Below are positions 1 to 64,000 of a stretch of 64,000 nt of DNA, piece after piece. A program made the position numbers and the translations under genes. Position 1 is the first letter of the stretch. Every line of letters begins with the position of its first letter. This DNA is from Candidatus Spongiisociaceae bacterium (GTDB lineage Bacteria > Actinomycetota > Acidimicrobiia > Spongiisociales > Spongiisociaceae), in the NCBI GenBank assembly GCA_965262915.1, contig OZ253564.1, forward strand, positions 2,912,001 through 2,976,000. The letters are read 5' to 3'. The notes under the pieces were generated by a model. It ran no database searches. It had not been told where the DNA came from and saw only the letters and a program-made list of their open reading frames with translations.

Positions 1-275
1 ACCAACACCGCGTCGAGGTCCAGGCGGAGGCGTGGGAAGGCTTCGATCACCGAGACCTGCGTGACGGTGGCCAGATTGCGTCCCTGGTAGAGAACCAGGT
101 CCACGTGGGTCAGGGGCTCCAAGCGGCCGCCGAACCTGCTCTTGGTCCTTCTTATGCCCTTGGCCACCACCCGGACCTTGCCGTGATTGGGGCTGACGAG
201 CACCACGATGCGGTCGGCCTCCCCGAACGGATACCCACGGAGGACGATTCCCTGATCACGGCGGAGTGTCATCAT
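1..275 (-). CDS. recO: DNA repair protein RecO (5' part, runs off window)
   Basis: Manual translation from ATG at 275: MMTLRRDQGIVLRGYPFGEADRIVVLVSPNHGKVRVVAKGIRRTKSRFGGRLEP, the typical RecO N-terminal OB fold; lies downstream of era. Confidence 0.9.
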   Translation of the reverse strand, partial: MMTLRRDQGIVLRGYPFGEADRIVVLVSPNHGKVRVVAKGIRRTKSRFGGRLEPLTHVDLVLYQGRNLATVTQVSVIEAFPRLRLDLDAVL

Positions 276-353
276 CGCTCAAGGTCTAGGCCGGTACATG
301 TCTAGTTGGCAGGGTACCCCGTAGGGCCCGGATCGAGGGGTAGGCTGGAGGGG

Positions 354-641
354 ATGGTGCTACTCGATCAATCTGCCCGCCGGGAGTTCCTGGCTTCTCA
401 TCCCGGTTGGGACCTCTCAGCGGAAACGATCACCAGGACCTTCAGGTTCCGGGATTTCGCGGGCGCGATCGGTTTCGTGGCCTCGGTGGGCGTGCTGGCC
501 GAGAAAGCCTTCCACCATCCTGACATCGACATCCGCTACAGCCGGGTCAAGGTGTCTTTGACCACCCACGACCGGGGAGGCCTCACCCACAAGGACACGT
601 CCCTGGCAGCCCGTATCGACCGTCTGACAGCGGGTGCCTGA
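354..641 (+). CDS. 4a-hydroxytetrahydrobiopterin (pterin-4-alpha-carbinolamine) dehydratase
   Basis: AEKAFHHPDIDIRY...LTTHD..GLT..D signature; ATG at 354 after GGAGG. Confidence 0.9.
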   Translation: MVLLDQSARREFLASHPGWDLSAETITRTFRFRDFAGAIGFVASVGVLAEKAFHHPDIDIRYSRVKVSLTTHDRGGLTHKDTSLAARIDRLTAGA

Positions 642-915
642 GCGGCCCCGACGTAGAACCGTCAGCCTCATTGGGCGCTCCGTCGCCTAGCCTCCCCAAA
701 AGGGTCGCGAAGGTGAGGCGACGGACATGTACACGTCCGTCTGGGGTACGTGTGACGCCGTTGAGCGCCGCCCGGATACGACTCAGCGTGGACCGTGTAG
801 GCGGACACGGATATGGACCAATGACCCCTCAGCAGGGCTCGACAGCCTTTGTGCACAGTCCCCGGTCGCCACTGACAACTGACCACTGGAAACGCCACTG
901 ACTACTGGCCCGGGA

Positions 916-1320
916 TCAGGGTCCTAGCAGTCCTGCCGGGACGACGGCGATCCCCAGGGATCGCGGCAGGCCTCTGTACCGGTGGTGACCACCACCGCGT
1001 CGATCAGGGCTTGGACAAGCCGGTGAGGATGAATCGGCCGGGGCTGAAGTCCTCGTCGACGGCCCGACGTACGATGTCCCATGACGCCGGGTACCGCTGC
1101 CACTCATCGATGAGTATGGTCGCCTTGCCCCGGATCAGCAGGTGCGGGTTGGCTCGTACCTCGTCGAGGGTCTCAGGGTCATCCAACGCAAACACCGTGT
1201 TGGCGAGCCGATGGGCTGTCCGCGTCTTGCCGACAGCTCGAGGCCCCTCGATGCTTACCGCGGGAAGCGCGTCCAACAGATCGCTCAGTTCTGTGTCCAC
1301 TACCCGAGGCCGGTACTCAA
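916..1320 (-). pseudogene. Internally deleted AAA ATPase (AAA_14/DUF4143-type) remnant
   Basis: N-terminal EGPRAVGKT (Walker A), ILIDEWQ (Walker B) and RFILTG, then an abrupt stop; a family-like C-terminus (GIAVVPAGLLGP*) follows in another frame. Confidence 0.7.
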
Positions 1321-1379
1321 AGACCTGGCTTAGTCCGTAAAGGCCTGGTTCAGTCCGTAAAGGCCTGGTTTGGTCTGTA
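1319..1379 (+). repeat. 20-bp-period tandem repeat
   Basis: AGTCCGTAAAGGCCTGGTT at 1332-1350 and 1352-1370, with degenerate partial units on both sides. Confidence 0.8.
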
Positions 1380-1493
1380 CATATTCGTCTACCTCGTATA
1401 TAAACTACTGTTGCTCATACAAGCTACTTTTCCACGAGTATTAGAAGTGCCGGGGACAGTTTTGGACCGCCGGCGACCAGCGACCAGCCGCCG

Positions 1494-2384
1494 CTACAGT
1501 CCGAGTCGTCGGATCCGATCGGGGTATCGCTGCCAGTCTTTCTCGACCTTCACCCTCAGGTGGAGAAACACCCGACGGGAGAAGGTTTCCTCCAGTTCCC
1601 GCCGGGCCTCGGTTCCGGCCTGGCGGAGCAGCGATCCGCCCGCACCTATGACGATTCCCTTCTGGGATTCACGCTCCACGTATACGGTTGCTTCGATCCA
1701 CATGAGGCCGTCCCGCCGGATTTCGATGTCGTCGGTCTTGACGGCCACCGAGTGGGGAAGCTCCTCGCGCAGCAGGTCCAGCAACTTCTCCCGCACCGTC
1801 TCGGCTACCAGTACCTCGTCCGGCTGATCGGTGGTCGTACCCGGCGGGTAGTGGGCCGGCCCTTCGGGCAGCCGGGGGACCAGTTCCCCGATGACTCGAT
1901 CCAGGCCGTCACCTGTCAGCGCCGAGACGGGTACGTAGGCGCCGAAATCCCAGTGCGCCGCCTCGCCGAGACGCTCCGCCACCCGCCCCTTGCGGACCAG
2001 ATCGACCTTGTTGACGATCGCGATCACCATCTCCGGTGTGCCGGCACGAAGGAGACGTTCGGCGATCCGGCGGTCGCCGGGGCCCACCCTGCCCGTAGCG
2101 TCGAGCACGAACAGGATGCAATCCGCCTCGGCCAGGGTCCGGTAGACGACCGAGTTGAGCCGCTTCCCCAGCTCAGTGCGGGGGCGGTGGAGCCCGGGGG
2201 TGTCGAGCAGCACGATCTGGGCGCCGGAGTGGGGGTCTCCGACGGTGAGGACACCTCTGGTGGGCATCCGGGTGGTCTGGGGCCGCCGGGAGGTGATCGA
2301 GACCTTGCGGCCTACCAGCCCGTTGATGAGGGTCGACTTGCCGACATTGGGACGCCCGACGACGGCCACGAACCCCACCCTCAT
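1494..2384 (-). CDS. era: GTPase Era
   Basis: GRPNVGKST, PQTTR, DTPG, NKVD; KH domain VERESQKGIVIG. Confidence 0.97.
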   Translation of the reverse strand: MRVGFVAVVGRPNVGKSTLINGLVGRKVSITSRRPQTTRMPTRGVLTVGDPHSGAQIVLLDTPGLHRPRTELGKRLNSVVYRTLAEADCILFVLDATGRVGPGDRRIAERLLRAGTPEMVIAIVNKVDLVRKGRVAERLGEAAHWDFGAYVPVSALTGDGLDRVIGELVPRLPEGPAHYPPGTTTDQPDEVLVAETVREKLLDLLREELPHSVAVKTDDIEIRRDGLMWIEATVYVERESQKGIVIGAGGSLLRQAGTEARRELEETFSRRVFLHLRVKVEKDWQRYPDRIRRLGL

Positions 2385-2394
2385 CGGTGGAGTC

Positions 2395-3591
2395 TCATCG
2401 ATGGGACATCTCCGGCCGGTTCACCCGGACCCGCTCGACCCGGCGCCCCTGGACCCGTTCGGGGACGAGCACCGCTCCATCGAACTCGAACCGCTCCCCC
2501 ACCAGCGGGACCCGTCCCGCCAACCCGAGCACCAGACCCCCGACCGTGTCCCATTCGGCGTCCGGGAAGCGGATGTCGAGCAGGCTGTTGAGATCGTCGA
2601 CCGGAAGGCGGGCGTCCACCAGGAAGCCGCCGTCTTCGAGGGGCTGCACCATCCGGGGCTCGGTGTCGTACTCGTCCACGATCTCTCCCACCAATTCCTC
2701 GAGTAGGTCCTCGATGGTGACCAGCCCGGCGGTTCCGCCGAACTCGTCGATGGCGATGGCCATGTGCACCTGGAAGGATTGCATCTCCCTGAGGAGGTCC
2801 TTCACCCGTTTGGTCTCGGGGACGAAGTAGGGCGGGCGGCTGATCTCGGTGACCGGTGTGGCCGCAGGGGGAACCCCCAGGAGGCGCAGTAGATCCTTGG
2901 CGTACACGAGGCCCACGATGTCGTCCGCTCCCTGCCCGGTCACCGGTACCCGCGAGAACCCGTGTTCCAGTATCAGTTCCAGGGCTTCGTTGGTCGTGAG
3001 GTGGGCACTGAGGGCCACCATGTCGGTGCGCGGGACCATCACCTCCCGCACGATGGCGTCGGAGAACTCCAGGACGGAGGAGATCATCCTGATCTCCTCC
3101 CGGTCGGACGGGTCGTGGTCGCCGTCGGCCTCGCTGCCGGCGTCGTCCTCGTCCTCCTCGTCGTTGATCACGTCTACCGCCCGATCTCCGACCGAGATCG
3201 CTACCCGCAGGAGGTGGGCGAAGCGGTAGGCCATGCGGCGAGGCCGCCCGCGGCCCACAGAACGGGGAAACAGCTCCCCGACCAGCACCAGGACCACCCC
3301 GGTGAGGACCAGGGCTCCGGCCAACCACCAACCCCTGACGACGGTGCCCATCACCCAGGCCGTGGGGAGGGCGGCAGCCACCAGCAATGCCGAGTGCACC
3401 AGCGATATGGAAGGCTGGATACGCGAGCGGTCTTCGAGCAGCCCGGCCACGACCACTGCCCCGGGCATACCGTCCGCCGCGTCGTGGATGGCGTCGGCTC
3501 TGGGAGTCCGGACCAGGGAAGCCCCGGCGGCCCGCAGGGCGGCTGCCAGGATCAGTACAGCCGCGGAGATTCCCCATGCGAAGCCGCTCAC
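2395..3591 (-). CDS. Hemolysin/CNNM-CBS-CorC family membrane protein
   Basis: N-terminal TM helices, GELFPRS, VREVMVPRTD, FSRVPV, DEFGGTAGLVTIEDLLEELVGEIVDEYD. Confidence 0.92.
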   Translation of the reverse strand: MSGFAWGISAAVLILAAALRAAGASLVRTPRADAIHDAADGMPGAVVVAGLLEDRSRIQPSISLVHSALLVAAALPTAWVMGTVVRGWWLAGALVLTGVVLVLVGELFPRSVGRGRPRRMAYRFAHLLRVAISVGDRAVDVINDEEDEDDAGSEADGDHDPSDREEIRMISSVLEFSDAIVREVMVPRTDMVALSAHLTTNEALELILEHGFSRVPVTGQGADDIVGLVYAKDLLRLLGVPPAATPVTEISRPPYFVPETKRVKDLLREMQSFQVHMAIAIDEFGGTAGLVTIEDLLEELVGEIVDEYDTEPRMVQPLEDGGFLVDARLPVDDLNSLLDIRFPDAEWDTVGGLVLGLAGRVPLVGERFEFDGAVLVPERVQGRRVERVRVNRPEMSHR

Positions 3592-4058
3592 CGGCGTTTC
3601 ACCCCCACGCTAGCCAGCAGGGCGCGCTCGCGGTCCTCCATCAGAGCCGCCTCGGCGTCCGTCTCGTGGTCGTACCCGATAAGATGCAGCAGGCCGTGGG
3701 CCACGATCAGGGACATCTCTTCGGTGGGATCGGCGCCGTGCTCCGCGGCCTGGCGGTGGACGACCGCGGGCGCGACGATCACGTCACCGAGACCGTAGGG
3801 AACGCCGTCGGCGGCCTCCCCCACCGCGGCCCGGCGATGATCACCCGGCGGGACCAGCGGCAGGGCCAGGACGTCGGTGGGTCCTTCCCGGTCGAGGAAC
3901 CGCTGGTTGTGCACGGCCATCGCCTCGTCGGTCACGAACATGATGCCGACTTCGGTCTCCGGTGGGAGTTGCTCCTCTTCCAGCACGACGCGGGCCAGCC
4001 GCCGGAGCGGCTGCAACGGTAAGGGAACGTCTTGGTCGTCTGTGACGTAGATGTCCAC
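3588..4058 (-). CDS. ybeY: rRNA maturation endoribonuclease YbeY
   Basis: PTDVLA, LGDVI, HGLLHLIGYDH; start placed at GTG 4058 (TTG 4070 is an alternative) because the longer ORF reads through a repeat element. Confidence 0.93.
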   Translation of the reverse strand: MDIYVTDDQDVPLPLQPLRRLARVVLEEEQLPPETEVGIMFVTDEAMAVHNQRFLDREGPTDVLALPLVPPGDHRRAAVGEAADGVPYGLGDVIVAPAVVHRQAAEHGADPTEEMSLIVAHGLLHLIGYDHETDAEAALMEDRERALLASVGVKRR

Positions 4059-4081
4059 GGCCTTGTCCAACCCTACTCTAT

Positions 4082-4244
4082 GTGGTCTGTCTGTAAAATG
4101 ATTCGGCGTGCCTTGGCAGCCATCGACGCTCCTCGCTGCGTTCCGCCTCCTCGATGTACCGCTGCGGGTACGCCTTCGTCGGCGGGCCTTGCGAGCAACG
4201 CCGCTGCCGGCGCATACCACACCACCATCTCACAGACAGACCAC
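4082..4244 (+). repeat. Family A palindromic MITE-like repeat, copy 1 (163 bp)
   Basis: Terminal inverted repeats GTGGTCTGTCTG...CAGACAGACCAC; near-identical copies at 10498, 26739, 35886 and 36051. Confidence 0.9.
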
Positions 4245-4270
4245 TGGATCCCGGTCGCGGTCGGCGGGGA

Positions 4271-6925
4271 TCATTCGGCGTCGGGGAAGTTCGGGTACGG
4301 GATACGCTGGTGGTAGTGGCCTTTCAACGCATCGACCATGGCGGCTTTGGCGTTGGTGAGGTCCCCGAGGGTGAGCTCGGAGTTCGAGAGCTGTCCGTCG
4401 GCCAACTTCTCCGCCACCACCCTTCGCACCAACTGCTCGATCCGCTCCGGCGACGGCTCCTGCGTCTGGAAAACCGCCCGGCAGGCGCCCTCCACGGAGT
4501 CGGCCATCATCACGATCGCCATCTCCTTTTTGACCGGCTTGCGACCGGCATGCCGGTAGTCCTCGATGTCCACCGTGTCGGGTCCGTAGAGCTCCTGCGC
4601 CTTGTTGTAGAAGAAGTGCATCACGCCGTCCCCGTGATGGGTGACCACGGACTCGGCCACTTCACCCGGAATGCGGAACCTGCGCGCCAGGCTGATGCCG
4701 CCCGTCACGTGGCGGCGGATCACCTCGGCCGAGCGGGCGGGCGCCATCCGGTCGTGGGGGTTCTGGATGCCGAACTGGTTCTCGATGAAGAACTGCGGGT
4801 TCTCGGTCTTGCCGAGGTCGTGGTAGTAGGCAGCGGCCCTGGCCAGCAACGGATTGGCGCCCACCGCCCTGGCAGCCCGGTCGGCGAGGGTTCCCACCAT
4901 GAGCGAGTGGTTGAACGAGCCGAGCGCCTTCTCCTCCAGGAGGCGGAGGGCCGGATGGTTGCGGTCGGTGAGGTCAAGGAGGCGCAGGGAGGTCGTGATG
5001 TCGAACGTGATCTCGAGCACGGAGAGCAGGGAACTGCCTATCAGCCAGGAGATGGCGCCGTTGGCCAGAGCGAAGGCCGCCGCTTCGTACACCCTCATGT
5101 CCTCGTGGAAGAACCATGCGATCACCGCCGCGAAAGCGGCCGAGAGGGCCACGATGTAGATCGCCGCCCGGCGCAGTTCCCGGCGTGCCGAGATGGATGA
5201 CACGAACGGAACCGGCGCCAGAGTGGACAGCGCCGCGAACACAGTGTAACCGGGATCGGTGGTTGCAATGGCCGTCATCGAACCGACCGCCACCGCCATC
5301 AACACGGCTACCCGGGCGTCGAAGAGGATCGCGGTCATGAGACCGAATGCCGCGGCCGGAACCAGGTACCCGATAGCCGCGTTGTCGTCGACGAACACCG
5401 CCACTCCCCGGGCCGCCAGAGCCGAGAGGGCCACGAGCAATCCGAACAGGGCAAGGCGCCGCATCGAGTTCCAGACACGGGGCTCGAACCGGAACATGTA
5501 GAGCGCCAGCAGTCCCACCACGAACACCACGGCTGTGGCCAGGGCCAGGTAGCGGGGCGTAGCGTGCCTCAGTAGGCGTCCCTCCACCAAGGCCGCCTCG
5601 ATCTCGGCGGTCACCTCCTCGTCTGCCTCGACGATGATGACCCCGGCCGGGTACTGGATGGTCAGCTGTTCCACGGCCGCGGCAACGTTGTCCTTGAGTT
5701 GCTGGGTGGCCACCACGTCCACCGATTTGTTGGCCAGCAGGAACTCGGTGGCGACCTCGGTCACCACCGTGGAAACCTGCTGCATCACTACCGGCTCTGC
5801 ATGGGGAAGCGGTACGAATACGGTGCGCTGCCGGTAGGCGAGCTTGACATCGAGCACATCCTCGCTGAGGATCCCTCCGTTCTCGTTCTGGGCCTCGTTG
5901 GCGAGACGGATCACTTCCTGTTCGATCGACGTCAGCCAGGGATCCTCCCCCGTGATCTCCCGCAAGATATCCCCCGTAGCGATGTCGACCAGCTGGGACA
6001 CCGTGTCGATGGAGAGCAGATACCCGGCCGCCCGCAGGTTGGCGGCCTGGATCTCCCGCGGGACGACCACCATCGTCATGGGAAGCGGCCGCAGCTGCGC
6101 TTCCTGGTCGTCGAGCAACTCGACCCGCTGCGACAGGAGCGGGACCGGTGCGGTGAGCCGTTCCGGCACTGTACCGGTGTCGACCAGGACCGTGGCGGGC
6201 CCCGTCGCCAGGCCCGTGAACGCGTACCGGCCGTCTGCGAACGTGCGGGCCACGAACTGGGTTCGGGTCGAGTCGTAGGCCACGAGACGGATATCGCCAA
6301 GCCCGTGGTCGTCCCGAGAGAAGAGACCGTCTCCGTCGATGTCGACGAACACCTGACCGGTGACCCCGGCGGTGCGGAGCACCGCGGGAACGGTGGTCGG
6401 CGGTACGGTCGTGGAAGGGGCAACCGTGGTGGTCGGTTCGGTCGGCTCGGGCGCCTCCACGAACTCGGGTACGGATGTGGTGCCGTCGGTTTCCGCGGAG
6501 GAGGTCGTGGTGGTTTCCAGAGTGGTCGTGGTGACCTCCGTACTGGTGGTGCTGGGCGGGATCGTGGAGGGCGGGATGGTGGTGCTGGTGGTGACCACGG
6601 GCAGCGGTCGGGCGCTCTGATCGACGGTTGCGGCTCTCACCGAGGCGAAGAAGGTCTGGATGTTCTCGATCACGAGGGTGTCGATGGCCTCGTCCCGTCC
6701 GAACACGGGCAGGACCGCGTTGGCCGCCTCCATCCGGGCCGCCTCGGTGCCGGATACGTCATCGATGGTTATCGGAGCCTCCGCCGTGAAGGTCTCGGGG
6801 GATGGTTCCCCGACATTTACGACGGTCGACCTGAAGTCCTGGCCGATCAGCAGGCCCGCCCAGCAGAGAGTCGCGGTCAGTACCAGGATCACCACCCTGC
6901 TCACGATCCTGACGCGACGGCTCAT
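4271..6925 (-). CDS. 7TM-HD (HDIG) phosphohydrolase, PgpH-like cyclic-dinucleotide phosphodiesterase family
   Basis: One N-terminal TM, large extracellular part, 7-TM block, then NHSLMVG...AYYHDLGK...FFIENQ...HHG...MMADSVE...YHQRIPYP; usual phoH-HD-ybeY context. Confidence 0.9.
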   Translation of the reverse strand: MSRRVRIVSRVVILVLTATLCWAGLLIGQDFRSTVVNVGEPSPETFTAEAPITIDDVSGTEAARMEAANAVLPVFGRDEAIDTLVIENIQTFFASVRAATVDQSARPLPVVTTSTTIPPSTIPPSTTSTEVTTTTLETTTTSSAETDGTTSVPEFVEAPEPTEPTTTVAPSTTVPPTTVPAVLRTAGVTGQVFVDIDGDGLFSRDDHGLGDIRLVAYDSTRTQFVARTFADGRYAFTGLATGPATVLVDTGTVPERLTAPVPLLSQRVELLDDQEAQLRPLPMTMVVVPREIQAANLRAAGYLLSIDTVSQLVDIATGDILREITGEDPWLTSIEQEVIRLANEAQNENGGILSEDVLDVKLAYRQRTVFVPLPHAEPVVMQQVSTVVTEVATEFLLANKSVDVVATQQLKDNVAAAVEQLTIQYPAGVIIVEADEEVTAEIEAALVEGRLLRHATPRYLALATAVVFVVGLLALYMFRFEPRVWNSMRRLALFGLLVALSALAARGVAVFVDDNAAIGYLVPAAAFGLMTAILFDARVAVLMAVAVGSMTAIATTDPGYTVFAALSTLAPVPFVSSISARRELRRAAIYIVALSAAFAAVIAWFFHEDMRVYEAAAFALANGAISWLIGSSLLSVLEITFDITTSLRLLDLTDRNHPALRLLEEKALGSFNHSLMVGTLADRAARAVGANPLLARAAAYYHDLGKTENPQFFIENQFGIQNPHDRMAPARSAEVIRRHVTGGISLARRFRIPGEVAESVVTHHGDGVMHFFYNKAQELYGPDTVDIEDYRHAGRKPVKKEMAIVMMADSVEGACRAVFQTQEPSPERIEQLVRRVVAEKLADGQLSNSELTLGDLTNAKAAMVDALKGHYHQRIPYPNFPDAE

Positions 6926-7896
6926 CGCTTGTGCCTCTTGGTCGCGGCCGCCTCGTAGGCCTCGACTATGGCGGCCACGATGCGATGCCGGACCACATCG
7001 GCGGACGTGAGGTGTACGATCGCCACATCACGGATCCCCCGCAGGATGGCCTCGGCGTGTGCCAGACCCGACGGGCGCTCGCTCGGTAGATCGACCTGGG
7101 TTGCATCGCCGGTGATGACCATCTTGGAGTTGAATCCCAGCCGGGTGAGGAACATCTTCATCTGGGCCCGCGAAGTGTTCTGCGCCTCGTCGAGCACCAC
7201 GATCGCGTCGTTGAGGGTGCGGCCCCGCATGTAGGCGAGCGGTGCGATCTCGATGGCCCCCTTCTCGGTGTAGGCTGCTACGTCCTCGGGGCCCAGCATC
7301 TCGTAGAGGGCGTCGTAGAGCGGGCGCAGGTAGGGGTTGAACTTCGCCTCGAGGTCGCCCGGCAGGAAGCCGAGACGCTCGCCGGCTTCCACGGCCGGCC
7401 TGGTCAGAACGATGCGCCGCACCGTACCGGTGGTGAGAGCCTCCACCGCCGCCGCCATCGCCAGGTATGTCTTACCGGTGCCTGCCGGGCCGATCCCGAT
7501 TACCAGGGTGTGGTGGCGGATCGCCTGGATGTAGTGAAGCTGGCCCACGGTCTTGGGCCGGATGACCTTGCCTCTTCCCACCTGGATCGCCTCTCCCAGC
7601 ACTCCGCTCGGGGAGGGGACCGCATCGTTCACCATGTTGATCACTCGCCGCACGCCTTCCGGTTCGAGACTGAGACCCTGTTGTATCAGCATCAACAACT
7701 CCTCGACCACCTTGAAGGCGTTGCGGGCCGCCGGCTCCTCACCGCTGAACACTATCTCGTTGCCGCGGGCCACGATCACCACATCGGGAAACGCCTCCTC
7801 CACCGCTCGTAGATGGCAGTCGCGCTCGCCCAGCAGGTCGAGCATCAGACCGACAGCGGGAACGTGCAAGAGGAAACGGGACGCAGCGGGGCGCAT
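6922..7896 (-). CDS. phoH: PhoH-family ATPase
   Basis: GPAGTGKTYLA, LTRPAVEAGERLGFLPGD, AYMRGRTL, LDEAQN. Confidence 0.95.
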   Translation of the reverse strand: MRPAASRFLLHVPAVGLMLDLLGERDCHLRAVEEAFPDVVIVARGNEIVFSGEEPAARNAFKVVEELLMLIQQGLSLEPEGVRRVINMVNDAVPSPSGVLGEAIQVGRGKVIRPKTVGQLHYIQAIRHHTLVIGIGPAGTGKTYLAMAAAVEALTTGTVRRIVLTRPAVEAGERLGFLPGDLEAKFNPYLRPLYDALYEMLGPEDVAAYTEKGAIEIAPLAYMRGRTLNDAIVVLDEAQNTSRAQMKMFLTRLGFNSKMVITGDATQVDLPSERPSGLAHAEAILRGIRDVAIVHLTSADVVRHRIVAAIVEAYEAAATKRHKR

Positions 7897-7959
7897 CAGC
7901 GAACCAGACCCGTGATGTAGGACAACAAGGAGATCGTAAAGAGTACCATGCGAATGGTT

Positions 7960-8065
7960 CTAGGAGGGTGGTGTGACACCCCCCGTTGGCCCGACAGCGG
8001 AGGACAGACTGCCACGTCAGCAATGACGGGCCCACCGTTCAACCCGTTTCTCACCACCCTCCTAC
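7960..8065. repeat. Family B MITE-like repeat (diverged copy)
   Basis: Ends CTAGGAGGGTGGTG...CACCACCCTCCTAC match those of the copies at 11015, 45813 and 62506. Confidence 0.75.
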
Positions 8066-8226
8066 ACTCCTATCCCGACTGGTGGTAGGCGTCAATACCC
8101 CGGGAGCAGGAGCCGGAGGGCCGCGGTCCGGCAAGCATGCCCGAGCGTGGGCGCTACCCCCTTGCGGCGGTGGTTGCCGCCGGCGACGCTGAACTCTTCG
8201 GAGGTCCTCACCGGTCGTGCCAGGTG

Positions 8227-9285
8227 TCAGAGGACATCCTCACCCCTGGCTTGGGCGTAGCGGCGCAGCAGTTGCCGCTCGGACCGGCTGAGGCGCTTGG
8301 GCACTTCGATCCCCACCATCACGAACAAGTCGCCGCGTCCCCGGCGCCCGAGGCGACCCGTTCCCTTGCCCTTGAGCCGCATCACCTCTCCGTGCTGGGT
8401 TCCGGTAGGAACCTTGACGCGCTCGGTCCCGCCTTCGAGGAGCGGGACGTCGGCTTCGGTCCCCAATGCGGCCGAAGCTATTCCGACGGACAGTTGGTAC
8501 ACCAGGTCGTTTCCCTGGCGCGTGAATCGATCGTCGGGTCGTATGCCCAGATCCACGTACAGATCCCCCGGTGGCGTCCCGCGCCTGCCTGCTTCGCCCT
8601 CGCCGATAAGCCGCAGACGGCTCCCATCCATGACCCCCGTGGGAACGTCCACGGAGATCTCCTTCTCGCCCTCGGTGATCCCTTCGCCTCCGCATCCTGC
8701 GCACGGGTCGGCGATCACGGAGCCGGCGCCCTGGCAGGCCCGGCAGGTCGTGACGGTCATCAGAGAGCCGAAAACGCTCCTCCTCGCCATCCGGACCTGG
8801 CCGGTTCCGGCGCATATATTGCATGCACGGGTACCCGATCCGGGCCGGGCGCCGGAGCCCGAACAGCTTCCGCAGGTGACCGCCGCCCTGAACCGGACGC
8901 TTCTGGTGGCGCCGAAGGCGGCTTCCTCCAGATCCACCCCGAGCCGAACGCGAATGTCCCTTCCCCTGGAGTCCCGGACCCCGGTGACCCCTCCGCCGAA
9001 TATCCCTCCCTGGCCGAACACCGAACCGAGCAGGTCTTCGAAGGATCCGGCTCCCTGGAACAACCCGGCCAGGTCGAGAGTCTCGCCGCGGTCGTAGCGA
9101 GCCCTCTTCTCCGGATCGGAGAGCACCTCGTACGCCTCTGCGACCTCGCGGAACCGCGCCTCGGCGGCGGGGTCGTCCGGATTGGCGTCCGGATGCGTGG
9201 CGCGGGCCAGGCGGCGGAAGGCCTTCTTTATCTCGTCGGGCGAGGCGTCGCGCTCCACGCCCAGGGTCGCGTAGTAGTCGGCCAT
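8227..9285 (-). CDS. dnaJ: Chaperone DnaJ
   Basis: [13 protein letters not shown] motif, four CxxCxGxG repeats. Confidence 0.96.
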
Positions 9286-9398
9286 ACCGTCGGTCAGGCG
9301 GCCGATCCAACGGCGCCGCGGCCCGGTGGTCCGCAATCGGTCCTGGTGCGGCGCCGCAGTCCCGGGCGGGATCGAGGAGTCAGGATCGTAGCCACGGT

Positions 9399-10406
9399 TC
9401 AGCGATCTCCGAGACTCTCGTCGAGGCCACCCTTGATTTCCTCCACCACGGAGATCGTCCGGCCGTAGTCCATTCTCATCGGGCCGAGGACGCCGATCCG
9501 CCCGGAAGGCTCACCCTGTTCGCCTCCGTAGCTGGTCGAGACCAGCGAGATGTCGGTCGGCGAGTCGATGCCCAGTTCCCGGCCGATACGTACCTCGGTA
9601 CCGTCGGGCAGGTGGGCCAGCACCTCCAGGAGAGCGGCCTCGCGTTCGAGGATCTCGAGTACCCCGCGCACTTTGGAGATCTCCCCCCACGCGTCAGTCA
9701 GGTAGCTGGCCGGCCCCAGATAGAGTTCCTGGTCAGTGGCGCCCGCTCTTGCCAGGGCCTGGGCGGCTTTCCAGAGGATGCGACCCACTCCGCCCGTCAT
9801 CTCCCCCGGGGGTAGCAGATCGAGATCGAATACCTGCGACATCGGCAACCCGATCTGGTACCTGCGCAGCAGCAGCTGGGCGTCATCGACTTCGATCGGG
9901 TCCACGGGCGCCGGCAGCATCAAGAGGGACTGGGATACCCGCCCGGCCTGGGTTACCACCACCATCAGGATCGCATCGGCCCTGGTCTGCACCATATGGA
10001 TGGCCCGGATGACCTCGCTTGCCATTCCGGGACCGGTCACGACGGACGGGTAGTGGGTGATCTCGCTCAGGAGCGTCGAGGTGGCCTTGAGGAGCCGCCC
10101 CAACTCGGCATGGACCGAGGCGAAGAACTCGGAGACACGAGCGGAAGCAGCGGGCGACTGGATGGGTTTTATCAGCTGATCGACGTAGTAGCGGTAGGCG
10201 CGGGCGGTCGGGATCCGTCCGGCGGACGTGTGCGGCTGCACGGCGTATCCCTCGGATTCGAGCGCCGCTAGTTCGGTTCGCACCGTGGCGGCCGACACCA
10301 TGAGATGGCCAGACTGCAGGATCGCCCGCGAGCTCACCGGTCCCCCCGTTCGGATGTGCTCCTCGACCAGGATCCTGAGGACCTTCGCCTTCCGGTCGTG
10401 CAACAT
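9399..10406 (-). CDS. hrcA: Heat-inducible transcription repressor HrcA
   Basis: [34 protein letters not shown]; directly upstream of dnaJ (start could be 10415). Confidence 0.95.
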
Positions 10407-10497
10407 GGGGGACATGATATATGCACGGCATACGAGAGGCGCAGGTGAGTGCCCTCCGAGTCCGACCGCGGCTCGGCGGCGTTGGAGTGGAGTGTTA

Positions 10498-10658
10498 GTG
10501 GTCTGCCAGCAAGATGATTCGGTGTGCGCTACTTGCCATCGGCGTCCCTCGCTGCGTTCCGCCTCCTCGATATCGCTGCGGGTACGCCTTCGTCGGTGGG
10601 CCTTGCGAGCAACGCCGCTGCCGGCGCACGCCACACCACCATCTCACAGACAGACCAC
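10498..10658 (+). repeat. Family A repeat, copy 2 (161 bp)
   Basis: GTGGTCTG...CAGACAGACCAC with the same internal sequence as copy 1. Confidence 0.9.
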
Positions 10659-10754
10659 ATGTTCTGCTACACTTGCCGGGCCCCTCTTCCGATTTTGTTG
10701 GGGGCTCCCCGTCATCGGCCCGTAGTGGCCGGCCGCCTGTTTTCGAGTTCACAC

Positions 10755-11018
10755 ATGGCACACAACAAATCTCAGGAAAAACGCAACCGCCAGACGATCG
10801 TCCGCACTGCTCGCAACAAGGCCGTGCGGTCGGAGTTGAAGACCCGGATCAAAAGCGCCGTGGCCGCGGCCGAGAGCGGTGACGCAGCCGCAGCTGCGGA
10901 AGCTCTCCGCTTGGCCCAGAAGCGCATCGACCAGGCTGCTGCCAAGGGCGTGCTGAAGAAGAACACAGCGGCCCGCCGGAAGCGCAATCTGGTCCGCCAA
11001 GTCCGCCGCATCGGCTAG
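10755..11018 (+). CDS. rpsT: 30S ribosomal protein S20
   Basis: MAHNKSQEKRNRQ...RNKAVRSELKT...KGVLKKNTAARRK. Confidence 0.97.
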   Translation: MAHNKSQEKRNRQTIVRTARNKAVRSELKTRIKSAVAAAESGDAAAAAEALRLAQKRIDQAAAKGVLKKNTAARRKRNLVRQVRRIG

Positions 11019-11118
11019 GAGGGTGTAAGACGGTGGGGAGCAACGCCCCGTCTTCCCCTGAACAACCACTACGTCATCGGTCGACGGGCCGCGAAGGGGT
11101 TTGTTACCACCCACCTAG
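11015..11118 (+). repeat. Family B MITE-like repeat
   Basis: CTAGGAGGGTG...CACCCACCTAG; core GTCATCGGTCGACGGGCCG shared with the 45813 and 62506 copies. Confidence 0.85.
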
Positions 11119-11167
11119 CAGGGCGCTCAACCACGGGTAAGTGGTTGGCCGGTCGTCCGCCTGCTGC

Positions 11168-12097
11168 CTACGGCCGGTACCAGTAGCAGAGCGACACCGC
11201 GAGGCGCTCCATAGTGACCAGGTGGGTCTCCTCGGGCTTGGTCTTGAGGGTCGCGTCGGCGCGCCGGACGGCGTCGATGGCGCGCATCAGGTTCTCGTCT
11301 GTCATCCTCTTGCCGGCCTGCCAGCTCTTCCGCGTCGGAAAGGCGTCGGGCTTGGAGCCGATCCACCCGGCGAAGGTTTCCATATCGGGTGCGACCGAGG
11401 CGAGTGCCCGTCTCCTGAGGTCGTTTTCGATGGCGCCGAGCAGCAACAGGGGGTGGCTGTAGGTCAGAAGGTCGTGCAGCCGGCGGAGGGCGTCCTCCAC
11501 GGCTCCCTTGGCGAGGGCGTCGGTGAAATGCCAGATCGGCTCGTCGGGACGGTTGCGGAAACGGCCCAGGATCATGTCGCCGGTTATCGGCTCGTCGGCC
11601 ATCATGAGCTGGTCGAGTGCTTGTGCCAGTGCCTCGATGTCGGATCCGAAGCGTCCCACGAGCGCTCCGACCGCCTCGGCGCTCAGACGTAGTCCCCGAT
11701 CCCGGGCTGCTTGGCGCAGCCAAGAGGCCGCGTCCTTCTCCCGTAGCTTCCTGATGGTCACCACCTGGCCGTGCTTCCGGATGTGGGCCGGGAGCGGGGC
11801 GGGCAGCCTTCCACCCGACACCAGGACCACCTGGCGGTCGCCGGAATCCGGCCGGCCGAGCAGGTCGGCGATCGCCGACGCCTCCGTGGAGCGCAGGAGG
11901 TGGGCATCCATCACCATTAGCCCGGTGCGTCCCCCGAACAGCGAGCCCGACTGGAGCGCCGGGACCACGGGCTCCACCTCCGGTCGGATGGTCGCATCGC
12001 CCGCCTCCGACTGGCCCCGGCCGGGTACGTCGACCCGCACGATGTCCGCCGGATGTATCACGGAGCCGGCGAAGATCTCGGCCGCCCGATCGAGCAT
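11168..12097 (-). CDS. holA: DNA polymerase III subunit delta
   Basis: SGSLFGG motif, clamp-loader-like helical C-terminus; conserved comEA-comEC-holA><rpsT context; true start may be slightly upstream. Confidence 0.85.
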   Translation of the reverse strand: MLDRAAEIFAGSVIHPADIVRVDVPGRGQSEAGDATIRPEVEPVVPALQSGSLFGGRTGLMVMDAHLLRSTEASAIADLLGRPDSGDRQVVLVSGGRLPAPLPAHIRKHGQVVTIRKLREKDAASWLRQAARDRGLRLSAEAVGALVGRFGSDIEALAQALDQLMMADEPITGDMILGRFRNRPDEPIWHFTDALAKGAVEDALRRLHDLLTYSHPLLLLGAIENDLRRRALASVAPDMETFAGWIGSKPDAFPTRKSWQAGKRMTDENLMRAIDAVRRADATLKTKPEETHLVTMERLAVSLCYWYRP

Positions 12098-12153
12098 CTG
12101 CTTGCGCTCGCCGGGGCCGGGTTCGCGCGGTCCGCTGATATGGACCAGGGCCT

Positions 12154-12861
12154 TCAGAGGTTCCAGCCTCCGCCGACCTGTATGAACGAGCCGCTTATGT
12201 AGTCGGTGTCGTCACGCAGGAGGAATCTCACCGCCGTGCACACATCCTCGAACTTTCCGTGACGGCGGGCCGGGATCCGGGCCAGGGCAGGCAGTGGCTC
12301 GGAGTTCTCCAGAACGCCCGGGAGGATGGCGTTCACCGTGATACCGTAGGGCGCTTCCGTCACCGCCATCGTCTTGGTGATGATCAGGATACCGGTCTTA
12401 CCGATGTAATAGGGAAGGCTACGGGGGCGGGCGGAGAGGCGATCGGCGCCCGAATCCGATACGTTGATGATCCTCCCCCCACCGTTGCGCAGCATCGGAA
12501 GCATCGCCCTGGAAACGTAGTAGGTGGCCGAAACGGTGGAGGCTATCTGGGAGTCCCATTCGTCGATGGTGAGGTCGTCGAGGTTCTTGAGGATGAAGTC
12601 GCCGACGTTGTTGACCAGGGCATCGAGGCCGCCGACCCTCGACCGGATCATCTCCGCCATGTGCTCGACATCCGACGGAACGGTCACGTCCGCCTGGATC
12701 GGGTGGGCCTTGCCGCCCCTCTGCCGGATCACCTCGGCCGCCGACTCCGCCTCTGGCCGGCTCGACCGGTAGTTGACCACCACCTCGTGGCCTTCGAGTC
12801 CCAGGTATATTGCGATCGCCCTTCCCAGACCCCTCGCGGACCCTGTTACCAGTACCTTCAT
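12154..12861 (-). CDS. SDR family oxidoreductase
   Basis: TGSARGLG, LVNNVG, YYIGK (YxxxK), ITVNAILPG. Confidence 0.92.
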   Translation of the reverse strand: MKVLVTGSARGLGRAIAIYLGLEGHEVVVNYRSSRPEAESAAEVIRQRGGKAHPIQADVTVPSDVEHMAEMIRSRVGGLDALVNNVGDFILKNLDDLTIDEWDSQIASTVSATYYVSRAMLPMLRNGGGRIINVSDSGADRLSARPRSLPYYIGKTGILIITKTMAVTEAPYGITVNAILPGVLENSEPLPALARIPARRHGKFEDVCTAVRFLLRDDTDYISGSFIQVGGGWNL

Positions 12862-12929
12862 AGACGCGCCATCTCCGCGGTCGTGCCCTACCGAGGTGAT
12901 GGTAACGCCGCCGGGCATTTCGGAGAGCG

Positions 12930-13465
12930 TCACGGCGGGAGATGTATCACTACGTCGCCTTCCAGATCCGTGCGGCGGATTTCCATTCCGGCTTGCTCGA
13001 GTTCGGCCAACAGCTCAGGAGAGGGGTGACCGTAGCGGTTGGGGCCCACGCTCACGACCGCCACCGAGGCGCCCGAATCGATCAGCCATCGGGAGTCGGA
13101 GGTGGCCGCACCCTGATGCGGGACCTTCAGCACCGCGACCGGGGGAGGTGGCAGTTCCCGCTGGGCGATCCGTTCGACGTCCCCCGACAGCAGTATCCGG
13201 GTCCGGCCCAGGGTGGCCACCATGACGATGGATTGGTCGTTGAGGGATGCGTACCTGCGCAGGGGCCCCAGCACCTCGAGCCCGATGGAGCCGATGAGGT
13301 AGCGGCCCGGCCGGGGCGTGGAGATGTCGGTGTGGGCGGAGGCGGTGCGGATGAAGGCGGCGAACTCGTCGCCCTGTCCGGGGAAGGGTACGTACCACAT
13401 CGCCCGGACCGGGATGGATCCCACCACGTCGGAGAGGCCGCCGTAGTGATCGTGGTGAGGGTGGG
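12930..13465 (-). pseudogene. comEC: comEC 3' fragment (metallo-beta-lactamase-like domain), separated by the integrated element
   Basis: Reads HPHHDHYGGL...NDQSIV...LLSGDVE...LKVPHQG...SVGPNRYGHPS...RRTD, the ComEC C-terminal domain. Confidence 0.93.
13452..13465. other. att core, left junction
   Basis: GTGGTGAGGGTGGG, identical to 25247-25260. Confidence 0.92.
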
Positions 13466-13638
13466 CACACCACTACTCATGTTTTTATCTATACTTATCA
13501 GACCTCAATAAACACCATTGACCTGGTGTTATAGACGTATAACAGGAGGGACCGGGGATCCAGGCATTATCATTAGATATCACCGAATTGCACTACTATA
13601 GTAGTAACTGAAGTAGTATCTACCGTTAGTGGTGTGCA

Positions 13639-14805
13639 ATGAAACGGAAAGGGCAACCCCTCACAGCAGCCTTCGTACGGTCAGTGAAACGGCCAGGCCG
13701 GTACGGCGACGGTCGGGGTGGTCACGGTCTGAGCCTGTTGGTGAAGCCGATGACCAACGGCCGCGTCTCCCGCTCATGGTCGCAAAGGGTCCTCGACCCG
13801 CGAACAGGGCGACCGACCGGCATCGGGCTCGGTGCGTACCCGGTCGTAACTCTGGCGCAAGCCCGCAAGATGGCGCTTCACAACCGTCGGGAACTCGACG
13901 CCGGACGCGACCCAAGAGGCGGCGGACTCCCCACTCTCGAAGCAGCCACCGAGAAGGTGATCGCCTTACACCGGCCGGACTGGAAACCCGGCTCTCGCAC
14001 CGAACACCAATGGAGACAATGGCACCGCGACTACATCGCGCCGGCCATCGGCGACCGGCTGGTGTCGGAAGTCACCACCGCCGACGTGCTCCGAGCGTTG
14101 ACACCGATATGGTCTTCCCGGCCGGTGGTCGCCCGACGGGTCCGCGAGCGGCTCTCGCTGGTGTTCCGATGGGCCATGAGTCAGGGCTACCGGCCAGACG
14201 ACCCGGCCGGACCGGACCTGCTCTCGGTACTCCCCAAGCAGAACGGCAAGCAGCACCACCAAGCGCTCCCCCATGGCGCCGTACCGGCAGCCATCCGCAA
14301 GGTGCGGGCGTCCACGTCCACTCTCCCGGTCCGGCTCTGCATCGAGTTCGTAGCGTTGACAGCGGCCCGTCACGGCGAAGCCCGACTCGCGCAGTGGCCC
14401 GAAATCGACTTCGACACGGCCATCTGGACCGTTCCACCTTCCCGTATGAAAGCAGGCCGTGAGCACCGGGTACCCCTCTCCGGCCGGGCGCTGGAAGTGC
14501 TCGCAGAGGCCCAAGCCGTAGACGACGGGTCCGGGCTGATCTTCGCGATGAACGGGAAGGCCATCAACGCGTCCACCATCGGCGCTACCTTCCGCAGACT
14601 GGAGATAGCCACCGCCCACGGTCTCCGGTCGGCTTTCAGGTCATGGTGCGCCGATGAGGGGATCAAGAGGGAGACAGCTGAAGAGTGCCTCGCCCACCAG
14701 GTCGGCAGCGCCGTCGAGTTGGCCTACCAACGGTCCGACGTGATCGAACTGCGCCGGCCAGTCATGCAAGCCTGGGCCGAATACATCACCCACAAACTGT
14801 TATAA
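13639..14805 (+). CDS. Tyrosine integrase (P4-like, N-terminal arm-binding domain)
   Basis: PGRYGDG..GL.L.V, IGLGAYPVVTLAQAR, LTAARHGEA, RMKAGREHRVPLS, HGLRSAF, LAH, AYQRS; adjacent to att. Confidence 0.96.
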   Translation: MKRKGQPLTAAFVRSVKRPGRYGDGRGGHGLSLLVKPMTNGRVSRSWSQRVLDPRTGRPTGIGLGAYPVVTLAQARKMALHNRRELDAGRDPRGGGLPTLEAATEKVIALHRPDWKPGSRTEHQWRQWHRDYIAPAIGDRLVSEVTTADVLRALTPIWSSRPVVARRVRERLSLVFRWAMSQGYRPDDPAGPDLLSVLPKQNGKQHHQALPHGAVPAAIRKVRASTSTLPVRLCIEFVALTAARHGEARLAQWPEIDFDTAIWTVPPSRMKAGREHRVPLSGRALEVLAEAQAVDDGSGLIFAMNGKAINASTIGATFRRLEIATAHGLRSAFRSWCADEGIKRETAEECLAHQVGSAVELAYQRSDVIELRRPVMQAWAEYITHKLL

Positions 14806-14894
14806 GCCTATAACATAGACACCCGCCTAATCCAACTGTTATAAGCCTATTATCCTTAGTGTTAGTTGACATTCATAACCAATAAGCCTAACGT
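14795..14894 (+). promoter_or_regulatory. Sigma70-type promoter for alpA with direct-repeat operators
   Basis: TTGACA (14866-14871)-N17-TAACGT (14889-14894); 17-bp repeat AACTGTTATAAGCCTAT at 14795 and 14834; partial copy ATAAGCCTA overlaps the -10. Confidence 0.7.
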
Positions 14895-14932
14895 GATATC
14901 ACCAATCGAAGTAGCGGACGAGAAGGGCAAAC

Positions 14933-15127
14933 ATGGCATCGGAACGGCTCATATTCCGAGTTGATGAGCTCGCGCAACGGCTCGGAGTCTCGACACAGAC
15001 CATCCGACGGTGGGAAAAAGCCGGAGACTTCCCCCGGGCAATCCGACTGGGCCAATCCGCCAGAAGTTCCATAGGCTGGAAAGCCGCAGACGTAACCGAC
15101 TGGATTGACAGCCGACCGGCCGCGTAG
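14933..15127 (+). CDS. AlpA-family regulator / excisionase
   Basis: 64 aa; ELAQRLGVSTQTIRRW...GDFPRAIRLG...GW...DVTDWI. Confidence 0.9.
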   Translation: MASERLIFRVDELAQRLGVSTQTIRRWEKAGDFPRAIRLGQSARSSIGWKAADVTDWIDSRPAA

Positions 15128-15146
15128 CGCGTAGACTCAGAACGAA

Positions 15147-15177
15147 GAACCCCACCGGTGGGCGACCGGTGGGGTTC
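15147..15177. terminator. Perfect 13-bp hairpin between alpA and the helicase gene
   Basis: GAACCCCACCGGT-GGGCG-ACCGGTGGGGTTC; no U-tract on the + strand. Confidence 0.5.
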
Positions 15178-15216
15178 AAATCTCCAAGAAAGAAGGTGAC
15201 AGTCAAGGAGGACAGA

Positions 15217-16683
15217 ATGCACTCTACCACCACCCGGCAGTATCCGCCACCGGTCACCCGTATACACGAAACCGCCGACAGATATCTGGTGTATCGGGAA
15301 GGCATCGACCGGCCCGTCTCGATCTCCGCCGCCGACTGGGAACACGACAACAACACCAACCCCTGGGACAAGACCAAACAGGACGCCAACCTAGCCGCGC
15401 TCCACAACGACGAACCCCACCCGTATCCATCCCCCAAAATGCTCTGGTCCGACTACTCAGCCATCGCCGACTTCCAGGCCGAACAGGCAGCCGCACGGTG
15501 GCACAAGCTCGCGTGGGACCGGATCGAGGCCGAACAGCTGCCAGCGTCCAACCGATCAACCGCCGAACTGTTCGACGAACTCGCCGAAGCTCAACAACTC
15601 GGTGCCGTCGAAGTCGCCGAGGTGCTCCGGGGGTTCTTGCGGCTGCGCGGTGTACACGAAGAGGACCTCGGCGGGCCGTACTGGTGGACCGACATACCCG
15701 ACCTCGACCGGCTGCCACCACCACCCGCCCCGTTGCTGACCCGAGACGACGGGCAGACTGTTGTGCCCGCCGACAGGTCAATCAGCATCTACGCACCACC
15801 AGAACGGGGCAAGACGTGGATCGGGTTCATGGTGGCACTGGCAGCTATCAAAACGGGTGGGCGGGCCGTAGTCGTCGACCATGAGATGAACGTCCGGGAC
15901 TGCGCTAACCGGTTCCGGCTGCTCGGCGGCTACCGCTACGTTCGCAACCCCGACCAGTTTCGTTATTTGTACGGACCGGAGACCCAACCCGCCGATGTCG
16001 AAGCATCCGCCCGGTGGCTCGCAGCCCGCCCCGGATCGGTGGTTGTCATCGACTCGGTGAACCGTGCCGGCGGCTACTCCACCCACCCCACCGAGTATCT
16101 CGAATGGGCCGACAGCAACGTCAAGCCCTACCGCACCAAACAGGTCGGCGTTGTGCTACTCGACCACGAAACCAAGACCCGCCCCGCGCAAGGCTCCAAC
16201 TATCAGGGACCGATGGGCACCGGCCAGAAAGTCGCCGACGTGGACATCGTGCTCCGGGTAGACGGCACACCGTGGACCACCACCGAACCGGGCACGATCA
16301 CCCTTCACCGGATCAAGGACAGACACGGCGACCTGCCAGGCCCGCCCGCCGTCGCGTCCATCACCGGCGACTATCAAGACGGCGGATTCGCATGGCGGAT
16401 ACACCGTCCGGCCACCGCCACCATCGAACAAGCACCCGGCGACTCGTCCCGCGCCCGGCGACTCAAGCGGCTAGAGAAGGCCATCGTGTGGGTACGCAAG
16501 CAGCCCGAACCCGTGACCGCCTTCGACTTGGCGAAGGGTATCGGAGTAGGGAAGGTGACCGCACTCGACTACCTGAAAGAACTCGCCGCCGGCGGCGAAC
16601 TCACCCAACACACCAAGGGGCGAACGTTCGTGTTCTCAGCACCCGACGACCAGGGCATCTTGACCCTTCCCGAGCCCACATGA
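15217..16683 (+). CDS. Replication protein: RepA/AAA_25-type helicase with C-terminal winged HTH
   Basis: AAGGAGG SD before ATG 15217; Walker A APPERGKT, Walker B VVVIDS, LLDH; C-terminal TAFDLAKGIGVGKVTALDYLKEL. Confidence 0.8.
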   Translation: MHSTTTRQYPPPVTRIHETADRYLVYREGIDRPVSISAADWEHDNNTNPWDKTKQDANLAALHNDEPHPYPSPKMLWSDYSAIADFQAEQAAARWHKLAWDRIEAEQLPASNRSTAELFDELAEAQQLGAVEVAEVLRGFLRLRGVHEEDLGGPYWWTDIPDLDRLPPPPAPLLTRDDGQTVVPADRSISIYAPPERGKTWIGFMVALAAIKTGGRAVVVDHEMNVRDCANRFRLLGGYRYVRNPDQFRYLYGPETQPADVEASARWLAARPGSVVVIDSVNRAGGYSTHPTEYLEWADSNVKPYRTKQVGVVLLDHETKTRPAQGSNYQGPMGTGQKVADVDIVLRVDGTPWTTTEPGTITLHRIKDRHGDLPGPPAVASITGDYQDGGFAWRIHRPATATIEQAPGDSSRARRLKRLEKAIVWVRKQPEPVTAFDLAKGIGVGKVTALDYLKELAAGGELTQHTKGRTFVFSAPDDQGILTLPEPT

Positions 16684-16686
16684 CCT

Positions 16687-16811
16687 ATCGTTCAAGTGTT
16701 CATTTGAACGTTCAAACGCCACCTGAACGATGGCTTACGTTCAATCGTTCAAGTGTTCAACCCACCCCGTAGGGGTTGAACATGCACGTTGAACACCCAT
16801 CTGACGTTCAA
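16687..16811. repeat. Iteron cluster, putative replication origin of the element
   Basis: 11 GTTCA/TGAAC motifs; 16-bp repeat ATCGTTCAAGTGTTCA twice; palindrome TTTGAACGTTCAAA; immediately after the helicase stop. Confidence 0.75.
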
Positions 16812-16831
16812 GTCAACGAGAAAGGACCACC

Positions 16832-17068
16832 ATGACCACGCAAGACGAACGAACCGCAGCACTCCTGAAACTCGGTGCTGCCATCTTCGGACGCAACAAC
16901 CTCATCGGCAGCGACTTCGACCACATCCACCTCGAAGAGACAGAAGCCGACTACGAACAAGACCGCGCCGGCGTCCTCATCCAGTTCTCCATCAGCTGGC
17001 ACGCACTCGGAAAGATCGCCACCGAACAGACCTGCGAAGCGATCACGGTCCTCCTACCAGATCACTAG
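16832..17068 (+). CDS. Hypothetical protein (78 aa, acidic)
   Basis: GAAAGGA SD before ATG; codon style like neighbouring element genes. Confidence 0.7.
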   Translation: MTTQDERTAALLKLGAAIFGRNNLIGSDFDHIHLEETEADYEQDRAGVLIQFSISWHALGKIATEQTCEAITVLLPDH

Positions 17069-17168
17069 CCACCCGCCCCACCCCCGGTAGGGCACCGCCC
17101 GGCCCGGCCGCCCGTGCCAGCGCCGACCGGTGTAGCCTCGGAGACACACACACCTTCCCGGCGTCTGG

Positions 17169-17459
17169 TCAGCGGTCGAGGAGCTCGCGGACCAGGGTGT
17201 GCCACGCCTCAACTGCCGGCGACACCGGACGCCGAGCCCGATTCTCCGCCACCGTCTTCGAGATATGGCATGACCGGCATAGCACCTGAAGGTTGCCAAG
17301 GTCATAGGATGCGCCGCCATCTGCTAGCGCGATCACATGATCCACTTCGAGCTTGCCCGCACACCCACAGGATCGGCACCTATGCTGGTCACGTTCCAGC
17401 ACTGCCCGGCGGACGACCCGCCATCGGTTCCGGTTGATAGCCGAGCTCGGGTGTGCCAC
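17169..17459 (-). CDS. HNH endonuclease (terminase-associated type)
   Basis: RWRVVRRAVLERDQHRCRSCG...LEVDHVIALADGG...NLQVLCRSCHISKT; start uncertain (17459 or 17513). Confidence 0.92.
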   Translation of the reverse strand: MAHPSSAINRNRWRVVRRAVLERDQHRCRSCGCAGKLEVDHVIALADGGASYDLGNLQVLCRSCHISKTVAENRARRPVSPAVEAWHTLVRELLDR

Positions 17460-17699
17460 CCCGACTTCATCCCATCCGACGGACACATTGCTCAGGCGCG
17501 GGCGTATGTTCACACCAAGAGTCCTGGGCAGTCACAACTATCACTCCGACTAAAGACAGCGTCGCAGTTGTTACAAAAGAAATCATCCATCTGCCTATGT
17601 GGTATATATGCGAACTGATCCCACTGGCAATTGGCACACTTCTTGTATGGAATACCTACCCCGCCTGTAGGAGGCGGCTAAGGGATCCGGTCCTTTATG

Positions 17700-19132
17700 G
17701 GCTCATCGGATTTCAGTGGGGAGTGACCGATGGGAGTAGGTCCCAGTTGGGTTTCCCCGCGTAGAGAAGGGCGCGGATTCGGTAGTTCGCGAAGTTGCGG
17801 AACCCGAACGCTGCTCGTTTGATCCGTTTGATGAGGTTGTTGAGGGCTTCGGTGGGTCCGTTGGTTACCTTCGAGATGTGCCAGTTGGTGATCTGGGGGG
17901 TCCAGCGGGCGATGGTACGACCCAGCTTGTTGATCTCGGGTGGGCAGGATTCGTGTTGGAGGTCGTCTGCGAGCTGGAGGGTGTATCGGAGAGCAAGGAC
18001 CGGACTCTCGATCCCGTAGATGCCTCGTACCGTCTCTTTCGCGTGCCAGGCTGTGCGCACTTCCCCGTAGGGGTCACCAGCATCGAGGAGACCACGCAGC
18101 CGTATTTGACCCCGGTCGCTGATCCTCTCATGCGCAGCGGTTAGGAGCCGCCGTATCCGATACAGCGGGTCATCCTTGCGGCCTCGATGCCCGAGGGTTT
18201 CGTTTTGGACTCTTCGTCGTACCTCGTCGAGACGCTGGTTGGCGAGGCGGATGACGTGGAACGGGTCCGCTACCTGCAGCGCGTGCGGCAGCACCCTGTC
18301 ATACGCCTTCCGATACGAACCGGACATGTCCAACACCGCCCAGCGGATAGCCTCACACCATTCGGTGGGTTGTGACCGGAACCAGGCTGCGGCGCTTTCT
18401 GCTGTTCTACCAGGGACTATGTCGATCAGCTGGTGGCCGCCAACGTCGACGACAGAGGTGCACCAGACTTTGGTACGCCAACGGCCCCGACGCCAGAACA
18501 ACGTCTCGTCCACTCCCACAGCTTCGACGGTCCCGACCCGATCGGTGTCTGCTTCCAGCAGCGCTTCGCCCCAGCGGCCAACCTCTTTGTTCACCGTATG
18601 CCAATCACAACCAAGTTCTGCGGCGACCTCGTCGACCGAACGGCCCCGCCCACCCACCTGGATGGTCACCCACCGGGCCGCTCGGGATGTCAACAACGCC
18701 CGTTGGGGACCAATCTTGGGGTCTTGTTCGATGAACGATCTGAGCGCACAGTCGGGGTTCGGACATGTCCAGCGCCGTTTCCGCCACCGCAGCCGCACAG
18801 GCCGGCCGAACGCCGGTAAATCCACCAACACAACCGTCCGATAGCCCTTCGACCACACCGACCCGCCACAGGACTCACACAACGGCCGGGGCTTGCGGGA
18901 CCGGATCACCACCTCCAACGGTGCCTCCTCGCCCGGGTCGTTGATCCCTACCAGATCAACCTCACCTAGGCCTACCAACTTCTCGCACATGCGCGTAGGA
19001 TCAGCTTCCACAGGGGTCCTCCTGCCTCGGATGTCATTACCAACACCCGATTATGGAGGACCCCTCCTCACTTCTGGTGGATTCCAACTCCCCCTGGCAG
19101 ATCCCCTACTCCCCACTCATTTCCGAAGAGCC
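17700..19132 (-). mobile_element. ISL3-family insertion sequence (1433 bp)
   Basis: 25-bp imperfect TIRs GGCTCATCGGATTTCAGTGGGGAGT / GGCTCTTCGGAAATGAGTGGGGAGT; 8-bp TSD CCTTTATG (17692-17699, 19133-19140). Confidence 0.95.
17713..19011 (-). CDS. ISL3 transposase
   Basis: Zn finger CESCG...C, GVDET, LDMS, DPFHV, TNGPTEALNNLIKRIKRAAFGFRNFANYRIR. Confidence 0.96.
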   Translation of the reverse strand: MEADPTRMCEKLVGLGEVDLVGINDPGEEAPLEVVIRSRKPRPLCESCGGSVWSKGYRTVVLVDLPAFGRPVRLRWRKRRWTCPNPDCALRSFIEQDPKIGPQRALLTSRAARWVTIQVGGRGRSVDEVAAELGCDWHTVNKEVGRWGEALLEADTDRVGTVEAVGVDETLFWRRGRWRTKVWCTSVVDVGGHQLIDIVPGRTAESAAAWFRSQPTEWCEAIRWAVLDMSGSYRKAYDRVLPHALQVADPFHVIRLANQRLDEVRRRVQNETLGHRGRKDDPLYRIRRLLTAAHERISDRGQIRLRGLLDAGDPYGEVRTAWHAKETVRGIYGIESPVLALRYTLQLADDLQHESCPPEINKLGRTIARWTPQITNWHISKVTNGPTEALNNLIKRIKRAAFGFRNFANYRIRALLYAGKPNWDLLPSVTPH

Positions 19133-19667
19133 CCTTTATGTTCCCTACTTCGGTGACAAGGGTATTCATAGTTTGGGCAAGGTCGTTTGTATTTTTGGCG
19201 ATCTTCCCAATTGGTGTGTTGTTGCCTTCAGCAGAGTTTGATCCAGAAATACCCGGTCCAGCGAGATGCAGATGTGTAGAGCTCTTCACGCGCCAGAATA
19301 GAATTCGCCGATCGTAACTGACTGAGATCTTAGTCTCCCGTAGTCGACTGAGGAACTCTTTACTAGAAGCCCAGCCCATGTCAAACTCATAACGCTGGCC
19401 ATTGTCCATATCGCCGAGGTTCTTAGTTCCATATACATGGTCTCTATCGTCATAGGGTTCATACTCGGGAGAAAAGCACAGTTCGACATTCCGTGCAACT
19501 CTCTTGCCTATATTCTCGATTTCGAGAACCAAGATGTCCAAAGAAAGCAAACGTACCCGCGGTCGTGGACGACGCGTATATCTCCAAACTAGGAGGGTCC
19601 CAGTCAATCCGAGAAGGGTCGCCACGGCTTCGCTGTGTACGCTGAGCCATTCACCGATACCTGTCAT
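19068..19667 (-). CDS. AT-rich cargo gene, membrane-anchored hypothetical protein (C-terminus altered by ISL3)
   Basis: GAGGAAGG SD; N-terminal hydrophobic helix followed by RRPRPR; visibly more AT-rich than its flanks. Confidence 0.75.
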   Translation of the reverse strand: MTGIGEWLSVHSEAVATLLGLTGTLLVWRYTRRPRPRVRLLSLDILVLEIENIGKRVARNVELCFSPEYEPYDDRDHVYGTKNLGDMDNGQRYEFDMGWASSKEFLSRLRETKISVSYDRRILFWRVKSSTHLHLAGPGISGSNSAEGNNTPIGKIAKNTNDLAQTMNTLVTEVGNIKGLFGNEWGVGDLPGGVGIHQK

Positions 19668-19697
19668 CTGTAACCTTCCTCATAGTTTGTAATCGGT

Positions 19698-21251
19698 CTA
19701 GACAATCGCCGACCGAAGCCGCCAGTTCCGGCTCCGCCCGGCGTGCCAATGACGGTAACCGGTCGCGACAGCCAGTATCGCCGCCGCTGCCGCGTCGTCA
19801 CGCGCCCGAACACGTCGGCCACCCTCCGACCCCTTCGCCAGCTTCGCGTTACCCGCCGGGTCAACCATCACTCGCGCTTCGGACATGGCCGCCGTGAGTA
19901 GCAGAGAATCCGCGGGCCGGACATGGCCACCCAACACGGCCGCCCGGAACTGGCGCACGTCCTCGCCGCCGTCCTTGTACCCCTGACCCCTCACTACCAG
20001 TTGAGCGGTCGGGAAGCGTAACGCGTCGAGATGCTGCCGCAGCTCCGCCGCCCGCCACCGGTCACACACCACCGCCGCCGGTTTGCCCCAGCGGATCAGA
20101 GCTTCCGACAACAGCCGCCGAACGTCGGAAACATGACCACCGGCGATCACCAACTCGCCCCGCTCCGCCATCTTCGAGTAGAGCGAACCCACACCGTCGG
20201 CCAACCCACGGCGGCGAAGGTCGGGCTGTGCGGGGAACACCGCCACCGCGTCCAGCCACCCGGACCGGTGATACGCCGCTGCCGCTGACATAGCCGCCGA
20301 CGTACCAAGATCGACGCCCAGCACGTAGCTGCCCCGGACCGGTTCGGGTTCCGGCAACCCGGCTGCCCGCTTCCACGCGGCGGCGTCCAGTAGCACGGCC
20401 CGGTCAATGTCCGCCACGCCGAGATTCAGCCGGAGCGCCTTGAACGAGGCGAGCGCGTCCGGGTCGTTGCGGGCGTCCACAATCTCCGCCTGAATCCGGG
20501 CCTTCAAGCTCGGCAGGTGATCCACCGACGGGTTCGCCCGCCGAATGGTTCGCATCCAAAACGGCGGATCATCCGGACGGGCTGCGTGAACCTGGGCGTA
20601 GGCAGCCGACTTGAGCAGACGGGCGAACCAGTGCGTCTGGTCCGCCGGTCGGGTACCCAACGCGATCAAGCGGGAACCCGGCACCTTCCCTAGGCCGGTG
20701 CGAATCGCTTGGAGCATCCGATCCGCCCGCCCCGGTTCCCACTGGCTGGGTTCGTCGAGAAGCGCCAACGCGGGCCGTAGCCCGTGAGCCCGCCCCGGAT
20801 CGGAACCAATACACCGAATCCGGCAACCCGACGCCCGGAACTCAAGCGTCGCTCGATTCGCGCTGTCTTGCTTCCGCCACGCCGACCGGTCGCCCAAGTC
20901 GTAGCGGTTACCCAAGAACGCGAGCACATCCTCGAAGATGATCCGTGACTGGTCGAAGCTCGCCGCCACACACACAACCTCACGCCGCCGACCATGCAAC
21001 GGCCCCGACGAGTCCACCATCGCCGCCGCTATCCCCGCCACAAGCGCCGACTTGCCATTACCCCGGCCAACCGTCAGAGCCGAATCGCCCGGCCCCCGGA
21101 ACGCCCCTCGAATGAACCGCCGCTCCCACGGCAACACCACGAACGGCTGCCCGTCGTGGTCGCCGCCCGCCAACGTCAGTCCGGCGAGGTAGGCGATGAT
21201 GTCAGTTGCAACAGCCACGACTTGGACCCTACCCACTCTGTTAACCAACAT
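19698..21251 (-). CDS. Terminase large subunit
   Basis: LPWE, Walker A GRGNGKS, A..FDQSRIIF, Walker B ALLDE, nuclease VLGVDLG, DRWR, DDAAAA; start may lie about 10 codons downstream. Confidence 0.92.
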   Translation of the reverse strand: MLVNRVGRVQVVAVATDIIAYLAGLTLAGGDHDGQPFVVLPWERRFIRGAFRGPGDSALTVGRGNGKSALVAGIAAAMVDSSGPLHGRRREVVCVAASFDQSRIIFEDVLAFLGNRYDLGDRSAWRKQDSANRATLEFRASGCRIRCIGSDPGRAHGLRPALALLDEPSQWEPGRADRMLQAIRTGLGKVPGSRLIALGTRPADQTHWFARLLKSAAYAQVHAARPDDPPFWMRTIRRANPSVDHLPSLKARIQAEIVDARNDPDALASFKALRLNLGVADIDRAVLLDAAAWKRAAGLPEPEPVRGSYVLGVDLGTSAAMSAAAAYHRSGWLDAVAVFPAQPDLRRRGLADGVGSLYSKMAERGELVIAGGHVSDVRRLLSEALIRWGKPAAVVCDRWRAAELRQHLDALRFPTAQLVVRGQGYKDGGEDVRQFRAAVLGGHVRPADSLLLTAAMSEARVMVDPAGNAKLAKGSEGGRRVRARDDAAAAAILAVATGYRHWHAGRSRNWRLRSAIV

Positions 21252-21290
21252 TCAACATCTTTCACATATGTAAGGCGTTAGACTGTTGCT

Positions 21291-22577
21291 ATGACTACCA
21301 GACAGAAGATCGAACTGAGGCTCTCAAAGGTCCGCTCCCGGTTGAACGAACTTGCCGGAGTCGAGGAACTCACCGACGAACACCGGGCCGAACTCGACAA
21401 CCTCGAAGGTGAGTTCGGAGACCTCGAACGCCGGCATCGGGCGGCGATCCTGTCCGAAGCCCACGAGGAACGCGCCGCGGTGGGGATGTTCCCCGACGGT
21501 GACGACCAGGACGGCGCCGAGGTCCGGCAGTTGCTGGGCCGGGTCACCCTCTCCGACTATCTCGGTCCGGCGGCTGCCGGTGCCGGCAGCCGGGGCGCGG
21601 CGGCCGAACTCAACGCTGCCTTGGAAGTACCCGAGGCGGGTCCGTCCGGCGGGGTGGCGGTTCCGTGGCGGGTGCTGCTTCCCGATGGTGGGATCGAGGC
21701 CCGTGCGTTCACGACCACCGCCAACAACGACGGTACGGAGATGCAACGCCCGATCCTGCAGCGGCTGTTCGGGCCGGGGATCATGAACACGCTCGGGGTT
21801 CGGATGGACTCGGTTCCGGTCGGTCGGGCGGAGTGGCCGCTCATCACGTCCGGCGTGGCACCCGCCCAGGCGAAGGAACCCGACGCTGCCGCGGCTGCGG
21901 TGGTTGCCGGATTCAGCTTCGCCAATCTCAAGCCGAAGCGGTTGACCGGCGTGTACGAGTACACCCATGAGATGGCCGCCAGCGTCGCGGACCTAGAGGC
22001 GGCGCTGCGGCGTGACCTCGCCGATGCTGTGAGGTCGAACATGGAACAGCAGATCGTCAACGGGACCGCTCCGACTAACCAGAACCCGCAGAACGTGGAG
22101 GGGTTCATAACCAAGCTCACCGGCTCGGACCTGTCCGCATCGCAGGCAACCGCGGCCGATTACGGCAAGCTGCACGCTCTTGCGGTTGACGGTGTCCATG
22201 CCAGCACCGAGACGGAAGTTATGTCGGTGATCGGTGACGAAACGTATCAGCACGCCGCCGGCGTGTACATCACCGGTTCCGGCGAGTCCGGTTCGGAACT
22301 GTTAAAGCGCCGGTCCGGTGGTTGTAGGGCTTCGACGTACATTCCCGCTATCGCGTCCAAGAAACAGTCGGCGATTCTGCACGCGGCCGGGTCGAACGGT
22401 GGGGGGATCATGCGGGGCGACTCGGTGGCGGCTGTATGGCCGACGCTCGAAGTGATCCGGGATATCTACACGAAGGCGTCCCAGGGTGTCGTGCTGACGT
22501 GGCTGACGTTGTGGGACGCGGTGGTTGCGTTCCGTTCGTCGGCTTACAAGCAGATCGACATACAGATACGGGCATAG
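21291..22577 (+). CDS. HK97-type major capsid protein with N-terminal delta (scaffold) domain
   Basis: Coiled-coil N-terminus, SGGVAVP, LKPKRLTG..EYTHE, LRRDLADAV...IVNG; adjacent to protease and portal. Confidence 0.87.
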   Translation: MTTRQKIELRLSKVRSRLNELAGVEELTDEHRAELDNLEGEFGDLERRHRAAILSEAHEERAAVGMFPDGDDQDGAEVRQLLGRVTLSDYLGPAAAGAGSRGAAAELNAALEVPEAGPSGGVAVPWRVLLPDGGIEARAFTTTANNDGTEMQRPILQRLFGPGIMNTLGVRMDSVPVGRAEWPLITSGVAPAQAKEPDAAAAAVVAGFSFANLKPKRLTGVYEYTHEMAASVADLEAALRRDLADAVRSNMEQQIVNGTAPTNQNPQNVEGFITKLTGSDLSASQATAADYGKLHALAVDGVHASTETEVMSVIGDETYQHAAGVYITGSGESGSELLKRRSGGCRASTYIPAIASKKQSAILHAAGSNGGGIMRGDSVAAVWPTLEVIRDIYTKASQGVVLTWLTLWDAVVAFRSSAYKQIDIQIRA

Positions 22578-22581
22578 GCTC

Positions 22582-23481
22582 ATGGTCGAACGGACCCGAC
22601 CGTTAGAGGTCCGGCTCGCGGGCCGGACCCTTCGCGGCGTCGCGTTGCGATATGGGGAACAGGCACGAGACCGGGCCGAGATGTTCGAGCCGGGGGCGTT
22701 CCAACCCATAGGGTCGGTGTCTCTGAACCTGCAACATGACCGGTTCCGGGAAGTAGCAAGCACCGACGGGGGATCGCTGCGGATCACCGACACGCCCACC
22801 GAGCTACGGATCGAGGCCGACCTGCGGGAGGGTTCCGCCGAACTGTCGTTGGTGAGACGCCGCGCTCTGCGTGGTCTGTCCGTCGAGTTTCGGGCACTGG
22901 CAGATAGGCGGAACCCCGCCGGTCTCCGGGTGGTACAGCGGGCGGAGCTTCCCGCTATCGGCTTGGTCGATTCCGGTTCCTACCGGACCGAGGTTGAGCT
23001 ACGCGCCGCGTTCGGGCAAGCGTGGCTAACCGCCGATATCCGGTTCGGGAAGCGGATGCAATGCCAATGCCAAGGCCCGACTTGTACCGATGTTGAGTTC
23101 GAGCCTGGCGCGTTCGAGGACCTGATCGAACGCCGCGACGTGCTCGCCGTTGGTGGCGGCGGTTTCGCCAACGTCCTGGGGAGCACGCGGCGGGGAACGC
23201 TGCTTGTCGACCAGACCGACAAGGGTCTGCGGGTCGGTCTCACCAACGCGGGAACGGACACGGCCCGCCGCATCGTCGAAGCCGCCGCCGTGGCCGATAT
23301 CTTTGTGAGGCCGCTGATCGACCTCGAAGCGTCCGAGTACGAAGACGACGGCACCACCAGACGTTTCACACGGGCGGTCACACGGGCGCTGTTGGTGAAA
23401 CCCACCCCGAACGCCAAGGGTCACCGTCCGGCCCGCATACGGGGCGTCCAGACCCGCAGGAGGCGACGCCCGTGGCTGTAA
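22582..23481 (+). CDS. HK97-family prohead protease with a duplicated domain
   Basis: LRGVALRYG, EMFEPGAF, LQHD, GLSVEF; second FEPGAF...VLGSTRRGTL...DKGLRV unit. Confidence 0.85.
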   Translation: MVERTRPLEVRLAGRTLRGVALRYGEQARDRAEMFEPGAFQPIGSVSLNLQHDRFREVASTDGGSLRITDTPTELRIEADLREGSAELSLVRRRALRGLSVEFRALADRRNPAGLRVVQRAELPAIGLVDSGSYRTEVELRAAFGQAWLTADIRFGKRMQCQCQGPTCTDVEFEPGAFEDLIERRDVLAVGGGGFANVLGSTRRGTLLVDQTDKGLRVGLTNAGTDTARRIVEAAAVADIFVRPLIDLEASEYEDDGTTRRFTRAVTRALLVKPTPNAKGHRPARIRGVQTRRRRRPWL

Positions 23482-23789
23482 CCATCGACGCGGACGCCCT
23501 CGCCGAAGCCATCGGCGGTGAGAACTCACCTACCGTCGTTGCCCGCGTACTGGAAACCGCCACAACCATCGTCGAGGACTACGCACCCCACGCGCCCGAC
23601 GCGATCCACAACGAAGCCTCCGTCAGATTCGCCGGGTACCTGTACGGGTCTGACTTCGGCGGAATCCGCGACGAAACAATCGGGCCGGTGACCGTCACGT
23701 ATCCGCTCAACCATGCGGCCATGTTCCGCAACTCGGGGGCCGCCGCGTTGCTCACCCGGTACAAGCGACGGCGGGCAGGGGCGGTCTGA
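23472..23789 (+). CDS. Putative head-tail connector (gp6-like)
   Basis: 105 aa, helical, ending ALLTRYKRRRA; overlaps the protease and portal genes. Confidence 0.6.
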   Translation: MAVTIDADALAEAIGGENSPTVVARVLETATTIVEDYAPHAPDAIHNEASVRFAGYLYGSDFGGIRDETIGPVTVTYPLNHAAMFRNSGAAALLTRYKRRRAGAV

Positions 23790-24850
23790 TGCGCTGGCCT
23801 TGGGGGCGTGAGAAACGGGAAAGCCAGCCGTTCACCGACGCCGTAGTCGGCACGATCTACGCGCAGGCCGCCGGAACCGTCGCGGCTGACCCGTCCGGGC
23901 TCGCCGCGCTCGAAGTAGCGGCCGGACTGTACGCCCGCAGCTTCGCCGCCGCCACGGTCGAACCAGCCGAACTCCAGCCGGTCATAGGCCCATCCGTGCG
24001 GGCTCTGATCGCCCGGAACCTGATACGCCGCGGCGAAAGCGTTCACCTGATCGAAGTCAGCGGCGGCCAGGTCGAACTCATCCCCGTCGGGTCGTGGGAC
24101 GTGCGCGGACCCTGGACCGAGAGGGACTGGTGGTACCGGGTTGACACCTTCGGACCGTCGGGCAACGCAACCCACTACACACCCGCCGGCGCCGTCGTGC
24201 ACGCCCGCTACGCCGTGGAGCCGGCCCGCCCCTGGTTCGGAGTCGCCCCCCTCGATTGGGCCCGCTCAACGGGCACCCTCGCCGCCTACCTTGAGACACG
24301 GTTGGGCCAAGAAGCCGGCGGAACCGTCGCCCACGTCCTGCCCATCCCCCAAGACGGCGGCGACGGCAGCACCGACGACCCGCTCGCCGACCTCAAGGCT
24401 GACATCCGCAACGCGAAGGGTGGGACGGTGCTCACCGAAACCACCGCGGGCGGATGGGGAGAAGGGAAGATGTCCGCCCCTCAAGCCGACTGGCAGCCAC
24501 GGCGGATCGGTGCGAACCCGCCCGCAGTGTTGCCGACGTTGCGGGCTGACGTGTTCGGCGCGGTACTCAACGCGTGCGGAGTGCCCGTGTCCTTGGCGAC
24601 TGACGCCGATGGAACTTCGCAGCGGGAAAGTTTCCGCCGGTTCCTGACCACAGGCTTGGAACCGCTCGGGGAACTGGTAGCCGCCGAACTCGCCGCCAAG
24701 TTGGACACCCCCGGCGTCCGGTTCGACTTCACCGGAACCTACGCCCACGATCTCGCCGGACGTGCTCAAGCGTTCGGGAAGCTCGTCGCCGGCGGCATGG
24801 GCACCGACCGGGCGCTACAGATATCCGGGCTGCTGGTGGCCGATGGGTAA
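23789..24850 (+). CDS. Phage portal protein
   Basis: MRWPWG.EKR start, LIRRGE, VVHARY...PWFGVAPL, CGVP.SL, LEPLGELVAAELAAKL. Confidence 0.85.
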   Translation: MRWPWGREKRESQPFTDAVVGTIYAQAAGTVAADPSGLAALEVAAGLYARSFAAATVEPAELQPVIGPSVRALIARNLIRRGESVHLIEVSGGQVELIPVGSWDVRGPWTERDWWYRVDTFGPSGNATHYTPAGAVVHARYAVEPARPWFGVAPLDWARSTGTLAAYLETRLGQEAGGTVAHVLPIPQDGGDGSTDDPLADLKADIRNAKGGTVLTETTAGGWGEGKMSAPQADWQPRRIGANPPAVLPTLRADVFGAVLNACGVPVSLATDADGTSQRESFRRFLTTGLEPLGELVAAELAAKLDTPGVRFDFTGTYAHDLAGRAQAFGKLVAGGMGTDRALQISGLLVADG

Positions 24851-25214
24851 GCCGGTCTGTTCGCTCGACGGCTGTACCGAACCGTCGAAGGCTCGCGGCT
24901 TCTGTAAGAGCCACTGGGCGCGGGTCCGGTTCCGGGAGCGTCGGCTGGCCGAAGGGCGGAAACCGCTCAAAGAGAACCCAAGACCCGAAGAGTTGCTGGT
25001 CCGCTACTGGACACCCGCCGAAGACGCCCTCATCCTCGCTGAGATAGCCAAGGGCTTGGGGAAGGCCGACTGGCTGCCCGTGGCCCTTCAACTTGGACGC
25101 ACCAGGCAGGCGTGTAGGACCCGTGCGACCTTCTTGCGGAAACGGGATCGTCTCGCGGACGGATCTCCAGCCGAACACGTTGGCATAGCGGAAGTGGTAA
25201 CCGAAACTTCCTAA
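24843..25214 (+). CDS. Zn-finger plus Myb/SANT-like DNA-binding protein (123 aa)
   Basis: CSLDGC...ARGFCKSHW, then WTPAEDALIL...W..VALQLGRTRQACRTR; ATG overlaps the portal end. Confidence 0.7.
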   Translation: MGKPVCSLDGCTEPSKARGFCKSHWARVRFRERRLAEGRKPLKENPRPEELLVRYWTPAEDALILAEIAKGLGKADWLPVALQLGRTRQACRTRATFLRKRDRLADGSPAEHVGIAEVVTETS

Positions 25215-25246
25215 AACACTCTGACCTGGGGATATAGGCGGTATCG

Positions 25247-25260
25247 GTGGTGAGGGTGGG
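25247..25260. other. att core, right junction
   Basis: GTGGTGAGGGTGGG, identical to 13452-13465. Confidence 0.92.
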
Positions 25261-26738
25261 ACACCACCAGCAGGTCTATGGCCCGTATGCCGAATCGGGA
25301 CAGCCCGTCGCGAACCTTCAACCCGCTGCTCCCTCCGTCGATCAGTACCGTTTCGCCGCCTTCGCCGAGCAGCAGCAGAGCGTCTCCCTGCCCGACATCC
25401 AGCGCCACGAAGGCGGGTCGGACCGAGGTGAGAGCGAACGTGTGAGGGGCGGCGGAGACCGTGAGCACGCTCACCACCAGCACGCACGCCACGACCGCTG
25501 CCGGACGGATCCGACCCCACATCGCCCCCGACCCGAGCACCAACAGGACCACGAAGCCCCGCCAGTCGATCTGGGGTAGGTCGGCGGTGATCGTTGCGAT
25601 GCTGAGCACCACCTCTGCCGCCATGGCTGCCGCGGCTACGACCACGTCGATCCCGGCCAGGGCGCCCGCCCCGGCCAATCCGGTGGAGGCGACCACGAAC
25701 GGAGCCGCGGCCACGTTGGCGACGGGCGACCACAACGGGATGGTCCCCACGGCAACCAGCAAGATGGGCGCCACCCCCAGTTGCGCCCCACACGACGCGC
25801 CCAGCGCGGTTCCCACCCATCTCGGCCGCAGCGCTGCGAACCAACCGGCGCCGATCACCACACCGGCGGTGGCGGCCACCGAGAGCTGGAATCCCAGGCT
25901 GAAGGCAAGCTCGGGAGAGGCGAGGAGCAGGAGGCCTACCCCGCCGGCGATGACCACCCAGATGTCGGGGCGTAGCCCGAAAGGCCGGGCCACCAGAACC
26001 AGTCCGGCCATCGTCGCGGCCCGAACCACCGAGGGATCGGGTCCGATCAGCAACACGAAGAAGGCCAGTCCGCCCAGGCCGATCACCGCCCGGCGCCGGG
26101 AACTCCATCCGAGGGGACCGGCCACCAGGAACAGGGCGCTCAGGAAGAGAGCCACGTTGCTTCCCGACACCGCCACGAAGTGGGACAACCCGGCGCGACG
26201 CATCCGCTCGACGTCCACCTCCTCCAGATGGGAGGTGTCGCCCAGCAGGAAACCGGCGAGGAGGGCCCGGCCGCGACCTGCGTCCGGCCCCAACCGTTCG
26301 ATGATCCCCGCACGGATAGCGACGATCGTCTGACCCAGCCATCCACCGGATGCTCCGGCGGTGCGGGACTGCACCACCTCTCCCCGCCAGGTCACCCTAC
26401 GACCGGGACCGCCCCCCTGGGCTGCATCCGGGATCGGCTCCATCTCGGTCCTGATCCACCAACGGCTGGTCCTGGGCCAATGGGCAACATCGCCGCGGAG
26501 CCAACCGACCGGACCGTCCCAGGGTCGGCGCCGACCCTCCTCCCCCACGGCAACGACCCGGGCACGCACCAGTCCGTCGTCCCGCATCCGGATGCCGTCC
26601 GACAGCGCCTCCACCACCAACATCACCTCGCCGACGGGGAGTTCGAGCCCGAGCGTGCGCTGGTCGCGGGCGGCGAGCATCAGACCGGCCACCATCCCTA
26701 CGGCAGCCAGCCCCATCACCAGGCCCGCCGTCCACTGA

Positions 26739-26901
26739 GTGGTCTGCCTGTCGGACGATTCGGCGTGTCCCGCTTGCCATCGACGCCCCTCGCTGCGTTC
26801 CGCCTCCTCGACGTACCGCTGCTGGTACGCCTTCGTCGGCGGGCCGTGCGAGGAACGCCGCTGCCGGCGCATGACACACCGCCACTTCGCAGACAGACCA
26901 C
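26739..26901 (+). repeat. Family A repeat, copy 3, in-frame inside comEC
   Basis: GTGGTCTGCCTG...CAGACAGACCAC; no stop in the comEC frame across it. Confidence 0.9.
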
Positions 26902-27036
26902 TGGCGAGGACCGCCGGCCCGAGCGCCGCGATCAGCGCGACCGGGGACCACGAGATCCATACCCCGCAAGCGATCCCGATCCATATGGCGGCGGCGCCCG
27001 CCAGGTAGAGGACGGCGCGCCGATCCGGGAGACGGC

Positions 27037-27654
27037 TTATCGACTCACCACCGCGTAATCACGGAGACCGGCCAGCTTTCCTTCGCCGATGCCCGGTACA
27101 TCGAGCAGGTCCTCCAACGTCTCGAACGGGCCGTGGGTCTCGCGATAGGTCATGATGCGGGTGGCCAGGACCTCCCCCACTCCGGGCAACCCGGTCAGCT
27201 CGTCGACCCCGGCGCGGTTCAAATCGACCGGGAACTTCCTGGCTTCGGGTCCCGGCGCGGCTACCGGGGTCGGAGTAGCCCCGTCCGCCCACGGTACGAC
27301 GAGCCGCATCCCGTCCGCCACCGGGGCGGCCAGGTTGATGTTTCCCAGCCTCCCGCCCAGGCGGGCCCCTCCGGCCGCAACTATCGCGTCGGCCACGCGG
27401 CTCCCGTCCGGAACCGATACCAGCCCCGGCGCCGTGACCGCCCCGGACACATGGACGGTCAGCATGGCCGGAAGGGACGCCACCGGCGACGAGGTCGGGG
27501 GCGTGGTGGCGGCGGGCGGTACGGAAGGAGGGGGCGCCTGGGGCCGGTGCCAGAAGGCGAAGGCGATGGCGAGAGCCAGACCGGCTCCCACGATCGGTAC
27601 GACCACGCGCCGCTGGGAGATGTTCGCAGGTGGCCGGCTATCGGTATCGGGCAT
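27037..27654 (-). CDS. comEA: Competence protein ComEA
   Basis: TM helix, SLBB VHVSGAV..PG...RVADAI.AAGG, HhH LPGVG...VPGIG. Confidence 0.95.
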   Translation of the reverse strand: MPDTDSRPPANISQRRVVVPIVGAGLALAIAFAFWHRPQAPPPSVPPAATTPPTSSPVASLPAMLTVHVSGAVTAPGLVSVPDGSRVADAIVAAGGARLGGRLGNINLAAPVADGMRLVVPWADGATPTPVAAPGPEARKFPVDLNRAGVDELTGLPGVGEVLATRIMTYRETHGPFETLEDLLDVPGIGEGKLAGLRDYAVVSR

Positions 27655-27797
27655 GCGGACCTTTCGTCGAGGGGCTACTGACCTTGTATCAAATGCGACC
27701 TCGTCCGGGAAGAGGCTTGCCGGTGGTCGGCGGTCGCCGCGTTCCTCCTACCGGCGAGGGGCCGCTACGCTGCTCGGGCCCGGCGCATAGGACGGTC

Positions 27798-28685
27798 TTG
27801 CTGGTTCTGGACGATCTGAGAAAGAAGTACCGCGACGTGGTTGCGCTCGACGGCTGCAACCTGTCTGTCCGGCCCGGTCGGATGGTGGGATTCCTCGGAC
27901 CGAACGGCGCGGGCAAGACCAGCGCCATGCGGGCTGTCTTCGGGCTACTGCGCCTCGACGGCGGGACGGTGACCTGGCAGGGCCGACCGGTGTCCGGTGC
28001 CGACCGGCGCCGGTTCGGATACATGCCCGAGGCCCGGGGGCTCTACCCGCGCATGAAGGTGGGTAACCAGATGGCCTACCTGGGCCGGCTCCACGGTATG
28101 GACAGGAACGCTGCGGCCGAGGCGGCCGCCCGATGGGTCGAGCGGGTCGGGTTGGGCGAACGGGCCGGGTCGAAGCTGGAGGAACTGTCCCACGGGAACC
28201 AGCAGCGGGCGCAACTGGTGGCCGCTCTCGTGCACGACCCCGACCTTCTGGTGCTCGACGAGCCGTTCAGCGGTCTCGACCCCCTGGGCTTGGAGGAGAT
28301 GGCCGGGATCCTGCGCCAGAGGGCCGACGGCGGGGCGGCGGTGCTGTTCTCCAGCCACCAACTCGACCTGGTGGAGGATCTGTGCGACGACGTGGCCATC
28401 ATCAACCGGGGGCGGGTGGTCGTCGCGGGAGATGTCCGAACACTGAAGGACCGCTCCTCGTACCGGCGGCTGGAGGTGGACATGGACAGCACCGCCGGGT
28501 TCGCCCACCGTATGGGCGAAGCGGAGGTGCTGGAGGCGCGCGGAACCAGGCATACCTTGCTGGTCCCCGCCGGCGCCGATGTCCACGATCTGCTCGCATC
28601 GTTGCACGGGCGGGGAAGGATCAGGGAGTTCTCGTACGGTCCGCCCACCCTGTCGGACCTGTTCAAGGAGGCGGTGCGGGCATGA
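27798..28685 (+). CDS. ABC-2 transporter ATP-binding protein
   Basis: GPNGAGKT, LSHGNQQ, LVLDEPFSGLDP, SSH; start approximate. Confidence 0.92.
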   Translation: MLVLDDLRKKYRDVVALDGCNLSVRPGRMVGFLGPNGAGKTSAMRAVFGLLRLDGGTVTWQGRPVSGADRRRFGYMPEARGLYPRMKVGNQMAYLGRLHGMDRNAAAEAAARWVERVGLGERAGSKLEELSHGNQQRAQLVAALVHDPDLLVLDEPFSGLDPLGLEEMAGILRQRADGGAAVLFSSHQLDLVEDLCDDVAIINRGRVVVAGDVRTLKDRSSYRRLEVDMDSTAGFAHRMGEAEVLEARGTRHTLLVPAGADVHDLLASLHGRGRIREFSYGPPTLSDLFKEAVRA

Positions 28686-29884
28686 ACGGCTTCCGGGCCA
28701 CCGGCCTCGTTACGCTGCGTGAACTCCGCGAACGCGGACTGAGCCGTTCGTACCTCATCAGCTGGTTGGTGCTGGTGTTCCTCATCGGCGTGGGTTTCAC
28801 CCTGCCGAACCTCCTGGGCGATGGGGACGAGGAGCGCACCTACCGGATAGGGCTGGTGGGGTCCGAGAACGGGAGGGTGATCGAGAGGGCCCGCTCCATG
28901 GTGTCGGGCGCCGAGCCGCCTATCGGCATCGAGACCAGTCCGTTCTCCCGGCGAGCCGACGCGGTGGGTGCGGTGGCCGACGGTGCAATCGACGTGGCTC
29001 TCGTGAACGGGAAAGAGCTGATCGTGGAGGAGGCGGGAGGCTCGGGCCTGGTGTCCATGCTGCAGCAAGCGGCCCGGTCGGTCGGGATCGAGGAGATGGT
29101 GGCCTCCGGCGAGGTTACCGAGCGGGTAGTGGCGTTGCTGTCCGGGGAGGCGCTGGAGGTGTCCGCGGCCGGCCCCGAGGTGCACGAGGATGCAGAGGAC
29201 CGCCAGTTCGTGATCGGCCAGGCGGCGCTGGTCCTGCTCTTCATGGCCATCATGATGACCGGGTCGTGGGTCCTGCTGGGGGTGACGGAGGAAAAGACCA
29301 GCCGGGTGGCGGAAGTGCTGCTCTCCGCTCTCCGACCCTGGCAACTCCTCGCGGGGAAGATCCTCGGGGTGGGCATCCTGGGTTTGCTCCAGTTCAGTGT
29401 CCTCGTGGGAGGAGTCGTGCTGGGAGTGCGGCTCGTGTACGGCGCCGACCTGATCCCCGAGGTCGATGCGGGCCTGCTGACGACGCTGCTCGTCTGGTTC
29501 GTTCTCGGCTACTCCGTGTACGCCATCGGCTACGCGGCTGTCGGTGCGGTGGCTTCGCGTCCCGAAGACGCCCAGAATGCCGCCTTCCCCATGACGATGG
29601 TGTCGCTCATCGGCTACTTCACCGGAATCTTCTACGTGGGGCAGCATCCCGACTCCGTGATCTCTGCCGCACTGTCCTTCGTCCCGCTCACCGCGCCGTT
29701 CGTGATACCCGTCCGGGCGGTGTCCGACTCGGTGGGCATCTGGGAGCAGGTAGCTGCGGCGACGGTCATGGTCGGGTTCGGAATGTGGCTGATCCGGGTG
29801 GCGGGAAAGGTCTACGCCGGTGGGGTATTCAACTACCGGAGCCGGGTGAAGCTGCGGGAGGCCGTCCGCTCGGCGGAGTTCTGA
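28682..29884 (+). CDS. ABC-2 transporter permease
   Basis: EEKTSRVAEVLLS...LLAGKILG; multiple TM helices; ATGA overlap with the ATPase gene. Confidence 0.92.
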   Translation: MNGFRATGLVTLRELRERGLSRSYLISWLVLVFLIGVGFTLPNLLGDGDEERTYRIGLVGSENGRVIERARSMVSGAEPPIGIETSPFSRRADAVGAVADGAIDVALVNGKELIVEEAGGSGLVSMLQQAARSVGIEEMVASGEVTERVVALLSGEALEVSAAGPEVHEDAEDRQFVIGQAALVLLFMAIMMTGSWVLLGVTEEKTSRVAEVLLSALRPWQLLAGKILGVGILGLLQFSVLVGGVVLGVRLVYGADLIPEVDAGLLTTLLVWFVLGYSVYAIGYAAVGAVASRPEDAQNAAFPMTMVSLIGYFTGIFYVGQHPDSVISAALSFVPLTAPFVIPVRAVSDSVGIWEQVAAATVMVGFGMWLIRVAGKVYAGGVFNYRSRVKLREAVRSAEF

Positions 29885-29989
29885 GGGCCGGTGGCCGGTG
29901 GCCGGTGACTCGGCGTGCGGCCGGTGGACTCCATCCATCCCTGCCGGTGTTGCCGCCGTTCCGAGCGATCCGCCGGCAGGTGCGAAGCC

Positions 29990-32731
29990 TCAGACTACGA
30001 GGTTGAGCAGTCTGGGCCGCCGGTCCACGATCCGGCGGATCTCGCCGCCGGCGACGTGTTGTGCCACGTTGCGAGCCGAAAGCGCCAGATCGACGGCGTC
30101 GTGGTGGGAGATGTCGACGGGCACTTCCAGCCGGGCCCGTACCTTCCCGTTCACCTGCACCACCATCGTGACCACCTCCTCGGCGGCCACTTCCTCGTCG
30201 GCCACCGGCCAGGTCTGGAGGTGCACGCTGGTGGTATTGCCCAGCATCCGCCACACCTCCTCCGTGACGTGGGGGGCGATCGGGGCCAGTAGCATGACCG
30301 TTGTCGACAACGCTTCCCGCCAGGCCTCGGCGGTCACCTTGCGGGCGGACAGAGCGTCGTTCAGCGCGTTCCGCAGCTTCATGAGTTCGGCGACCGCGGT
30401 GTTCCAACTGAAAGATTCGAGGTCGTCCCCGACCTTGATGATCGCCTGGTGAGCGCGCCGCCGGAGGGCCGCGGTAGCTGCCGGGTCGAGGACTCCGGGG
30501 CGGTACTCGGTCTGACCCAGCCTCCAGATGTCGGCGATGAACCGCTGCGCACCCCTGATTCCCCGGCTGTCCCACGGACCCCCCTTCTCCCACTCGAAGG
30601 CGAACATGAGATAGGTCCGGACCGTATCGGCGCCGAAGCGGTCCACCAGGAGGTCGGGATTGACCACGTTGCCGCGGGATTTGGACATGCGCTGGACATC
30701 GAGGCGGTGCCGGAGCTGCGACACGTTGTTGGCTCCGGGAATGGTCGGGATCCGGACCTCCGCGTCTTCCGGTACCTCCACCGTGATCGGCTCGGCCGAC
30801 CCGCCCGGCTGCACCACCAGGATGTGCTCGGTGCGGCTCATGATCTCACCGGCCACCCCGCCGGGATACCGGTCGCCTTCCCCCTCCGACGGATCGGTCA
30901 CCACCCGCACCGACGAAGCCATGAACCGATCGTCCTCGGTCCGGCCCTCCACCACCACCAGGTCACCGTCCCGCTCCTCCCCCAGGACCTGACCCTGGTT
31001 GCGGAGCATCGTCATCGGCTCGTCGAAGAGTCCCCCCGGATCCCGTCCGTGGGACCGCATGGCCTCCGCGGTGGCGTCGAACACGCCCATGTCTCGCAGA
31101 GCCTTCGTGAAGAACCTGGTGTAAAGCAGATGCATCACCGCGTGCTCAGCACCCCCGGTGTAGGTGTCCACCGGCAGCCAGTAGGCCGCCTCCTCGGGGT
31201 CGAAGGGCCCCTCGGCGTAGTCGGGACTCAGGTATCGGAGCTGGTACCACGACGAGCACATGAAGGTGTCCATGGTGTCGGTCTCCCTGGTGGCCGGCCG
31301 GCCCTCGGAGTCGACCGTGTTGAGGAAATCCTCGTGGTAGGTGAGGGGACTCCGGCCGGTGGGCATGAACTCGACGTTCTCGGGCAACTCGACGGGAAGG
31401 GAGTTGTCGGGGACCGGTTCGGCGGTCCCGTCGCTGCGATACACCACCGGGATGGGGCTTCCCCAGTAGCGCTGGCGGCTGATCAACCAGTCCCGGAGGC
31501 GGTACTGGACCGCACCTCGCCCATGACCGTTCTGCTCGAGCCACTCGATGATGGCAGCCTTGGCGTCCTCGATGTGGAGGCCGTCGAGGAACCCCGAGTT
31601 GATCGACGGGCCGTCACCCTCGTAGGCGTCGCCGGCGAAGTCGGCCGGAGGCGCTACGGTGCGCACGATGGGGAGGTGGAAGCGCTCCGCGAACTCCCAG
31701 TCGCGGCTGTCCTCGCCCGGTACCGCCATTATCGCCCCGGTGCCGTAGCTCATCAGGACGTAATCAGCGATCCATACCGGGATGTCTTCTCCGGTCACCG
31801 GATTGAGCGCGTGGCCTCCGGTGAACACGCCGTTCTTCTCCCTGGTCAGATCGGTGCGCTGTAGCTCCGAGCGGCGGGAGGCATACTCCCGGTAGCGGTC
31901 CACCGACTCCCGCTGCTCCTCCGTTGTGAGCACCTCGACCAAGGGATGCTCGGGCGCCAGGACCATGAAGGTGGCGCCGAACAGGGTGTCGGGACGGGTG
32001 GTGAACACCTCGATCGGGTCGGCGCCGTCGACCGGGAACCGTACCCTCGCCCCTACCGACCGGCCGATCCAGTTGGTCTGCATGGCCTTGATCGGCTCGG
32101 GCCAGTCGAGCCCCTCGAAGACCAGCAGCTGCTCCGCGTAATTGGTGATGCGGAAGAACCACTGCTCCATCATCCGCTGGACCACGGGTTGGCCGGTGCG
32201 TTCGTCCCTCCCGTCTATGACCTGCTCGTTGGCCAGTACGGTCTGGAGGGTGGGCGACCAGTTGACGAGCGCCTCTCCCCGGTAGGCCAGGCCGGCCTCG
32301 TAGAGCCGGGAGAACAACCACTCGGTCCAGTGGTAGTACTCGGGCGTGCAGGACACCGCCTCCCGCCGCCAGTCGATCATCGTCCCCATGGACCGCAGCT
32401 GCCGGCGCATCCGCTCTATGTTGGCGTAGGTCCACTTCCAGGGATGGATGTTGGCCTGCACGGCGGCGTTCTCGGCCGGCAGCCCGAAGGCGTCGAAACC
32501 CATGGGGAAGAGCACGTTGTAGCCCCTCATGCGCATGTGCCGGGCCCGGGCATCGGAGGGTGTCATGGCGTACCAGTGCCCGATGTGCAGGTCCCCGCTG
32601 GGATAGGGCAACATGGTCATGGCGTAGTGCTTGGGCCGGTCCCAGTCGACATCCGACCGGTAGAGACCGGTTTCCTCCCAGACCTTCTGCCAGTACGCCT
32701 CGACCTTGCGGTGGTTGTATCGCCGGTTCAC
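29990..32731 (-). CDS. leuS: Leucine--tRNA ligase
   Basis: PYPSGDLHIGH, GFDAFGLPAENAA, FTTRPDT, DWLISRQRYWG, RMSKS. Confidence 0.98.
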   Translation of the reverse strand: MNRRYNHRKVEAYWQKVWEETGLYRSDVDWDRPKHYAMTMLPYPSGDLHIGHWYAMTPSDARARHMRMRGYNVLFPMGFDAFGLPAENAAVQANIHPWKWTYANIERMRRQLRSMGTMIDWRREAVSCTPEYYHWTEWLFSRLYEAGLAYRGEALVNWSPTLQTVLANEQVIDGRDERTGQPVVQRMMEQWFFRITNYAEQLLVFEGLDWPEPIKAMQTNWIGRSVGARVRFPVDGADPIEVFTTRPDTLFGATFMVLAPEHPLVEVLTTEEQRESVDRYREYASRRSELQRTDLTREKNGVFTGGHALNPVTGEDIPVWIADYVLMSYGTGAIMAVPGEDSRDWEFAERFHLPIVRTVAPPADFAGDAYEGDGPSINSGFLDGLHIEDAKAAIIEWLEQNGHGRGAVQYRLRDWLISRQRYWGSPIPVVYRSDGTAEPVPDNSLPVELPENVEFMPTGRSPLTYHEDFLNTVDSEGRPATRETDTMDTFMCSSWYQLRYLSPDYAEGPFDPEEAAYWLPVDTYTGGAEHAVMHLLYTRFFTKALRDMGVFDATAEAMRSHGRDPGGLFDEPMTMLRNQGQVLGEERDGDLVVVEGRTEDDRFMASSVRVVTDPSEGEGDRYPGGVAGEIMSRTEHILVVQPGGSAEPITVEVPEDAEVRIPTIPGANNVSQLRHRLDVQRMSKSRGNVVNPDLLVDRFGADTVRTYLMFAFEWEKGGPWDSRGIRGAQRFIADIWRLGQTEYRPGVLDPAATAALRRRAHQAIIKVGDDLESFSWNTAVAELMKLRNALNDALSARKVTAEAWREALSTTVMLLAPIAPHVTEEVWRMLGNTTSVHLQTWPVADEEVAAEEVVTMVVQVNGKVRARLEVPVDISHHDAVDLALSARNVAQHVAGGEIRRIVDRRPRLLNLVV

Positions 32732-32855
32732 GGCGTGATCCTATCGCAGACCGGGCCCTCTCCGATCCGCCTTCCGGGTAGCGGGCCTGCTCGCCACGCC
32801 CGGGCCGGAGGCCAGGTACTGTTGCATCCTCGGAAAGCTTCTGCGGAGGACGGAA

Positions 32856-33635
32856 ATGCGACCGGTGGTGGCGGTCACGACCGCGATGAGGACCTTCGAG
32901 ACCCCCCTGGGCCATGGTCTCGATTTCCACACCCTGGTCGAGACCTACGCCGTGGCGCTCGACCGGGCGGGGGCCACCCTGCTGATGGTGGGTCGTATGC
33001 GCGCCGGCGCGGCTTGCCAGGTGCTGGACAGGGTGGATGGTCTGGTGATCACCGGGGGGCGGGATCTCTCACCGGCCCTCTACGGGCAGGAGAACACGGC
33101 CAGCGTGCATATCTACGAGGGGGACGACACGCGGGACATGGCTCTGATCCGGGAGGCCCGCATGAGGAGGATGCCGGTACTGGCCATATGCCGGGGGCTC
33201 CAGGCGGTGAACGTGACGCTGGGCGGTGAACTCCACCAGCACGTGCTCTCGGACTCGGATCCCGAGCACCCCGGTCCGGCCGGAGAGCCCACGGATCGCA
33301 ATGCCCATCGGCACACCGTCGAGTTCGTGGAGGGATGCCGGCTGGCGTCGGTGTACGGAGTGGGCGAACGGCGGGTCAATTCGCTGCATCACCAGGCGAT
33401 CTCCCGCGCGGCGCCCGGATTGGCGGTGGTGGCGCGCACGCCGGGCGGCGCCGTAGAAGCTGTCGAGAGCACCGACCCCCGCTGGCCGCTGTTAGCCGTC
33501 CAATGGCACCCGGAGATGCTGGGTCACTCGGAGGAGTCGGCCCTGTTCGAGGCCTTCGTGGAGGATGCCCGCGCCTATCGCCGGGGTGACCTGCGCGCCA
33601 CTGTGGAGCACGGAGGTGGAGCTGACGGGATTTGA
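32856..33635 (+). CDS. Gamma-glutamyl-gamma-aminobutyrate hydrolase family (peptidase C26)
   Basis: DGLVITGG.D, AICRGLQ, VNSLHHQA, AVQWHPE. Confidence 0.92.
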   Translation: MRPVVAVTTAMRTFETPLGHGLDFHTLVETYAVALDRAGATLLMVGRMRAGAACQVLDRVDGLVITGGRDLSPALYGQENTASVHIYEGDDTRDMALIREARMRRMPVLAICRGLQAVNVTLGGELHQHVLSDSDPEHPGPAGEPTDRNAHRHTVEFVEGCRLASVYGVGERRVNSLHHQAISRAAPGLAVVARTPGGAVEAVESTDPRWPLLAVQWHPEMLGHSEESALFEAFVEDARAYRRGDLRATVEHGGGADGI

Positions 33636-33689
33636 ACCCGTGACCTCTTGCATGCCATGCAAGCGCTCTGCCAACTGAGCTACAGCCCC
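33617..33689 (-). tRNA. tRNA-Ala(GGC)
   Basis: GGGGCTGTAGCTCAG...CTTGC-ATGGCAT-GCAAG...GGTTCAAATCC...CAGCTCCA. Confidence 0.96.
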
Positions 33690-33778
33690 GAGAGGATGAT
33701 CGAACGGTCGGTCTCGATCGTCACCACGAGAGGGACCAGCTTACCAACATCCGGGTGGTCGGTGGCCGCGGGTCGTAA

Positions 33779-34030
33779 GAGGGTGCGCGGATAGGCGGAC
33801 GACCACCACACCCTGCCAGAAACACCAGCAGAAGTGGTGGACCCCCATTAGGAGGGTGGTGCAAAACCCCTTCACGGACCGTCGGTCGATGACATAATCT
33901 CTGTTCAGAAGAAGACGGGCCGTTGCTCCCCACCTACCCGGCAAAGATCGAAGAACACCTGGTCATCGCCGGGTACCCATCAACCGTCGCACTCAGTGTT
34001 TTCCAGGTCAGCACCTATCCGCGCACCCTC
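33779..34030 (+). repeat. Family C repeat with a nested, inverted, truncated family B copy (33848 to about 33935)
   Basis: Ends GAGGGTGCGCGGATAGG...CCTATCCGCGCACCCTC; internal TTAGGAGGGTGGTG...reverse complement of the B core. Confidence 0.8.
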
Positions 34031-34050
34031 TAGGTATGGAAACGTGCTGG

Positions 34051-34458
34051 TCAGGCTCCGGTCGGAAGAGCGGGAGCCCATGCGATCCGAGGGGCGTCAC
34101 CCCACAACCTCTCGAGGGAGTAGAAGTCACGCGCCTCGGGCTGGAAGAAATGGACCGCCAAGTCGCCGTAGTCGAGAAGCACCCATTCCGCGGTGTCCAT
34201 TCCCTCGGTCCGGAACGGTGAGCGGCCGTATCCCTCGAGTTGCCGGTCCACCTCTTCGACCAGGGTCCTGACCTGTCGCTTCGAAGTACCGGTGGCGATG
34301 ACGAAGATGTCGACTATTCCGAGAAGGTCGGCCACGTCGAGGATGACGATTTCACGTCCCTGCTTGCTGTCGATGGCACCCGCGGCAGTCGCGGCCAGTT
34401 GGGCCGTCGGGAGGTCGACACCTACTGCCCGTAATGCCTGACGATCCGTGATGCTCAC
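34051..34458 (-). CDS. rsfS: Ribosome silencing factor
   Basis: FVIATG.S.RQV, WVLLDYGD..VH, FYSLERLWGDAP. Confidence 0.95.
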   Translation of the reverse strand: MSITDRQALRAVGVDLPTAQLAATAAGAIDSKQGREIVILDVADLLGIVDIFVIATGTSKRQVRTLVEEVDRQLEGYGRSPFRTEGMDTAEWVLLDYGDLAVHFFQPEARDFYSLERLWGDAPRIAWAPALPTGA

Positions 34459-34494
34459 CTTTCCCGGTCGACGCCGAAGCGGCTTATTCCAGGA

Positions 34495-35142
34495 TCATAG
34501 CTCCGGATGCTGCTGTCGGGCGTCAAATCCGCTTCGGTTTCCCCTTCCGTACACGGAGTGGTTGTCGATGTACCGTCGCACCTCTTCCCGTACCAGGAAA
34601 CGCAGGCTGTGACCGGCAACGGCCCTGCGACGCAACTCGGTTCCCGATATCTCGAGGGGCGGGATGTCGAGCCATTCCACTTCGCGAGCCACGGCCCGCT
34701 CGACGGTCTCCCGAGTGGTTCCCGGACGGGGCGCCACCGCGATGCGGGCCCGGCGCAGGACCTCCTCTGCCCGGTGCCACGACGGCAGGCGGGCGGCGGC
34801 GTCGGCGCCGAGTATCAGGACGGGCGTGCCGGTGGCGAGGCTGGACAGAGTGTCGATCGTGTAGGTCAAACCGGCACGCACGACTTCCCGGTCGTCAGCC
34901 CGGAAGTACGGTATCCCCGAGGTGGTTGCCACCGTCATTCCCCAGCGGTGCCGGGCCGGCGTGACCGACGTGCCGAGCTTCTGCCACGGGGCGCCGGCCG
35001 GTATGAACCGCACGCTGTCGAGGTCGAGTTGGCGGAAGGCGGCCTCGGCCAGGACCATATGGGCAATATGGGGCGGATCGAACGTCCCTCCGACGATGCC
35101 TACGCTCACACCCACAGGGTAGGAGAGTGCCGGGAAATCCAC
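34495..35142 (-). CDS. nadD: Nicotinate-nucleotide adenylyltransferase
   Basis: GGTFDPPHIAH, TYTIDT, ILGAD, EISGTELR; start approximate. Confidence 0.95.
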   Translation of the reverse strand: MDFPALSYPVGVSVGIVGGTFDPPHIAHMVLAEAAFRQLDLDSVRFIPAGAPWQKLGTSVTPARHRWGMTVATTSGIPYFRADDREVVRAGLTYTIDTLSSLATGTPVLILGADAAARLPSWHRAEEVLRRARIAVAPRPGTTRETVERAVAREVEWLDIPPLEISGTELRRRAVAGHSLRFLVREEVRRYIDNHSVYGRGNRSGFDARQQHPEL

Positions 35143-35203
35143 CAGCGGCCGGCCCGCCCGACGCTGCGACCGGTCGGGCCGGCCGGCGACATGGGCGCGA
35201 TCG

Positions 35204-35722
35204 TCAGATGACCGACACCAGCCTCAAGCCTACCGCGGGGGTTCTCGGCAGGCACCCCAACAGAGGCTCCGGGTCGATATACAGCCCGTCGATCCGGACC
35301 GAGAAGTGAACATCGCCGTGCCCTGACACGGAGCCGGCCCGTCCTAGCACCGCTCCACGGGCCACGCGTTGCCCCCTCGTCACCGCGACACCGTCCAGAT
35401 AGGAGTAGCTCGTCTTGAGCCCTCCTCCATGGTCGACGGTCACCACCAGATTGCCCACCACCAATCCGGAGAAGGTCACCCGGCCGGAGGCCGCCGCCCG
35501 GACGTATCCGTCCGAGCCGCCGCGGTAGTCGATGCCCCAGTGACCCGAGTAGTTCTCGCCGGGCGCGAAACGGACGCTGACCTGCCCGTCGGCGGGCGGG
35601 TCCAAGCCGACGCACGACCGGTTGGCGTCGAAGAGCACCGAACGGGGCGCACCGGGATGGGCCGGGGCCGTGATCGACACGGACAGCAGGATTCCCAAGA
35701 CCAGCAGGCGGGTGACAAACAC
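35204..35722 (-). CDS. M23-family peptidase / murein hydrolase activator
   Basis: Signal peptide, HWGID, VRAAASGRVTF.G, VDHGGG, VHFSVR...YIDP. Confidence 0.85.
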   Translation of the reverse strand: MFVTRLLVLGILLSVSITAPAHPGAPRSVLFDANRSCVGLDPPADGQVSVRFAPGENYSGHWGIDYRGGSDGYVRAAASGRVTFSGLVVGNLVVTVDHGGGLKTSYSYLDGVAVTRGQRVARGAVLGRAGSVSGHGDVHFSVRIDGLYIDPEPLLGCLPRTPAVGLRLVSVI

Positions 35723-35885
35723 GGAACGCTCCCTGCCTCCCGCCGCGCATCGCTGCTCCGCGCCGCTGCGCGACTACCGTGGCCCGCTTCGCACCGACGG
35801 CACCCGCTCCGTCAAGGTACCCCATCGGTAAGGGCCGGACAAGGGGGTCGACGGCCGGCCGATCAGGTTCGGGGCCGACTAACCA

Positions 35886-36214
35886 GTGGTCTGTCTGCAG
35901 ACAACTTGCCGTGCTCTGGCAGCCATCGACGCCCCTCGCTTGGTTCCGGCTCCTCAACGTACCGCTGCGGGTACGCCTTCGTCGGAGGGCCTTTGCGAGG
36001 AACGCCGCTGCCGGCGCATACCACGCCACCGTTTCAAAGACAGACGTTGGGTGGTCTGCCTGCAAAACAACTTGCCGTGCTCTGCTTGCCATCGTCGCCC
36101 CTCGCTTGGTTCCGGCTCCTCAACGTACCGCTGCGGGTACGCCTTCGTCGGAGGGCCTTTGCGAGGAACGCCGCTGCCGGCGCATATCACGCCGCCGTTT
36201 CACAGACAGACCAC
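35886..36214 (+). repeat. Family A repeat, tandem copies 4 and 5 (35886-36048, 36051-36214)
   Basis: Two head-to-tail near-identical units with GTGGTCTG...CAGAC(CAC) ends. Confidence 0.92.
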
Positions 36215-36287
36215 GTGTCGCGAAATGCGTGTTGTCTCAACTAACCTGGAAGTCCCGTAGTTCAGCGTCAGACGAGGTCGCCAAAGT

Positions 36288-37619
36288 ATGCACATCATCA
36301 TTGTTGGTGCCGGTGCTGTGGGCGGTTATATCGCCGAGCGGTTATCGCTCGAAGGCCAGGACGTGGTCGTCATCGAGAACAACCCGCGGCGAGCGGAGGA
36401 GATCAGGGAGCGACTCGACGCCTTGGTCATCACCGGGAACGGCGCCAGCGCTCCGATCCTCAAAGAAGCGCGGGCGGATCGCGCGGAGTTGCTTCTGGCG
36501 GTTACGACCAGCGACGGGGCCAATATCATCGCCTGCCACACGGCTACCAAGATGGGGGTCGGGAGGACCGTCGCCCGGGTGCAGGATCCGGGTCTCAAGG
36601 ACGGACTCGACGGTCTCGATGTCGACTTCGTGATCGACCCGGTGGTTTCGGCCGCCAAGGAGATCACCGACCTGGTGAGCGAGTCGGGCGTGTCCGAGTT
36701 GATCGAGTTCGGAGGGGGGAGGCTCTCCCTGGTGGGCGGAACCGCCACCAGTTCCTCGCCGCTCGTAGGGGTACCGCTGCGGGACATGGGTGGCCGGGTC
36801 CAGGAGTTCCGGTGGCTGGCGATCGCGGTGGTCCGGAACGGGATGACGATCGTGGCGCACGGCGATACGACGGTGCAGGAGGGCGACCATCTGCTGTTGA
36901 TGGTGAGGCGCAAGAACGTCGATCGGGCCAAGACGATGATAGGCATCCACGACCGCAAGATCCGGAGGGCGCTCATCATCGGAACGACGCGGGTGGCCCG
37001 TCTGACAACGGATCTGCTGGTGCGGGCCGGTCTGGCGGTCGTGGTCATCGACCCCGACATGGTCAGGTGCCGCGCCGTGGCCGAAACGCAGCCCTCGGCC
37101 CTGGTCATCGTCGGTGATCCCATGGATCCGGAGGTACTCGGAGATCTGGATATCGACCGCGAGGACGCGGTCGTGGCGCTCACCGGGGTCGATTCGATGA
37201 ACCTGATCGGATGCCTGGTCGGAAAGGCGCTCGGAGCTTCCACGACTATCAGCCGGGTGACGCGTATGAGCTACGTCGGGCTGCTGGCAGGCATCGGTGT
37301 CGACACCACCGTCTCGACCCGTCTGGCCGCCGCCGCCTCGATCCTGCGGTTCGTGCGGCGGGGTACCGTTCACTCGGTCGCCACATTCTCCGACACGGAT
37401 GCCGAGGTGATAGAACTCGAGGTCGCTCCGGGCTCGGAGGCCGTCGGACGCACCCTCCTGGAGCTACCGCTGCCGGAGGGTGCGGTGGTGGGAGGCATCC
37501 TGCGGGGCGACATGGCCTTCGTCCCCTCCGGAGACACTGCCATACAGGCGCGCGACCATCTGATCATCTTCACGCTGCCTCAGGCCATGGCGACGGTCGA
37601 ATCCATGTTCTCTTTGTGA
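36288..37619 (+). CDS. trkA: Trk potassium uptake NAD-binding subunit
   Basis: IIVGAGAVG; two RCK-N/RCK-C pairs. Confidence 0.95.
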   Translation: MHIIIVGAGAVGGYIAERLSLEGQDVVVIENNPRRAEEIRERLDALVITGNGASAPILKEARADRAELLLAVTTSDGANIIACHTATKMGVGRTVARVQDPGLKDGLDGLDVDFVIDPVVSAAKEITDLVSESGVSELIEFGGGRLSLVGGTATSSSPLVGVPLRDMGGRVQEFRWLAIAVVRNGMTIVAHGDTTVQEGDHLLLMVRRKNVDRAKTMIGIHDRKIRRALIIGTTRVARLTTDLLVRAGLAVVVIDPDMVRCRAVAETQPSALVIVGDPMDPEVLGDLDIDREDAVVALTGVDSMNLIGCLVGKALGASTTISRVTRMSYVGLLAGIGVDTTVSTRLAAAASILRFVRRGTVHSVATFSDTDAEVIELEVAPGSEAVGRTLLELPLPEGAVVGGILRGDMAFVPSGDTAIQARDHLIIFTLPQAMATVESMFSL

Positions 37620-37709
37620 GGTATGCCGAGCTGCGTCGGGGAGCCGCCACCGGTGAGCCGTAGAGGGCCGAAGCCGGGGAACCGCTTATTCCTGCGCCGC
37701 CAGGGACCT

Positions 37710-39158
37710 ATGTTCCGCCGCCTCACCTATGTCATCGGCGCCGTGGTGGTGGCGGCGGGCGTGTCGATGGTGCCCGCTCTGATCGCCGCGCTCGTCTACA
37801 AGGAGTGGGCAACGGCCGGATGGATCTCGCTGTCGGCCGTCATCACCGTGGCGGTGGGTTTCGTCGGGTGGCGGGTGGTGGGCCGGTCGGGCACTCTCAC
37901 GACCAAGGAGGGATTCGCCACCGTGGGGTTGGCATGGTTCGCGATGGCGTTCTTCGGCGTCCTCCCCTACCTGCTCACGGGCTCGATCGGCAACCTGACC
38001 GATGCCTTCTTCGAGGCGACCTCGGGTTTCACGACGACGGGCGCATCGGTGGTACCCGATCCCGGCCTACTGTCCCACGGGATCCTCGTGTGGCGATCGA
38101 CCACTCAGTGGTTGGGCGGGATGGGGGTGATCATCCTGTCCCTGGCCATCCTGCCGCTGCTGGGTGTCGGGGGTGTGCAACTGGCCCGGGCCGAGTCCCC
38201 GGGGCCGGAGCCGGATCGCCTCACCCCCCGGTTCCGGGAGACCGCCAAGCGGCTGTGGTACGTCTACGCGCTCGTCACCGTGGCGGAGATGCTCCTTCTC
38301 TGGGCGGGCGACATGACCCTGTTCCAGGCGATCAACCACGCATTCACCACCATGTCAACCGGCGGGTTCGGGACCGAGGCCACCTCGATCGACGGGTTCA
38401 GCCCCTACGTGCAATGGGTGGTGATCGTGTTCATGTTCATCGCGGGAACCTCCTTCGCCCTCCACTTCCGGGCCGTCCGGGATCCGGGCCGGTACTGGAA
38501 GAACACCGAGTTCCGGCTCTTCGCGGGGGTGGTGCTGGCGGCTGCCGTGATCATTCTGGGAGGCATATGGGGGGAAGCATCTCTCTCGGACAGCATCCGG
38601 GACTCCTTGTTCACCGCGCTGGCGATCGTCACGACCACCGGGTTCGCCACCGCGGACTTCGCCAAGTGGGTTCCCGCCCTCCAGATACTGGTCGTCGGGC
38701 TGATGTTCGTGGGGGGCATGGCCGGATCGACCGCGGGTGGTATCAAGATTTATCGAATCGGGGTACTAATGAGAGCCGCCTCGGCCGATCTGCGGAGGCT
38801 GATCCACCCCAGGGGCGTGTTCATAACCACGTTCGGCGCCAAACGGGTGTCGGATCCGATCGTGGAGAGCGTGCAGTCCTTCTTCCTCTTCTTCATGTTC
38901 ATATTCATGACCGGTACCTTCCTTTTGGGCTTTATGGGATCCACTTTCGGACCCGAGATGGACATCGTGGCCGCCGTCTCGGCCACCGCCAGCGCCTTGG
39001 GCAACATCGGTCCCGCCCTCGGAGAGATGGGTCCGAGCGGCAACTACCTGGGACTCACCTGGCCCGGAAAGTGGCTGCTTTCCTTCCTGATGATCGCCGG
39101 CCGACTCGAACTATTTCCGGTTCTGCTGTTGTTCACGCGGTCGCTCTGGCGGCGATGA
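37710..39158 (+). CDS. trkH: Trk potassium uptake membrane subunit
   Basis: FFEATSGFTTTGAS, QWLGGMG, STGGF, GSTAGGIK, GNIGP, GRLEL. Confidence 0.96.
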   Translation: MFRRLTYVIGAVVVAAGVSMVPALIAALVYKEWATAGWISLSAVITVAVGFVGWRVVGRSGTLTTKEGFATVGLAWFAMAFFGVLPYLLTGSIGNLTDAFFEATSGFTTTGASVVPDPGLLSHGILVWRSTTQWLGGMGVIILSLAILPLLGVGGVQLARAESPGPEPDRLTPRFRETAKRLWYVYALVTVAEMLLLWAGDMTLFQAINHAFTTMSTGGFGTEATSIDGFSPYVQWVVIVFMFIAGTSFALHFRAVRDPGRYWKNTEFRLFAGVVLAAAVIILGGIWGEASLSDSIRDSLFTALAIVTTTGFATADFAKWVPALQILVVGLMFVGGMAGSTAGGIKIYRIGVLMRAASADLRRLIHPRGVFITTFGAKRVSDPIVESVQSFFLFFMFIFMTGTFLLGFMGSTFGPEMDIVAAVSATASALGNIGPALGEMGPSGNYLGLTWPGKWLLSFLMIAGRLELFPVLLLFTRSLWRR

Positions 39159-39182
39159 GGTTCGGAGGCCGCCGGTCACGGG

Positions 39183-40301
39183 TCACCGCACCAGGACTAC
39201 CAGCCGGTCACGGTGGATCAATTCGCCGTTCCAGCCGAGCTCGGTGGAGCGCTTGCCCATCCAGCGCCGGACATCGGAGGCCCCGACGCTTACCAGGCCC
39301 TTTCCCACCAGCGCGCCGTGCTGATCACGGACCTCCACCGCCGCGCCGGCCGGGAACTCGCCTTCCACTCCGGTGACGCCTACCAGGAGTAGGGAGCTGC
39401 CCCGCTTCACCAGGGCCTGCGCGGCGCCGTGGTCGATCCGCAGGGAGCCTTCCGCCTGCTGGCCGAAGGCCAGCCAGAGTTTCCTGGCCGACAGCTTGGC
39501 GTTTCCCGGCACCACGTAGGTTCCGGTTTCCTCCCCCCGGACGATGGTCTCGACCACGCCGAGCCGGTCTGATCTGGCGATGACGGTCGGTATACCGGAC
39601 CAGGCCGCCATACGGGCCGCCTCCACCTTGGTGCCCACGCCGCCCGATCCCATCGGACCGGCAGACCCCGCGGCCACCCGGTCGAGGAGCGGATCGCGGT
39701 GCTCGATCATGGATATGGGTTCCCCTTCGCCGGATCTGGGATCCGCGGAGTACAAGCCGTCCGTGTCGGTGAGGATTATCAGCATTCCGGCTCCCACCAG
39801 ATGGGAGACGATGGCGGCCAACCGATCGTTGTCGCCCATCTTCAGCTCGTCCACCGCCACGGTGTCGTTCTCGTTGACGATCGGAACGATGGAACTGTCG
39901 AGCATGCGGGTGAGCGCTCCGCGGGCGTGGAGGTACTGGGAACGCATCGACAGGATGTCGAGGGTTATCAGTACCTGACCCGTTGTGCGGCCCACGCGGG
40001 CGAAGACCCGGCTGTACTGGGCGATGAGCAGGCTCTGGCCTATCGCCGCCGCCACCTGTAGGCCGGTGGTATCGGTAGGGCGGCCTCCCAGGGTGGGCGA
40101 TCCGGCTGCGACTGCTCCGGAGGAGACCAGCACGGTCGGGTACCCGGCGTCCCAGAGCGTGACCACCTGGCTCGTGGCCCGACTCAAGGCGGCCTCGTCG
40201 ATCCCACCGTCCCGGCGGGTAAGGCTTGAGGAACCGATCTTGAGCACCATCGGGGTTCCCGGTGGCGGGATGAGCCGGCGGTAGCCCGAACTCTCACTCA
40301 T
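39183..40301 (-). CDS. proB: Glutamate 5-kinase
   Basis: KIGSSSL, VSSGAV, NENDTV, GDNDRL, GSGG..TK; PUA domain. Confidence 0.95.
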   Translation of the reverse strand: MSESSGYRRLIPPPGTPMVLKIGSSSLTRRDGGIDEAALSRATSQVVTLWDAGYPTVLVSSGAVAAGSPTLGGRPTDTTGLQVAAAIGQSLLIAQYSRVFARVGRTTGQVLITLDILSMRSQYLHARGALTRMLDSSIVPIVNENDTVAVDELKMGDNDRLAAIVSHLVGAGMLIILTDTDGLYSADPRSGEGEPISMIEHRDPLLDRVAAGSAGPMGSGGVGTKVEAARMAAWSGIPTVIARSDRLGVVETIVRGEETGTYVVPGNAKLSARKLWLAFGQQAEGSLRIDHGAAQALVKRGSSLLLVGVTGVEGEFPAGAAVEVRDQHGALVGKGLVSVGASDVRRWMGKRSTELGWNGELIHRDRLVVLVR

Positions 40302-41553
40302 CGTCGGGCTCCGAGAACTCGAACAGGTGGTCCCCGATGCGGACTTCGTCACCTTGTCGCGCTCCGGCCCGACGGAGGGCGTCGTCCACACCCAGCCGGG
40401 TCAGCCGCCGGGCGGCGAGACCTGCCGCCTCAGCCAGGGTAAGGTCGTTGAACGCCACCGCCTGCTCGGCTGCTCGCCCTTCCACAACCCAGACATCGTC
40501 GATCCGGTCCACCGTGAAGACGTGCTGGAGCGGGCGGTGCAGGATATACCCCCCACTCCTCTCGAGATGCCGCTCCGACCTGTCGACCGCATCCGCTATT
40601 CGGTGCAGCAGGCCTTCGATACCCTCGCCGCTGACGGCGCTGATCTGGGTCACGCCGGGGGCTGCCCGGCGGAGCCCGGGCGAGACGGCATCCGGTATCC
40701 GCAGGTCGGCTTTGGTGACCGCCACCAGCCGGGGACGCTCCGCCAGTTCGGGGTCGTGGGCCCGCAGTTCCCCGCAGAGAATCCGGTACTGGCGCTCCGG
40801 GGACACCGTCTGGAGGGGCGAAGGATCCAGCAGGATCACCAGCGCCCGAGCTCGTTCGCAGTGGCGTAGGAAATCATGTCCCAGGCCCTTTCCCCGGGCG
40901 GCCCCCTCGATCAGGCCGGGGACGTCGGCCAGCACGAACTCCCGGTCGCCGATCGAGACCACCCCGAGGTTCGGTTCCAGGGTGGTGAACGGGTAGTCGG
41001 CTATCTTCGGACGCGCCGCCGACACCCGGGAGATCAAGGTCGACTTGCCGGCGTTGGGGAATCCTACGAGGGCCGCGTCGGCGACCAGCTTCATCTCGAG
41101 CGTGAACCACGCCTCGGACCCGTACTCGCCCTGCTCGCAGAACGCCGGAGCCCGGTTCCGGGGAGAGACGAGGGCCGCGTTACCCCGGCCGCCCCGGCCT
41201 CCTGCCAGAACCTCCACCTGCTGCCCGTGTTCCACCAGATCGGCCAGGAGCCTGCCCTGGTCGTCGATCACCACCGTTCCGGGGGGAACCGTGAGGCTAA
41301 GGTCATCTCCGCGCCGGCCGTGGCGCAGATCGGCTGCTCCGTGGGCTCCACTGCCGGCGGAGTGATGCGGGAGGCGTCGATAGATCTGGAGGGTCGACAT
41401 CCCCTGGTCAGCCACGATCACGACACGGCCGCCCCGGCCGCCGGATCCTCCCGCCGGCTTTCCACGAGGCCGGCGTCCCTCCTTGACGAACGACACCGCC
41501 CCAGCCCCTCCGTTGCCGGATCGGAGCTGTACTCGAACGTGGTCTACGAACAC
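40294..41553 (-). CDS. obgE: GTPase ObgE
   Basis: MFVD..., Gly-rich Obg fold, GFPNAGKST, YPFTTLEPNLG, DVPGLIEGA. Confidence 0.97.
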   Translation of the reverse strand: MFVDHVRVQLRSGNGGAGAVSFVKEGRRPRGKPAGGSGGRGGRVVIVADQGMSTLQIYRRLPHHSAGSGAHGAADLRHGRRGDDLSLTVPPGTVVIDDQGRLLADLVEHGQQVEVLAGGRGGRGNAALVSPRNRAPAFCEQGEYGSEAWFTLEMKLVADAALVGFPNAGKSTLISRVSAARPKIADYPFTTLEPNLGVVSIGDREFVLADVPGLIEGAARGKGLGHDFLRHCERARALVILLDPSPLQTVSPERQYRILCGELRAHDPELAERPRLVAVTKADLRIPDAVSPGLRRAAPGVTQISAVSGEGIEGLLHRIADAVDRSERHLERSGGYILHRPLQHVFTVDRIDDVWVVEGRAAEQAVAFNDLTLAEAAGLAARRLTRLGVDDALRRAGARQGDEVRIGDHLFEFSEPDDE

Positions 41554-41820
41554 GGCTTTTCTCTCGTTAGGCGGCCGTTCGGCGGATTTCGGTGGTCAGT
41601 GTATTGCGGTGTGCGCATCCAGGAGAAGGCTACGGGGTCGATTGAGGGATCCGGGCTCTCCCCAGCGCTCGGGAAAACGGGCCGGTAAACGGTTGGCACG
41701 AGTCACCGGCTACCGGAGCATCTACAGACCACCGGGCGCGCCACCATCGGCCCTGTGACACGGGGATTGCAGCGGATACCCGGCGCCGGCCCCTGACCAC
41801 CGGCCACCGGTTCCCGGCCA

Positions 41821-42072
41821 TTAGTCCAGGATGACACTCACGCGGCGGCGACCGGCGCGTACGTGGTACTTGACCGTTCCGTGCCTGAGGGCGAACAGCG
41901 TGTCGTCGCCTCCCCGGCCCACGTTGTCGCCTGGGTGTATCGGAGTACCCCGCTGGCGCACGATGATGGTCCCGGCGTGGATCTGCTGGCCGTCGAATAC
42001 CTTCGGGCCGAGTCGCTTGGCCTGCGAGTCACGCCCGTTCCTAGTAGAGCCTCCACCTTTGGTCTTGGACAT
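41821..42072 (-). CDS. rpmA: 50S ribosomal protein L27
   Basis: [15 protein letters not shown]...IIVRQRGT. Confidence 0.97.
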
Positions 42073-42399
42073 CTAGGCCTCCTCGGAATGTGCTGAACCG
42101 ATGTTCGTGATCTCGAGCCGCGTGTAGCGTTGGCGGTGACCCCGGCGGCGGCGGTAGCCGCTCTTGTTCTTGTACTTGAACACGTTGACCTTCTTGCCCT
42201 TCACCTCACCCAGCACCTTGGCTGTCACCTGCAACCGGGCCAGGTCCGGGCCGTCTGTGACCGCGCTTCCGCGGTCGTCGACCACCAGCAACGGCGTGAA
42301 GGTCACCTTGCCGGTGTCACTCCCCAGCAGTTCGACATCAATGATGTCGCCCGCCGCGACCTTTGCCTGCTTACCGCCCGAGCGGATGATTGCGTACAT
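42073..42399 (-). CDS. rplU: 50S ribosomal protein L21
   Basis: MYAII..GGKQ.KV...GHRQ.YT. Confidence 0.97.
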   Translation of the reverse strand: MYAIIRSGGKQAKVAAGDIIDVELLGSDTGKVTFTPLLVVDDRGSAVTDGPDLARLQVTAKVLGEVKGKKVNVFKYKNKSGYRRRRGHRQRYTRLEITNIGSAHSEEA

Positions 42400-42593
42400 G
42401 TCGGACCAGGATCCCTTCGCCTCGGGGGATATTAGGCGTGCGCCGGCGGGTAAACGAAACTCCGTAGCTCCGCCGGGTCGTCACAGACACACCGAGGAGA
42501 GTACGGAACAATCCGCAGGCGGCCAGTCGCCCGAACAACAGAATGCCGATGGATGAGCGACGGGCCCGGAGCAAACTTCATTGTTCAGCCCTC

Positions 42594-44132
42594 CTACGCG
42601 CTCACCCGGCTGATGGGCGTCCCTATCGTGGCCGCGGTCTCGTGCAGCACGAGACCCCGCCCATCACAGGTGTGGCATACGTCCGAGAAGGACTCCACCA
42701 GGCCGCTCGACACGTTCTTGCGGGTCATCTCCACGAGTCCGAGGCTGGAAACCGAATGCACCTGGGTGGTCGTCTTGTCCCAGGCGAGGGTCCCGCGCAG
42801 CTTCGACAGGACCGCCTCGCGGTTCTTCTTGGACTCCATGTCGATGAAGTCGATGACGATGATCCCGCCGATGTCCCGGAGCCTCAGTTGGCGCCCGATC
42901 TCCTCGGCGGATTCCAGATTGTTGTGGAGGACCGTGTCCTCGAGGTTGACCTTGCCGACGAACTTGCCGGTGTTGACATCGATCACCGTCAGAGCCTCGG
43001 TCCGGTCGATGACCAGGTGACCGCCCGAAGGCAGCCATACCTTCCTGTCCAGGGCTCGCCGGAGTTGATCCTCGACCCGGAAGCGCTCGAACAGGCTCTG
43101 CTGCCGGTCCTCGGTGAGGTGCACCCGCCCTACGAGGTTGGGGGCCACCTGCTCGAGGTACCTGACCAGCGCCTGATGGGAGATCTTGTCGTCGATCAGC
43201 AGGCGCCGGAAGTCCTGGGTGAAGTGCTCGCGTATCGCGCGGATCAGCAGGCTCGGCTCGCGGTGCACCATCCGGGGTGCAGAACCCCCCTCGCTCTTCT
43301 TGTCGATCTCGCGCCACGTCGCCACCAGCCGTTTGATGTCGGCCGCGATCTCCTCCCGTGAGGCGCCGGACGCAGCCGTGCGGACTATCACGCCGAACCC
43401 CTGCGGCTTCTCGGCTTCGATGATCTGGCGTAGACGGGCACGTTCCCGATCGGGCAGGCGTCTCGATATACCGGTCATCTTGTTGAGGGGCGAGAGCACC
43501 AGGTGGCGCCCCGCCAGGGTTACCCGGCTGGTGAGTCGCGGACCCTTCCCGCCCATCGGGTCCTTGTCCACCTGCACGACCAGATGCTGCCCCGGCTTGA
43601 GCAGGTGCTCGATACGCGGACCGCCCCCATGGGTGCGGCGACGCGAGTTGAGATCACCGGCGTAGATCACGCCGTTCTTCTCGGTCCCTATGTCGAGGAA
43701 CGCCGCCTCGAGCCCCGGCAGAACGCTTCTCACCTTGCCCACATAGATGTTGCCGACCAGCGACTCCTGATCGGACCGGTGAACGTAGTGCTCCACCAGG
43801 AGGGGCCCTTCGAGAACCACCACCTGGGTCTGGTGCGGCAACACCCGGACCAGCATCTGCTTGCGACCGGTCCCGGGTGCGGACGCTGCCTCTGCCGGCT
43901 TCTGGCGGGCGGGAGAGGCCTTCTTCACAGAAGGCTGCTGGGCAGACCTCCTCCTCCGCTTCTTCTTGTTCCTGGCGTGCGCTCCCACCGATGTGGGTCG
44001 GGTGGGGAGCTCGCGTACCCGCCGGACTTTTACGGTCCTACGGCCGATCTTCCTGGTTGTTCGTTCTTCGGTTGGTTCGTCGCCGACTCCGCGGCGAACT
44101 ACTTCGGCTGTGCTGCGCCGAGAAAAAAACAT
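42594..44132 (-). CDS. rne: Ribonuclease E/G
   Basis: GNIYVGKV..VLPGLEAAFLDIG, IDVNTG, LRLRDIGGIIVIDFIDM, GLVEMTRK, CxxCxG; start uncertain. Confidence 0.93.
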   Translation of the reverse strand: MFFSRRSTAEVVRRGVGDEPTEERTTRKIGRRTVKVRRVRELPTRPTSVGAHARNKKKRRRRSAQQPSVKKASPARQKPAEAASAPGTGRKQMLVRVLPHQTQVVVLEGPLLVEHYVHRSDQESLVGNIYVGKVRSVLPGLEAAFLDIGTEKNGVIYAGDLNSRRRTHGGGPRIEHLLKPGQHLVVQVDKDPMGGKGPRLTSRVTLAGRHLVLSPLNKMTGISRRLPDRERARLRQIIEAEKPQGFGVIVRTAASGASREEIAADIKRLVATWREIDKKSEGGSAPRMVHREPSLLIRAIREHFTQDFRRLLIDDKISHQALVRYLEQVAPNLVGRVHLTEDRQQSLFERFRVEDQLRRALDRKVWLPSGGHLVIDRTEALTVIDVNTGKFVGKVNLEDTVLHNNLESAEEIGRQLRLRDIGGIIVIDFIDMESKKNREAVLSKLRGTLAWDKTTTQVHSVSSLGLVEMTRKNVSSGLVESFSDVCHTCDGRGLVLHETAATIGTPISRVSA

Positions 44133-44623
44133 TGCAGGCGACTCCTTGAGTAAGTCTGGTTACCGCGCCGGTTGGGTACGGGGGCCGGGTCGGTTCGGGA
44201 GCAGGGCGGTCAGAGCGGTCAGGCATAGCTTCCTGTGCTCCCGCTGTGCGGTCCGGCGCCCCTTCTTCGGTTGCGCGGTGTTGTCTGGCAGTGGCCGGTG
44301 CCCCCGACTGGTGTCCGGCCGGATTCATGAGCCGCTGCTCGACTCTCCGACGCCGGGTCGGAACGTATCTGTTGAACTGCTTGCCGAATCTGTGGTCTGC
44401 GTACGTACGAATCTCACCCGGTCCGTCGTTCATCCCTCGGTCGGTCGGAGTGTTCACTGGTCCTCGTGTTCAAAGGTCCTCATGACGCCGCCCTGAGCGG
44501 ATTCACCGGGAAACGGAGAAGCTGCAGCGCTAAATCGAAGGCGGCATCGGGGGCCAGGCTCATGCCGGGCCGCTTGCGCGGTCCAACAAATACTCTAGCA
44601 GCTTCGAGGAGGGTGGTCGAGGA

Positions 44624-45805
44624 TCAGTGTGAAGCGCCACGGTCGTGGTACGAGTCGCTCATCGGAGAGCGGGAGCGCCACACCGAATTGACGATGCCCA
44701 GCCCTGCCGCCATGGAGATCATCGCGGAACCCCCGGCGCTCACGAACGGGAGCGGCAGCCCGGTGACCGGAACCAACCCGATGGTCATCCCGATGTTGAC
44801 GAAGATGTGGAATGACAGAAGGGATGCCATGCCGACCGCGATGAAAGCCCCGAAACGGTTGGGCGCCCCGGCGGCAACGATCAGGATCCTCCACACCAGC
44901 ACCGCGTACATGATGATGACGGCCGCCCCGCCCAAGAAGCCGAACTGCTCGCCGATCGCGGTGAAGATGAAGTCGGAGGTCTGCGCCGGTATGAAGTTGA
45001 GCCGGGTCTGGGTTCCCTGGAAGAGCCCCCGCCCGAGGAGTTGGCCCGAGCCGATGGCGATCTGCGACTGGTATAGGTGCCAGTTGACACCCTGCAGGTC
45101 TCTGGTCTGGTCGAAGAAGCCAGCCAGACGTTCCACCTGGTAAGAGCGAAGGACTTCGAGGCGGAAGACGGCCATGATCCCACCCACACTGATCGCCATG
45201 AGGACCGCCATCTGCTTTATTCCGGTGCCGGCTGCGAAGAGGATCCCGATGGCGATGAACCCGAACACCAGCATGGTCCCTAGATCGGGTTGCCTGAAGA
45301 TGAGCGAACCGGGTAAGGCCATAAGGGCCAGGGCCAGGGCCAGACGCCTCCAGCCGAGCTTCCGTTTGGATTCGCGCGCCAGGAATCCGCCAAGCACCAC
45401 GACCAGCGCCACCTTGGCGAATTCCGAGGGCTGGAACTGGAAGGATCCCAGCGGGATCCATCTGGAGGCGCCCTGATGAGGCGGGAAGAACAGAACCGCC
45501 ACCAGAACCGCCACCATGGTCCCGTATATGGGGACGAGCATGCGCCGGTAGATCCGGTAGTCGATCATCGATACGGCGACGAAGGCCACCAGGGCTACGC
45601 CGCCGAACACCAGCTGCCGTCGCATCGCGGCGGTCGGGTCGCCCGACTCGGCCTCCAGCCGTACATAGGTGGCCGAGTAGACCATGAGCGCTCCGAGGGC
45701 CACCAGACCGGCCATCAGCACGAACATGACGACATCCGGAGTCGGCTTGGAGCGGTCCCGGAAGAGCCCCCCCACCCCGTCGAGCGTGCGTCCGGCTACC
45801 GCCAT
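44624..45805 (-). CDS. rodA: Rod shape-determining protein RodA
   Basis: QPSEFAK, QPDLGT, AIGSG, TSDFIF, GLPLPFVSAGGS. Confidence 0.95.
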   Translation of the reverse strand: MAVAGRTLDGVGGLFRDRSKPTPDVVMFVLMAGLVALGALMVYSATYVRLEAESGDPTAAMRRQLVFGGVALVAFVAVSMIDYRIYRRMLVPIYGTMVAVLVAVLFFPPHQGASRWIPLGSFQFQPSEFAKVALVVVLGGFLARESKRKLGWRRLALALALMALPGSLIFRQPDLGTMLVFGFIAIGILFAAGTGIKQMAVLMAISVGGIMAVFRLEVLRSYQVERLAGFFDQTRDLQGVNWHLYQSQIAIGSGQLLGRGLFQGTQTRLNFIPAQTSDFIFTAIGEQFGFLGGAAVIIMYAVLVWRILIVAAGAPNRFGAFIAVGMASLLSFHIFVNIGMTIGLVPVTGLPLPFVSAGGSAMISMAAGLGIVNSVWRSRSPMSDSYHDRGASH

Positions 45806-45812
45806 CGGTGCC

Positions 45813-45919
45813 CTAGGAGGGTGCTGTAGAACGGCGGGGAGCAACGGCCCGTCTTCCTCTGAACAGGCATCATGTCATCGGTCGACGGGCCGTGAAGGGG
45901 CCTCACACCATCCTCCTAG
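45813..45919 (+). repeat. Family B MITE-like repeat between mrdA and rodA
   Basis: CTAGGAGGGTG...CACCATCCTCCTAG. Confidence 0.88.
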
Positions 45920-47862
45920 CGCTCCGTGTCCTCGCCGGCCACCAATGGGGTGACCACCTCCCCCAAGAGGTGTTGCATGACCGCTCGCACGGCGGGCGCG
46001 GCCACCGCGCCGCCCGATCCGCCCTCGTCCACCATCACCGCTACCACCCACTCGGGAGCGTCGATGGGCGCCACTCCCACGAACCATGCTGTGGCGTCGT
46101 GGAAGGTTCCGTCCTGATCCTCGAAGGCCTGGGCCGTGCCGGTCTTACCACCGACCAGTTCAGCCAGCCGACCCATGTCCTCGAATGCTCTGCGGGCGGT
46201 CCCCGACCGGACCACCGATGCCAGATCGGATCGCAGGGATGCCACTGTATCGGGGTGGATGTCGACCGTACGTAACACGCGGGGTTCGAGCGCGCGGATC
46301 CGCTCTCCGACCGGGGATTCGATACCCTCCGCCACCCGCGGCTGGTAGACGGTCCCACCGTTGAGGATCGAGGCGTACGCGACCGCCATCTGGAGCGGGG
46401 TGGCCAGGATGGGCCCCTGGCCGACTACCAGGTTCATCAGGTCGCCCCCCAGCCAACCCTCGGCTCGCACCCTCCACGGCTGGCTCTCCTGCCATTCCTC
46501 GAAGAGCTGCCGATCTCCGAGGATCCCCTCGTTCTCGAAGGGCAGGTCGACTTGCGTACCGCGCCCGAATCCCACATCGGCGGCCCAGTCCTGAACGATG
46601 CCCTCGCGGCCGGTGCGAGCGTAGTCACGCCATATGGACAGTGCGATCTCCCAAAAGTAGATGTTGCACGAGCGGCGGAGAGCGTCATGGAGGTTCTGGC
46701 GACCGTCGGAAGCCGGATATGTCCAGTTCCGCCACCTCAGCCGGGAGTCATCGCCGAGGTCGGCAGCGAGCTGGGGAGAGCACTCGATGTGCTCCTCGGG
46801 TGACGAGACCCCCCTCGGGAAGATGCCTTCCTCCAGAGCGGTCACGTAAGTGATGACCTTGAAGGTGGAGGCGGGAGGTTTGAGACCCTGGATGACCAGG
46901 TTGTTGAACGCCTGGCGGCTCGACAACTCCTCGAAGGTGTCCACATCGATCCCGCCCACGAAAGCCTGCGGTTCGAACGTGGGGTGGGAGGCCATCGCCA
47001 GGATCGCACCGGTGTCGACCTCCATCACCACGGCGGCGGCCCGCTCGGCCGGCTGGGGTATACGATTCGGATCCTGGTCGGTCCGCTCGCCCTTCAGGAC
47101 GTTGGACAACTCGATCGCCTCCTCGAGGATACGTTCGACGGTCTCCTGGGTGGCAACATCTAGGGTGAGACGCAGGGTCGAGCCCTGAACCGGTTCCTCC
47201 ACGCCTATCTCCTCCAGGATGTCCCCGTTCGGGTTGACGCGGTAGGCGACCTTGCCCGGACTACCTCGAAGGTACTCGTCGTACTCCCGTTCCACGCCCA
47301 GTTTCCCCACCGGTGTGTTGGTGTCCAACCACGGTCGGCGTTCGAGGTCGCCGCGCGAAGGGAGCCCGATGTGGCCGATGACATGCCCCATCAGCTGTCC
47401 ACGGAAGTATCCGCGCACCGGCAGCGTCCTGACGGTCACGCCCGGAAGGCTCGGCCGCCGCTCCATCACCAGGTAGGCCGTATCGGTGTCGATGGGGAAG
47501 CTGGTCAGGGCCGCGGTCCCTCCGGACGCGGTACGTTCGACCTCCCGGCGCACCTCGACCGGGGGGACATCCAGGATGGCGGCCAGCCTCTGGATGACGT
47601 CGTGCTCGACCTCGAGCGGTAGCACCGCCCTGTTGACCTCGAGGATCAGATGAGGCCGCGAGGTTGCCAGCGGGATCCCGTTCCGGTCGACGATGTTGCC
47701 TCGGGGAGCGGCGATGGACTCGATGCTGACGATGTTCTGGTCGGCCAACTCGAGGAAGTCGGCGCCGACCGCCAGCTGAACGAACCAGAGCCTGATGAAG
47801 AGGACGGCGAAACACCCCGTGAACACTAGGGCGAGCAGGCCCACCCTCCACCTGGGTCTCAT
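45916..47862 (-). CDS. mrdA: Penicillin-binding protein 2
   Basis: APRGNIVDRNG, STFK (SxxK), SCN, KTGT. Confidence 0.95.
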   Translation of the reverse strand: MRPRWRVGLLALVFTGCFAVLFIRLWFVQLAVGADFLELADQNIVSIESIAAPRGNIVDRNGIPLATSRPHLILEVNRAVLPLEVEHDVIQRLAAILDVPPVEVRREVERTASGGTAALTSFPIDTDTAYLVMERRPSLPGVTVRTLPVRGYFRGQLMGHVIGHIGLPSRGDLERRPWLDTNTPVGKLGVEREYDEYLRGSPGKVAYRVNPNGDILEEIGVEEPVQGSTLRLTLDVATQETVERILEEAIELSNVLKGERTDQDPNRIPQPAERAAAVVMEVDTGAILAMASHPTFEPQAFVGGIDVDTFEELSSRQAFNNLVIQGLKPPASTFKVITYVTALEEGIFPRGVSSPEEHIECSPQLAADLGDDSRLRWRNWTYPASDGRQNLHDALRRSCNIYFWEIALSIWRDYARTGREGIVQDWAADVGFGRGTQVDLPFENEGILGDRQLFEEWQESQPWRVRAEGWLGGDLMNLVVGQGPILATPLQMAVAYASILNGGTVYQPRVAEGIESPVGERIRALEPRVLRTVDIHPDTVASLRSDLASVVRSGTARRAFEDMGRLAELVGGKTGTAQAFEDQDGTFHDATAWFVGVAPIDAPEWVVAVMVDEGGSGGAVAAPAVRAVMQHLLGEVVTPLVAGEDTER

Positions 47863-47924
47863 CGGCTTATCGTCGCGTTCTCGCCGCCGGGATCCGGGTC
47901 GGGCGCGGCGCCGGGCCTGGTGCC

Positions 47925-48446
47925 TCACAGCAACCCTCCCGGCCGGCCGTACCGCGATGACGACCATGAGGTGAACAGCTTGGCGATCAATGGGAGCATG
48001 GCCAACGCCAGCACCATGTTGTACGCCGGAACCAGGAGAAACGTCTTGAGGATCCCGGGCGATCCGAGAGTTCCCTCACCGAACAGCGTACCGATCAGAG
48101 CCACCGTGGCCAGCCCTATGAAAGTTATCAGCCCGACCGCCGACACGGCGAAGTGGATACCGTAGTTGAAGCGGTCCCCGACCCGCACGGTCGCGTAGGC
48201 GGCCAGAGTGAAGGCCAGTCCGTGCAGCCCCAAAGGCGCGGTTCCCAACAGATCCAGCAGCAACCCCCCGATGAAGCCCAGTATGACCCCGGGCTCCGGT
48301 CTCAGCCATTGGACACAGGCGATCACGATCAGCAGGACCACATCCGGGCTCTCACCGAAGGGACGTACGCTGTGGAAGATGGTGGTCTGTGCCAGCACGG
48401 CCAGGACCACCAGCAGGAGCGACAGGAATACACGTCGGGCGGTCAC
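47925..48446 (-). CDS. mreD: Rod shape-determining protein MreD
   Basis: Hydrophobic, PDVVL, GF.GGLLLD; between mreC and mrdA. Confidence 0.92.
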   Translation of the reverse strand: MTARRVFLSLLLVVLAVLAQTTIFHSVRPFGESPDVVLLIVIACVQWLRPEPGVILGFIGGLLLDLLGTAPLGLHGLAFTLAAYATVRVGDRFNYGIHFAVSAVGLITFIGLATVALIGTLFGEGTLGSPGILKTFLLVPAYNMVLALAMLPLIAKLFTSWSSSRYGRPGGLL

Positions 48447-49462
48447 CGGCTGGTTCCCTCCCCGCGGTCGTCCGCCGCTCCCGGCCTGCTCTCGCCGTCC
48501 GCCACCGTGGGGCCATCCAAGCCGGCCTCCTCGTCAGCCTCGATCTGGTCCGGGGCCGGAGGCCATGGGATCACGGCTACGTACTCGAGCCGGTCGACAT
48601 CGCCTATTGGGGTCACCTCCACGCGGACAACGCCGGACCGGGGTGACGCCGAGGCGACCACCGTACCCACGTCCAGGCCCTTGGGAAACGAGTTAGATTC
48701 TCCGAACGGGCCGTAGGTGGTCAGGAGCTCGCCAGGCCGCACGGGTGCGTCGGCATCGAGGATCGACAGCTCCAGGATTCCCGTACCGAGGCCCTCGACT
48801 ATCCCCCGGCGCCCGTCCGCCAGTCGCACGGTCACACCCGGGGCCCGCCGGGAGGTGATGGGTGTCACGGTCGCTACCCGTTGGGTGGCCTCGAAGACCA
48901 CCCCCACCAGCGCACCTTGGCTGTCTATCACCGGCTGGCCGGCGTGTACCCCGTCATCGGTTCCCCGATCGATGATGAGCGTCGGGTCGAGCGTACCGGC
49001 CCGGCCGGTCACTTCCGCGGTGACCGCCAGTTCGTGGATGTCGTCCACCAGGCGCAGGCCGAGAAGGGTGTTGAGTTCGTCGACGCGCGCCTCGAGGTGG
49101 TCGACGTGGATGACCTCGGCTTCCAGTTCGGCGATCCGGTCCCTTAGCCGTTGGTTCTCGTCCCGGAGACCGGCCAGATTGGCGAGCCCGTCGGTGAATT
49201 CGACTATCGGGGTGATCACCACGTTCACTCCCGCCTGGATGGGTGCCACCAGGAACTGCGCGACGTTGCGCAATGTGGCGCCGATGCCCTCGTCGGACGA
49301 GCGGACGTCGAAGGTCATCAACAACAGCGAGATGGCGAGCAGCATTATGGCAACGAAGGCGGATCGGTCGGTGCGGCGCTCGGAGCGGCGCTTCGCCGAG
49401 GGTGCCCGGGTCGGAGTGTCGGGGCCTATCGTCGGGCGGTCGATCGAGGACATGGTACTCAT
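48443..49462 (-). CDS. mreC: Rod shape-determining protein MreC
   Basis: TM helix, coiled coil ENQRLR, IDRGTDDGV..G.PV...LVG, FPKGL.VG.V. Confidence 0.93.
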   Translation of the reverse strand: MSTMSSIDRPTIGPDTPTRAPSAKRRSERRTDRSAFVAIMLLAISLLLMTFDVRSSDEGIGATLRNVAQFLVAPIQAGVNVVITPIVEFTDGLANLAGLRDENQRLRDRIAELEAEVIHVDHLEARVDELNTLLGLRLVDDIHELAVTAEVTGRAGTLDPTLIIDRGTDDGVHAGQPVIDSQGALVGVVFEATQRVATVTPITSRRAPGVTVRLADGRRGIVEGLGTGILELSILDADAPVRPGELLTTYGPFGESNSFPKGLDVGTVVASASPRSGVVRVEVTPIGDVDRLEYVAVIPWPPAPDQIEADEEAGLDGPTVADGESRPGAADDRGEGTSR

Positions 49463-49609
49463 CTGCGGGCCCGTATCCGGGACGGACGCGCCCGGCAAGC
49501 CAGCGCTCCCGATGAGCACCGGCAGCCGGCCCTCGACCGTGGAGCCTCATGGAAGATTCTCGGTAACGGATGCGAAACCCGTGGCATGATTGCCTGTTGG
49601 TACTTCTAA

Positions 49610-49753
49610 GAGGGTGCGCGGGTAGGCGGAGCGCGGTCGCCCGTGTAGTCACTTCCCATCCGCCTGCCGGCCAGGAAACCCCTGGTCATCTCTGTCTCCT
49701 CTTCGAATGTCGCAAGGCTATTCCCCCAGGCGAGCACCCGTCCGCACACCGTC
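49610..49753 (+). repeat. Family C repeat (diverged)
   Basis: GAGGGTGCGCGGGTAGGCGGA...CCTGGTCATC...GAGCACCCGTCCGCACACCGTC. Confidence 0.7.
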
Positions 49754-49845
49754 TGGAGGGACTCGGGTAGGAAGGCGGCCCCGTCTCCGGTGACAGGGAG
49801 CCGGAGTGTCGTAGGGTAGCCGGGTGCCGCGTATTCGGTTCGCTC

Positions 49846-50886
49846 TCATCCCTTCCAAGGGCGGCCGGAGGAGTCGAGCACCGTGTGCAGCACCTCGTAC
49901 TCCTCGAGGCACTTACCCGACCCGATGACGACAGACTGCAGGGGTCGGTCGGCGATGCTGACCATCATCCCGGTTTCGAAGGAGATGCGGTGGTTGAGGG
50001 CCTTCAGCAGAGCACCGCCACCCGTGATGACGATACCCGTGTCCATGAGGTCGGCGGCCAACTCCGGTGGCGTGTTGTCCAGGGTGACCCGCACTGCGTC
50101 GACGATCGAGGAGACGGGTTCTTCGATCGCCGTCCGGACCTCGGAGGCCGATATGAGAATGGTCTTGGGAAGCCCGGACACCAGGTCCCGGCCTCGGACC
50201 TCGGCGCTCGGCTCGTCCTGGAACGGGTAGGCCGAACCGATGGTCATCTTGATCTGCTCGGAGGTACGCAGGCCCAGTAGCAGGTTGTGCTCCTTCTTGA
50301 TCCACTCGACGATGCGTTCGTCCATCTCGTCGCCACCCACCCGGATGCTCTTGGAGACTACGATGCCGCCCAGGGCGATCACGGCCACCTCGGTGGTGCC
50401 ACCACCGATGTCGACGACCATCGACCCGATCGGCTCGTTGACGGGGAGAGCGCAGCCGATGGCGGCCGCCATCGGCTCGTCGATGGTGAACGCCCGGCGG
50501 GCTCCGGCGTGGTAGGCCGCCTCCTCCACTGCCCGTCGCTCCACTCCGGTGATGCCCGACGGTACGCATATGACGATGCGGGGCTTGGCCCAGCGGCGCC
50601 GATGAACCCTCTGTATGAAGTAGCGCAGCATCCGCTCGGTTATGTCGAAGTCGGCGATCACCCCGTCGCGCAGAGGTCGGATGGCCTGGACGTACGAGGG
50701 GGTGCGGCCGATCATTCGCTTGGCGTCCATACCCACCGCCAACGCTTCGTTCGTGTGGGTGTTGATGGCGACTACCGAGGGCTCGTTGAGCACCACGCCA
50801 CGATTCCGCACGTACACGAGAGTGTTAGCGGTGCCGAGATCGACGGCCATGTCTTGGCCGGCGATCGTGAACAGGTTCTCGGCCAT
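49846..50886 (-). CDS. mreB: Rod shape-determining protein MreB
   Basis: DLGTANTL, EPSVVA, VDIGGGTTE, TGGGALL. Confidence 0.98.
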   Translation of the reverse strand: MAENLFTIAGQDMAVDLGTANTLVYVRNRGVVLNEPSVVAINTHTNEALAVGMDAKRMIGRTPSYVQAIRPLRDGVIADFDITERMLRYFIQRVHRRRWAKPRIVICVPSGITGVERRAVEEAAYHAGARRAFTIDEPMAAAIGCALPVNEPIGSMVVDIGGGTTEVAVIALGGIVVSKSIRVGGDEMDERIVEWIKKEHNLLLGLRTSEQIKMTIGSAYPFQDEPSAEVRGRDLVSGLPKTILISASEVRTAIEEPVSSIVDAVRVTLDNTPPELAADLMDTGIVITGGGALLKALNHRISFETGMMVSIADRPLQSVVIGSGKCLEEYEVLHTVLDSSGRPWKG

Positions 50887-51012
50887 TGGTACACCCCGAG
50901 TCGAAATCGTCCCCCGATTGTAGTCCCTACTGGAACGGGCGAGACCCTGGGAGCCCTACTAGTCCGGCCCGTTTCCCGGGAGGGCGGTACGAAACCGCCG
51001 ACCTTACCTCAC

Positions 51013-51423
51013 CTACCGCTCTCCGAACCAGATGTCCAGCTCGCGTTCGGCGCCCTCGGGGCTGTCGGATCCGTGGACGATGTTCTCAGCGATGTCCAAG
51101 CCGTAGTCACCCCTGATGGTTCCCGGAGGAGCCTCCACCGGGTTGGTACTCCCGATCATGGTTCGTGCGACCGATACGGCCGAGTTCCCCGACCACTGCA
51201 TGGCGACCACCGGTCCCGATGTTACGAACGCCAGCAGGTCGGAGTAGAACGCCTTGCTCCGATGTTCCGCGTAGTGGAGGGCGGCGGTGTCCTCGTCGGG
51301 GACCAGCATCTCAAGCCGATCGAGCGACAGGCCCTTGGCCTCGAAGCGGGCGATCACCTCGCCCACCAGCCGGCGGCGAACCCCATCGGGTTTGACCATT
51401 ATGAAGGTGTTCTGATGGCTCAT
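51013..51423 (-). CDS. ndk: Nucleoside-diphosphate kinase
   Basis: KPDGV.R, PGTIRGD, NIVHGSDS. Confidence 0.97.
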   Translation of the reverse strand: MSHQNTFIMVKPDGVRRRLVGEVIARFEAKGLSLDRLEMLVPDEDTAALHYAEHRSKAFYSDLLAFVTSGPVVAMQWSGNSAVSVARTMIGSTNPVEAPPGTIRGDYGLDIAENIVHGSDSPEGAERELDIWFGER

Positions 51424-51592
51424 CGCCGGTTACCGGTGGTCGGTGGTCGGTGGTCGGTGGTGACCGGTTCCGTCAGCAGCATCGAGGGGGACCTCACGAT
51501 GGTGGGTGGTCGGTGGCGGTCCGGGCTGTTGCCGAGGCCGCGGACCCTCACTCTAGTTCCACTTTGCAGCAAGGTTGCCGACACGTGTCTGA

Positions 51593-51735
51593 GAGGGTGC
51601 GCGGATAGGCGGACCGCAAGCACCCTGTCGATAGACCATGCCCGGTTGAGGATCGAAGAACACCTGGTCATCGTCGTGTACTCATCAACGTCGCACCCAG
51701 TAGTTCTCCAGGTGAGCACCTATCCGCGCACCCTC
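51593..51735 (+). repeat. Family C repeat (143 bp)
   Basis: Perfect 17-bp TIR GAGGGTGCGCGGATAGG; internal GATCGAAGAACACCTGGTCATCG shared with the 33779 copy. Confidence 0.85.
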
Positions 51736-51963
51736 TGAGCCTGAATCCACCGATGGGGAGCGCGCAGCGGACATGGAGATATGGTGGAAATGCCTCCTGA
51801 TCTGCGGCGATAGCTATTGGTAAGGATGGTTCGGTCCTGGGAAGAGGAGCAACTTCCTGTGAGTGGTGGATCCCGGAGATCGCCCTGGTCAGGATTGGTC
51901 TTCGGAACATGAATCGGTGGATTCAGGCTGAGGGCCGGATCGGCGATGTCCTCCAGGCGGGTG

Positions 51964-53253
51964 CTACGGAAGGAAGCACGATCGGGCCTCGCCCGCCACG
52001 TAGAGGGACCCGGCCACCACGATGGCCTCCTCCGGGCAGGTCCACTCCATGGCGAGGTCGATCGCTCCGGCGACCCGGTCCACCGAGGAAACGGGGATGC
52101 CCGGGAGGACCCGGGTTATGACCCGCACCAAACCGGCCGGATCGGCGGCTCGTTCGTGGTCGACGGCCGTGGCGATGACCTTGGTGGCCAGACCGGCGAA
52201 GGGGCGCAACATGGCGTAGATGTCCTTGTCGCGGAAGGCCCCGACCACCAGCGTCCAGGCTACGGGTGCCAGCTCCTCACCCAGGGTCCGCACGAGGGCC
52301 TCGCAGGCCTGCGGGTTGTGGGCCCCGTCGATGACCACTAGGGGGGAACGGCTCACCACCTCCGTACGGGCCGGTACCCGCAGGCCTGCAAGACCCTCGC
52401 GTACCGCGTCTGCCGGCAGCGCCCGGCCGAGCAGTTCCTCCACGGCTGCCACTGCCACCGCCGCGTTGGCGGCCTGATGGCGACCGTGCAGGGGAACGTA
52501 TAGGTCCTCGTAGTACCGGTAGAGCCCGTCCAGGTCCATGGTCCAACCGCCGACGGACATGCGCAGGTCCTCGATCCGAAAGTCCCTTCCCAGGGTCCGG
52601 CGCACCGCTCCCATCCGGTCCACCCGGCGGTCGGTGACCGGTATCACCTCCTCTGGAAGGTACCCGGTGACCAGGACTGTTCCCGGTTCGAGGATCGCCA
52701 GCTTCTCCCCCGCGATCTCCGCCCGCGTGTGCCCGAGATACTCGGCGTGATCGATCGAGATTCCAGTGAGGACAGCCACCTCGCTCTCGACCACATTGGT
52801 GGCATCCAGGCGCCCGCCCATCCCTACTTCCACCGCAGCCACATCGACGGCTTCGTTGGCGAAGTAGGCGAAGGCGGCGGCGGTGCTGAGCTCGAAGTAG
52901 GTGGGACGCTCCCCGATCTCGCACTCCAGCAGGTCGGCGAAGGGAGCGATGTCCCCCACCGCCCGGGCGAACTGCTCGGGGGTGGCCACCTCCCCTGCCA
53001 CACCGAACCGCTCCTCGACCCGCTGGAGGTGCGGGGAGGTGTACGTACCGGCTTTGAGGCCCAAGCTGTCCACTATCGAGGCCGAGGCTCGGGTCACCGT
53101 GGTCTTGCCGTTGGTCCCTGCAACGTGGATCACCGGCAACCGGCGATGGGGCGATCCCATCATCTCGACCAGCCGGGCGATACGGTCCAGTCCCGGTTTC
53201 CATCCCAGGCCGATGTGGCTGTCGAGGTACGCTACGGCTTGGTCGTAGTTCAT
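51964..53253 (-). CDS. folC: Folylpolyglutamate synthase / dihydrofolate synthase
   Basis: HVAGTNGKT, YTSPHL, EVGMGGRLDATNV, DGAHNP, GSLY. Confidence 0.97.
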   Translation of the reverse strand: MNYDQAVAYLDSHIGLGWKPGLDRIARLVEMMGSPHRRLPVIHVAGTNGKTTVTRASASIVDSLGLKAGTYTSPHLQRVEERFGVAGEVATPEQFARAVGDIAPFADLLECEIGERPTYFELSTAAAFAYFANEAVDVAAVEVGMGGRLDATNVVESEVAVLTGISIDHAEYLGHTRAEIAGEKLAILEPGTVLVTGYLPEEVIPVTDRRVDRMGAVRRTLGRDFRIEDLRMSVGGWTMDLDGLYRYYEDLYVPLHGRHQAANAAVAVAAVEELLGRALPADAVREGLAGLRVPARTEVVSRSPLVVIDGAHNPQACEALVRTLGEELAPVAWTLVVGAFRDKDIYAMLRPFAGLATKVIATAVDHERAADPAGLVRVITRVLPGIPVSSVDRVAGAIDLAMEWTCPEEAIVVAGSLYVAGEARSCFLP

Positions 53254-53341
53254 CGGGTGTGGGCGCCTCCCGTCGGGGCCGCTCGGATGAGCGACCGGGT
53301 ACCGGGTCGGCGACCGGCCGGCCGAGCATGATCTCCATGGT

Positions 53342-55987
53342 TCAGCAACTTCCGGCCCCCAGTGCGTCGAGTTGGGCGGTCAACGTCTGGAGGAGCTTGG
53401 AAGCGTCGGCAGCCCTCGCCTCCTCCTTGGAAACCACCTCGACGGGAGCCCGGCTGCGGAAAGCGGGGTTGGACAGTTTCCGCTCGGCCTTCTCGAACTC
53501 GGCCCTGGCGCGGCCGATGCGGCGGCCGAGACGTGCTCGCTCCGCTTCGAGGTCGATCACCCCTTCCACCGGAATGAAGGCCTCGAGGGCGCCGGCGTCC
53601 ACCCGGAGGTGTCCCGGAGCTGCCGGAGGATCGCCGACGTGGGCATCGGTAGCCGCCAGAGCGGTCAGTTGCGGGCCCCACCAGCCGGCCCACAGGCCTT
53701 CCGGGTCGTGGAGGACGGCGGTCAGTTCCAGGCGGGCAGGTATGCCGTGAGCAGCTCGCAGTCGCCTCACCCCGGCCACCAACTCCTGGAGGGTTCCGAT
53801 GCCTTGGGGCGGTATGTATCGCGGGACCCGGGGCCACGGAGACGTGATGAGCAGGCCGCCCGCCACGAGGTGGCTGTAGAGCTCCTCGGTCAGGAACGGT
53901 ATGGCAGGGTGGAAGAACTTGAGCAGGTCGCGCAGCACGACCCCGAGGGTTCGGCGGACGGCGGCAGCCTCCGGCCCCCCTGCCGAGAGGGCCGGTTTCG
54001 ACATTTCCAGGTACCAATCGAAGACCTCCGACCAGGCAAACGAATAGAGCAACGAGAAGGCATCGGAGAGCCGGTGGCGGTCGAGGAGGGAGTCCACCCG
54101 GGTGGCCACCTCGCCGAGGCGGGCCAGGATCCACCGATCGATCGGACCCGGCGCCTCCGGGTAGCCACCCTCGCGGGGTACGGCTCCGGGCTCCATGTGG
54201 ATGAGGGCGAACTTGGCGGCGTTCCACAGCTTGTTGCCGAAGCGCCGGGCGGCGTCCACCCACTTGACGTCGAAGGGGACGTCGTGGCCGGGCGATGCCG
54301 ACCGGAGCAGGCTGAGGCGCAGGGCGTCGGCCCCGTAGGTCTCGATCATCTCCATCGGGTCGACGATGTTGTTGAGCGACTTGGACATCTTGCGCCCGTC
54401 TGAGGCCCGTACCAATCCGTGGATCACTATCTCTCCGAAAGGCGCGTCCCCGACGAACTCCAGACCCATCTTCAACATGCGAGCTACCCAGAAGAAGATG
54501 ATGTCGTAGCCGGTAACCAGGACATCGGTCGGGTAGAAGCGTTGCAGATCCGGGGTGTCCTCAGGCCAGCCCAGGGTAGAGAAAGGCCAGAGGGCCGAAC
54601 TGAACCACGTATCCAACACATCTTCCTCGGCTCGCAGATCCTCCGAGCCGCACTCGCTGCAGTGTTGGGGCTCCGTCCTGGACACCATCGTCGTGCCGTC
54701 GACATCGCAATACCAGGCAGGAATGCGATGGCCCCACCACAGTTGGCGGCTGATGCACCAGTCATGGAGATTCTCCATCCAATGGAAGTAGTTCTTTTCC
54801 CAACGTTTGGGAACGAAGCGGCATGTGTCCTGCCGGACCGCATCCACAGCCGCTCCGACCAACGCGTCTACCCGGACGAACCACTGACGCGAGAGAAGGG
54901 GTTCGATCACCGCCCCGCTCCTTGAGCAATGCCCGACCGTGTGGTGATGGTCCTCGACACGGTCCAGGTACCCGTCGCGCCGGAGCGCTTCGATCACCCG
55001 CTCCCTGGCGTCGAAGCGGTCCAAACCTGCGAACCCTCCGGCGGCCTCCGTCATGCGGCCGTCCTCGCCGATCACCTCGACAGGCAGGAGTCCGGTTCTC
55101 ATCGCGATCTCGAAGTCCAGTGGATCATGAGCGGGCGTCACCTTGACCGCACCGGTGCCGAACATGGGATCGACGGCCTCATCGGCCACCACCGGGATAT
55201 CGCGATTCATGAGCGGTAGGCGAACGCTGCGCCCGACCAGATGCCGGTATCGTTCATCGTTGGGGTGTACTGCCACTCCGGTGTCGCCGAGCATCGTCTC
55301 GGGGCGCGTCGTCGCCACCGATATGCCATCCCGGGAATCGGGGTCGGCGCCTGAGAACGGATAGGTGATGTGGACCATCTGACCAAGCACCTCTTCGTAC
55401 TCCACCTCGATGTCGGAGATGGCGGTCATCAGTCCGGGCGACCAGTTGATGATGCGGTGCCCTCGGTATATGAGGCCCTTCTCGTAGAGGCTCACGAACG
55501 CTTCACGAACTGCGGCCGCGAGACCCTCGTCGAGCGTGAACCGCTCTCTGGTCCAATCACAGGAATCGCCGAGAGCCCGCATCTGCTGGGTGATTGCGCC
55601 GCCGGAGCGGCGCTTCCAGCCCCACACCTGTTCGACGAACCTCTCACGGCCCAAGTCGTGTCTCGTGAGACCCTCTTCGGCCAGTTCGCGTTCCACCACC
55701 ATCTGGGTGGCGATTCCGGCGTGGTCGGTTCCGGGGAGCCACAGGGCGGCGTATCCCTGCATGCGCTTGCGGCGGATGATGGCGTCCTGGATCGAATGGT
55801 CGAGGGCGTGCCCAATGTGGAGGACCCCGGTCACGTTGGGAGGAGGAATGACGATGGTGAACGGTCGTCCCTCCGGGTTGATCTCCGGCCTGAAGGCGCC
55901 GGCCTCCTCCCAGATCGGGTACCAGCGGGCCTCCACAGCCTTGGGGTCATAGCTTCCTTGCAGGATGCCGGTACGGGAAGTATCCAT
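53342..55987 (-). CDS. valS: Valine--tRNA ligase
   Basis: PPPNVTGVLHIGH, GTDHAGIATQ, DWCISRQLWWGH, KMSKS. Confidence 0.98.
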   Translation of the reverse strand: MDTSRTGILQGSYDPKAVEARWYPIWEEAGAFRPEINPEGRPFTIVIPPPNVTGVLHIGHALDHSIQDAIIRRKRMQGYAALWLPGTDHAGIATQMVVERELAEEGLTRHDLGRERFVEQVWGWKRRSGGAITQQMRALGDSCDWTRERFTLDEGLAAAVREAFVSLYEKGLIYRGHRIINWSPGLMTAISDIEVEYEEVLGQMVHITYPFSGADPDSRDGISVATTRPETMLGDTGVAVHPNDERYRHLVGRSVRLPLMNRDIPVVADEAVDPMFGTGAVKVTPAHDPLDFEIAMRTGLLPVEVIGEDGRMTEAAGGFAGLDRFDARERVIEALRRDGYLDRVEDHHHTVGHCSRSGAVIEPLLSRQWFVRVDALVGAAVDAVRQDTCRFVPKRWEKNYFHWMENLHDWCISRQLWWGHRIPAWYCDVDGTTMVSRTEPQHCSECGSEDLRAEEDVLDTWFSSALWPFSTLGWPEDTPDLQRFYPTDVLVTGYDIIFFWVARMLKMGLEFVGDAPFGEIVIHGLVRASDGRKMSKSLNNIVDPMEMIETYGADALRLSLLRSASPGHDVPFDVKWVDAARRFGNKLWNAAKFALIHMEPGAVPREGGYPEAPGPIDRWILARLGEVATRVDSLLDRHRLSDAFSLLYSFAWSEVFDWYLEMSKPALSAGGPEAAAVRRTLGVVLRDLLKFFHPAIPFLTEELYSHLVAGGLLITSPWPRVPRYIPPQGIGTLQELVAGVRRLRAAHGIPARLELTAVLHDPEGLWAGWWGPQLTALAATDAHVGDPPAAPGHLRVDAGALEAFIPVEGVIDLEAERARLGRRIGRARAEFEKAERKLSNPAFRSRAPVEVVSKEEARAADASKLLQTLTAQLDALGAGSC

Positions 55988-56032
55988 GTTAGGTGTCGAG
56001 TCGGATCCGGTCGGCGGTTATGAACCGGTCGA

Positions 56033-57301
56033 CTACGCGCTCCTCTCGCGGCGTTTGTCCAATTCACGTAAGGGCTGGAGGGTCGGATTGACCTTCTCCT
56101 CGACCACTCGACGATCGATCACCACCCGCCCTATGTCGGGCCGGGAGGGCAGTTCATACATCGTGTCGAGGAGTACCTCCTCCATGATCGCCCGCAGCCC
56201 CCGGGCTCCGGTGCCCCGCAGCATGGCCTGGTCGGCGATCGCCTCGATGGCGGCCGGTTCGAAAACCAACTCGATACCGTCGAACTCGAAGATCTTGACG
56301 TACTGCTTGACGAGCGCGTTGCGCGGCTCCTGCACGATCCGGATGAGAGCCTCCCGGTCGAGCGAATCCACCGTGGCCACCATCGGTAGCCGACCGATGA
56401 ACTCGGGGATGAGGCCGTACTTAATGAGGTCATCGGGTAGTACTTCGGCGAGGAGGTCGTCTTTCGGTCGCTCGTGGCGAGACCGGACATCGGCCCCGAA
56501 CCCCACGATACGGTTACCCACCCGGCGCCCGATCACGTCTTCGAGGCCGGCGAAGGCTCCTCCGCATATGAACAGCACCTCCGTGGTATCGATCTGGATG
56601 AACTCCTGGTGGGGATGCTTGCGGCCACCTTGGGGAGGTACCGAGGCCACCGTGCCCTCAAGGATCTTCAGCAAGGCCTGCTGCACACCCTCCCCCGAGA
56701 CGTCGCGGGTGATGGAGGGGTTCTCGGCCTTGCGGGCGATCTTGTCGATCTCGTCTATGTAGATGATGCCCTGCTCGGCCCGCTTCACGTCGTAGTCGGC
56801 TGCCTGGATCAGCTTCAGCAGGATATTCTCGACATCCTCCCCGACGTAGCCCGCTTCGGTGAGGGCGGTGGCGTCGGCGATGGCGAACGGTACATTGAGC
56901 ATGCGCGCCAGCGTCTGGGCGAGCAGCGTCTTGCCGCATCCGGTAGGGCCGATCAGGAGGATGTTGGACTTGGACAACTCTACGTCGTCCTTGTGGGGAG
57001 TCCCGGCGCGTATCCGCTTGTAGTGGTTGTACACAGCTACCGCCAAGGCCTTCTTGGCCCGATCCTGGCCGATCACGTAGTCGTCGAGGAAGGCGAACAC
57101 CTCGGTCGGTTTGGGCAGTTCGTTGCTGCGGTCGGACTGGCCGAAGGAGAGTTCGTCGTCCAGGATCTCGGTGCACAGCACGACGCATTCGTCGCAGATG
57201 TAGACGCCGGGACCGGCGATTAGCTTCCTGACCTGTTTCTGCGAGTGCCCGCAGAAGCTGCATTTGAGCAGTTCGCTTCCCTCGCCGTACTTGATGGCCA
57301 C
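56033..57301 (-). CDS. clpX: ATP-dependent Clp protease ATP-binding subunit ClpX
   Basis: CSFC zinc domain, [28 protein letters not shown]. Confidence 0.98.
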
Positions 57302-57303
57302 TC

Positions 57304-57966
57304 TCAGAACCCCTCTGATACCGCGGCCAGATCCCTCCGGCAGAGGATATCGTCGACGATGCCGTAGTCGACCGCCTCATTGGCGCGCATCCAGAAGTCC
57401 CGGTCCGTGTCCTCGGCCACCTTCTCGTACTCCTGGCCCGTGTGCTTGGCCAGAATCCGGTTGAGTTGCTCGCGCATCTGCAAGATCAGTCGGGCCTGGA
57501 TCTCGATGTCCGCCGCCTGCCCGCTCGCTCCCCCCTGAGGTTGGTGCAGCATCACCCGTGCGTGTGGCAGGGCGAACCGCTTGCCCCGGGTGCCGCCGGC
57601 CAGGATGACCGCCGCGGCCGACGCTGCCATCCCCATGCAGACCGTGCTCACGTCGGGCTTTATGTACTGGATGGTGTCGTAGATGGCGAACAGGCTGGTG
57701 ATCTCGCCGCCCGGCGAGTTGATGTAGAGGTTCACGTCCCGGTCGGGATCTTCTGACTCGAGGTGGAGGAGTTGGGCCATGACTAGATTGGCCACCACGT
57801 CGTCGATCGCGGTACCGAGGAAGATGATCCGGTCCTTCAGGAGTCGGGAAAAGATGTCGAAGGCGCGTTCCCCCCGGCTGGTGGACTCCACCACCGTCGG
57901 GACCAGATAGCTACTCGGGCGAATGCCGAATCGGGTGCCGGTACCCGGGCCTGTACTTCCGGTCAT
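57304..57966 (-). CDS. clpP: ATP-dependent Clp protease proteolytic subunit
   Basis: [34 protein letters not shown]. Confidence 0.97.
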
Positions 57967-59339
57967 TGATCCCCCTGTTCGATCTCGGCTTCCACGATCT
58001 CAAACCCTTCCGACGGGTCCGAACCAAAGTCGAGCACCTTACCGTCCCGGTCTGCTGCCACCGCGCCCTCCACCAGAGTGGTGAGCGCCTTGGATCGCAG
58101 GATATCACTCACGAGGTTCATTTCGTGCATACTGCCCGCCAACCGCTCCGACAACTCGTCGGCCGTCTCGTCGCTTCGGGATGCCACCTCCTCGTACGCC
58201 TGCCGTAGCTCGTGGTCCTCCACGTCGATAGCGGCCCGGGTAGCCACCGAATCCAGCAGCACGTTACGGCGTACCTGGGCGTCCGCCTGCTGGTGCAACT
58301 GCTCGAAGAAGGTCTCCCGATCCTGTCGCGCCGCCTCGAGATATTCGTCGAAGTCCATCCCGGCGGCTTCCAGCCTGCCGCGGAGCACGTCGAAGATCCG
58401 GGCTGCGGTCACCTCGATCACCGCTCCGGGAATGTCGATGTCGACTTCTCCGCTCAAATCGGAAACCACCTTGTTGCGGAGCTGGTACTGCAACGTCGAG
58501 CGCCGTCTCCCCTCCAGTTGCTCGACCACTTGGTCTCGCAACTCCTCCACGGTGTCGAACTCGGTGAAGTCCGAAACCCAGTCGTCGTCGAGTTCGGGCA
58601 GGCGCTTCTCCTTGACCTCCTTGACCAGCACCCGGACTTCGACCGGTGTCCCGGCGCCGAGACCGCCTACATCGAACCGCAGGGTGCTCATGAAGTCGGT
58701 TATGTCACCGGCAGAGCATCCGACCAGGTTGTCACCCAGACCGTCGAGGAGACCGTCGGATCCGACCTCGTAGAGGAAGTCGCCGACCGAGACCGGTTCC
58801 AAGCTCTGACCGTCGGGAGAGGCGTGCAGATCTATCGCTACGTAGTCCCCGGCCACGGAGGGACGGTCGACGGTCTCCAACTCGGCGAACTGTTCCCGGT
58901 GCATGTCCAGGTGCTGGGCGATGATGTCGTCGTCGATCTGCACTGGCGGGTCATCCAGCTCGAAGCGGCGACCCTCGTAGTGCGGCGGGTCCTCGACTGT
59001 CGGCCACAGGCTTACGCGGATGTCCACCTCGACCCCCGGTCCCAGGTCACGTATCTCGTCCACCGAGGGGGCAACCGCCGGGGCGAGGCCGGTATCCACC
59101 AAGACGTCGGGCAATATCGTCTCGATCATCTCTTCGATGGCCTCGCCCCGGATCCGGTCCTTCCCGACAATGTTCTCAACCATCCGGCGAGGGGCCCTGC
59201 CCCGGCGGAAACCGCTGATGTCGATCTGGCGGGAGATCCGGCGCGCCGCCAGGGTCTCCGCATTGTCGAGGGGTTTACCTTCCAACCGAAGGGTGAGCCG
59301 ACGCTCGAACGGACTCAACTCGGTGACGGTGACGGACAC
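57963..59339 (-). CDS. tig: Trigger factor
   Basis: GFRRGRAP ribosome-binding motif, FKBP-like domain, [10 protein letters not shown]; start trimmed to GTG 59339 because the longer ORF overlaps tRNA-His. Confidence 0.94.
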
Positions 59340-59392
59340 GGGACTCCTCTGGTTGCGGGTAGACGGGGTGGCGTCGTCCGACGCGGCACCGG

Positions 59393-59468
59393 GGTGACCG
59401 AGGGGACTTGAACCCCCGACCTCCTGGACCACAACCAGGCGCTCTAACCAAGCTGAGCTACGGTCACC
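59393..59468 (-). tRNA. tRNA-His(GTG)
   Basis: Encoded G-1; anticodon arm CCTGG-TTGTGGT-CCAGG; GGTTCAAGTCC. Confidence 0.95.
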
Positions 59469-59531
59469 ATGTTCGATATCTGGGCGGGAGAGCCTGCACG
59501 GCTCCGTTCGTACCGGACGATCAGCGAGCCG

Positions 59532-59604
59532 CGCCCCCGGAAGGATTCGAACCTCCGACCAAGAGCTTAGAAGGCTCCTGCTCTGTCCTCTGAGCTACGG
59601 GGGC
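59532..59604 (-). tRNA. tRNA-Arg(TCT)
   Basis: GCCCCCGTAGCTCAG...GGAGC-CTTCTAA-GCTCT...GGTTCGAATCC. Confidence 0.95.
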
Positions 59605-59653
59605 TCACCGCCACCAGGCGCAGACTCGGCGGTCGGTCCGGGCTTCTCCGCGG

Positions 59654-59724
<71 letters not shown>

Positions 59725-59922
59725 CGGTCGGCCTCATACTACATCCGAACGCCGGATGGTCGAAGCCCTCCGATTGTCGACGACCGGCCCCCCTGCTGAC
59801 AGCGCATATCCCGCTGTCGATTTATGGACCAGGCCGGCGGCAGGCTCGAGCTTCGGGCTACTGAAAATAACCTACGGGAGGGCGCGGTCTGTCTAGTGTG
59901 GAGCATTGACGCATGGAGGTGA

Positions 59923-59999
59923 TGGTCGGGCTGGTCGGATTTGAACCGACGACCTCCTGCTCCCAAAGCAGGCGCGCTGCCAAGCTGCGCCACAGCCCG
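59923..59999 (-). tRNA. tRNA-Pro(TGG)
   Basis: CGGGCTGTGGCGCAG...CCTGC-TTTGGGA-GCAGG...CCCGACCA. Confidence 0.96.
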
Positions 60000-60261
60000 A
60001 TTGGGACACATTCTAAGCCAGCACGCACGGGCCGACGGTATGCCTCCGGCCCGTCGATCTCGGTGTGGAGAGGGGTGGCCGACTCGTGGTACAAGATAAT
60101 GTCGCGCTTCCCCGGAGCCTCATCCTCACGGCTTTCTGCCCTGGGTGCGACGGCCTTCAGACCGTGGGTGGCCCATGAGCAATCCTCTTGATGCATCCGG
60201 TCCGGCTGGTTCCAGCACCGGCGGCGGAGGGAACCGGAGTAACCGATCCGAGACGCCGATC

Positions 60262-61863
60262 ATGAGGCGCTTGGCGGTGGTACCGAGTTCCGTCCTGGTT
60301 CTGATGATGTCGTGCTCGGGCGCCGCCGTCTCGGAGAAAACTACCTCCTCCGTTGCTACCACGGCCATCTCGACTACCGCCGACGTGTCCCGATCCATGG
60401 CCCTCGTACCCTCGACGACGACCACTACGACGACGACCACGATCCCCACCATTTCGACGACCTCGACAACCATGGCGACGACCACCACCGACCCGCCCCG
60501 GAACTGCACGCCCGTGGAGCCGCCCACCCTGCATCTGCCTGATGCGGATCCCGCTCCCGCCACGGTCGAACTGTCGGAGATGGTTTACACGTGCGCTGTC
60601 GAAGTCGGAGTGGCTCCGGCCGACGATCCGGCTGCGGCGGCCACCCTGGCAGCGACCGGGATCGACGGTCCGCTCCTACTGGTCGGAGAGGAGTTCGACA
60701 GCGGCGTGATGGGCGAAATCGGGCGCTTGGCCCCCGAGAAGGTCGTCGCAGCCGGCTTCGATGAAGACGAGTTGGCCCCCCTCGCCGACTTCGAGGTGAC
60801 CGTTCTCGAGGTCGATGCCGATGCGTCCCCGTTGCCCGATCCCGGTGCCTACCAGCGCATCTGGATGGTCGCCCCTGGCGAACTGGTGGCGCCCCTGGCG
60901 GTCATCGCCGCCGATCTGGGCATCGGCCTGATCGTCGCCGAACCCGACTTTCGGGCCTTGCCGGCCAGCACGCGGAACCTGATCTCGGAAGCCGATCGGA
61001 TCGACCTGCTCACGGAATGGGACGAGGAGGTGGCTTGGCAGTTGGAGGTCGTGCGCAAGGGTGACGAGATCCCGGGTGGTGGGCAGGTGATGTTTGACGG
61101 CGATGTGATGCGACGTCTCGTGGCCTTCTATGGTCATCCCTCGACCTCCCGTCTCGGAGTGTTGGGGGAACAGAACCCGGAGCGCGGGATCCTTCGGCTG
61201 AGCGAGGTGGCGGCCGATTACGCGGCGGACGGGGCAACGATCCTGCCCACCTTCGAGATCATCGCCACGGTGGCCTCGGCCGGTCCCGGACGGGACGGCG
61301 ACTACTCGGCCGAGACCGACCGGGAGGTGATCCGGCCTTGGATCGAATCTGCCTCCGAGAACGACATCTACGTGGTACTGGACCTGCAGCCGGGCCGCAC
61401 CGACTTTCTCACCCAGGCCAAGATCTACGAGGAATTCCTCCGCCTGCCTCATGTCGGTCTGGCACTGGATCCCGAGTGGAGGCTCAAGCCGAACCAGGTC
61501 CATCTGCAACAGATCGGCACCGTCGATGCGTCCGAGGTCAACCAGGTGGTCCGCTGGCTGGCGGGAGTCGTCAGGGAGGAGGCGCTGCCCCAGAAGCTTC
61601 TGATAGTGCACCAGTTCAGGTTCTCGATGATCACCAACCGCGAACTGATTGAGACGCCACCCGAGTTGGCGGTTGTGATCCAGATGGACGGGCAGGGTGG
61701 CCTCGGGGCCAAGTACAACACCTGGGGAACCCTCACCAGAGGTACGGAGGACCTGGGTTTCCGGTGGGGTTGGAAGAACTTCTACGACGAGGACTTCCCG
61801 ACCCCCACCCCGGCACAGGTGCTGGATCTCACGCCGGTACCGGTGTTCGTGTCCTACCAGTGA
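60262..61863 (+). CDS. Putative lipoprotein: Thr-rich linker, cell-wall-binding-like region, uncharacterised C-terminal domain
   Basis: MRRLAVV...MMSC signal; poly-Thr; GPLLLV; VAFYGHP, VVLDLQPGR, HVGLALDPEWR, GWKNFYDED. Confidence 0.75.
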   Translation: MRRLAVVPSSVLVLMMSCSGAAVSEKTTSSVATTAISTTADVSRSMALVPSTTTTTTTTTIPTISTTSTTMATTTTDPPRNCTPVEPPTLHLPDADPAPATVELSEMVYTCAVEVGVAPADDPAAAATLAATGIDGPLLLVGEEFDSGVMGEIGRLAPEKVVAAGFDEDELAPLADFEVTVLEVDADASPLPDPGAYQRIWMVAPGELVAPLAVIAADLGIGLIVAEPDFRALPASTRNLISEADRIDLLTEWDEEVAWQLEVVRKGDEIPGGGQVMFDGDVMRRLVAFYGHPSTSRLGVLGEQNPERGILRLSEVAADYAADGATILPTFEIIATVASAGPGRDGDYSAETDREVIRPWIESASENDIYVVLDLQPGRTDFLTQAKIYEEFLRLPHVGLALDPEWRLKPNQVHLQQIGTVDASEVNQVVRWLAGVVREEALPQKLLIVHQFRFSMITNRELIETPPELAVVIQMDGQGGLGAKYNTWGTLTRGTEDLGFRWGWKNFYDEDFPTPTPAQVLDLTPVPVFVSYQ

Positions 61864-61913
61864 ACCCCTCGGTGGCATGATGGCGGCGTACAGCGTGGTG
61901 GATGGCGTCGGGG

Positions 61914-61995
61914 TGCGGGTGGAGGGACTCGAACCCCCACGGGCATTGCCCACCAGGACCTAAACCTGGCGCGTCTACCTTTCCGCCACACCCGC
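61914..61995 (-). tRNA. tRNA-Leu(TAG)
   Basis: GCGGGTGTGGCGGAA...CCAGG-TTTAGGT-CCTGG, long variable arm, GGTTCGAGTCC. Confidence 0.95.
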
Positions 61996-62034
61996 CGACC
62001 GGGACGGTCTGGCCGGAAGGTAGCCGTCCCGAAG

Positions 62035-62082
62035 GGTGGGTTGCCCGGGACTCGAACCCGGAACCTGCGGATAGAAGTCCGG
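62035..62082 (-). other. 3' half of a tRNA (probably Lys), candidate att site of a further island
   Basis: TCCGC-AGGTT-CCGGG-TTCGAGT-CCCGG-GCAACCC-ACC with a degenerate anticodon loop; no D-arm or 5' acceptor strand. Confidence 0.7.
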
Positions 62083-62505
62083 ATACCGGCGTAACGGCCT
62101 CTTCTGGTTATACGTCCCACAGTTCAGCCTACAGTAGGCACGGGATGGTCCTCGGGCGCCCGCCACCAGGCTACCAGCCCGAAGACGGTCAAGTAGGTCC
62201 AGGGTTGTGCTTCCGAGGTGATCACCGACCGCGGCGCCCACAGCCTCGCCGGCGGCTCCGAACTGCAGCCCGCGGCGGACACCACCTACTACGTGGTCGT
62301 GCGCGGAATGCCCGACCTGGCATCGGGCACCTACGGCATTCTCGTCAGCGACACGACACCGGCCGCCGAGAATGATCGTCAACGCCCCAAGCGTACCCAC
62401 AACGCCCATCTCGCTCGTCACCCAGTATGAGCCAAATGACGATTACGACTGGAAGTCCGATGCCAGTGCCTACTTCTTCTATAGCTCTGAATATTGAGTG
62501 AGGGT

Positions 62506-62613
62506 TTAGGAGGGTGCTCCAAAAACGGTGGGAAGTAATGGCCCGTCTTCCTCTGAACAGGCATTATGTCATCGGTCGACGGGCCGTGAAGGGGTTTTAC
62601 ACCACCCTCCTAG
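62506..62613 (+). repeat. Family B MITE-like repeat
   Basis: TTAGGAGGGTG...CACCACCCTCCTAG; near-identical to 45813-45919. Confidence 0.88.
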
Positions 62614-63782
62614 TGTCCTGATTCCTTAGTTTCTTTGCCATATGCTGCTAGAATATGCAGGTCAGTAGCAGTCAGTAGTGGGAGCAGCGTATGGAGAAGC
62701 AGCGGGGTCGTAAAGCAGTGGTTATCGAGCTGGATGAAGAGGAACGCCAGACGCTCGAGCGGTGGATACGGCGGCGTAGCACCGCACAAGGGTTAGCGAT
62801 GCGGTCTCGTATCGTGCTGGGAGCGGCCGAAGGCCGCACCAATGTGGACATCGCAGCGGAGGTGGGCTGCAGCGGGGTTACGGTCTCGAAGTGGCGGAAC
62901 CGTTTCGCCCGGCGCCGTCTCGACGGCCTCTACGACAATCCCCGCCCCGGGCCGCCCCGCCGCATCGACGACGCCAAGGTAGAAGAAGTGGTGGTCAAGA
63001 CGCTGGAGGAAACACCGAGAGACGCGACGCACTGGTCGACCCGGTCCATGGCGAGGGCCGTCGGCCTGTCCCAGTCGTCGATCCTAAGAATATGGCGGGC
63101 GTTCGGTCTCAAGCCGCACCGGACCGAGCATTTCAAGATATCTCCCGACCCCCAGTTCGTGGAAAAGGTCCGCGACCTGGCGGGTTTGTACCTGAACCCG
63201 CCCGACGCGGCGGTGGTGCTGTGTGTGGACCACAAATCCCAGATACAGGCCCTCGACCGCACCGCGCCGATCCTGCCCCTGTTGCCCGGAACCCCCCAGC
63301 GGCGCACCCACGACTACCGCCGGTACGGCACCACCAACCTCCACGCCGCGCTCGACACGGCCACCGGCCGGGTCATCACCTCCATGACACGACGCAACCG
63401 CACCCAAGAATTCCAGACGTTCCTAAACCTCATCAACCGCGAAGTCCCACCAGAACTCGACGTCCATGTCGTGTTGGACAACGCGTCGCCCCACAAAACA
63501 GAGCCCATAGGGCGCTGGCTGCAACGCCATCCACGGTTCACGTTCCATTTCACACCCACCTACGCGTCGTGGATGAACCTCGTCGAGCGATGGTTCTCCG
63601 AACTCACCACCAAACAGATACGCCGAGGCACCCACCGATCCGTAGCCGAACTCACCGACGCCATCAACCAATGGACCCAACACTGGAACCAAAACCCCAA
63701 ACCCTTCATCTGGCACAAAACCGCCGACCAAATCTTCGACAACCTCACCAACTATCTACAACGAATCCCCGAATCAGGACAC
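62613..63782 (+). mobile_element. IS630-family insertion sequence (1170 bp)
   Basis: TIR GTGTCCTGATTC...GAATCAGGACAC; TA duplication within CTAG on both sides. Confidence 0.93.
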
Positions 63783-63785
63783 TAG
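62691..63785 (+). CDS. IS630 transposase
   Basis: HTH, PRPGPP, THWSTR, VDHKSQIQAL, VLDNASPH, SWMNLVERWF. Confidence 0.96.
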   Translation: MEKQRGRKAVVIELDEEERQTLERWIRRRSTAQGLAMRSRIVLGAAEGRTNVDIAAEVGCSGVTVSKWRNRFARRRLDGLYDNPRPGPPRRIDDAKVEEVVVKTLEETPRDATHWSTRSMARAVGLSQSSILRIWRAFGLKPHRTEHFKISPDPQFVEKVRDLAGLYLNPPDAAVVLCVDHKSQIQALDRTAPILPLLPGTPQRRTHDYRRYGTTNLHAALDTATGRVITSMTRRNRTQEFQTFLNLINREVPPELDVHVVLDNASPHKTEPIGRWLQRHPRFTFHFTPTYASWMNLVERWFSELTTKQIRRGTHRSVAELTDAINQWTQHWNQNPKPFIWHKTADQIFDNLTNYLQRIPESGH

Positions 63786-64000
63786 GTACCTGAATCGTTG
63801 TATATGGCGCTGGTGACCAACAGCGGGCTCGCGCCAACCTATCACCGGGGAACACCGTCCTTCGCCACTTGATTTTGAGGCTACATAGCGACAGAATCGG
63901 CTGTCAACTGGGTTTGCCCCTTCATTTCCTGACCGGTTAGAGAGTTCAGCAGCGGCCGATACGACCGAGTGGGGATCAGCCAACAGCGGTAGTGAGCCGC

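What the first reader, a model, noticed from the sequence alone, without database searches (positions are those of the whole stretch)
12930..27040. Capsid-encoding satellite splits comEC at its metal-binding motif: a candidate excision-controlled competence switch
Seen: the att core (minus strand CCCACCCTCACCAC) occurs at 13452-13465 and 25247-25260. The 5' comEC half ends LLVVSHPHH and the 3' half continues DHYGGLSDVVG in the same frame. Removing the 11795 bp between the cores restores SHPHHDH (HxHxDH) and gives a ~771-aa ComEC with no stop in either half. Known: ComEC is the DNA-uptake channel, and other competence genes (comK, comM) are targeted by mobile elements; excision of the Listeria comK prophage re-activates its host gene. 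Inference: the element either silences transformation, protecting itself from curing, or acts as a reversible switch. I do not recall a head-forming satellite reported in comEC, but cannot confirm novelty without a search.
Basis: partly seen in the sequence, partly recalled or inferred. Interest (0 to 1): 0.9.

Follow-up and report, generated by a model that had tools for sequence, protein, structure and literature searches.

The report
Head-forming phage satellite splits comEC
A small virus-like hitch-hiker that makes its own capsids sits inside the DNA-uptake gene comEC of an environmental actinobacterium, a sister element sits in a second DNA-uptake gene (comM) of the same genome, and related strains carry the genes intact, so these elements probably switch off the cell's ability to take up DNA.

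Summary
A 14-nt direct repeat (13452-13465, 25247-25260) bounds an 11,781-bp element that cuts comEC inside metallo-beta-lactamase motif II (HPHH|DH). The element is a cfPICI-like, capsid-forming phage satellite. It carries integrase, AlpA, an AAA_25 replication protein, TerL, HNH, HK97-type capsid, S78 protease, a gp6-like connector and portal, and has no tail or lysis genes.

New findings:
- Close strains in a public protein collection carry intact ComEC reading SHPHHDH (up to 99.25% identical to the rejoined halves). Other contigs show at least two further junction types at the same site, so comEC is a recurrent attachment site.
- The same genome holds a sister satellite about 52 kb away that splits comM after codon 21, just upstream of dprA. 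Intact and occupied comM alleles also coexist.
- Contigs of four public runs break exactly at the att nodes, and host flanks are 1.3-1.8 times deeper than the element. No circular junction was seen.
- Those contigs lack the ISL3 copy present in this assembly.
- The TerL-HNH block is inverted relative to all nine related loci that hold both terL and the capsid gene.

Silencing of transformation is the best-supported reading. A regulated switch is not shown. This is a new variant of two known kinds (cfPICI; mobile elements in competence genes).

The parts
12930..13451 (-). comEC 3' part (173 codons, DHYGG..HLPP, plus stop): the rest of the metallo-beta-lactamase nuclease domain
   Evidence: Translation. 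Pfam Lactamase_B positions 51-182. Identical or nearly identical to the C-termini of intact alleles P0186/P0188.
13452..13465 (-). att core copy next to the integrase (CCCACCCTCACCAC). The element side continues with an imperfect mimic of the host codons (GTGGTGT+G).
13639..14805 (+). P4-type tyrosine integrase, 388 aa
   Evidence: Pfam Arm-DNA-bind_3, Phage_int_M and Phage_integrase. PHROG 1, E 6e-42. NCBIfam PRK09692 domain.
14933..15127 (+). AlpA/MerR-type HTH protein, 64 aa (excisionase/regulator candidate)
   Evidence: Pfam Phage_AlpA, E 9e-9, 35.5 bits against a cut-off of 21.
15169..16683 (+). Replication-type P-loop protein, 504 aa (AAA_25, RecA/DnaB-like)
   Evidence: Pfam AAA_25, 30.7 bits against a cut-off of 27. 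Weak NCBIfam DNA helicase hit.
16832..17068 (+). 78-aa ORF with coding-type GC3; no family
17169..17513 (-). HNH endonuclease, 114 aa (packaging-associated type)
   Evidence: Pfam HNH, E 3e-10. PHROG 589, E 2e-22.
17700..19132 (-). ISL3-family insertion sequence (transposase 17713-19011). It has 25-nt terminal inverted repeats and an 8-bp target duplication CCTTTATG at 17692-17699 and 19133-19140. It is absent from this site in the contigs of four public runs.
   Evidence: IS-free joint 17691->19133 in X1, X3, X6 and X7.
19068..19667 (-). Low-GC (about 50%) cargo ORF of no known family. The IS replaces its last few codons; without the IS it is 182 aa and ends at 17678.
   Evidence: No hit in Pfam, PHROGs, PADLOC or NCBIfam. 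The Atlas gives only unnamed clusters.
19698..21251 (-). Large terminase, 517 aa. It lies on the opposite strand to the capsid gene, unlike in the related loci that hold both genes.
   Evidence: Pfam TerL_nuclease and TerL_ATPase. PHROG 9, E 8e-57. Gene order in relatives. The arrangement is confirmed by colinear contigs.
21291..22577 (+). HK97-type major capsid protein, 428 aa
   Evidence: Pfam Phage_capsid, 25.2 bits against a cut-off of 24.2. NCBIfam major_cap_HK97, 28.2 against 27.5. PHROG 10. 850 homologues at E<=1e-3.
22525..23481 (+). Prohead serine protease (S78), open frame of 318 aa
   Evidence: Pfam Peptidase_S78, E 9e-12. PHROG 80.
23472..23789 (+). 105-aa protein conserved in all relatives between protease and portal; probably a gp6-like head-tail connector
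   Evidence: Conserved position. Atlas feature score 0.96 to PF05135 clusters, a lead only. No Pfam or PDB hit.
23789..24850 (+). Portal protein, 353 aa
   Evidence: Pfam Phage_portal, 44.1 bits against a cut-off of 39.1. PHROG 12.
24762..25214 (+). Zn-ribbon plus Myb-like DNA-binding protein (likely start at ATG 24843). It is also present after the portal gene of the sister element. Its role is unknown (small terminase or regulator).
   Evidence: Pfam Myb_DNA-binding, 25.8 bits against a cut-off of 24.4. Homologue in L071.
25174..25200 (-). 27-nt arm motif shared exactly with the sister satellite and found nowhere else in the genome (candidate arm-type integrase site)
25247..25260 (-). att core copy at the end of the comEC 5' part
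25261..26719 (-). comEC 5' part (competence channel domain and the start of the nuclease domain). The likely true start is the MGLAAVGM methionine at 26716-26718 (Met-53 of the ORF).
   Evidence: Intact alleles P0188/P0191 start at MGLAAVGM.
26736..26910 (.). Dispersed repeat copy between comEA and comEC. It forms the spurious N-terminal extension of the comEC open frame.
   Evidence: Depth of 4000-8000 in the runs.
27037..27654 (-). comEA (SLBB plus helix-hairpin-helix), upstream gene of the operon
   Evidence: Pfam HHH_3 and SLBB.

Best explanation
**What it is.** The element is a capsid-forming phage satellite of about 10.35 kb (11.8 kb here because of a recent ISL3 insertion). It belongs to an Actinomycetota host, probably of class Acidimicrobiia.

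**How it got there.** Its P4-type tyrosine integrase recombined a core inside the element's attP with the codons for metallo-beta-lactamase motif II (H-P-H-H|D-H) of comEC.

**Effect of insertion.** The ComEC channel part is left with a truncated nuclease domain and an 11-residue foreign tail. The remaining 173 codons are stranded behind an in-frame stop. Carriers should therefore be poor at or incapable of DNA uptake (inferred).

**Reversibility.** Precise excision by integrase plus AlpA would restore the gene, because the core is part of the reading frame (shown in silico).

**Dependence on a helper.** The satellite makes its own heads and packages its own DNA. It needs tails and lysis from a helper phage, which is not resident in this genome (inferred).

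**Wider pattern.** A sister satellite does the same to comM, upstream of dprA. Within the species both sites are presence/absence polymorphisms with several element variants.

**Likely logic.** These elements disable transformation and so escape deletion by incoming homologous DNA (the chromosomal-curing idea). Any re-arming of comEC would be a by-product of excision, not a demonstrated regulatory switch.
For: **Anatomy**
- annotate every ORF between the cores and leave no room for tail or lysis genes.
- Gaps between annotated genes are under 200 bp.

**Site-specific insertion**
- The 14-nt repeat is unique in the genome.
- The frame is continuous across it.

**The empty site exists**
- Nine unsplit ComEC sequences on 11 contigs in the same 90% cluster read SHPHHDH; one of them (P0197) has a C-terminal frameshift.
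- The best (P0188) is 658/663 identical to the rejoined halves.

**Recurrence**
- The window-type split pair is on 4 contigs.
- P0192 is a variant of the same tail.
- P0189 (..SHPHRALVV) and P0193 (..EVVVSHPHHDH..) have different element arms.

**Sister element in comM**
- Same gene set, 11-nt repeat, ComM Pfam domains, DprA next door.
- Intact and occupied comM alleles coexist.
- Only these two loci in the genome match Phage_capsid, and only they share the 27-nt arm motif.

**Population data**
- In runs X1, X3 and X6, contigs end or start exactly at 13465/13436 and 25276/25247 with 30-nt overlaps; in X7 only the left node shows this.
- Host-flank contigs are deeper than element contigs: about 20.7 vs 11.7 (X1), 21.6 vs 16.7 (X3), 19.7 vs 11.3 (X6), 9.5 vs 7.45 (X7).

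**Satellite family**
- The capsid has 850 homologues.
- The nine related loci that hold both terL and the capsid gene keep terL-HNH-capsid on one strand; int, alpA and portal flank them where the locus reaches that far.
- Repeat-to-repeat sizes are 10,354 bp (here, without the IS), 10,524 bp (sister) and 10,325 bp (L056).

**Motif II matters**
- In passages of PMC8579336, a B. subtilis motif-II mutant transforms 10-100 times less, and a comEC knockout gave no detectable transformants.

**MGEs target competence genes**
- Passages of PMC4774983 and PMC12378983.
Against: - Natural transformation has not been shown for this organism or its class (my knowledge; no search was made for it), so loss of competence is inferred from gene identity alone.
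- More distant satellites of the family sit next to tRNA genes or other loci, not competence genes. No comEC, comM or dprA was found in the flanks of 8 related loci (tRNAs).
- The nearest integrase homologues in the family (at most 57% identity) lie next to tRNA-Val or tRNA-Ala. Competence targeting is therefore seen only in this species cluster.
- This copy may be impaired. Its TerL-cargo-HNH block is inverted relative to all nine related loci that hold both genes, and the assembly carries an IS between TerL and HNH.
- No small terminase was identified.
- No attB or attP joint was listed in the laid contigs.
- The contig breaks could equally reflect a variant element at the same site in co-occurring strains.
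- Depth figures are one mean per contig.
- Capsid assignments rest on scores just above the curated cut-offs.
Confidence: 0.75

Rival explanations
1. Regulated switch (active-lysogeny type). Under a defined signal the satellite excises without being lost, ComEC is made and the cell becomes transformable. The element then re-integrates, as described for the Listeria comK prophage and the SpyCIM1 island in mutL.
For: - Integrase and AlpA are intact, and the cores are perfect.
- The comEC halves show no decay: 658/663 identical to an intact allele, and 258 of 274 columns invariant in 10 relatives are kept. Ten of the 16 misses come from my truncated start.
- The comM part is 100% identical to an intact allele.
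- Contigs branch at the att nodes and host flanks have excess depth in four runs.
- Abstracts of the Listeria and SpyCIM1 papers were seen in the search listing.
Against: - No contig break at the nodes expected for a circular attP form (25231-25260 / 13452-13481), and no attP or attB joint was listed.
- Co-occurring strains or variant elements explain the branches equally well.
- Intact alleles in the collection differ from this strain by 3-43 residues, so they come from other strains.
- No expression or condition data exist.
Confidence: 0.15
2. Incidental target. The integrase simply uses a conserved, sequence-stable stretch, as others use tRNA genes. comEC has no transformation role in this organism, so the insertion is neutral.
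For: - Relatives of the family use tRNA-Met, tRNA-Ala, tRNA-Arg, tRNA-Lys and other sites.
- Transformation is unproven for the host.
- The 14-nt core is not conserved in genus relatives (2-5 mismatches; alanine instead of proline).
Against: - Both capsid-bearing satellites of this genome sit in transformation genes (comEC; comM next to dprA).
- comEC is kept in 370 of 401 genomes sampled from the order, and in intact form in most strains of the species cluster. That argues for function.
- Several element variants use each site.
Confidence: 0.1

Closest known systems
Capsid-forming PICI (cfPICI), as defined in de Sousa et al. 2023 (PMC10085698; passages read)
   Same: - Integrase, AlpA and a replication gene at one end.
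- Own capsid, protease, portal, connector, HNH and large terminase.
- No tail or holin genes.
- About 10-14 kb.
   Different: - Host phylum is Actinomycetota (relatives occur in Gemmatimonadota MAGs). Described cfPICI are mostly in Proteobacteria and Firmicutes.
- Gene order is terL-HNH-capsid-protease-connector-portal.
- No small terminase was recognised.
- Only generic phage-family hits; no sequence comparison with described cfPICI was possible here.
- Helper dependence is untested.
Streptococcal prophages Phi1207.3 / Phi10394.4 and Tn1207.1 in comEC (celB) (PMC4260502 passages; review table in PMC12378983)
   Same: A mobile element integrated site-specifically inside the comEC coding sequence.
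   Different: - Those are 52-59-kb prophages or a 7-kb defective transposon that insert at a GA dinucleotide in Firmicutes and carry macrolide resistance.
- Here a 10-kb satellite uses a tyrosine integrase and a 14-nt core in nuclease motif II. No resistance gene was seen.
Mobile elements in comM, comFA, comK and comYC as an anti-curing tactic (Croucher et al. 2016, PMC4774983 passages)
   Same: - Insertion within competence genes.
- Divergent integrases hit different genes of one pathway.
- comM is a target.
   Different: - Those cases are prophages or islands of Firmicutes and Proteobacteria.
- Here two sister head-forming satellites in one Actinomycetota genome hit comEC and comM.
Regulatory-switch elements: the Listeria comK prophage and the SpyCIM1 island in mutL (abstracts seen in the listing)
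   Same: A phage-like element interrupts a host gene so that precise excision restores it. SpyCIM1 is itself a small phage-related island.
   Different: For those, condition-dependent excision and re-integration were measured. Here neither excision nor re-integration has been observed.

Membership tests
cfPICI (capsid-forming phage-inducible chromosomal island) | Integrase plus AlpA-type regulator at one end | tested here: met
   Pfam integrase domains. Phage_AlpA, 35.5 bits against a cut-off of 21.
cfPICI (capsid-forming phage-inducible chromosomal island) | Own replication (primase/replicase) gene | tested here: inconclusive
   504-aa AAA_25 protein, 30.7 bits against a cut-off of 27. No primase domain was found.
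cfPICI (capsid-forming phage-inducible chromosomal island) | Own capsid, prohead protease, portal and head-tail connector | tested here: met
   Pfam, NCBIfam and PHROG hits above cut-off for capsid, S78 protease and portal. The connector rests on the Atlas lead only.
cfPICI (capsid-forming phage-inducible chromosomal island) | Own packaging genes (small and large terminase, HNH) | tested here: inconclusive
   TerL and HNH were found. No small terminase was recognised; the candidates are the 78-aa ORF and the Myb/Zn protein.
cfPICI (capsid-forming phage-inducible chromosomal island) | No tail or lysis genes; size well below a phage genome | tested here: met
   All ORFs between the cores were annotated. 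The unit is 10,354 bp without the IS.
cfPICI (capsid-forming phage-inducible chromosomal island) | Induced by a helper phage and transferred in its own small capsids with helper tails | not testable with these tools
   Needs infection or induction experiments. No tape-measure (PF10145) hit and no third capsid in the genome.
Mobile element that disrupts a competence gene | Insertion lies inside the coding sequence of a transformation gene, at the same site in independent genomes | tested here: met
   comEC motif II. At least three junction types at the site in the species cluster. Sister element in comM.
Mobile element that disrupts a competence gene | Carriers lose transformability | not testable with these tools
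   Inferred from B. subtilis data on motif II and the comEC knockout (PMC8579336 passages).
Regulatory switch by reversible excision (active lysogeny type) | Precise excision restores an intact, functional reading frame | tested here: met
   In-script rejoining gives SHPHHDH with no stop. The result is 99.25% identical to a natural intact allele.
Regulatory switch by reversible excision (active lysogeny type) | Excision and re-integration occur in living cells in response to a condition, without loss of the element | tested here: inconclusive
   Contigs branch at the att nodes, but no attB or attP joint was listed. Only contigs, not raw reads, could be laid.
ComEC/Rec2 | Competence channel domain followed by a metallo-beta-lactamase domain with motif II HxHxDH | tested here: met
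   Pfam on both halves. NCBIfam ComEC_N-term above cut-off, and ComEC_Rec2 at 130.5 bits (below the equivalog cut-off of 190), on intact allele P0188.
ISL3 insertion sequence | DDE_Tnp_ISL3 transposase, terminal inverted repeats, 8-bp target duplication | tested here: met
   Pfam, E 1e-57. Inverted repeats and CCTTTATG duplication. A precise IS-free joint in four runs.

The most novel reading that the evidence does not exclude
A lineage of head-forming satellites in Acidimicrobiia has diversified its integrases to strike successive steps of the transformation pathway. One strikes comEC (uptake channel and nuclease). The other strikes comM, with likely polar effects on dprA (recombination). Natural populations would then be mosaics of cells with none, one or both genes interrupted, so satellite carriage and excision would set the transformability of each cell. 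When a helper phage induces excision, the surviving or neighbouring cells would regain DNA uptake. Satellites, not prophages, would then be the main brake on transformation in an abundant environmental group for which competence has never been studied.
Probability: 0.3. Interest if true: 0.8.

Novelty: new variant of a known kind. Interest (0 to 1): 0.62.

Why it matters
Mobile elements that disable transformation are central to the 'chromosomal curing' view of why bacteria are competent. The known cases are prophages, islands and plasmids of Firmicutes and Proteobacteria.

Here the actors are capsid-forming satellites, a class described only in 2023, in an environmental actinobacterial lineage. 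Two sister elements hit two different transformation genes in one genome. Both sites are polymorphic among close strains.

This gives a natural, testable system for three questions:
- whether satellites gain from blocking DNA uptake;
- whether excision re-arms it;
- whether these little-studied bacteria are transformable at all.

It also reveals a large, mostly metagenomic satellite family: 850 capsid homologues, many on 7-12-kb contigs.

Tried and rejected
**Searches and checks that led nowhere**
- **Integrase in species-representative genomes.** A single-sequence search found nothing.
- **Integrase in the family.** Among 29 family genomes the best non-self hit was 57% identical. A tblastn of the comEC halves against 35 loci (33 integrase loci, 2 capsid loci) hit only the window's own locus. 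Orthologues close enough to test target specificity were therefore not available.
- **Order-wide comEC scan.** 401 genomes were searched, 370 had a match, and only 150 of 376 rows were listed. Nine rows with open frames under 665 aa (G307, G135, G156, G056, G283, G291, G368, G226, G079) were not followed up. No claim is made about splits outside the species cluster beyond the point below.
- **Short ComEC proteins in the collection.** P0147, P0159, P0175, P0179, P0181 and P0184 are truncated elsewhere, not at motif II.
- **Exact core in 28 family genomes.** There were 8 hits against 8 for the reversed control, which is chance level.
- **Idea that the core's proline codon is an element-derived scar.** This was not pursued.
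- **Inverted repeats at the borders of the inverted TerL-HNH block.** None longer than 7 nt.
- **att repeats in relatives.** Repeats of 12 nt or more were sought in 8 related loci and found only in L056.
- **Cargo ORF, Myb/Zn protein, 78-aa ORF and 105-aa ORF.** Nothing in PADLOC. The cargo ORF, Myb/Zn protein and 105-aa ORF gave nothing in NCBIfam.
- **Profile searches of PDB sequences** with the capsid and connector alignments found nothing. phmmer of the integrase matched only a central-domain NMR structure, so the catalytic residues were read by eye against a recalled motif.
- **The 27-nt arm motif** is absent from IMG/VR.
- **Laid contigs.** No joint 13465->25261 (attB) and no attP joint appeared among the listed joints; 7 joints were not shown. 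A roughly 46-nt attB unitig would probably be too short to be laid, so its absence is not evidence.
- **Not attempted.** dN/dS of the halves was not computed: the nearest non-conspecific relatives are only 74-80% identical in protein, and no DNA of conspecific intact alleles was available.
- **Supplementary files of papers** were not consulted. The supplements of PMC10085698 may list actinobacterial cfPICI that bear on novelty.

**Genomes flagged unpublished**
- G039 and G028, and G196, G279 and G249, enter only the tallies of those two calls. No specific claim rests on them.

Full report
**Check of the observation.**
- The 14-nt string CCCACCCTCACCAC occurs exactly twice in the window, on the minus strand at 13452-13465 and 25247-25260. 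With up to one mismatch 0.09 matches are expected, and 1 of 100 shuffles gave two. It occurs nowhere else in the 5.06-Mb genome.
- The open frame 26872->25211 carries the Pfam Competence domain and the first 52 positions of Lactamase_B. It ends ..LLVVSHPHH and is followed by 11 element-encoded residues and a stop.
- The frame 13472->12930 reads stop-WCAHPHHDHYGGLSDVVG.. and matches Lactamase_B positions 51-182.
- Joining the halves at the core in a script gives one frame with SHPHHDH, which is motif II (HxHxDH), and no internal stop.
- The rejoined protein is 715 aa from the first ATG, not about 771. The first ~46 codons are a copy of a ~175-bp dispersed repeat. Close strains' genes are called from MGLAAVGM or MQAG...

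**What the insert is.** Between the cores lie, in order:
- a P4-type tyrosine integrase (13639-14805, +);
- an AlpA-type HTH protein (14933-15127, +);
- a 504-aa AAA_25 replication-type protein (15169-16683, +);
- a 78-aa ORF;
- on the minus strand, an HNH endonuclease (17169-17513), an ISL3 insertion sequence (17700-19132), a low-GC ORF of no family (19068-19667) and a large terminase (19698-21251);
- on the plus strand, an HK97-type capsid protein (21291-22577), an S78 prohead protease (22525-23481), a 105-aa protein (23472-23789), a portal (23789-24850) and a Zn-ribbon/Myb-like protein (24762-25214).

The 105-aa protein is conserved at this position in relatives. A protein-language-model search places it with gp6-like head-tail connectors (score 0.96; a lead). 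Gaps between genes are under 200 bp, so there is no room for tail or lysis genes. The capsid assignments sit just above curated cut-offs (25.2 vs 24.2 bits; 28.2 vs 27.5 bits). The gene neighbourhood supports them, and so does a family of 850 homologues, more than 120 of them at 63% identity or above. This is the gene set of a capsid-forming PICI as described in PMC10085698 (passages), except that no small terminase was recognised.

**The satellite family.**
- Related loci came from three sources: the same genome; two family genomes; and MAGs, IMG/VR and metagenome contigs. The nine that hold both terL and the capsid gene show terL-HNH-capsid on one strand, followed by protease, connector and portal where recognisable, with int and alpA upstream where the locus reaches that far.
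- Repeat-to-repeat sizes are 10,354 bp here without the IS, 10,524 bp for the sister element and 10,325 bp for L056.
- In the window the TerL-cargo-(IS)-HNH block is inverted relative to the nine related loci that hold both genes. No inverted repeats flank it.
- The arrangement is real. A 7,011-bp contig (X6) and a 10,429-bp contig (X7), from two independent runs, are colinear with it.
- The cargo ORF between TerL and HNH is absent from relatives.

**The host.**
- The genome has four WhiB genes; among 14 control genomes only Corynebacterium has any.
- The nearest named ComM homologues (60-65% identity) are labelled Acidimicrobiia.
- comEC is found in 39 of 41 relatives and in 370 of 401 genomes sampled from the order.
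- In the family it is uninterrupted at the motif: 10 relatives were aligned and the codons of 11 were read.

**Is comEC a real attachment site?** The nearest integrase homologues in 29 family genomes are at most 57% identical and lie next to tRNA-Val, tRNA-Ala and other sites. None lies next to comEC. That is too distant to decide. The protein collection decided it. The 90%-identity cluster of this ComEC has 18 members, 15 of them listed:
- **Intact:** nine unsplit sequences on 11 contigs, all reading LLVVSHPHHDHYGG (P0197 has a C-terminal frameshift). The best (P0188) is 658/663 identical to the rejoined halves.
- **Window type:** the N and C parts seen in this window, on four contigs each.
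- **P0192:** ends ..SHPHHRYRLYPQVRAF, a variant of the same element tail.
- **P0189:** ends ..SHPHRALVV, a different element arm.
- **P0193:** starts MQPYDTEVVVSHPHHDH.., a different arm at the other junction.

So the site is empty in most strains and is used by at least two element lineages. The proline in motif II is native to this species. Relatives at 74-80% protein identity and all 11 genus/family relatives read H-A-H, and their DNA differs from the core at 2-5 of 14 positions. The site is therefore species-specific at the DNA level.

**A sister satellite in comM.**
- The only other Phage_capsid match in the genome belongs to a second element about 52 kb away, outside the window. It has the same genes in canonical order.
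- It is bounded by an 11-nt repeat and splits a gene after codon 21. The N part is MFASTNSVALVGVKARAVSVE. The remainder carries ChlI, Mg_chelatase and Mg_chelatase_C, which identifies ComM/YifB, and DprA is the next gene.
- The two elements share an exact 27-nt motif in the arm next to the upstream gene part, found nowhere else in the genome. Their integrases are 52% identical.
- The ComM cluster has 16 members, 15 listed. Eight sequences with the native N-terminus lie on 15 contigs. Four gene calls that start just after the junction lie on 10 contigs, this genome included. Two have foreign N-termini fused at SVEAHV.
- I linked proteins by equal contig length, which is an inference. Four contigs have both genes intact, and a fifth has intact comM with an unsplit but C-terminally frameshifted comEC. 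Three have only comM occupied. This genome and a 50,266-bp contig have both occupied.

**Population data.** Seven runs from four studies hold 96-98% of the sampled words of window 22500-27500. All are kept as contigs. Four were laid on 12400-27600, with these results:
- In X1, X3 and X6 the host contig ends at 13465 and the element contig starts at 13436; the element contig ends at 25276 and the host contig starts at 25247. X7 shows only the left break.
- The 30-nt overlaps are what a k=31 graph gives at a branch (the k is inferred from the overlaps). The branch points are exactly where an occupied and an alternative allele (an empty site or another element) would diverge, because bases 13466/25261 and 25246/13451 differ.
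- No break occurs at the nodes expected for a circular attP.
- Host-flank contigs are deeper than element contigs: about 20.7 vs 11.7, 21.6 vs 16.7, 19.7 vs 11.3 and 9.5 vs 7.45.
- All four runs contain a contig that joins 17691 to 19133 with 8 shared letters. This is the element without the IS, at the depth of the element. The IS family has 37 near-full-length copies in the genome, and the copy in this assembly is recent or a minority form.
- No attB joint was listed. A 46-nt unitig may be too short to be laid, so this is not counted either way.

**How it most likely works.**
- *Shown:* the anatomy, site-specific insertion in motif II, restorability in silico, recurrence at the site, the sister element in comM, and coexistence of occupied and unoccupied alleles in the species.
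- *Inferred:* the truncated ComEC lacks a working nuclease domain, so carriers are defective in DNA uptake. In B. subtilis a motif-II mutant transforms 10-100 times less and a comEC knockout gave no detectable transformants (PMC8579336 passages).
- *Inferred:* integrase plus AlpA excise the element.
- *Inferred:* an external helper phage supplies tails and lysis. The genome has no tape-measure match and no third capsid.
- *Inferred:* the selective logic is escape from deletion by transformation, as argued for prophages and islands in comK, comFA, comYC and comM (PMC4774983 passages; review PMC12378983).
- A regulated switch like the Listeria comK prophage or SpyCIM1 in mutL (abstracts in the listing) remains possible but is not supported beyond restorability.

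**Comparison with what is known.**
- comEC is not a new target. Streptococcal prophages Phi1207.3 and Phi10394.4 and Tn1207.1 insert at a GA dinucleotide in comEC/celB (PMC4260502 passages). IS elements interrupt it in Piscirickettsia (abstract).
- Three things are new here: the kind of element (a head-forming satellite), the host group, and the position in the catalytic motif with a 14-nt core. A fourth is the pairing with a sister satellite in comM.
- My paper searches returned no report of a satellite in comEC. The searches were comEC/prophage/integrated/excision, cfPICI/capsid-forming and satellite/comM/integrase/competence/PICI. These are word searches of an open-access library, and supplements were closed.

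**Verdict.** It is a new variant of known kinds, of moderate to high interest.

Noticed in passing
Outside the window: G000:C1:2989678-3000212 (locus L071 4678-15212): A sister capsid-forming satellite of about 10.5 kb, with genes in canonical order. It splits comM/yifB after codon 21, just upstream of dprA. Intact and occupied comM alleles coexist in the species cluster.
   Followed up: yes
window 26736-26910: A ~175-bp dispersed repeat lies between comEA and comEC. It gave 95 blastn hits in the genome (up to 88 covering one position) and very high depth in four runs. It creates a spurious 46-codon N-terminal extension of the comEC open frame.
   Followed up: partly
window 17700-19132: The ISL3 copy, with its 8-bp target duplication, is present in this assembly. 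It is absent from the same site in contigs of all four runs laid, including the run flagged as a possible source. The genome has 37 near-full-length copies, 11 of them at 99% identity or more.
   Followed up: partly
window 17169-21251: The TerL-cargo-HNH block lies on the opposite strand to the capsid operon, whereas the nine related loci that hold both genes have them on one strand. No inverted repeats lie at the borders, and independent contigs confirm the arrangement.
   Followed up: partly
window 19068-19667: A low-GC (about 50%) ORF with no family in Pfam, PHROGs, PADLOC or NCBIfam is inserted between TerL and HNH. It is absent from relatives and may be satellite cargo.
   Followed up: partly
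Whole genome G000 (e.g. C1:238854, 347256, 504594, 1239150, 1411443, 2904078, 4480405): About eleven full-length or nearly full-length paralogues of the P4-type integrase (48-56% identity) point to many integrated islands. One lies next to tRNA-Ser. The others were not characterised.
   Followed up: partly
L072 (G013:C32:80000-97500): A related satellite in a family member lies between genes that I read as dop-like and pup-like, in the proteasome locus. This rests on reading the sequences and was not checked with Pfam.
   Followed up: no
L052-L054 (MAG records OZ253442.1, OZ245327.1, CAUVXA020000007.1): Capsid relatives at 44-56% identity, with the same gene order, occur in MAGs labelled Longimicrobiales (Gemmatimonadota). 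The satellite family therefore spans phyla.
   Followed up: no
window 25250-25252 / 13455-13457 (codon CCT inside the core): This species reads H-P-H-H-D-H in motif II, whereas 11 genus/family relatives and the next-nearest proteins read H-A-H-x-D-H. The species-specific proline codon lies inside the att core.
   Followed up: partly
Integrase 90% cluster (P0333, P0335): Close integrase variants sit on public contigs of 10,860 and 9,793 bp, about the size of the element itself. These could be separately assembled or excised copies, but their DNA could not be fetched.
   Followed up: no
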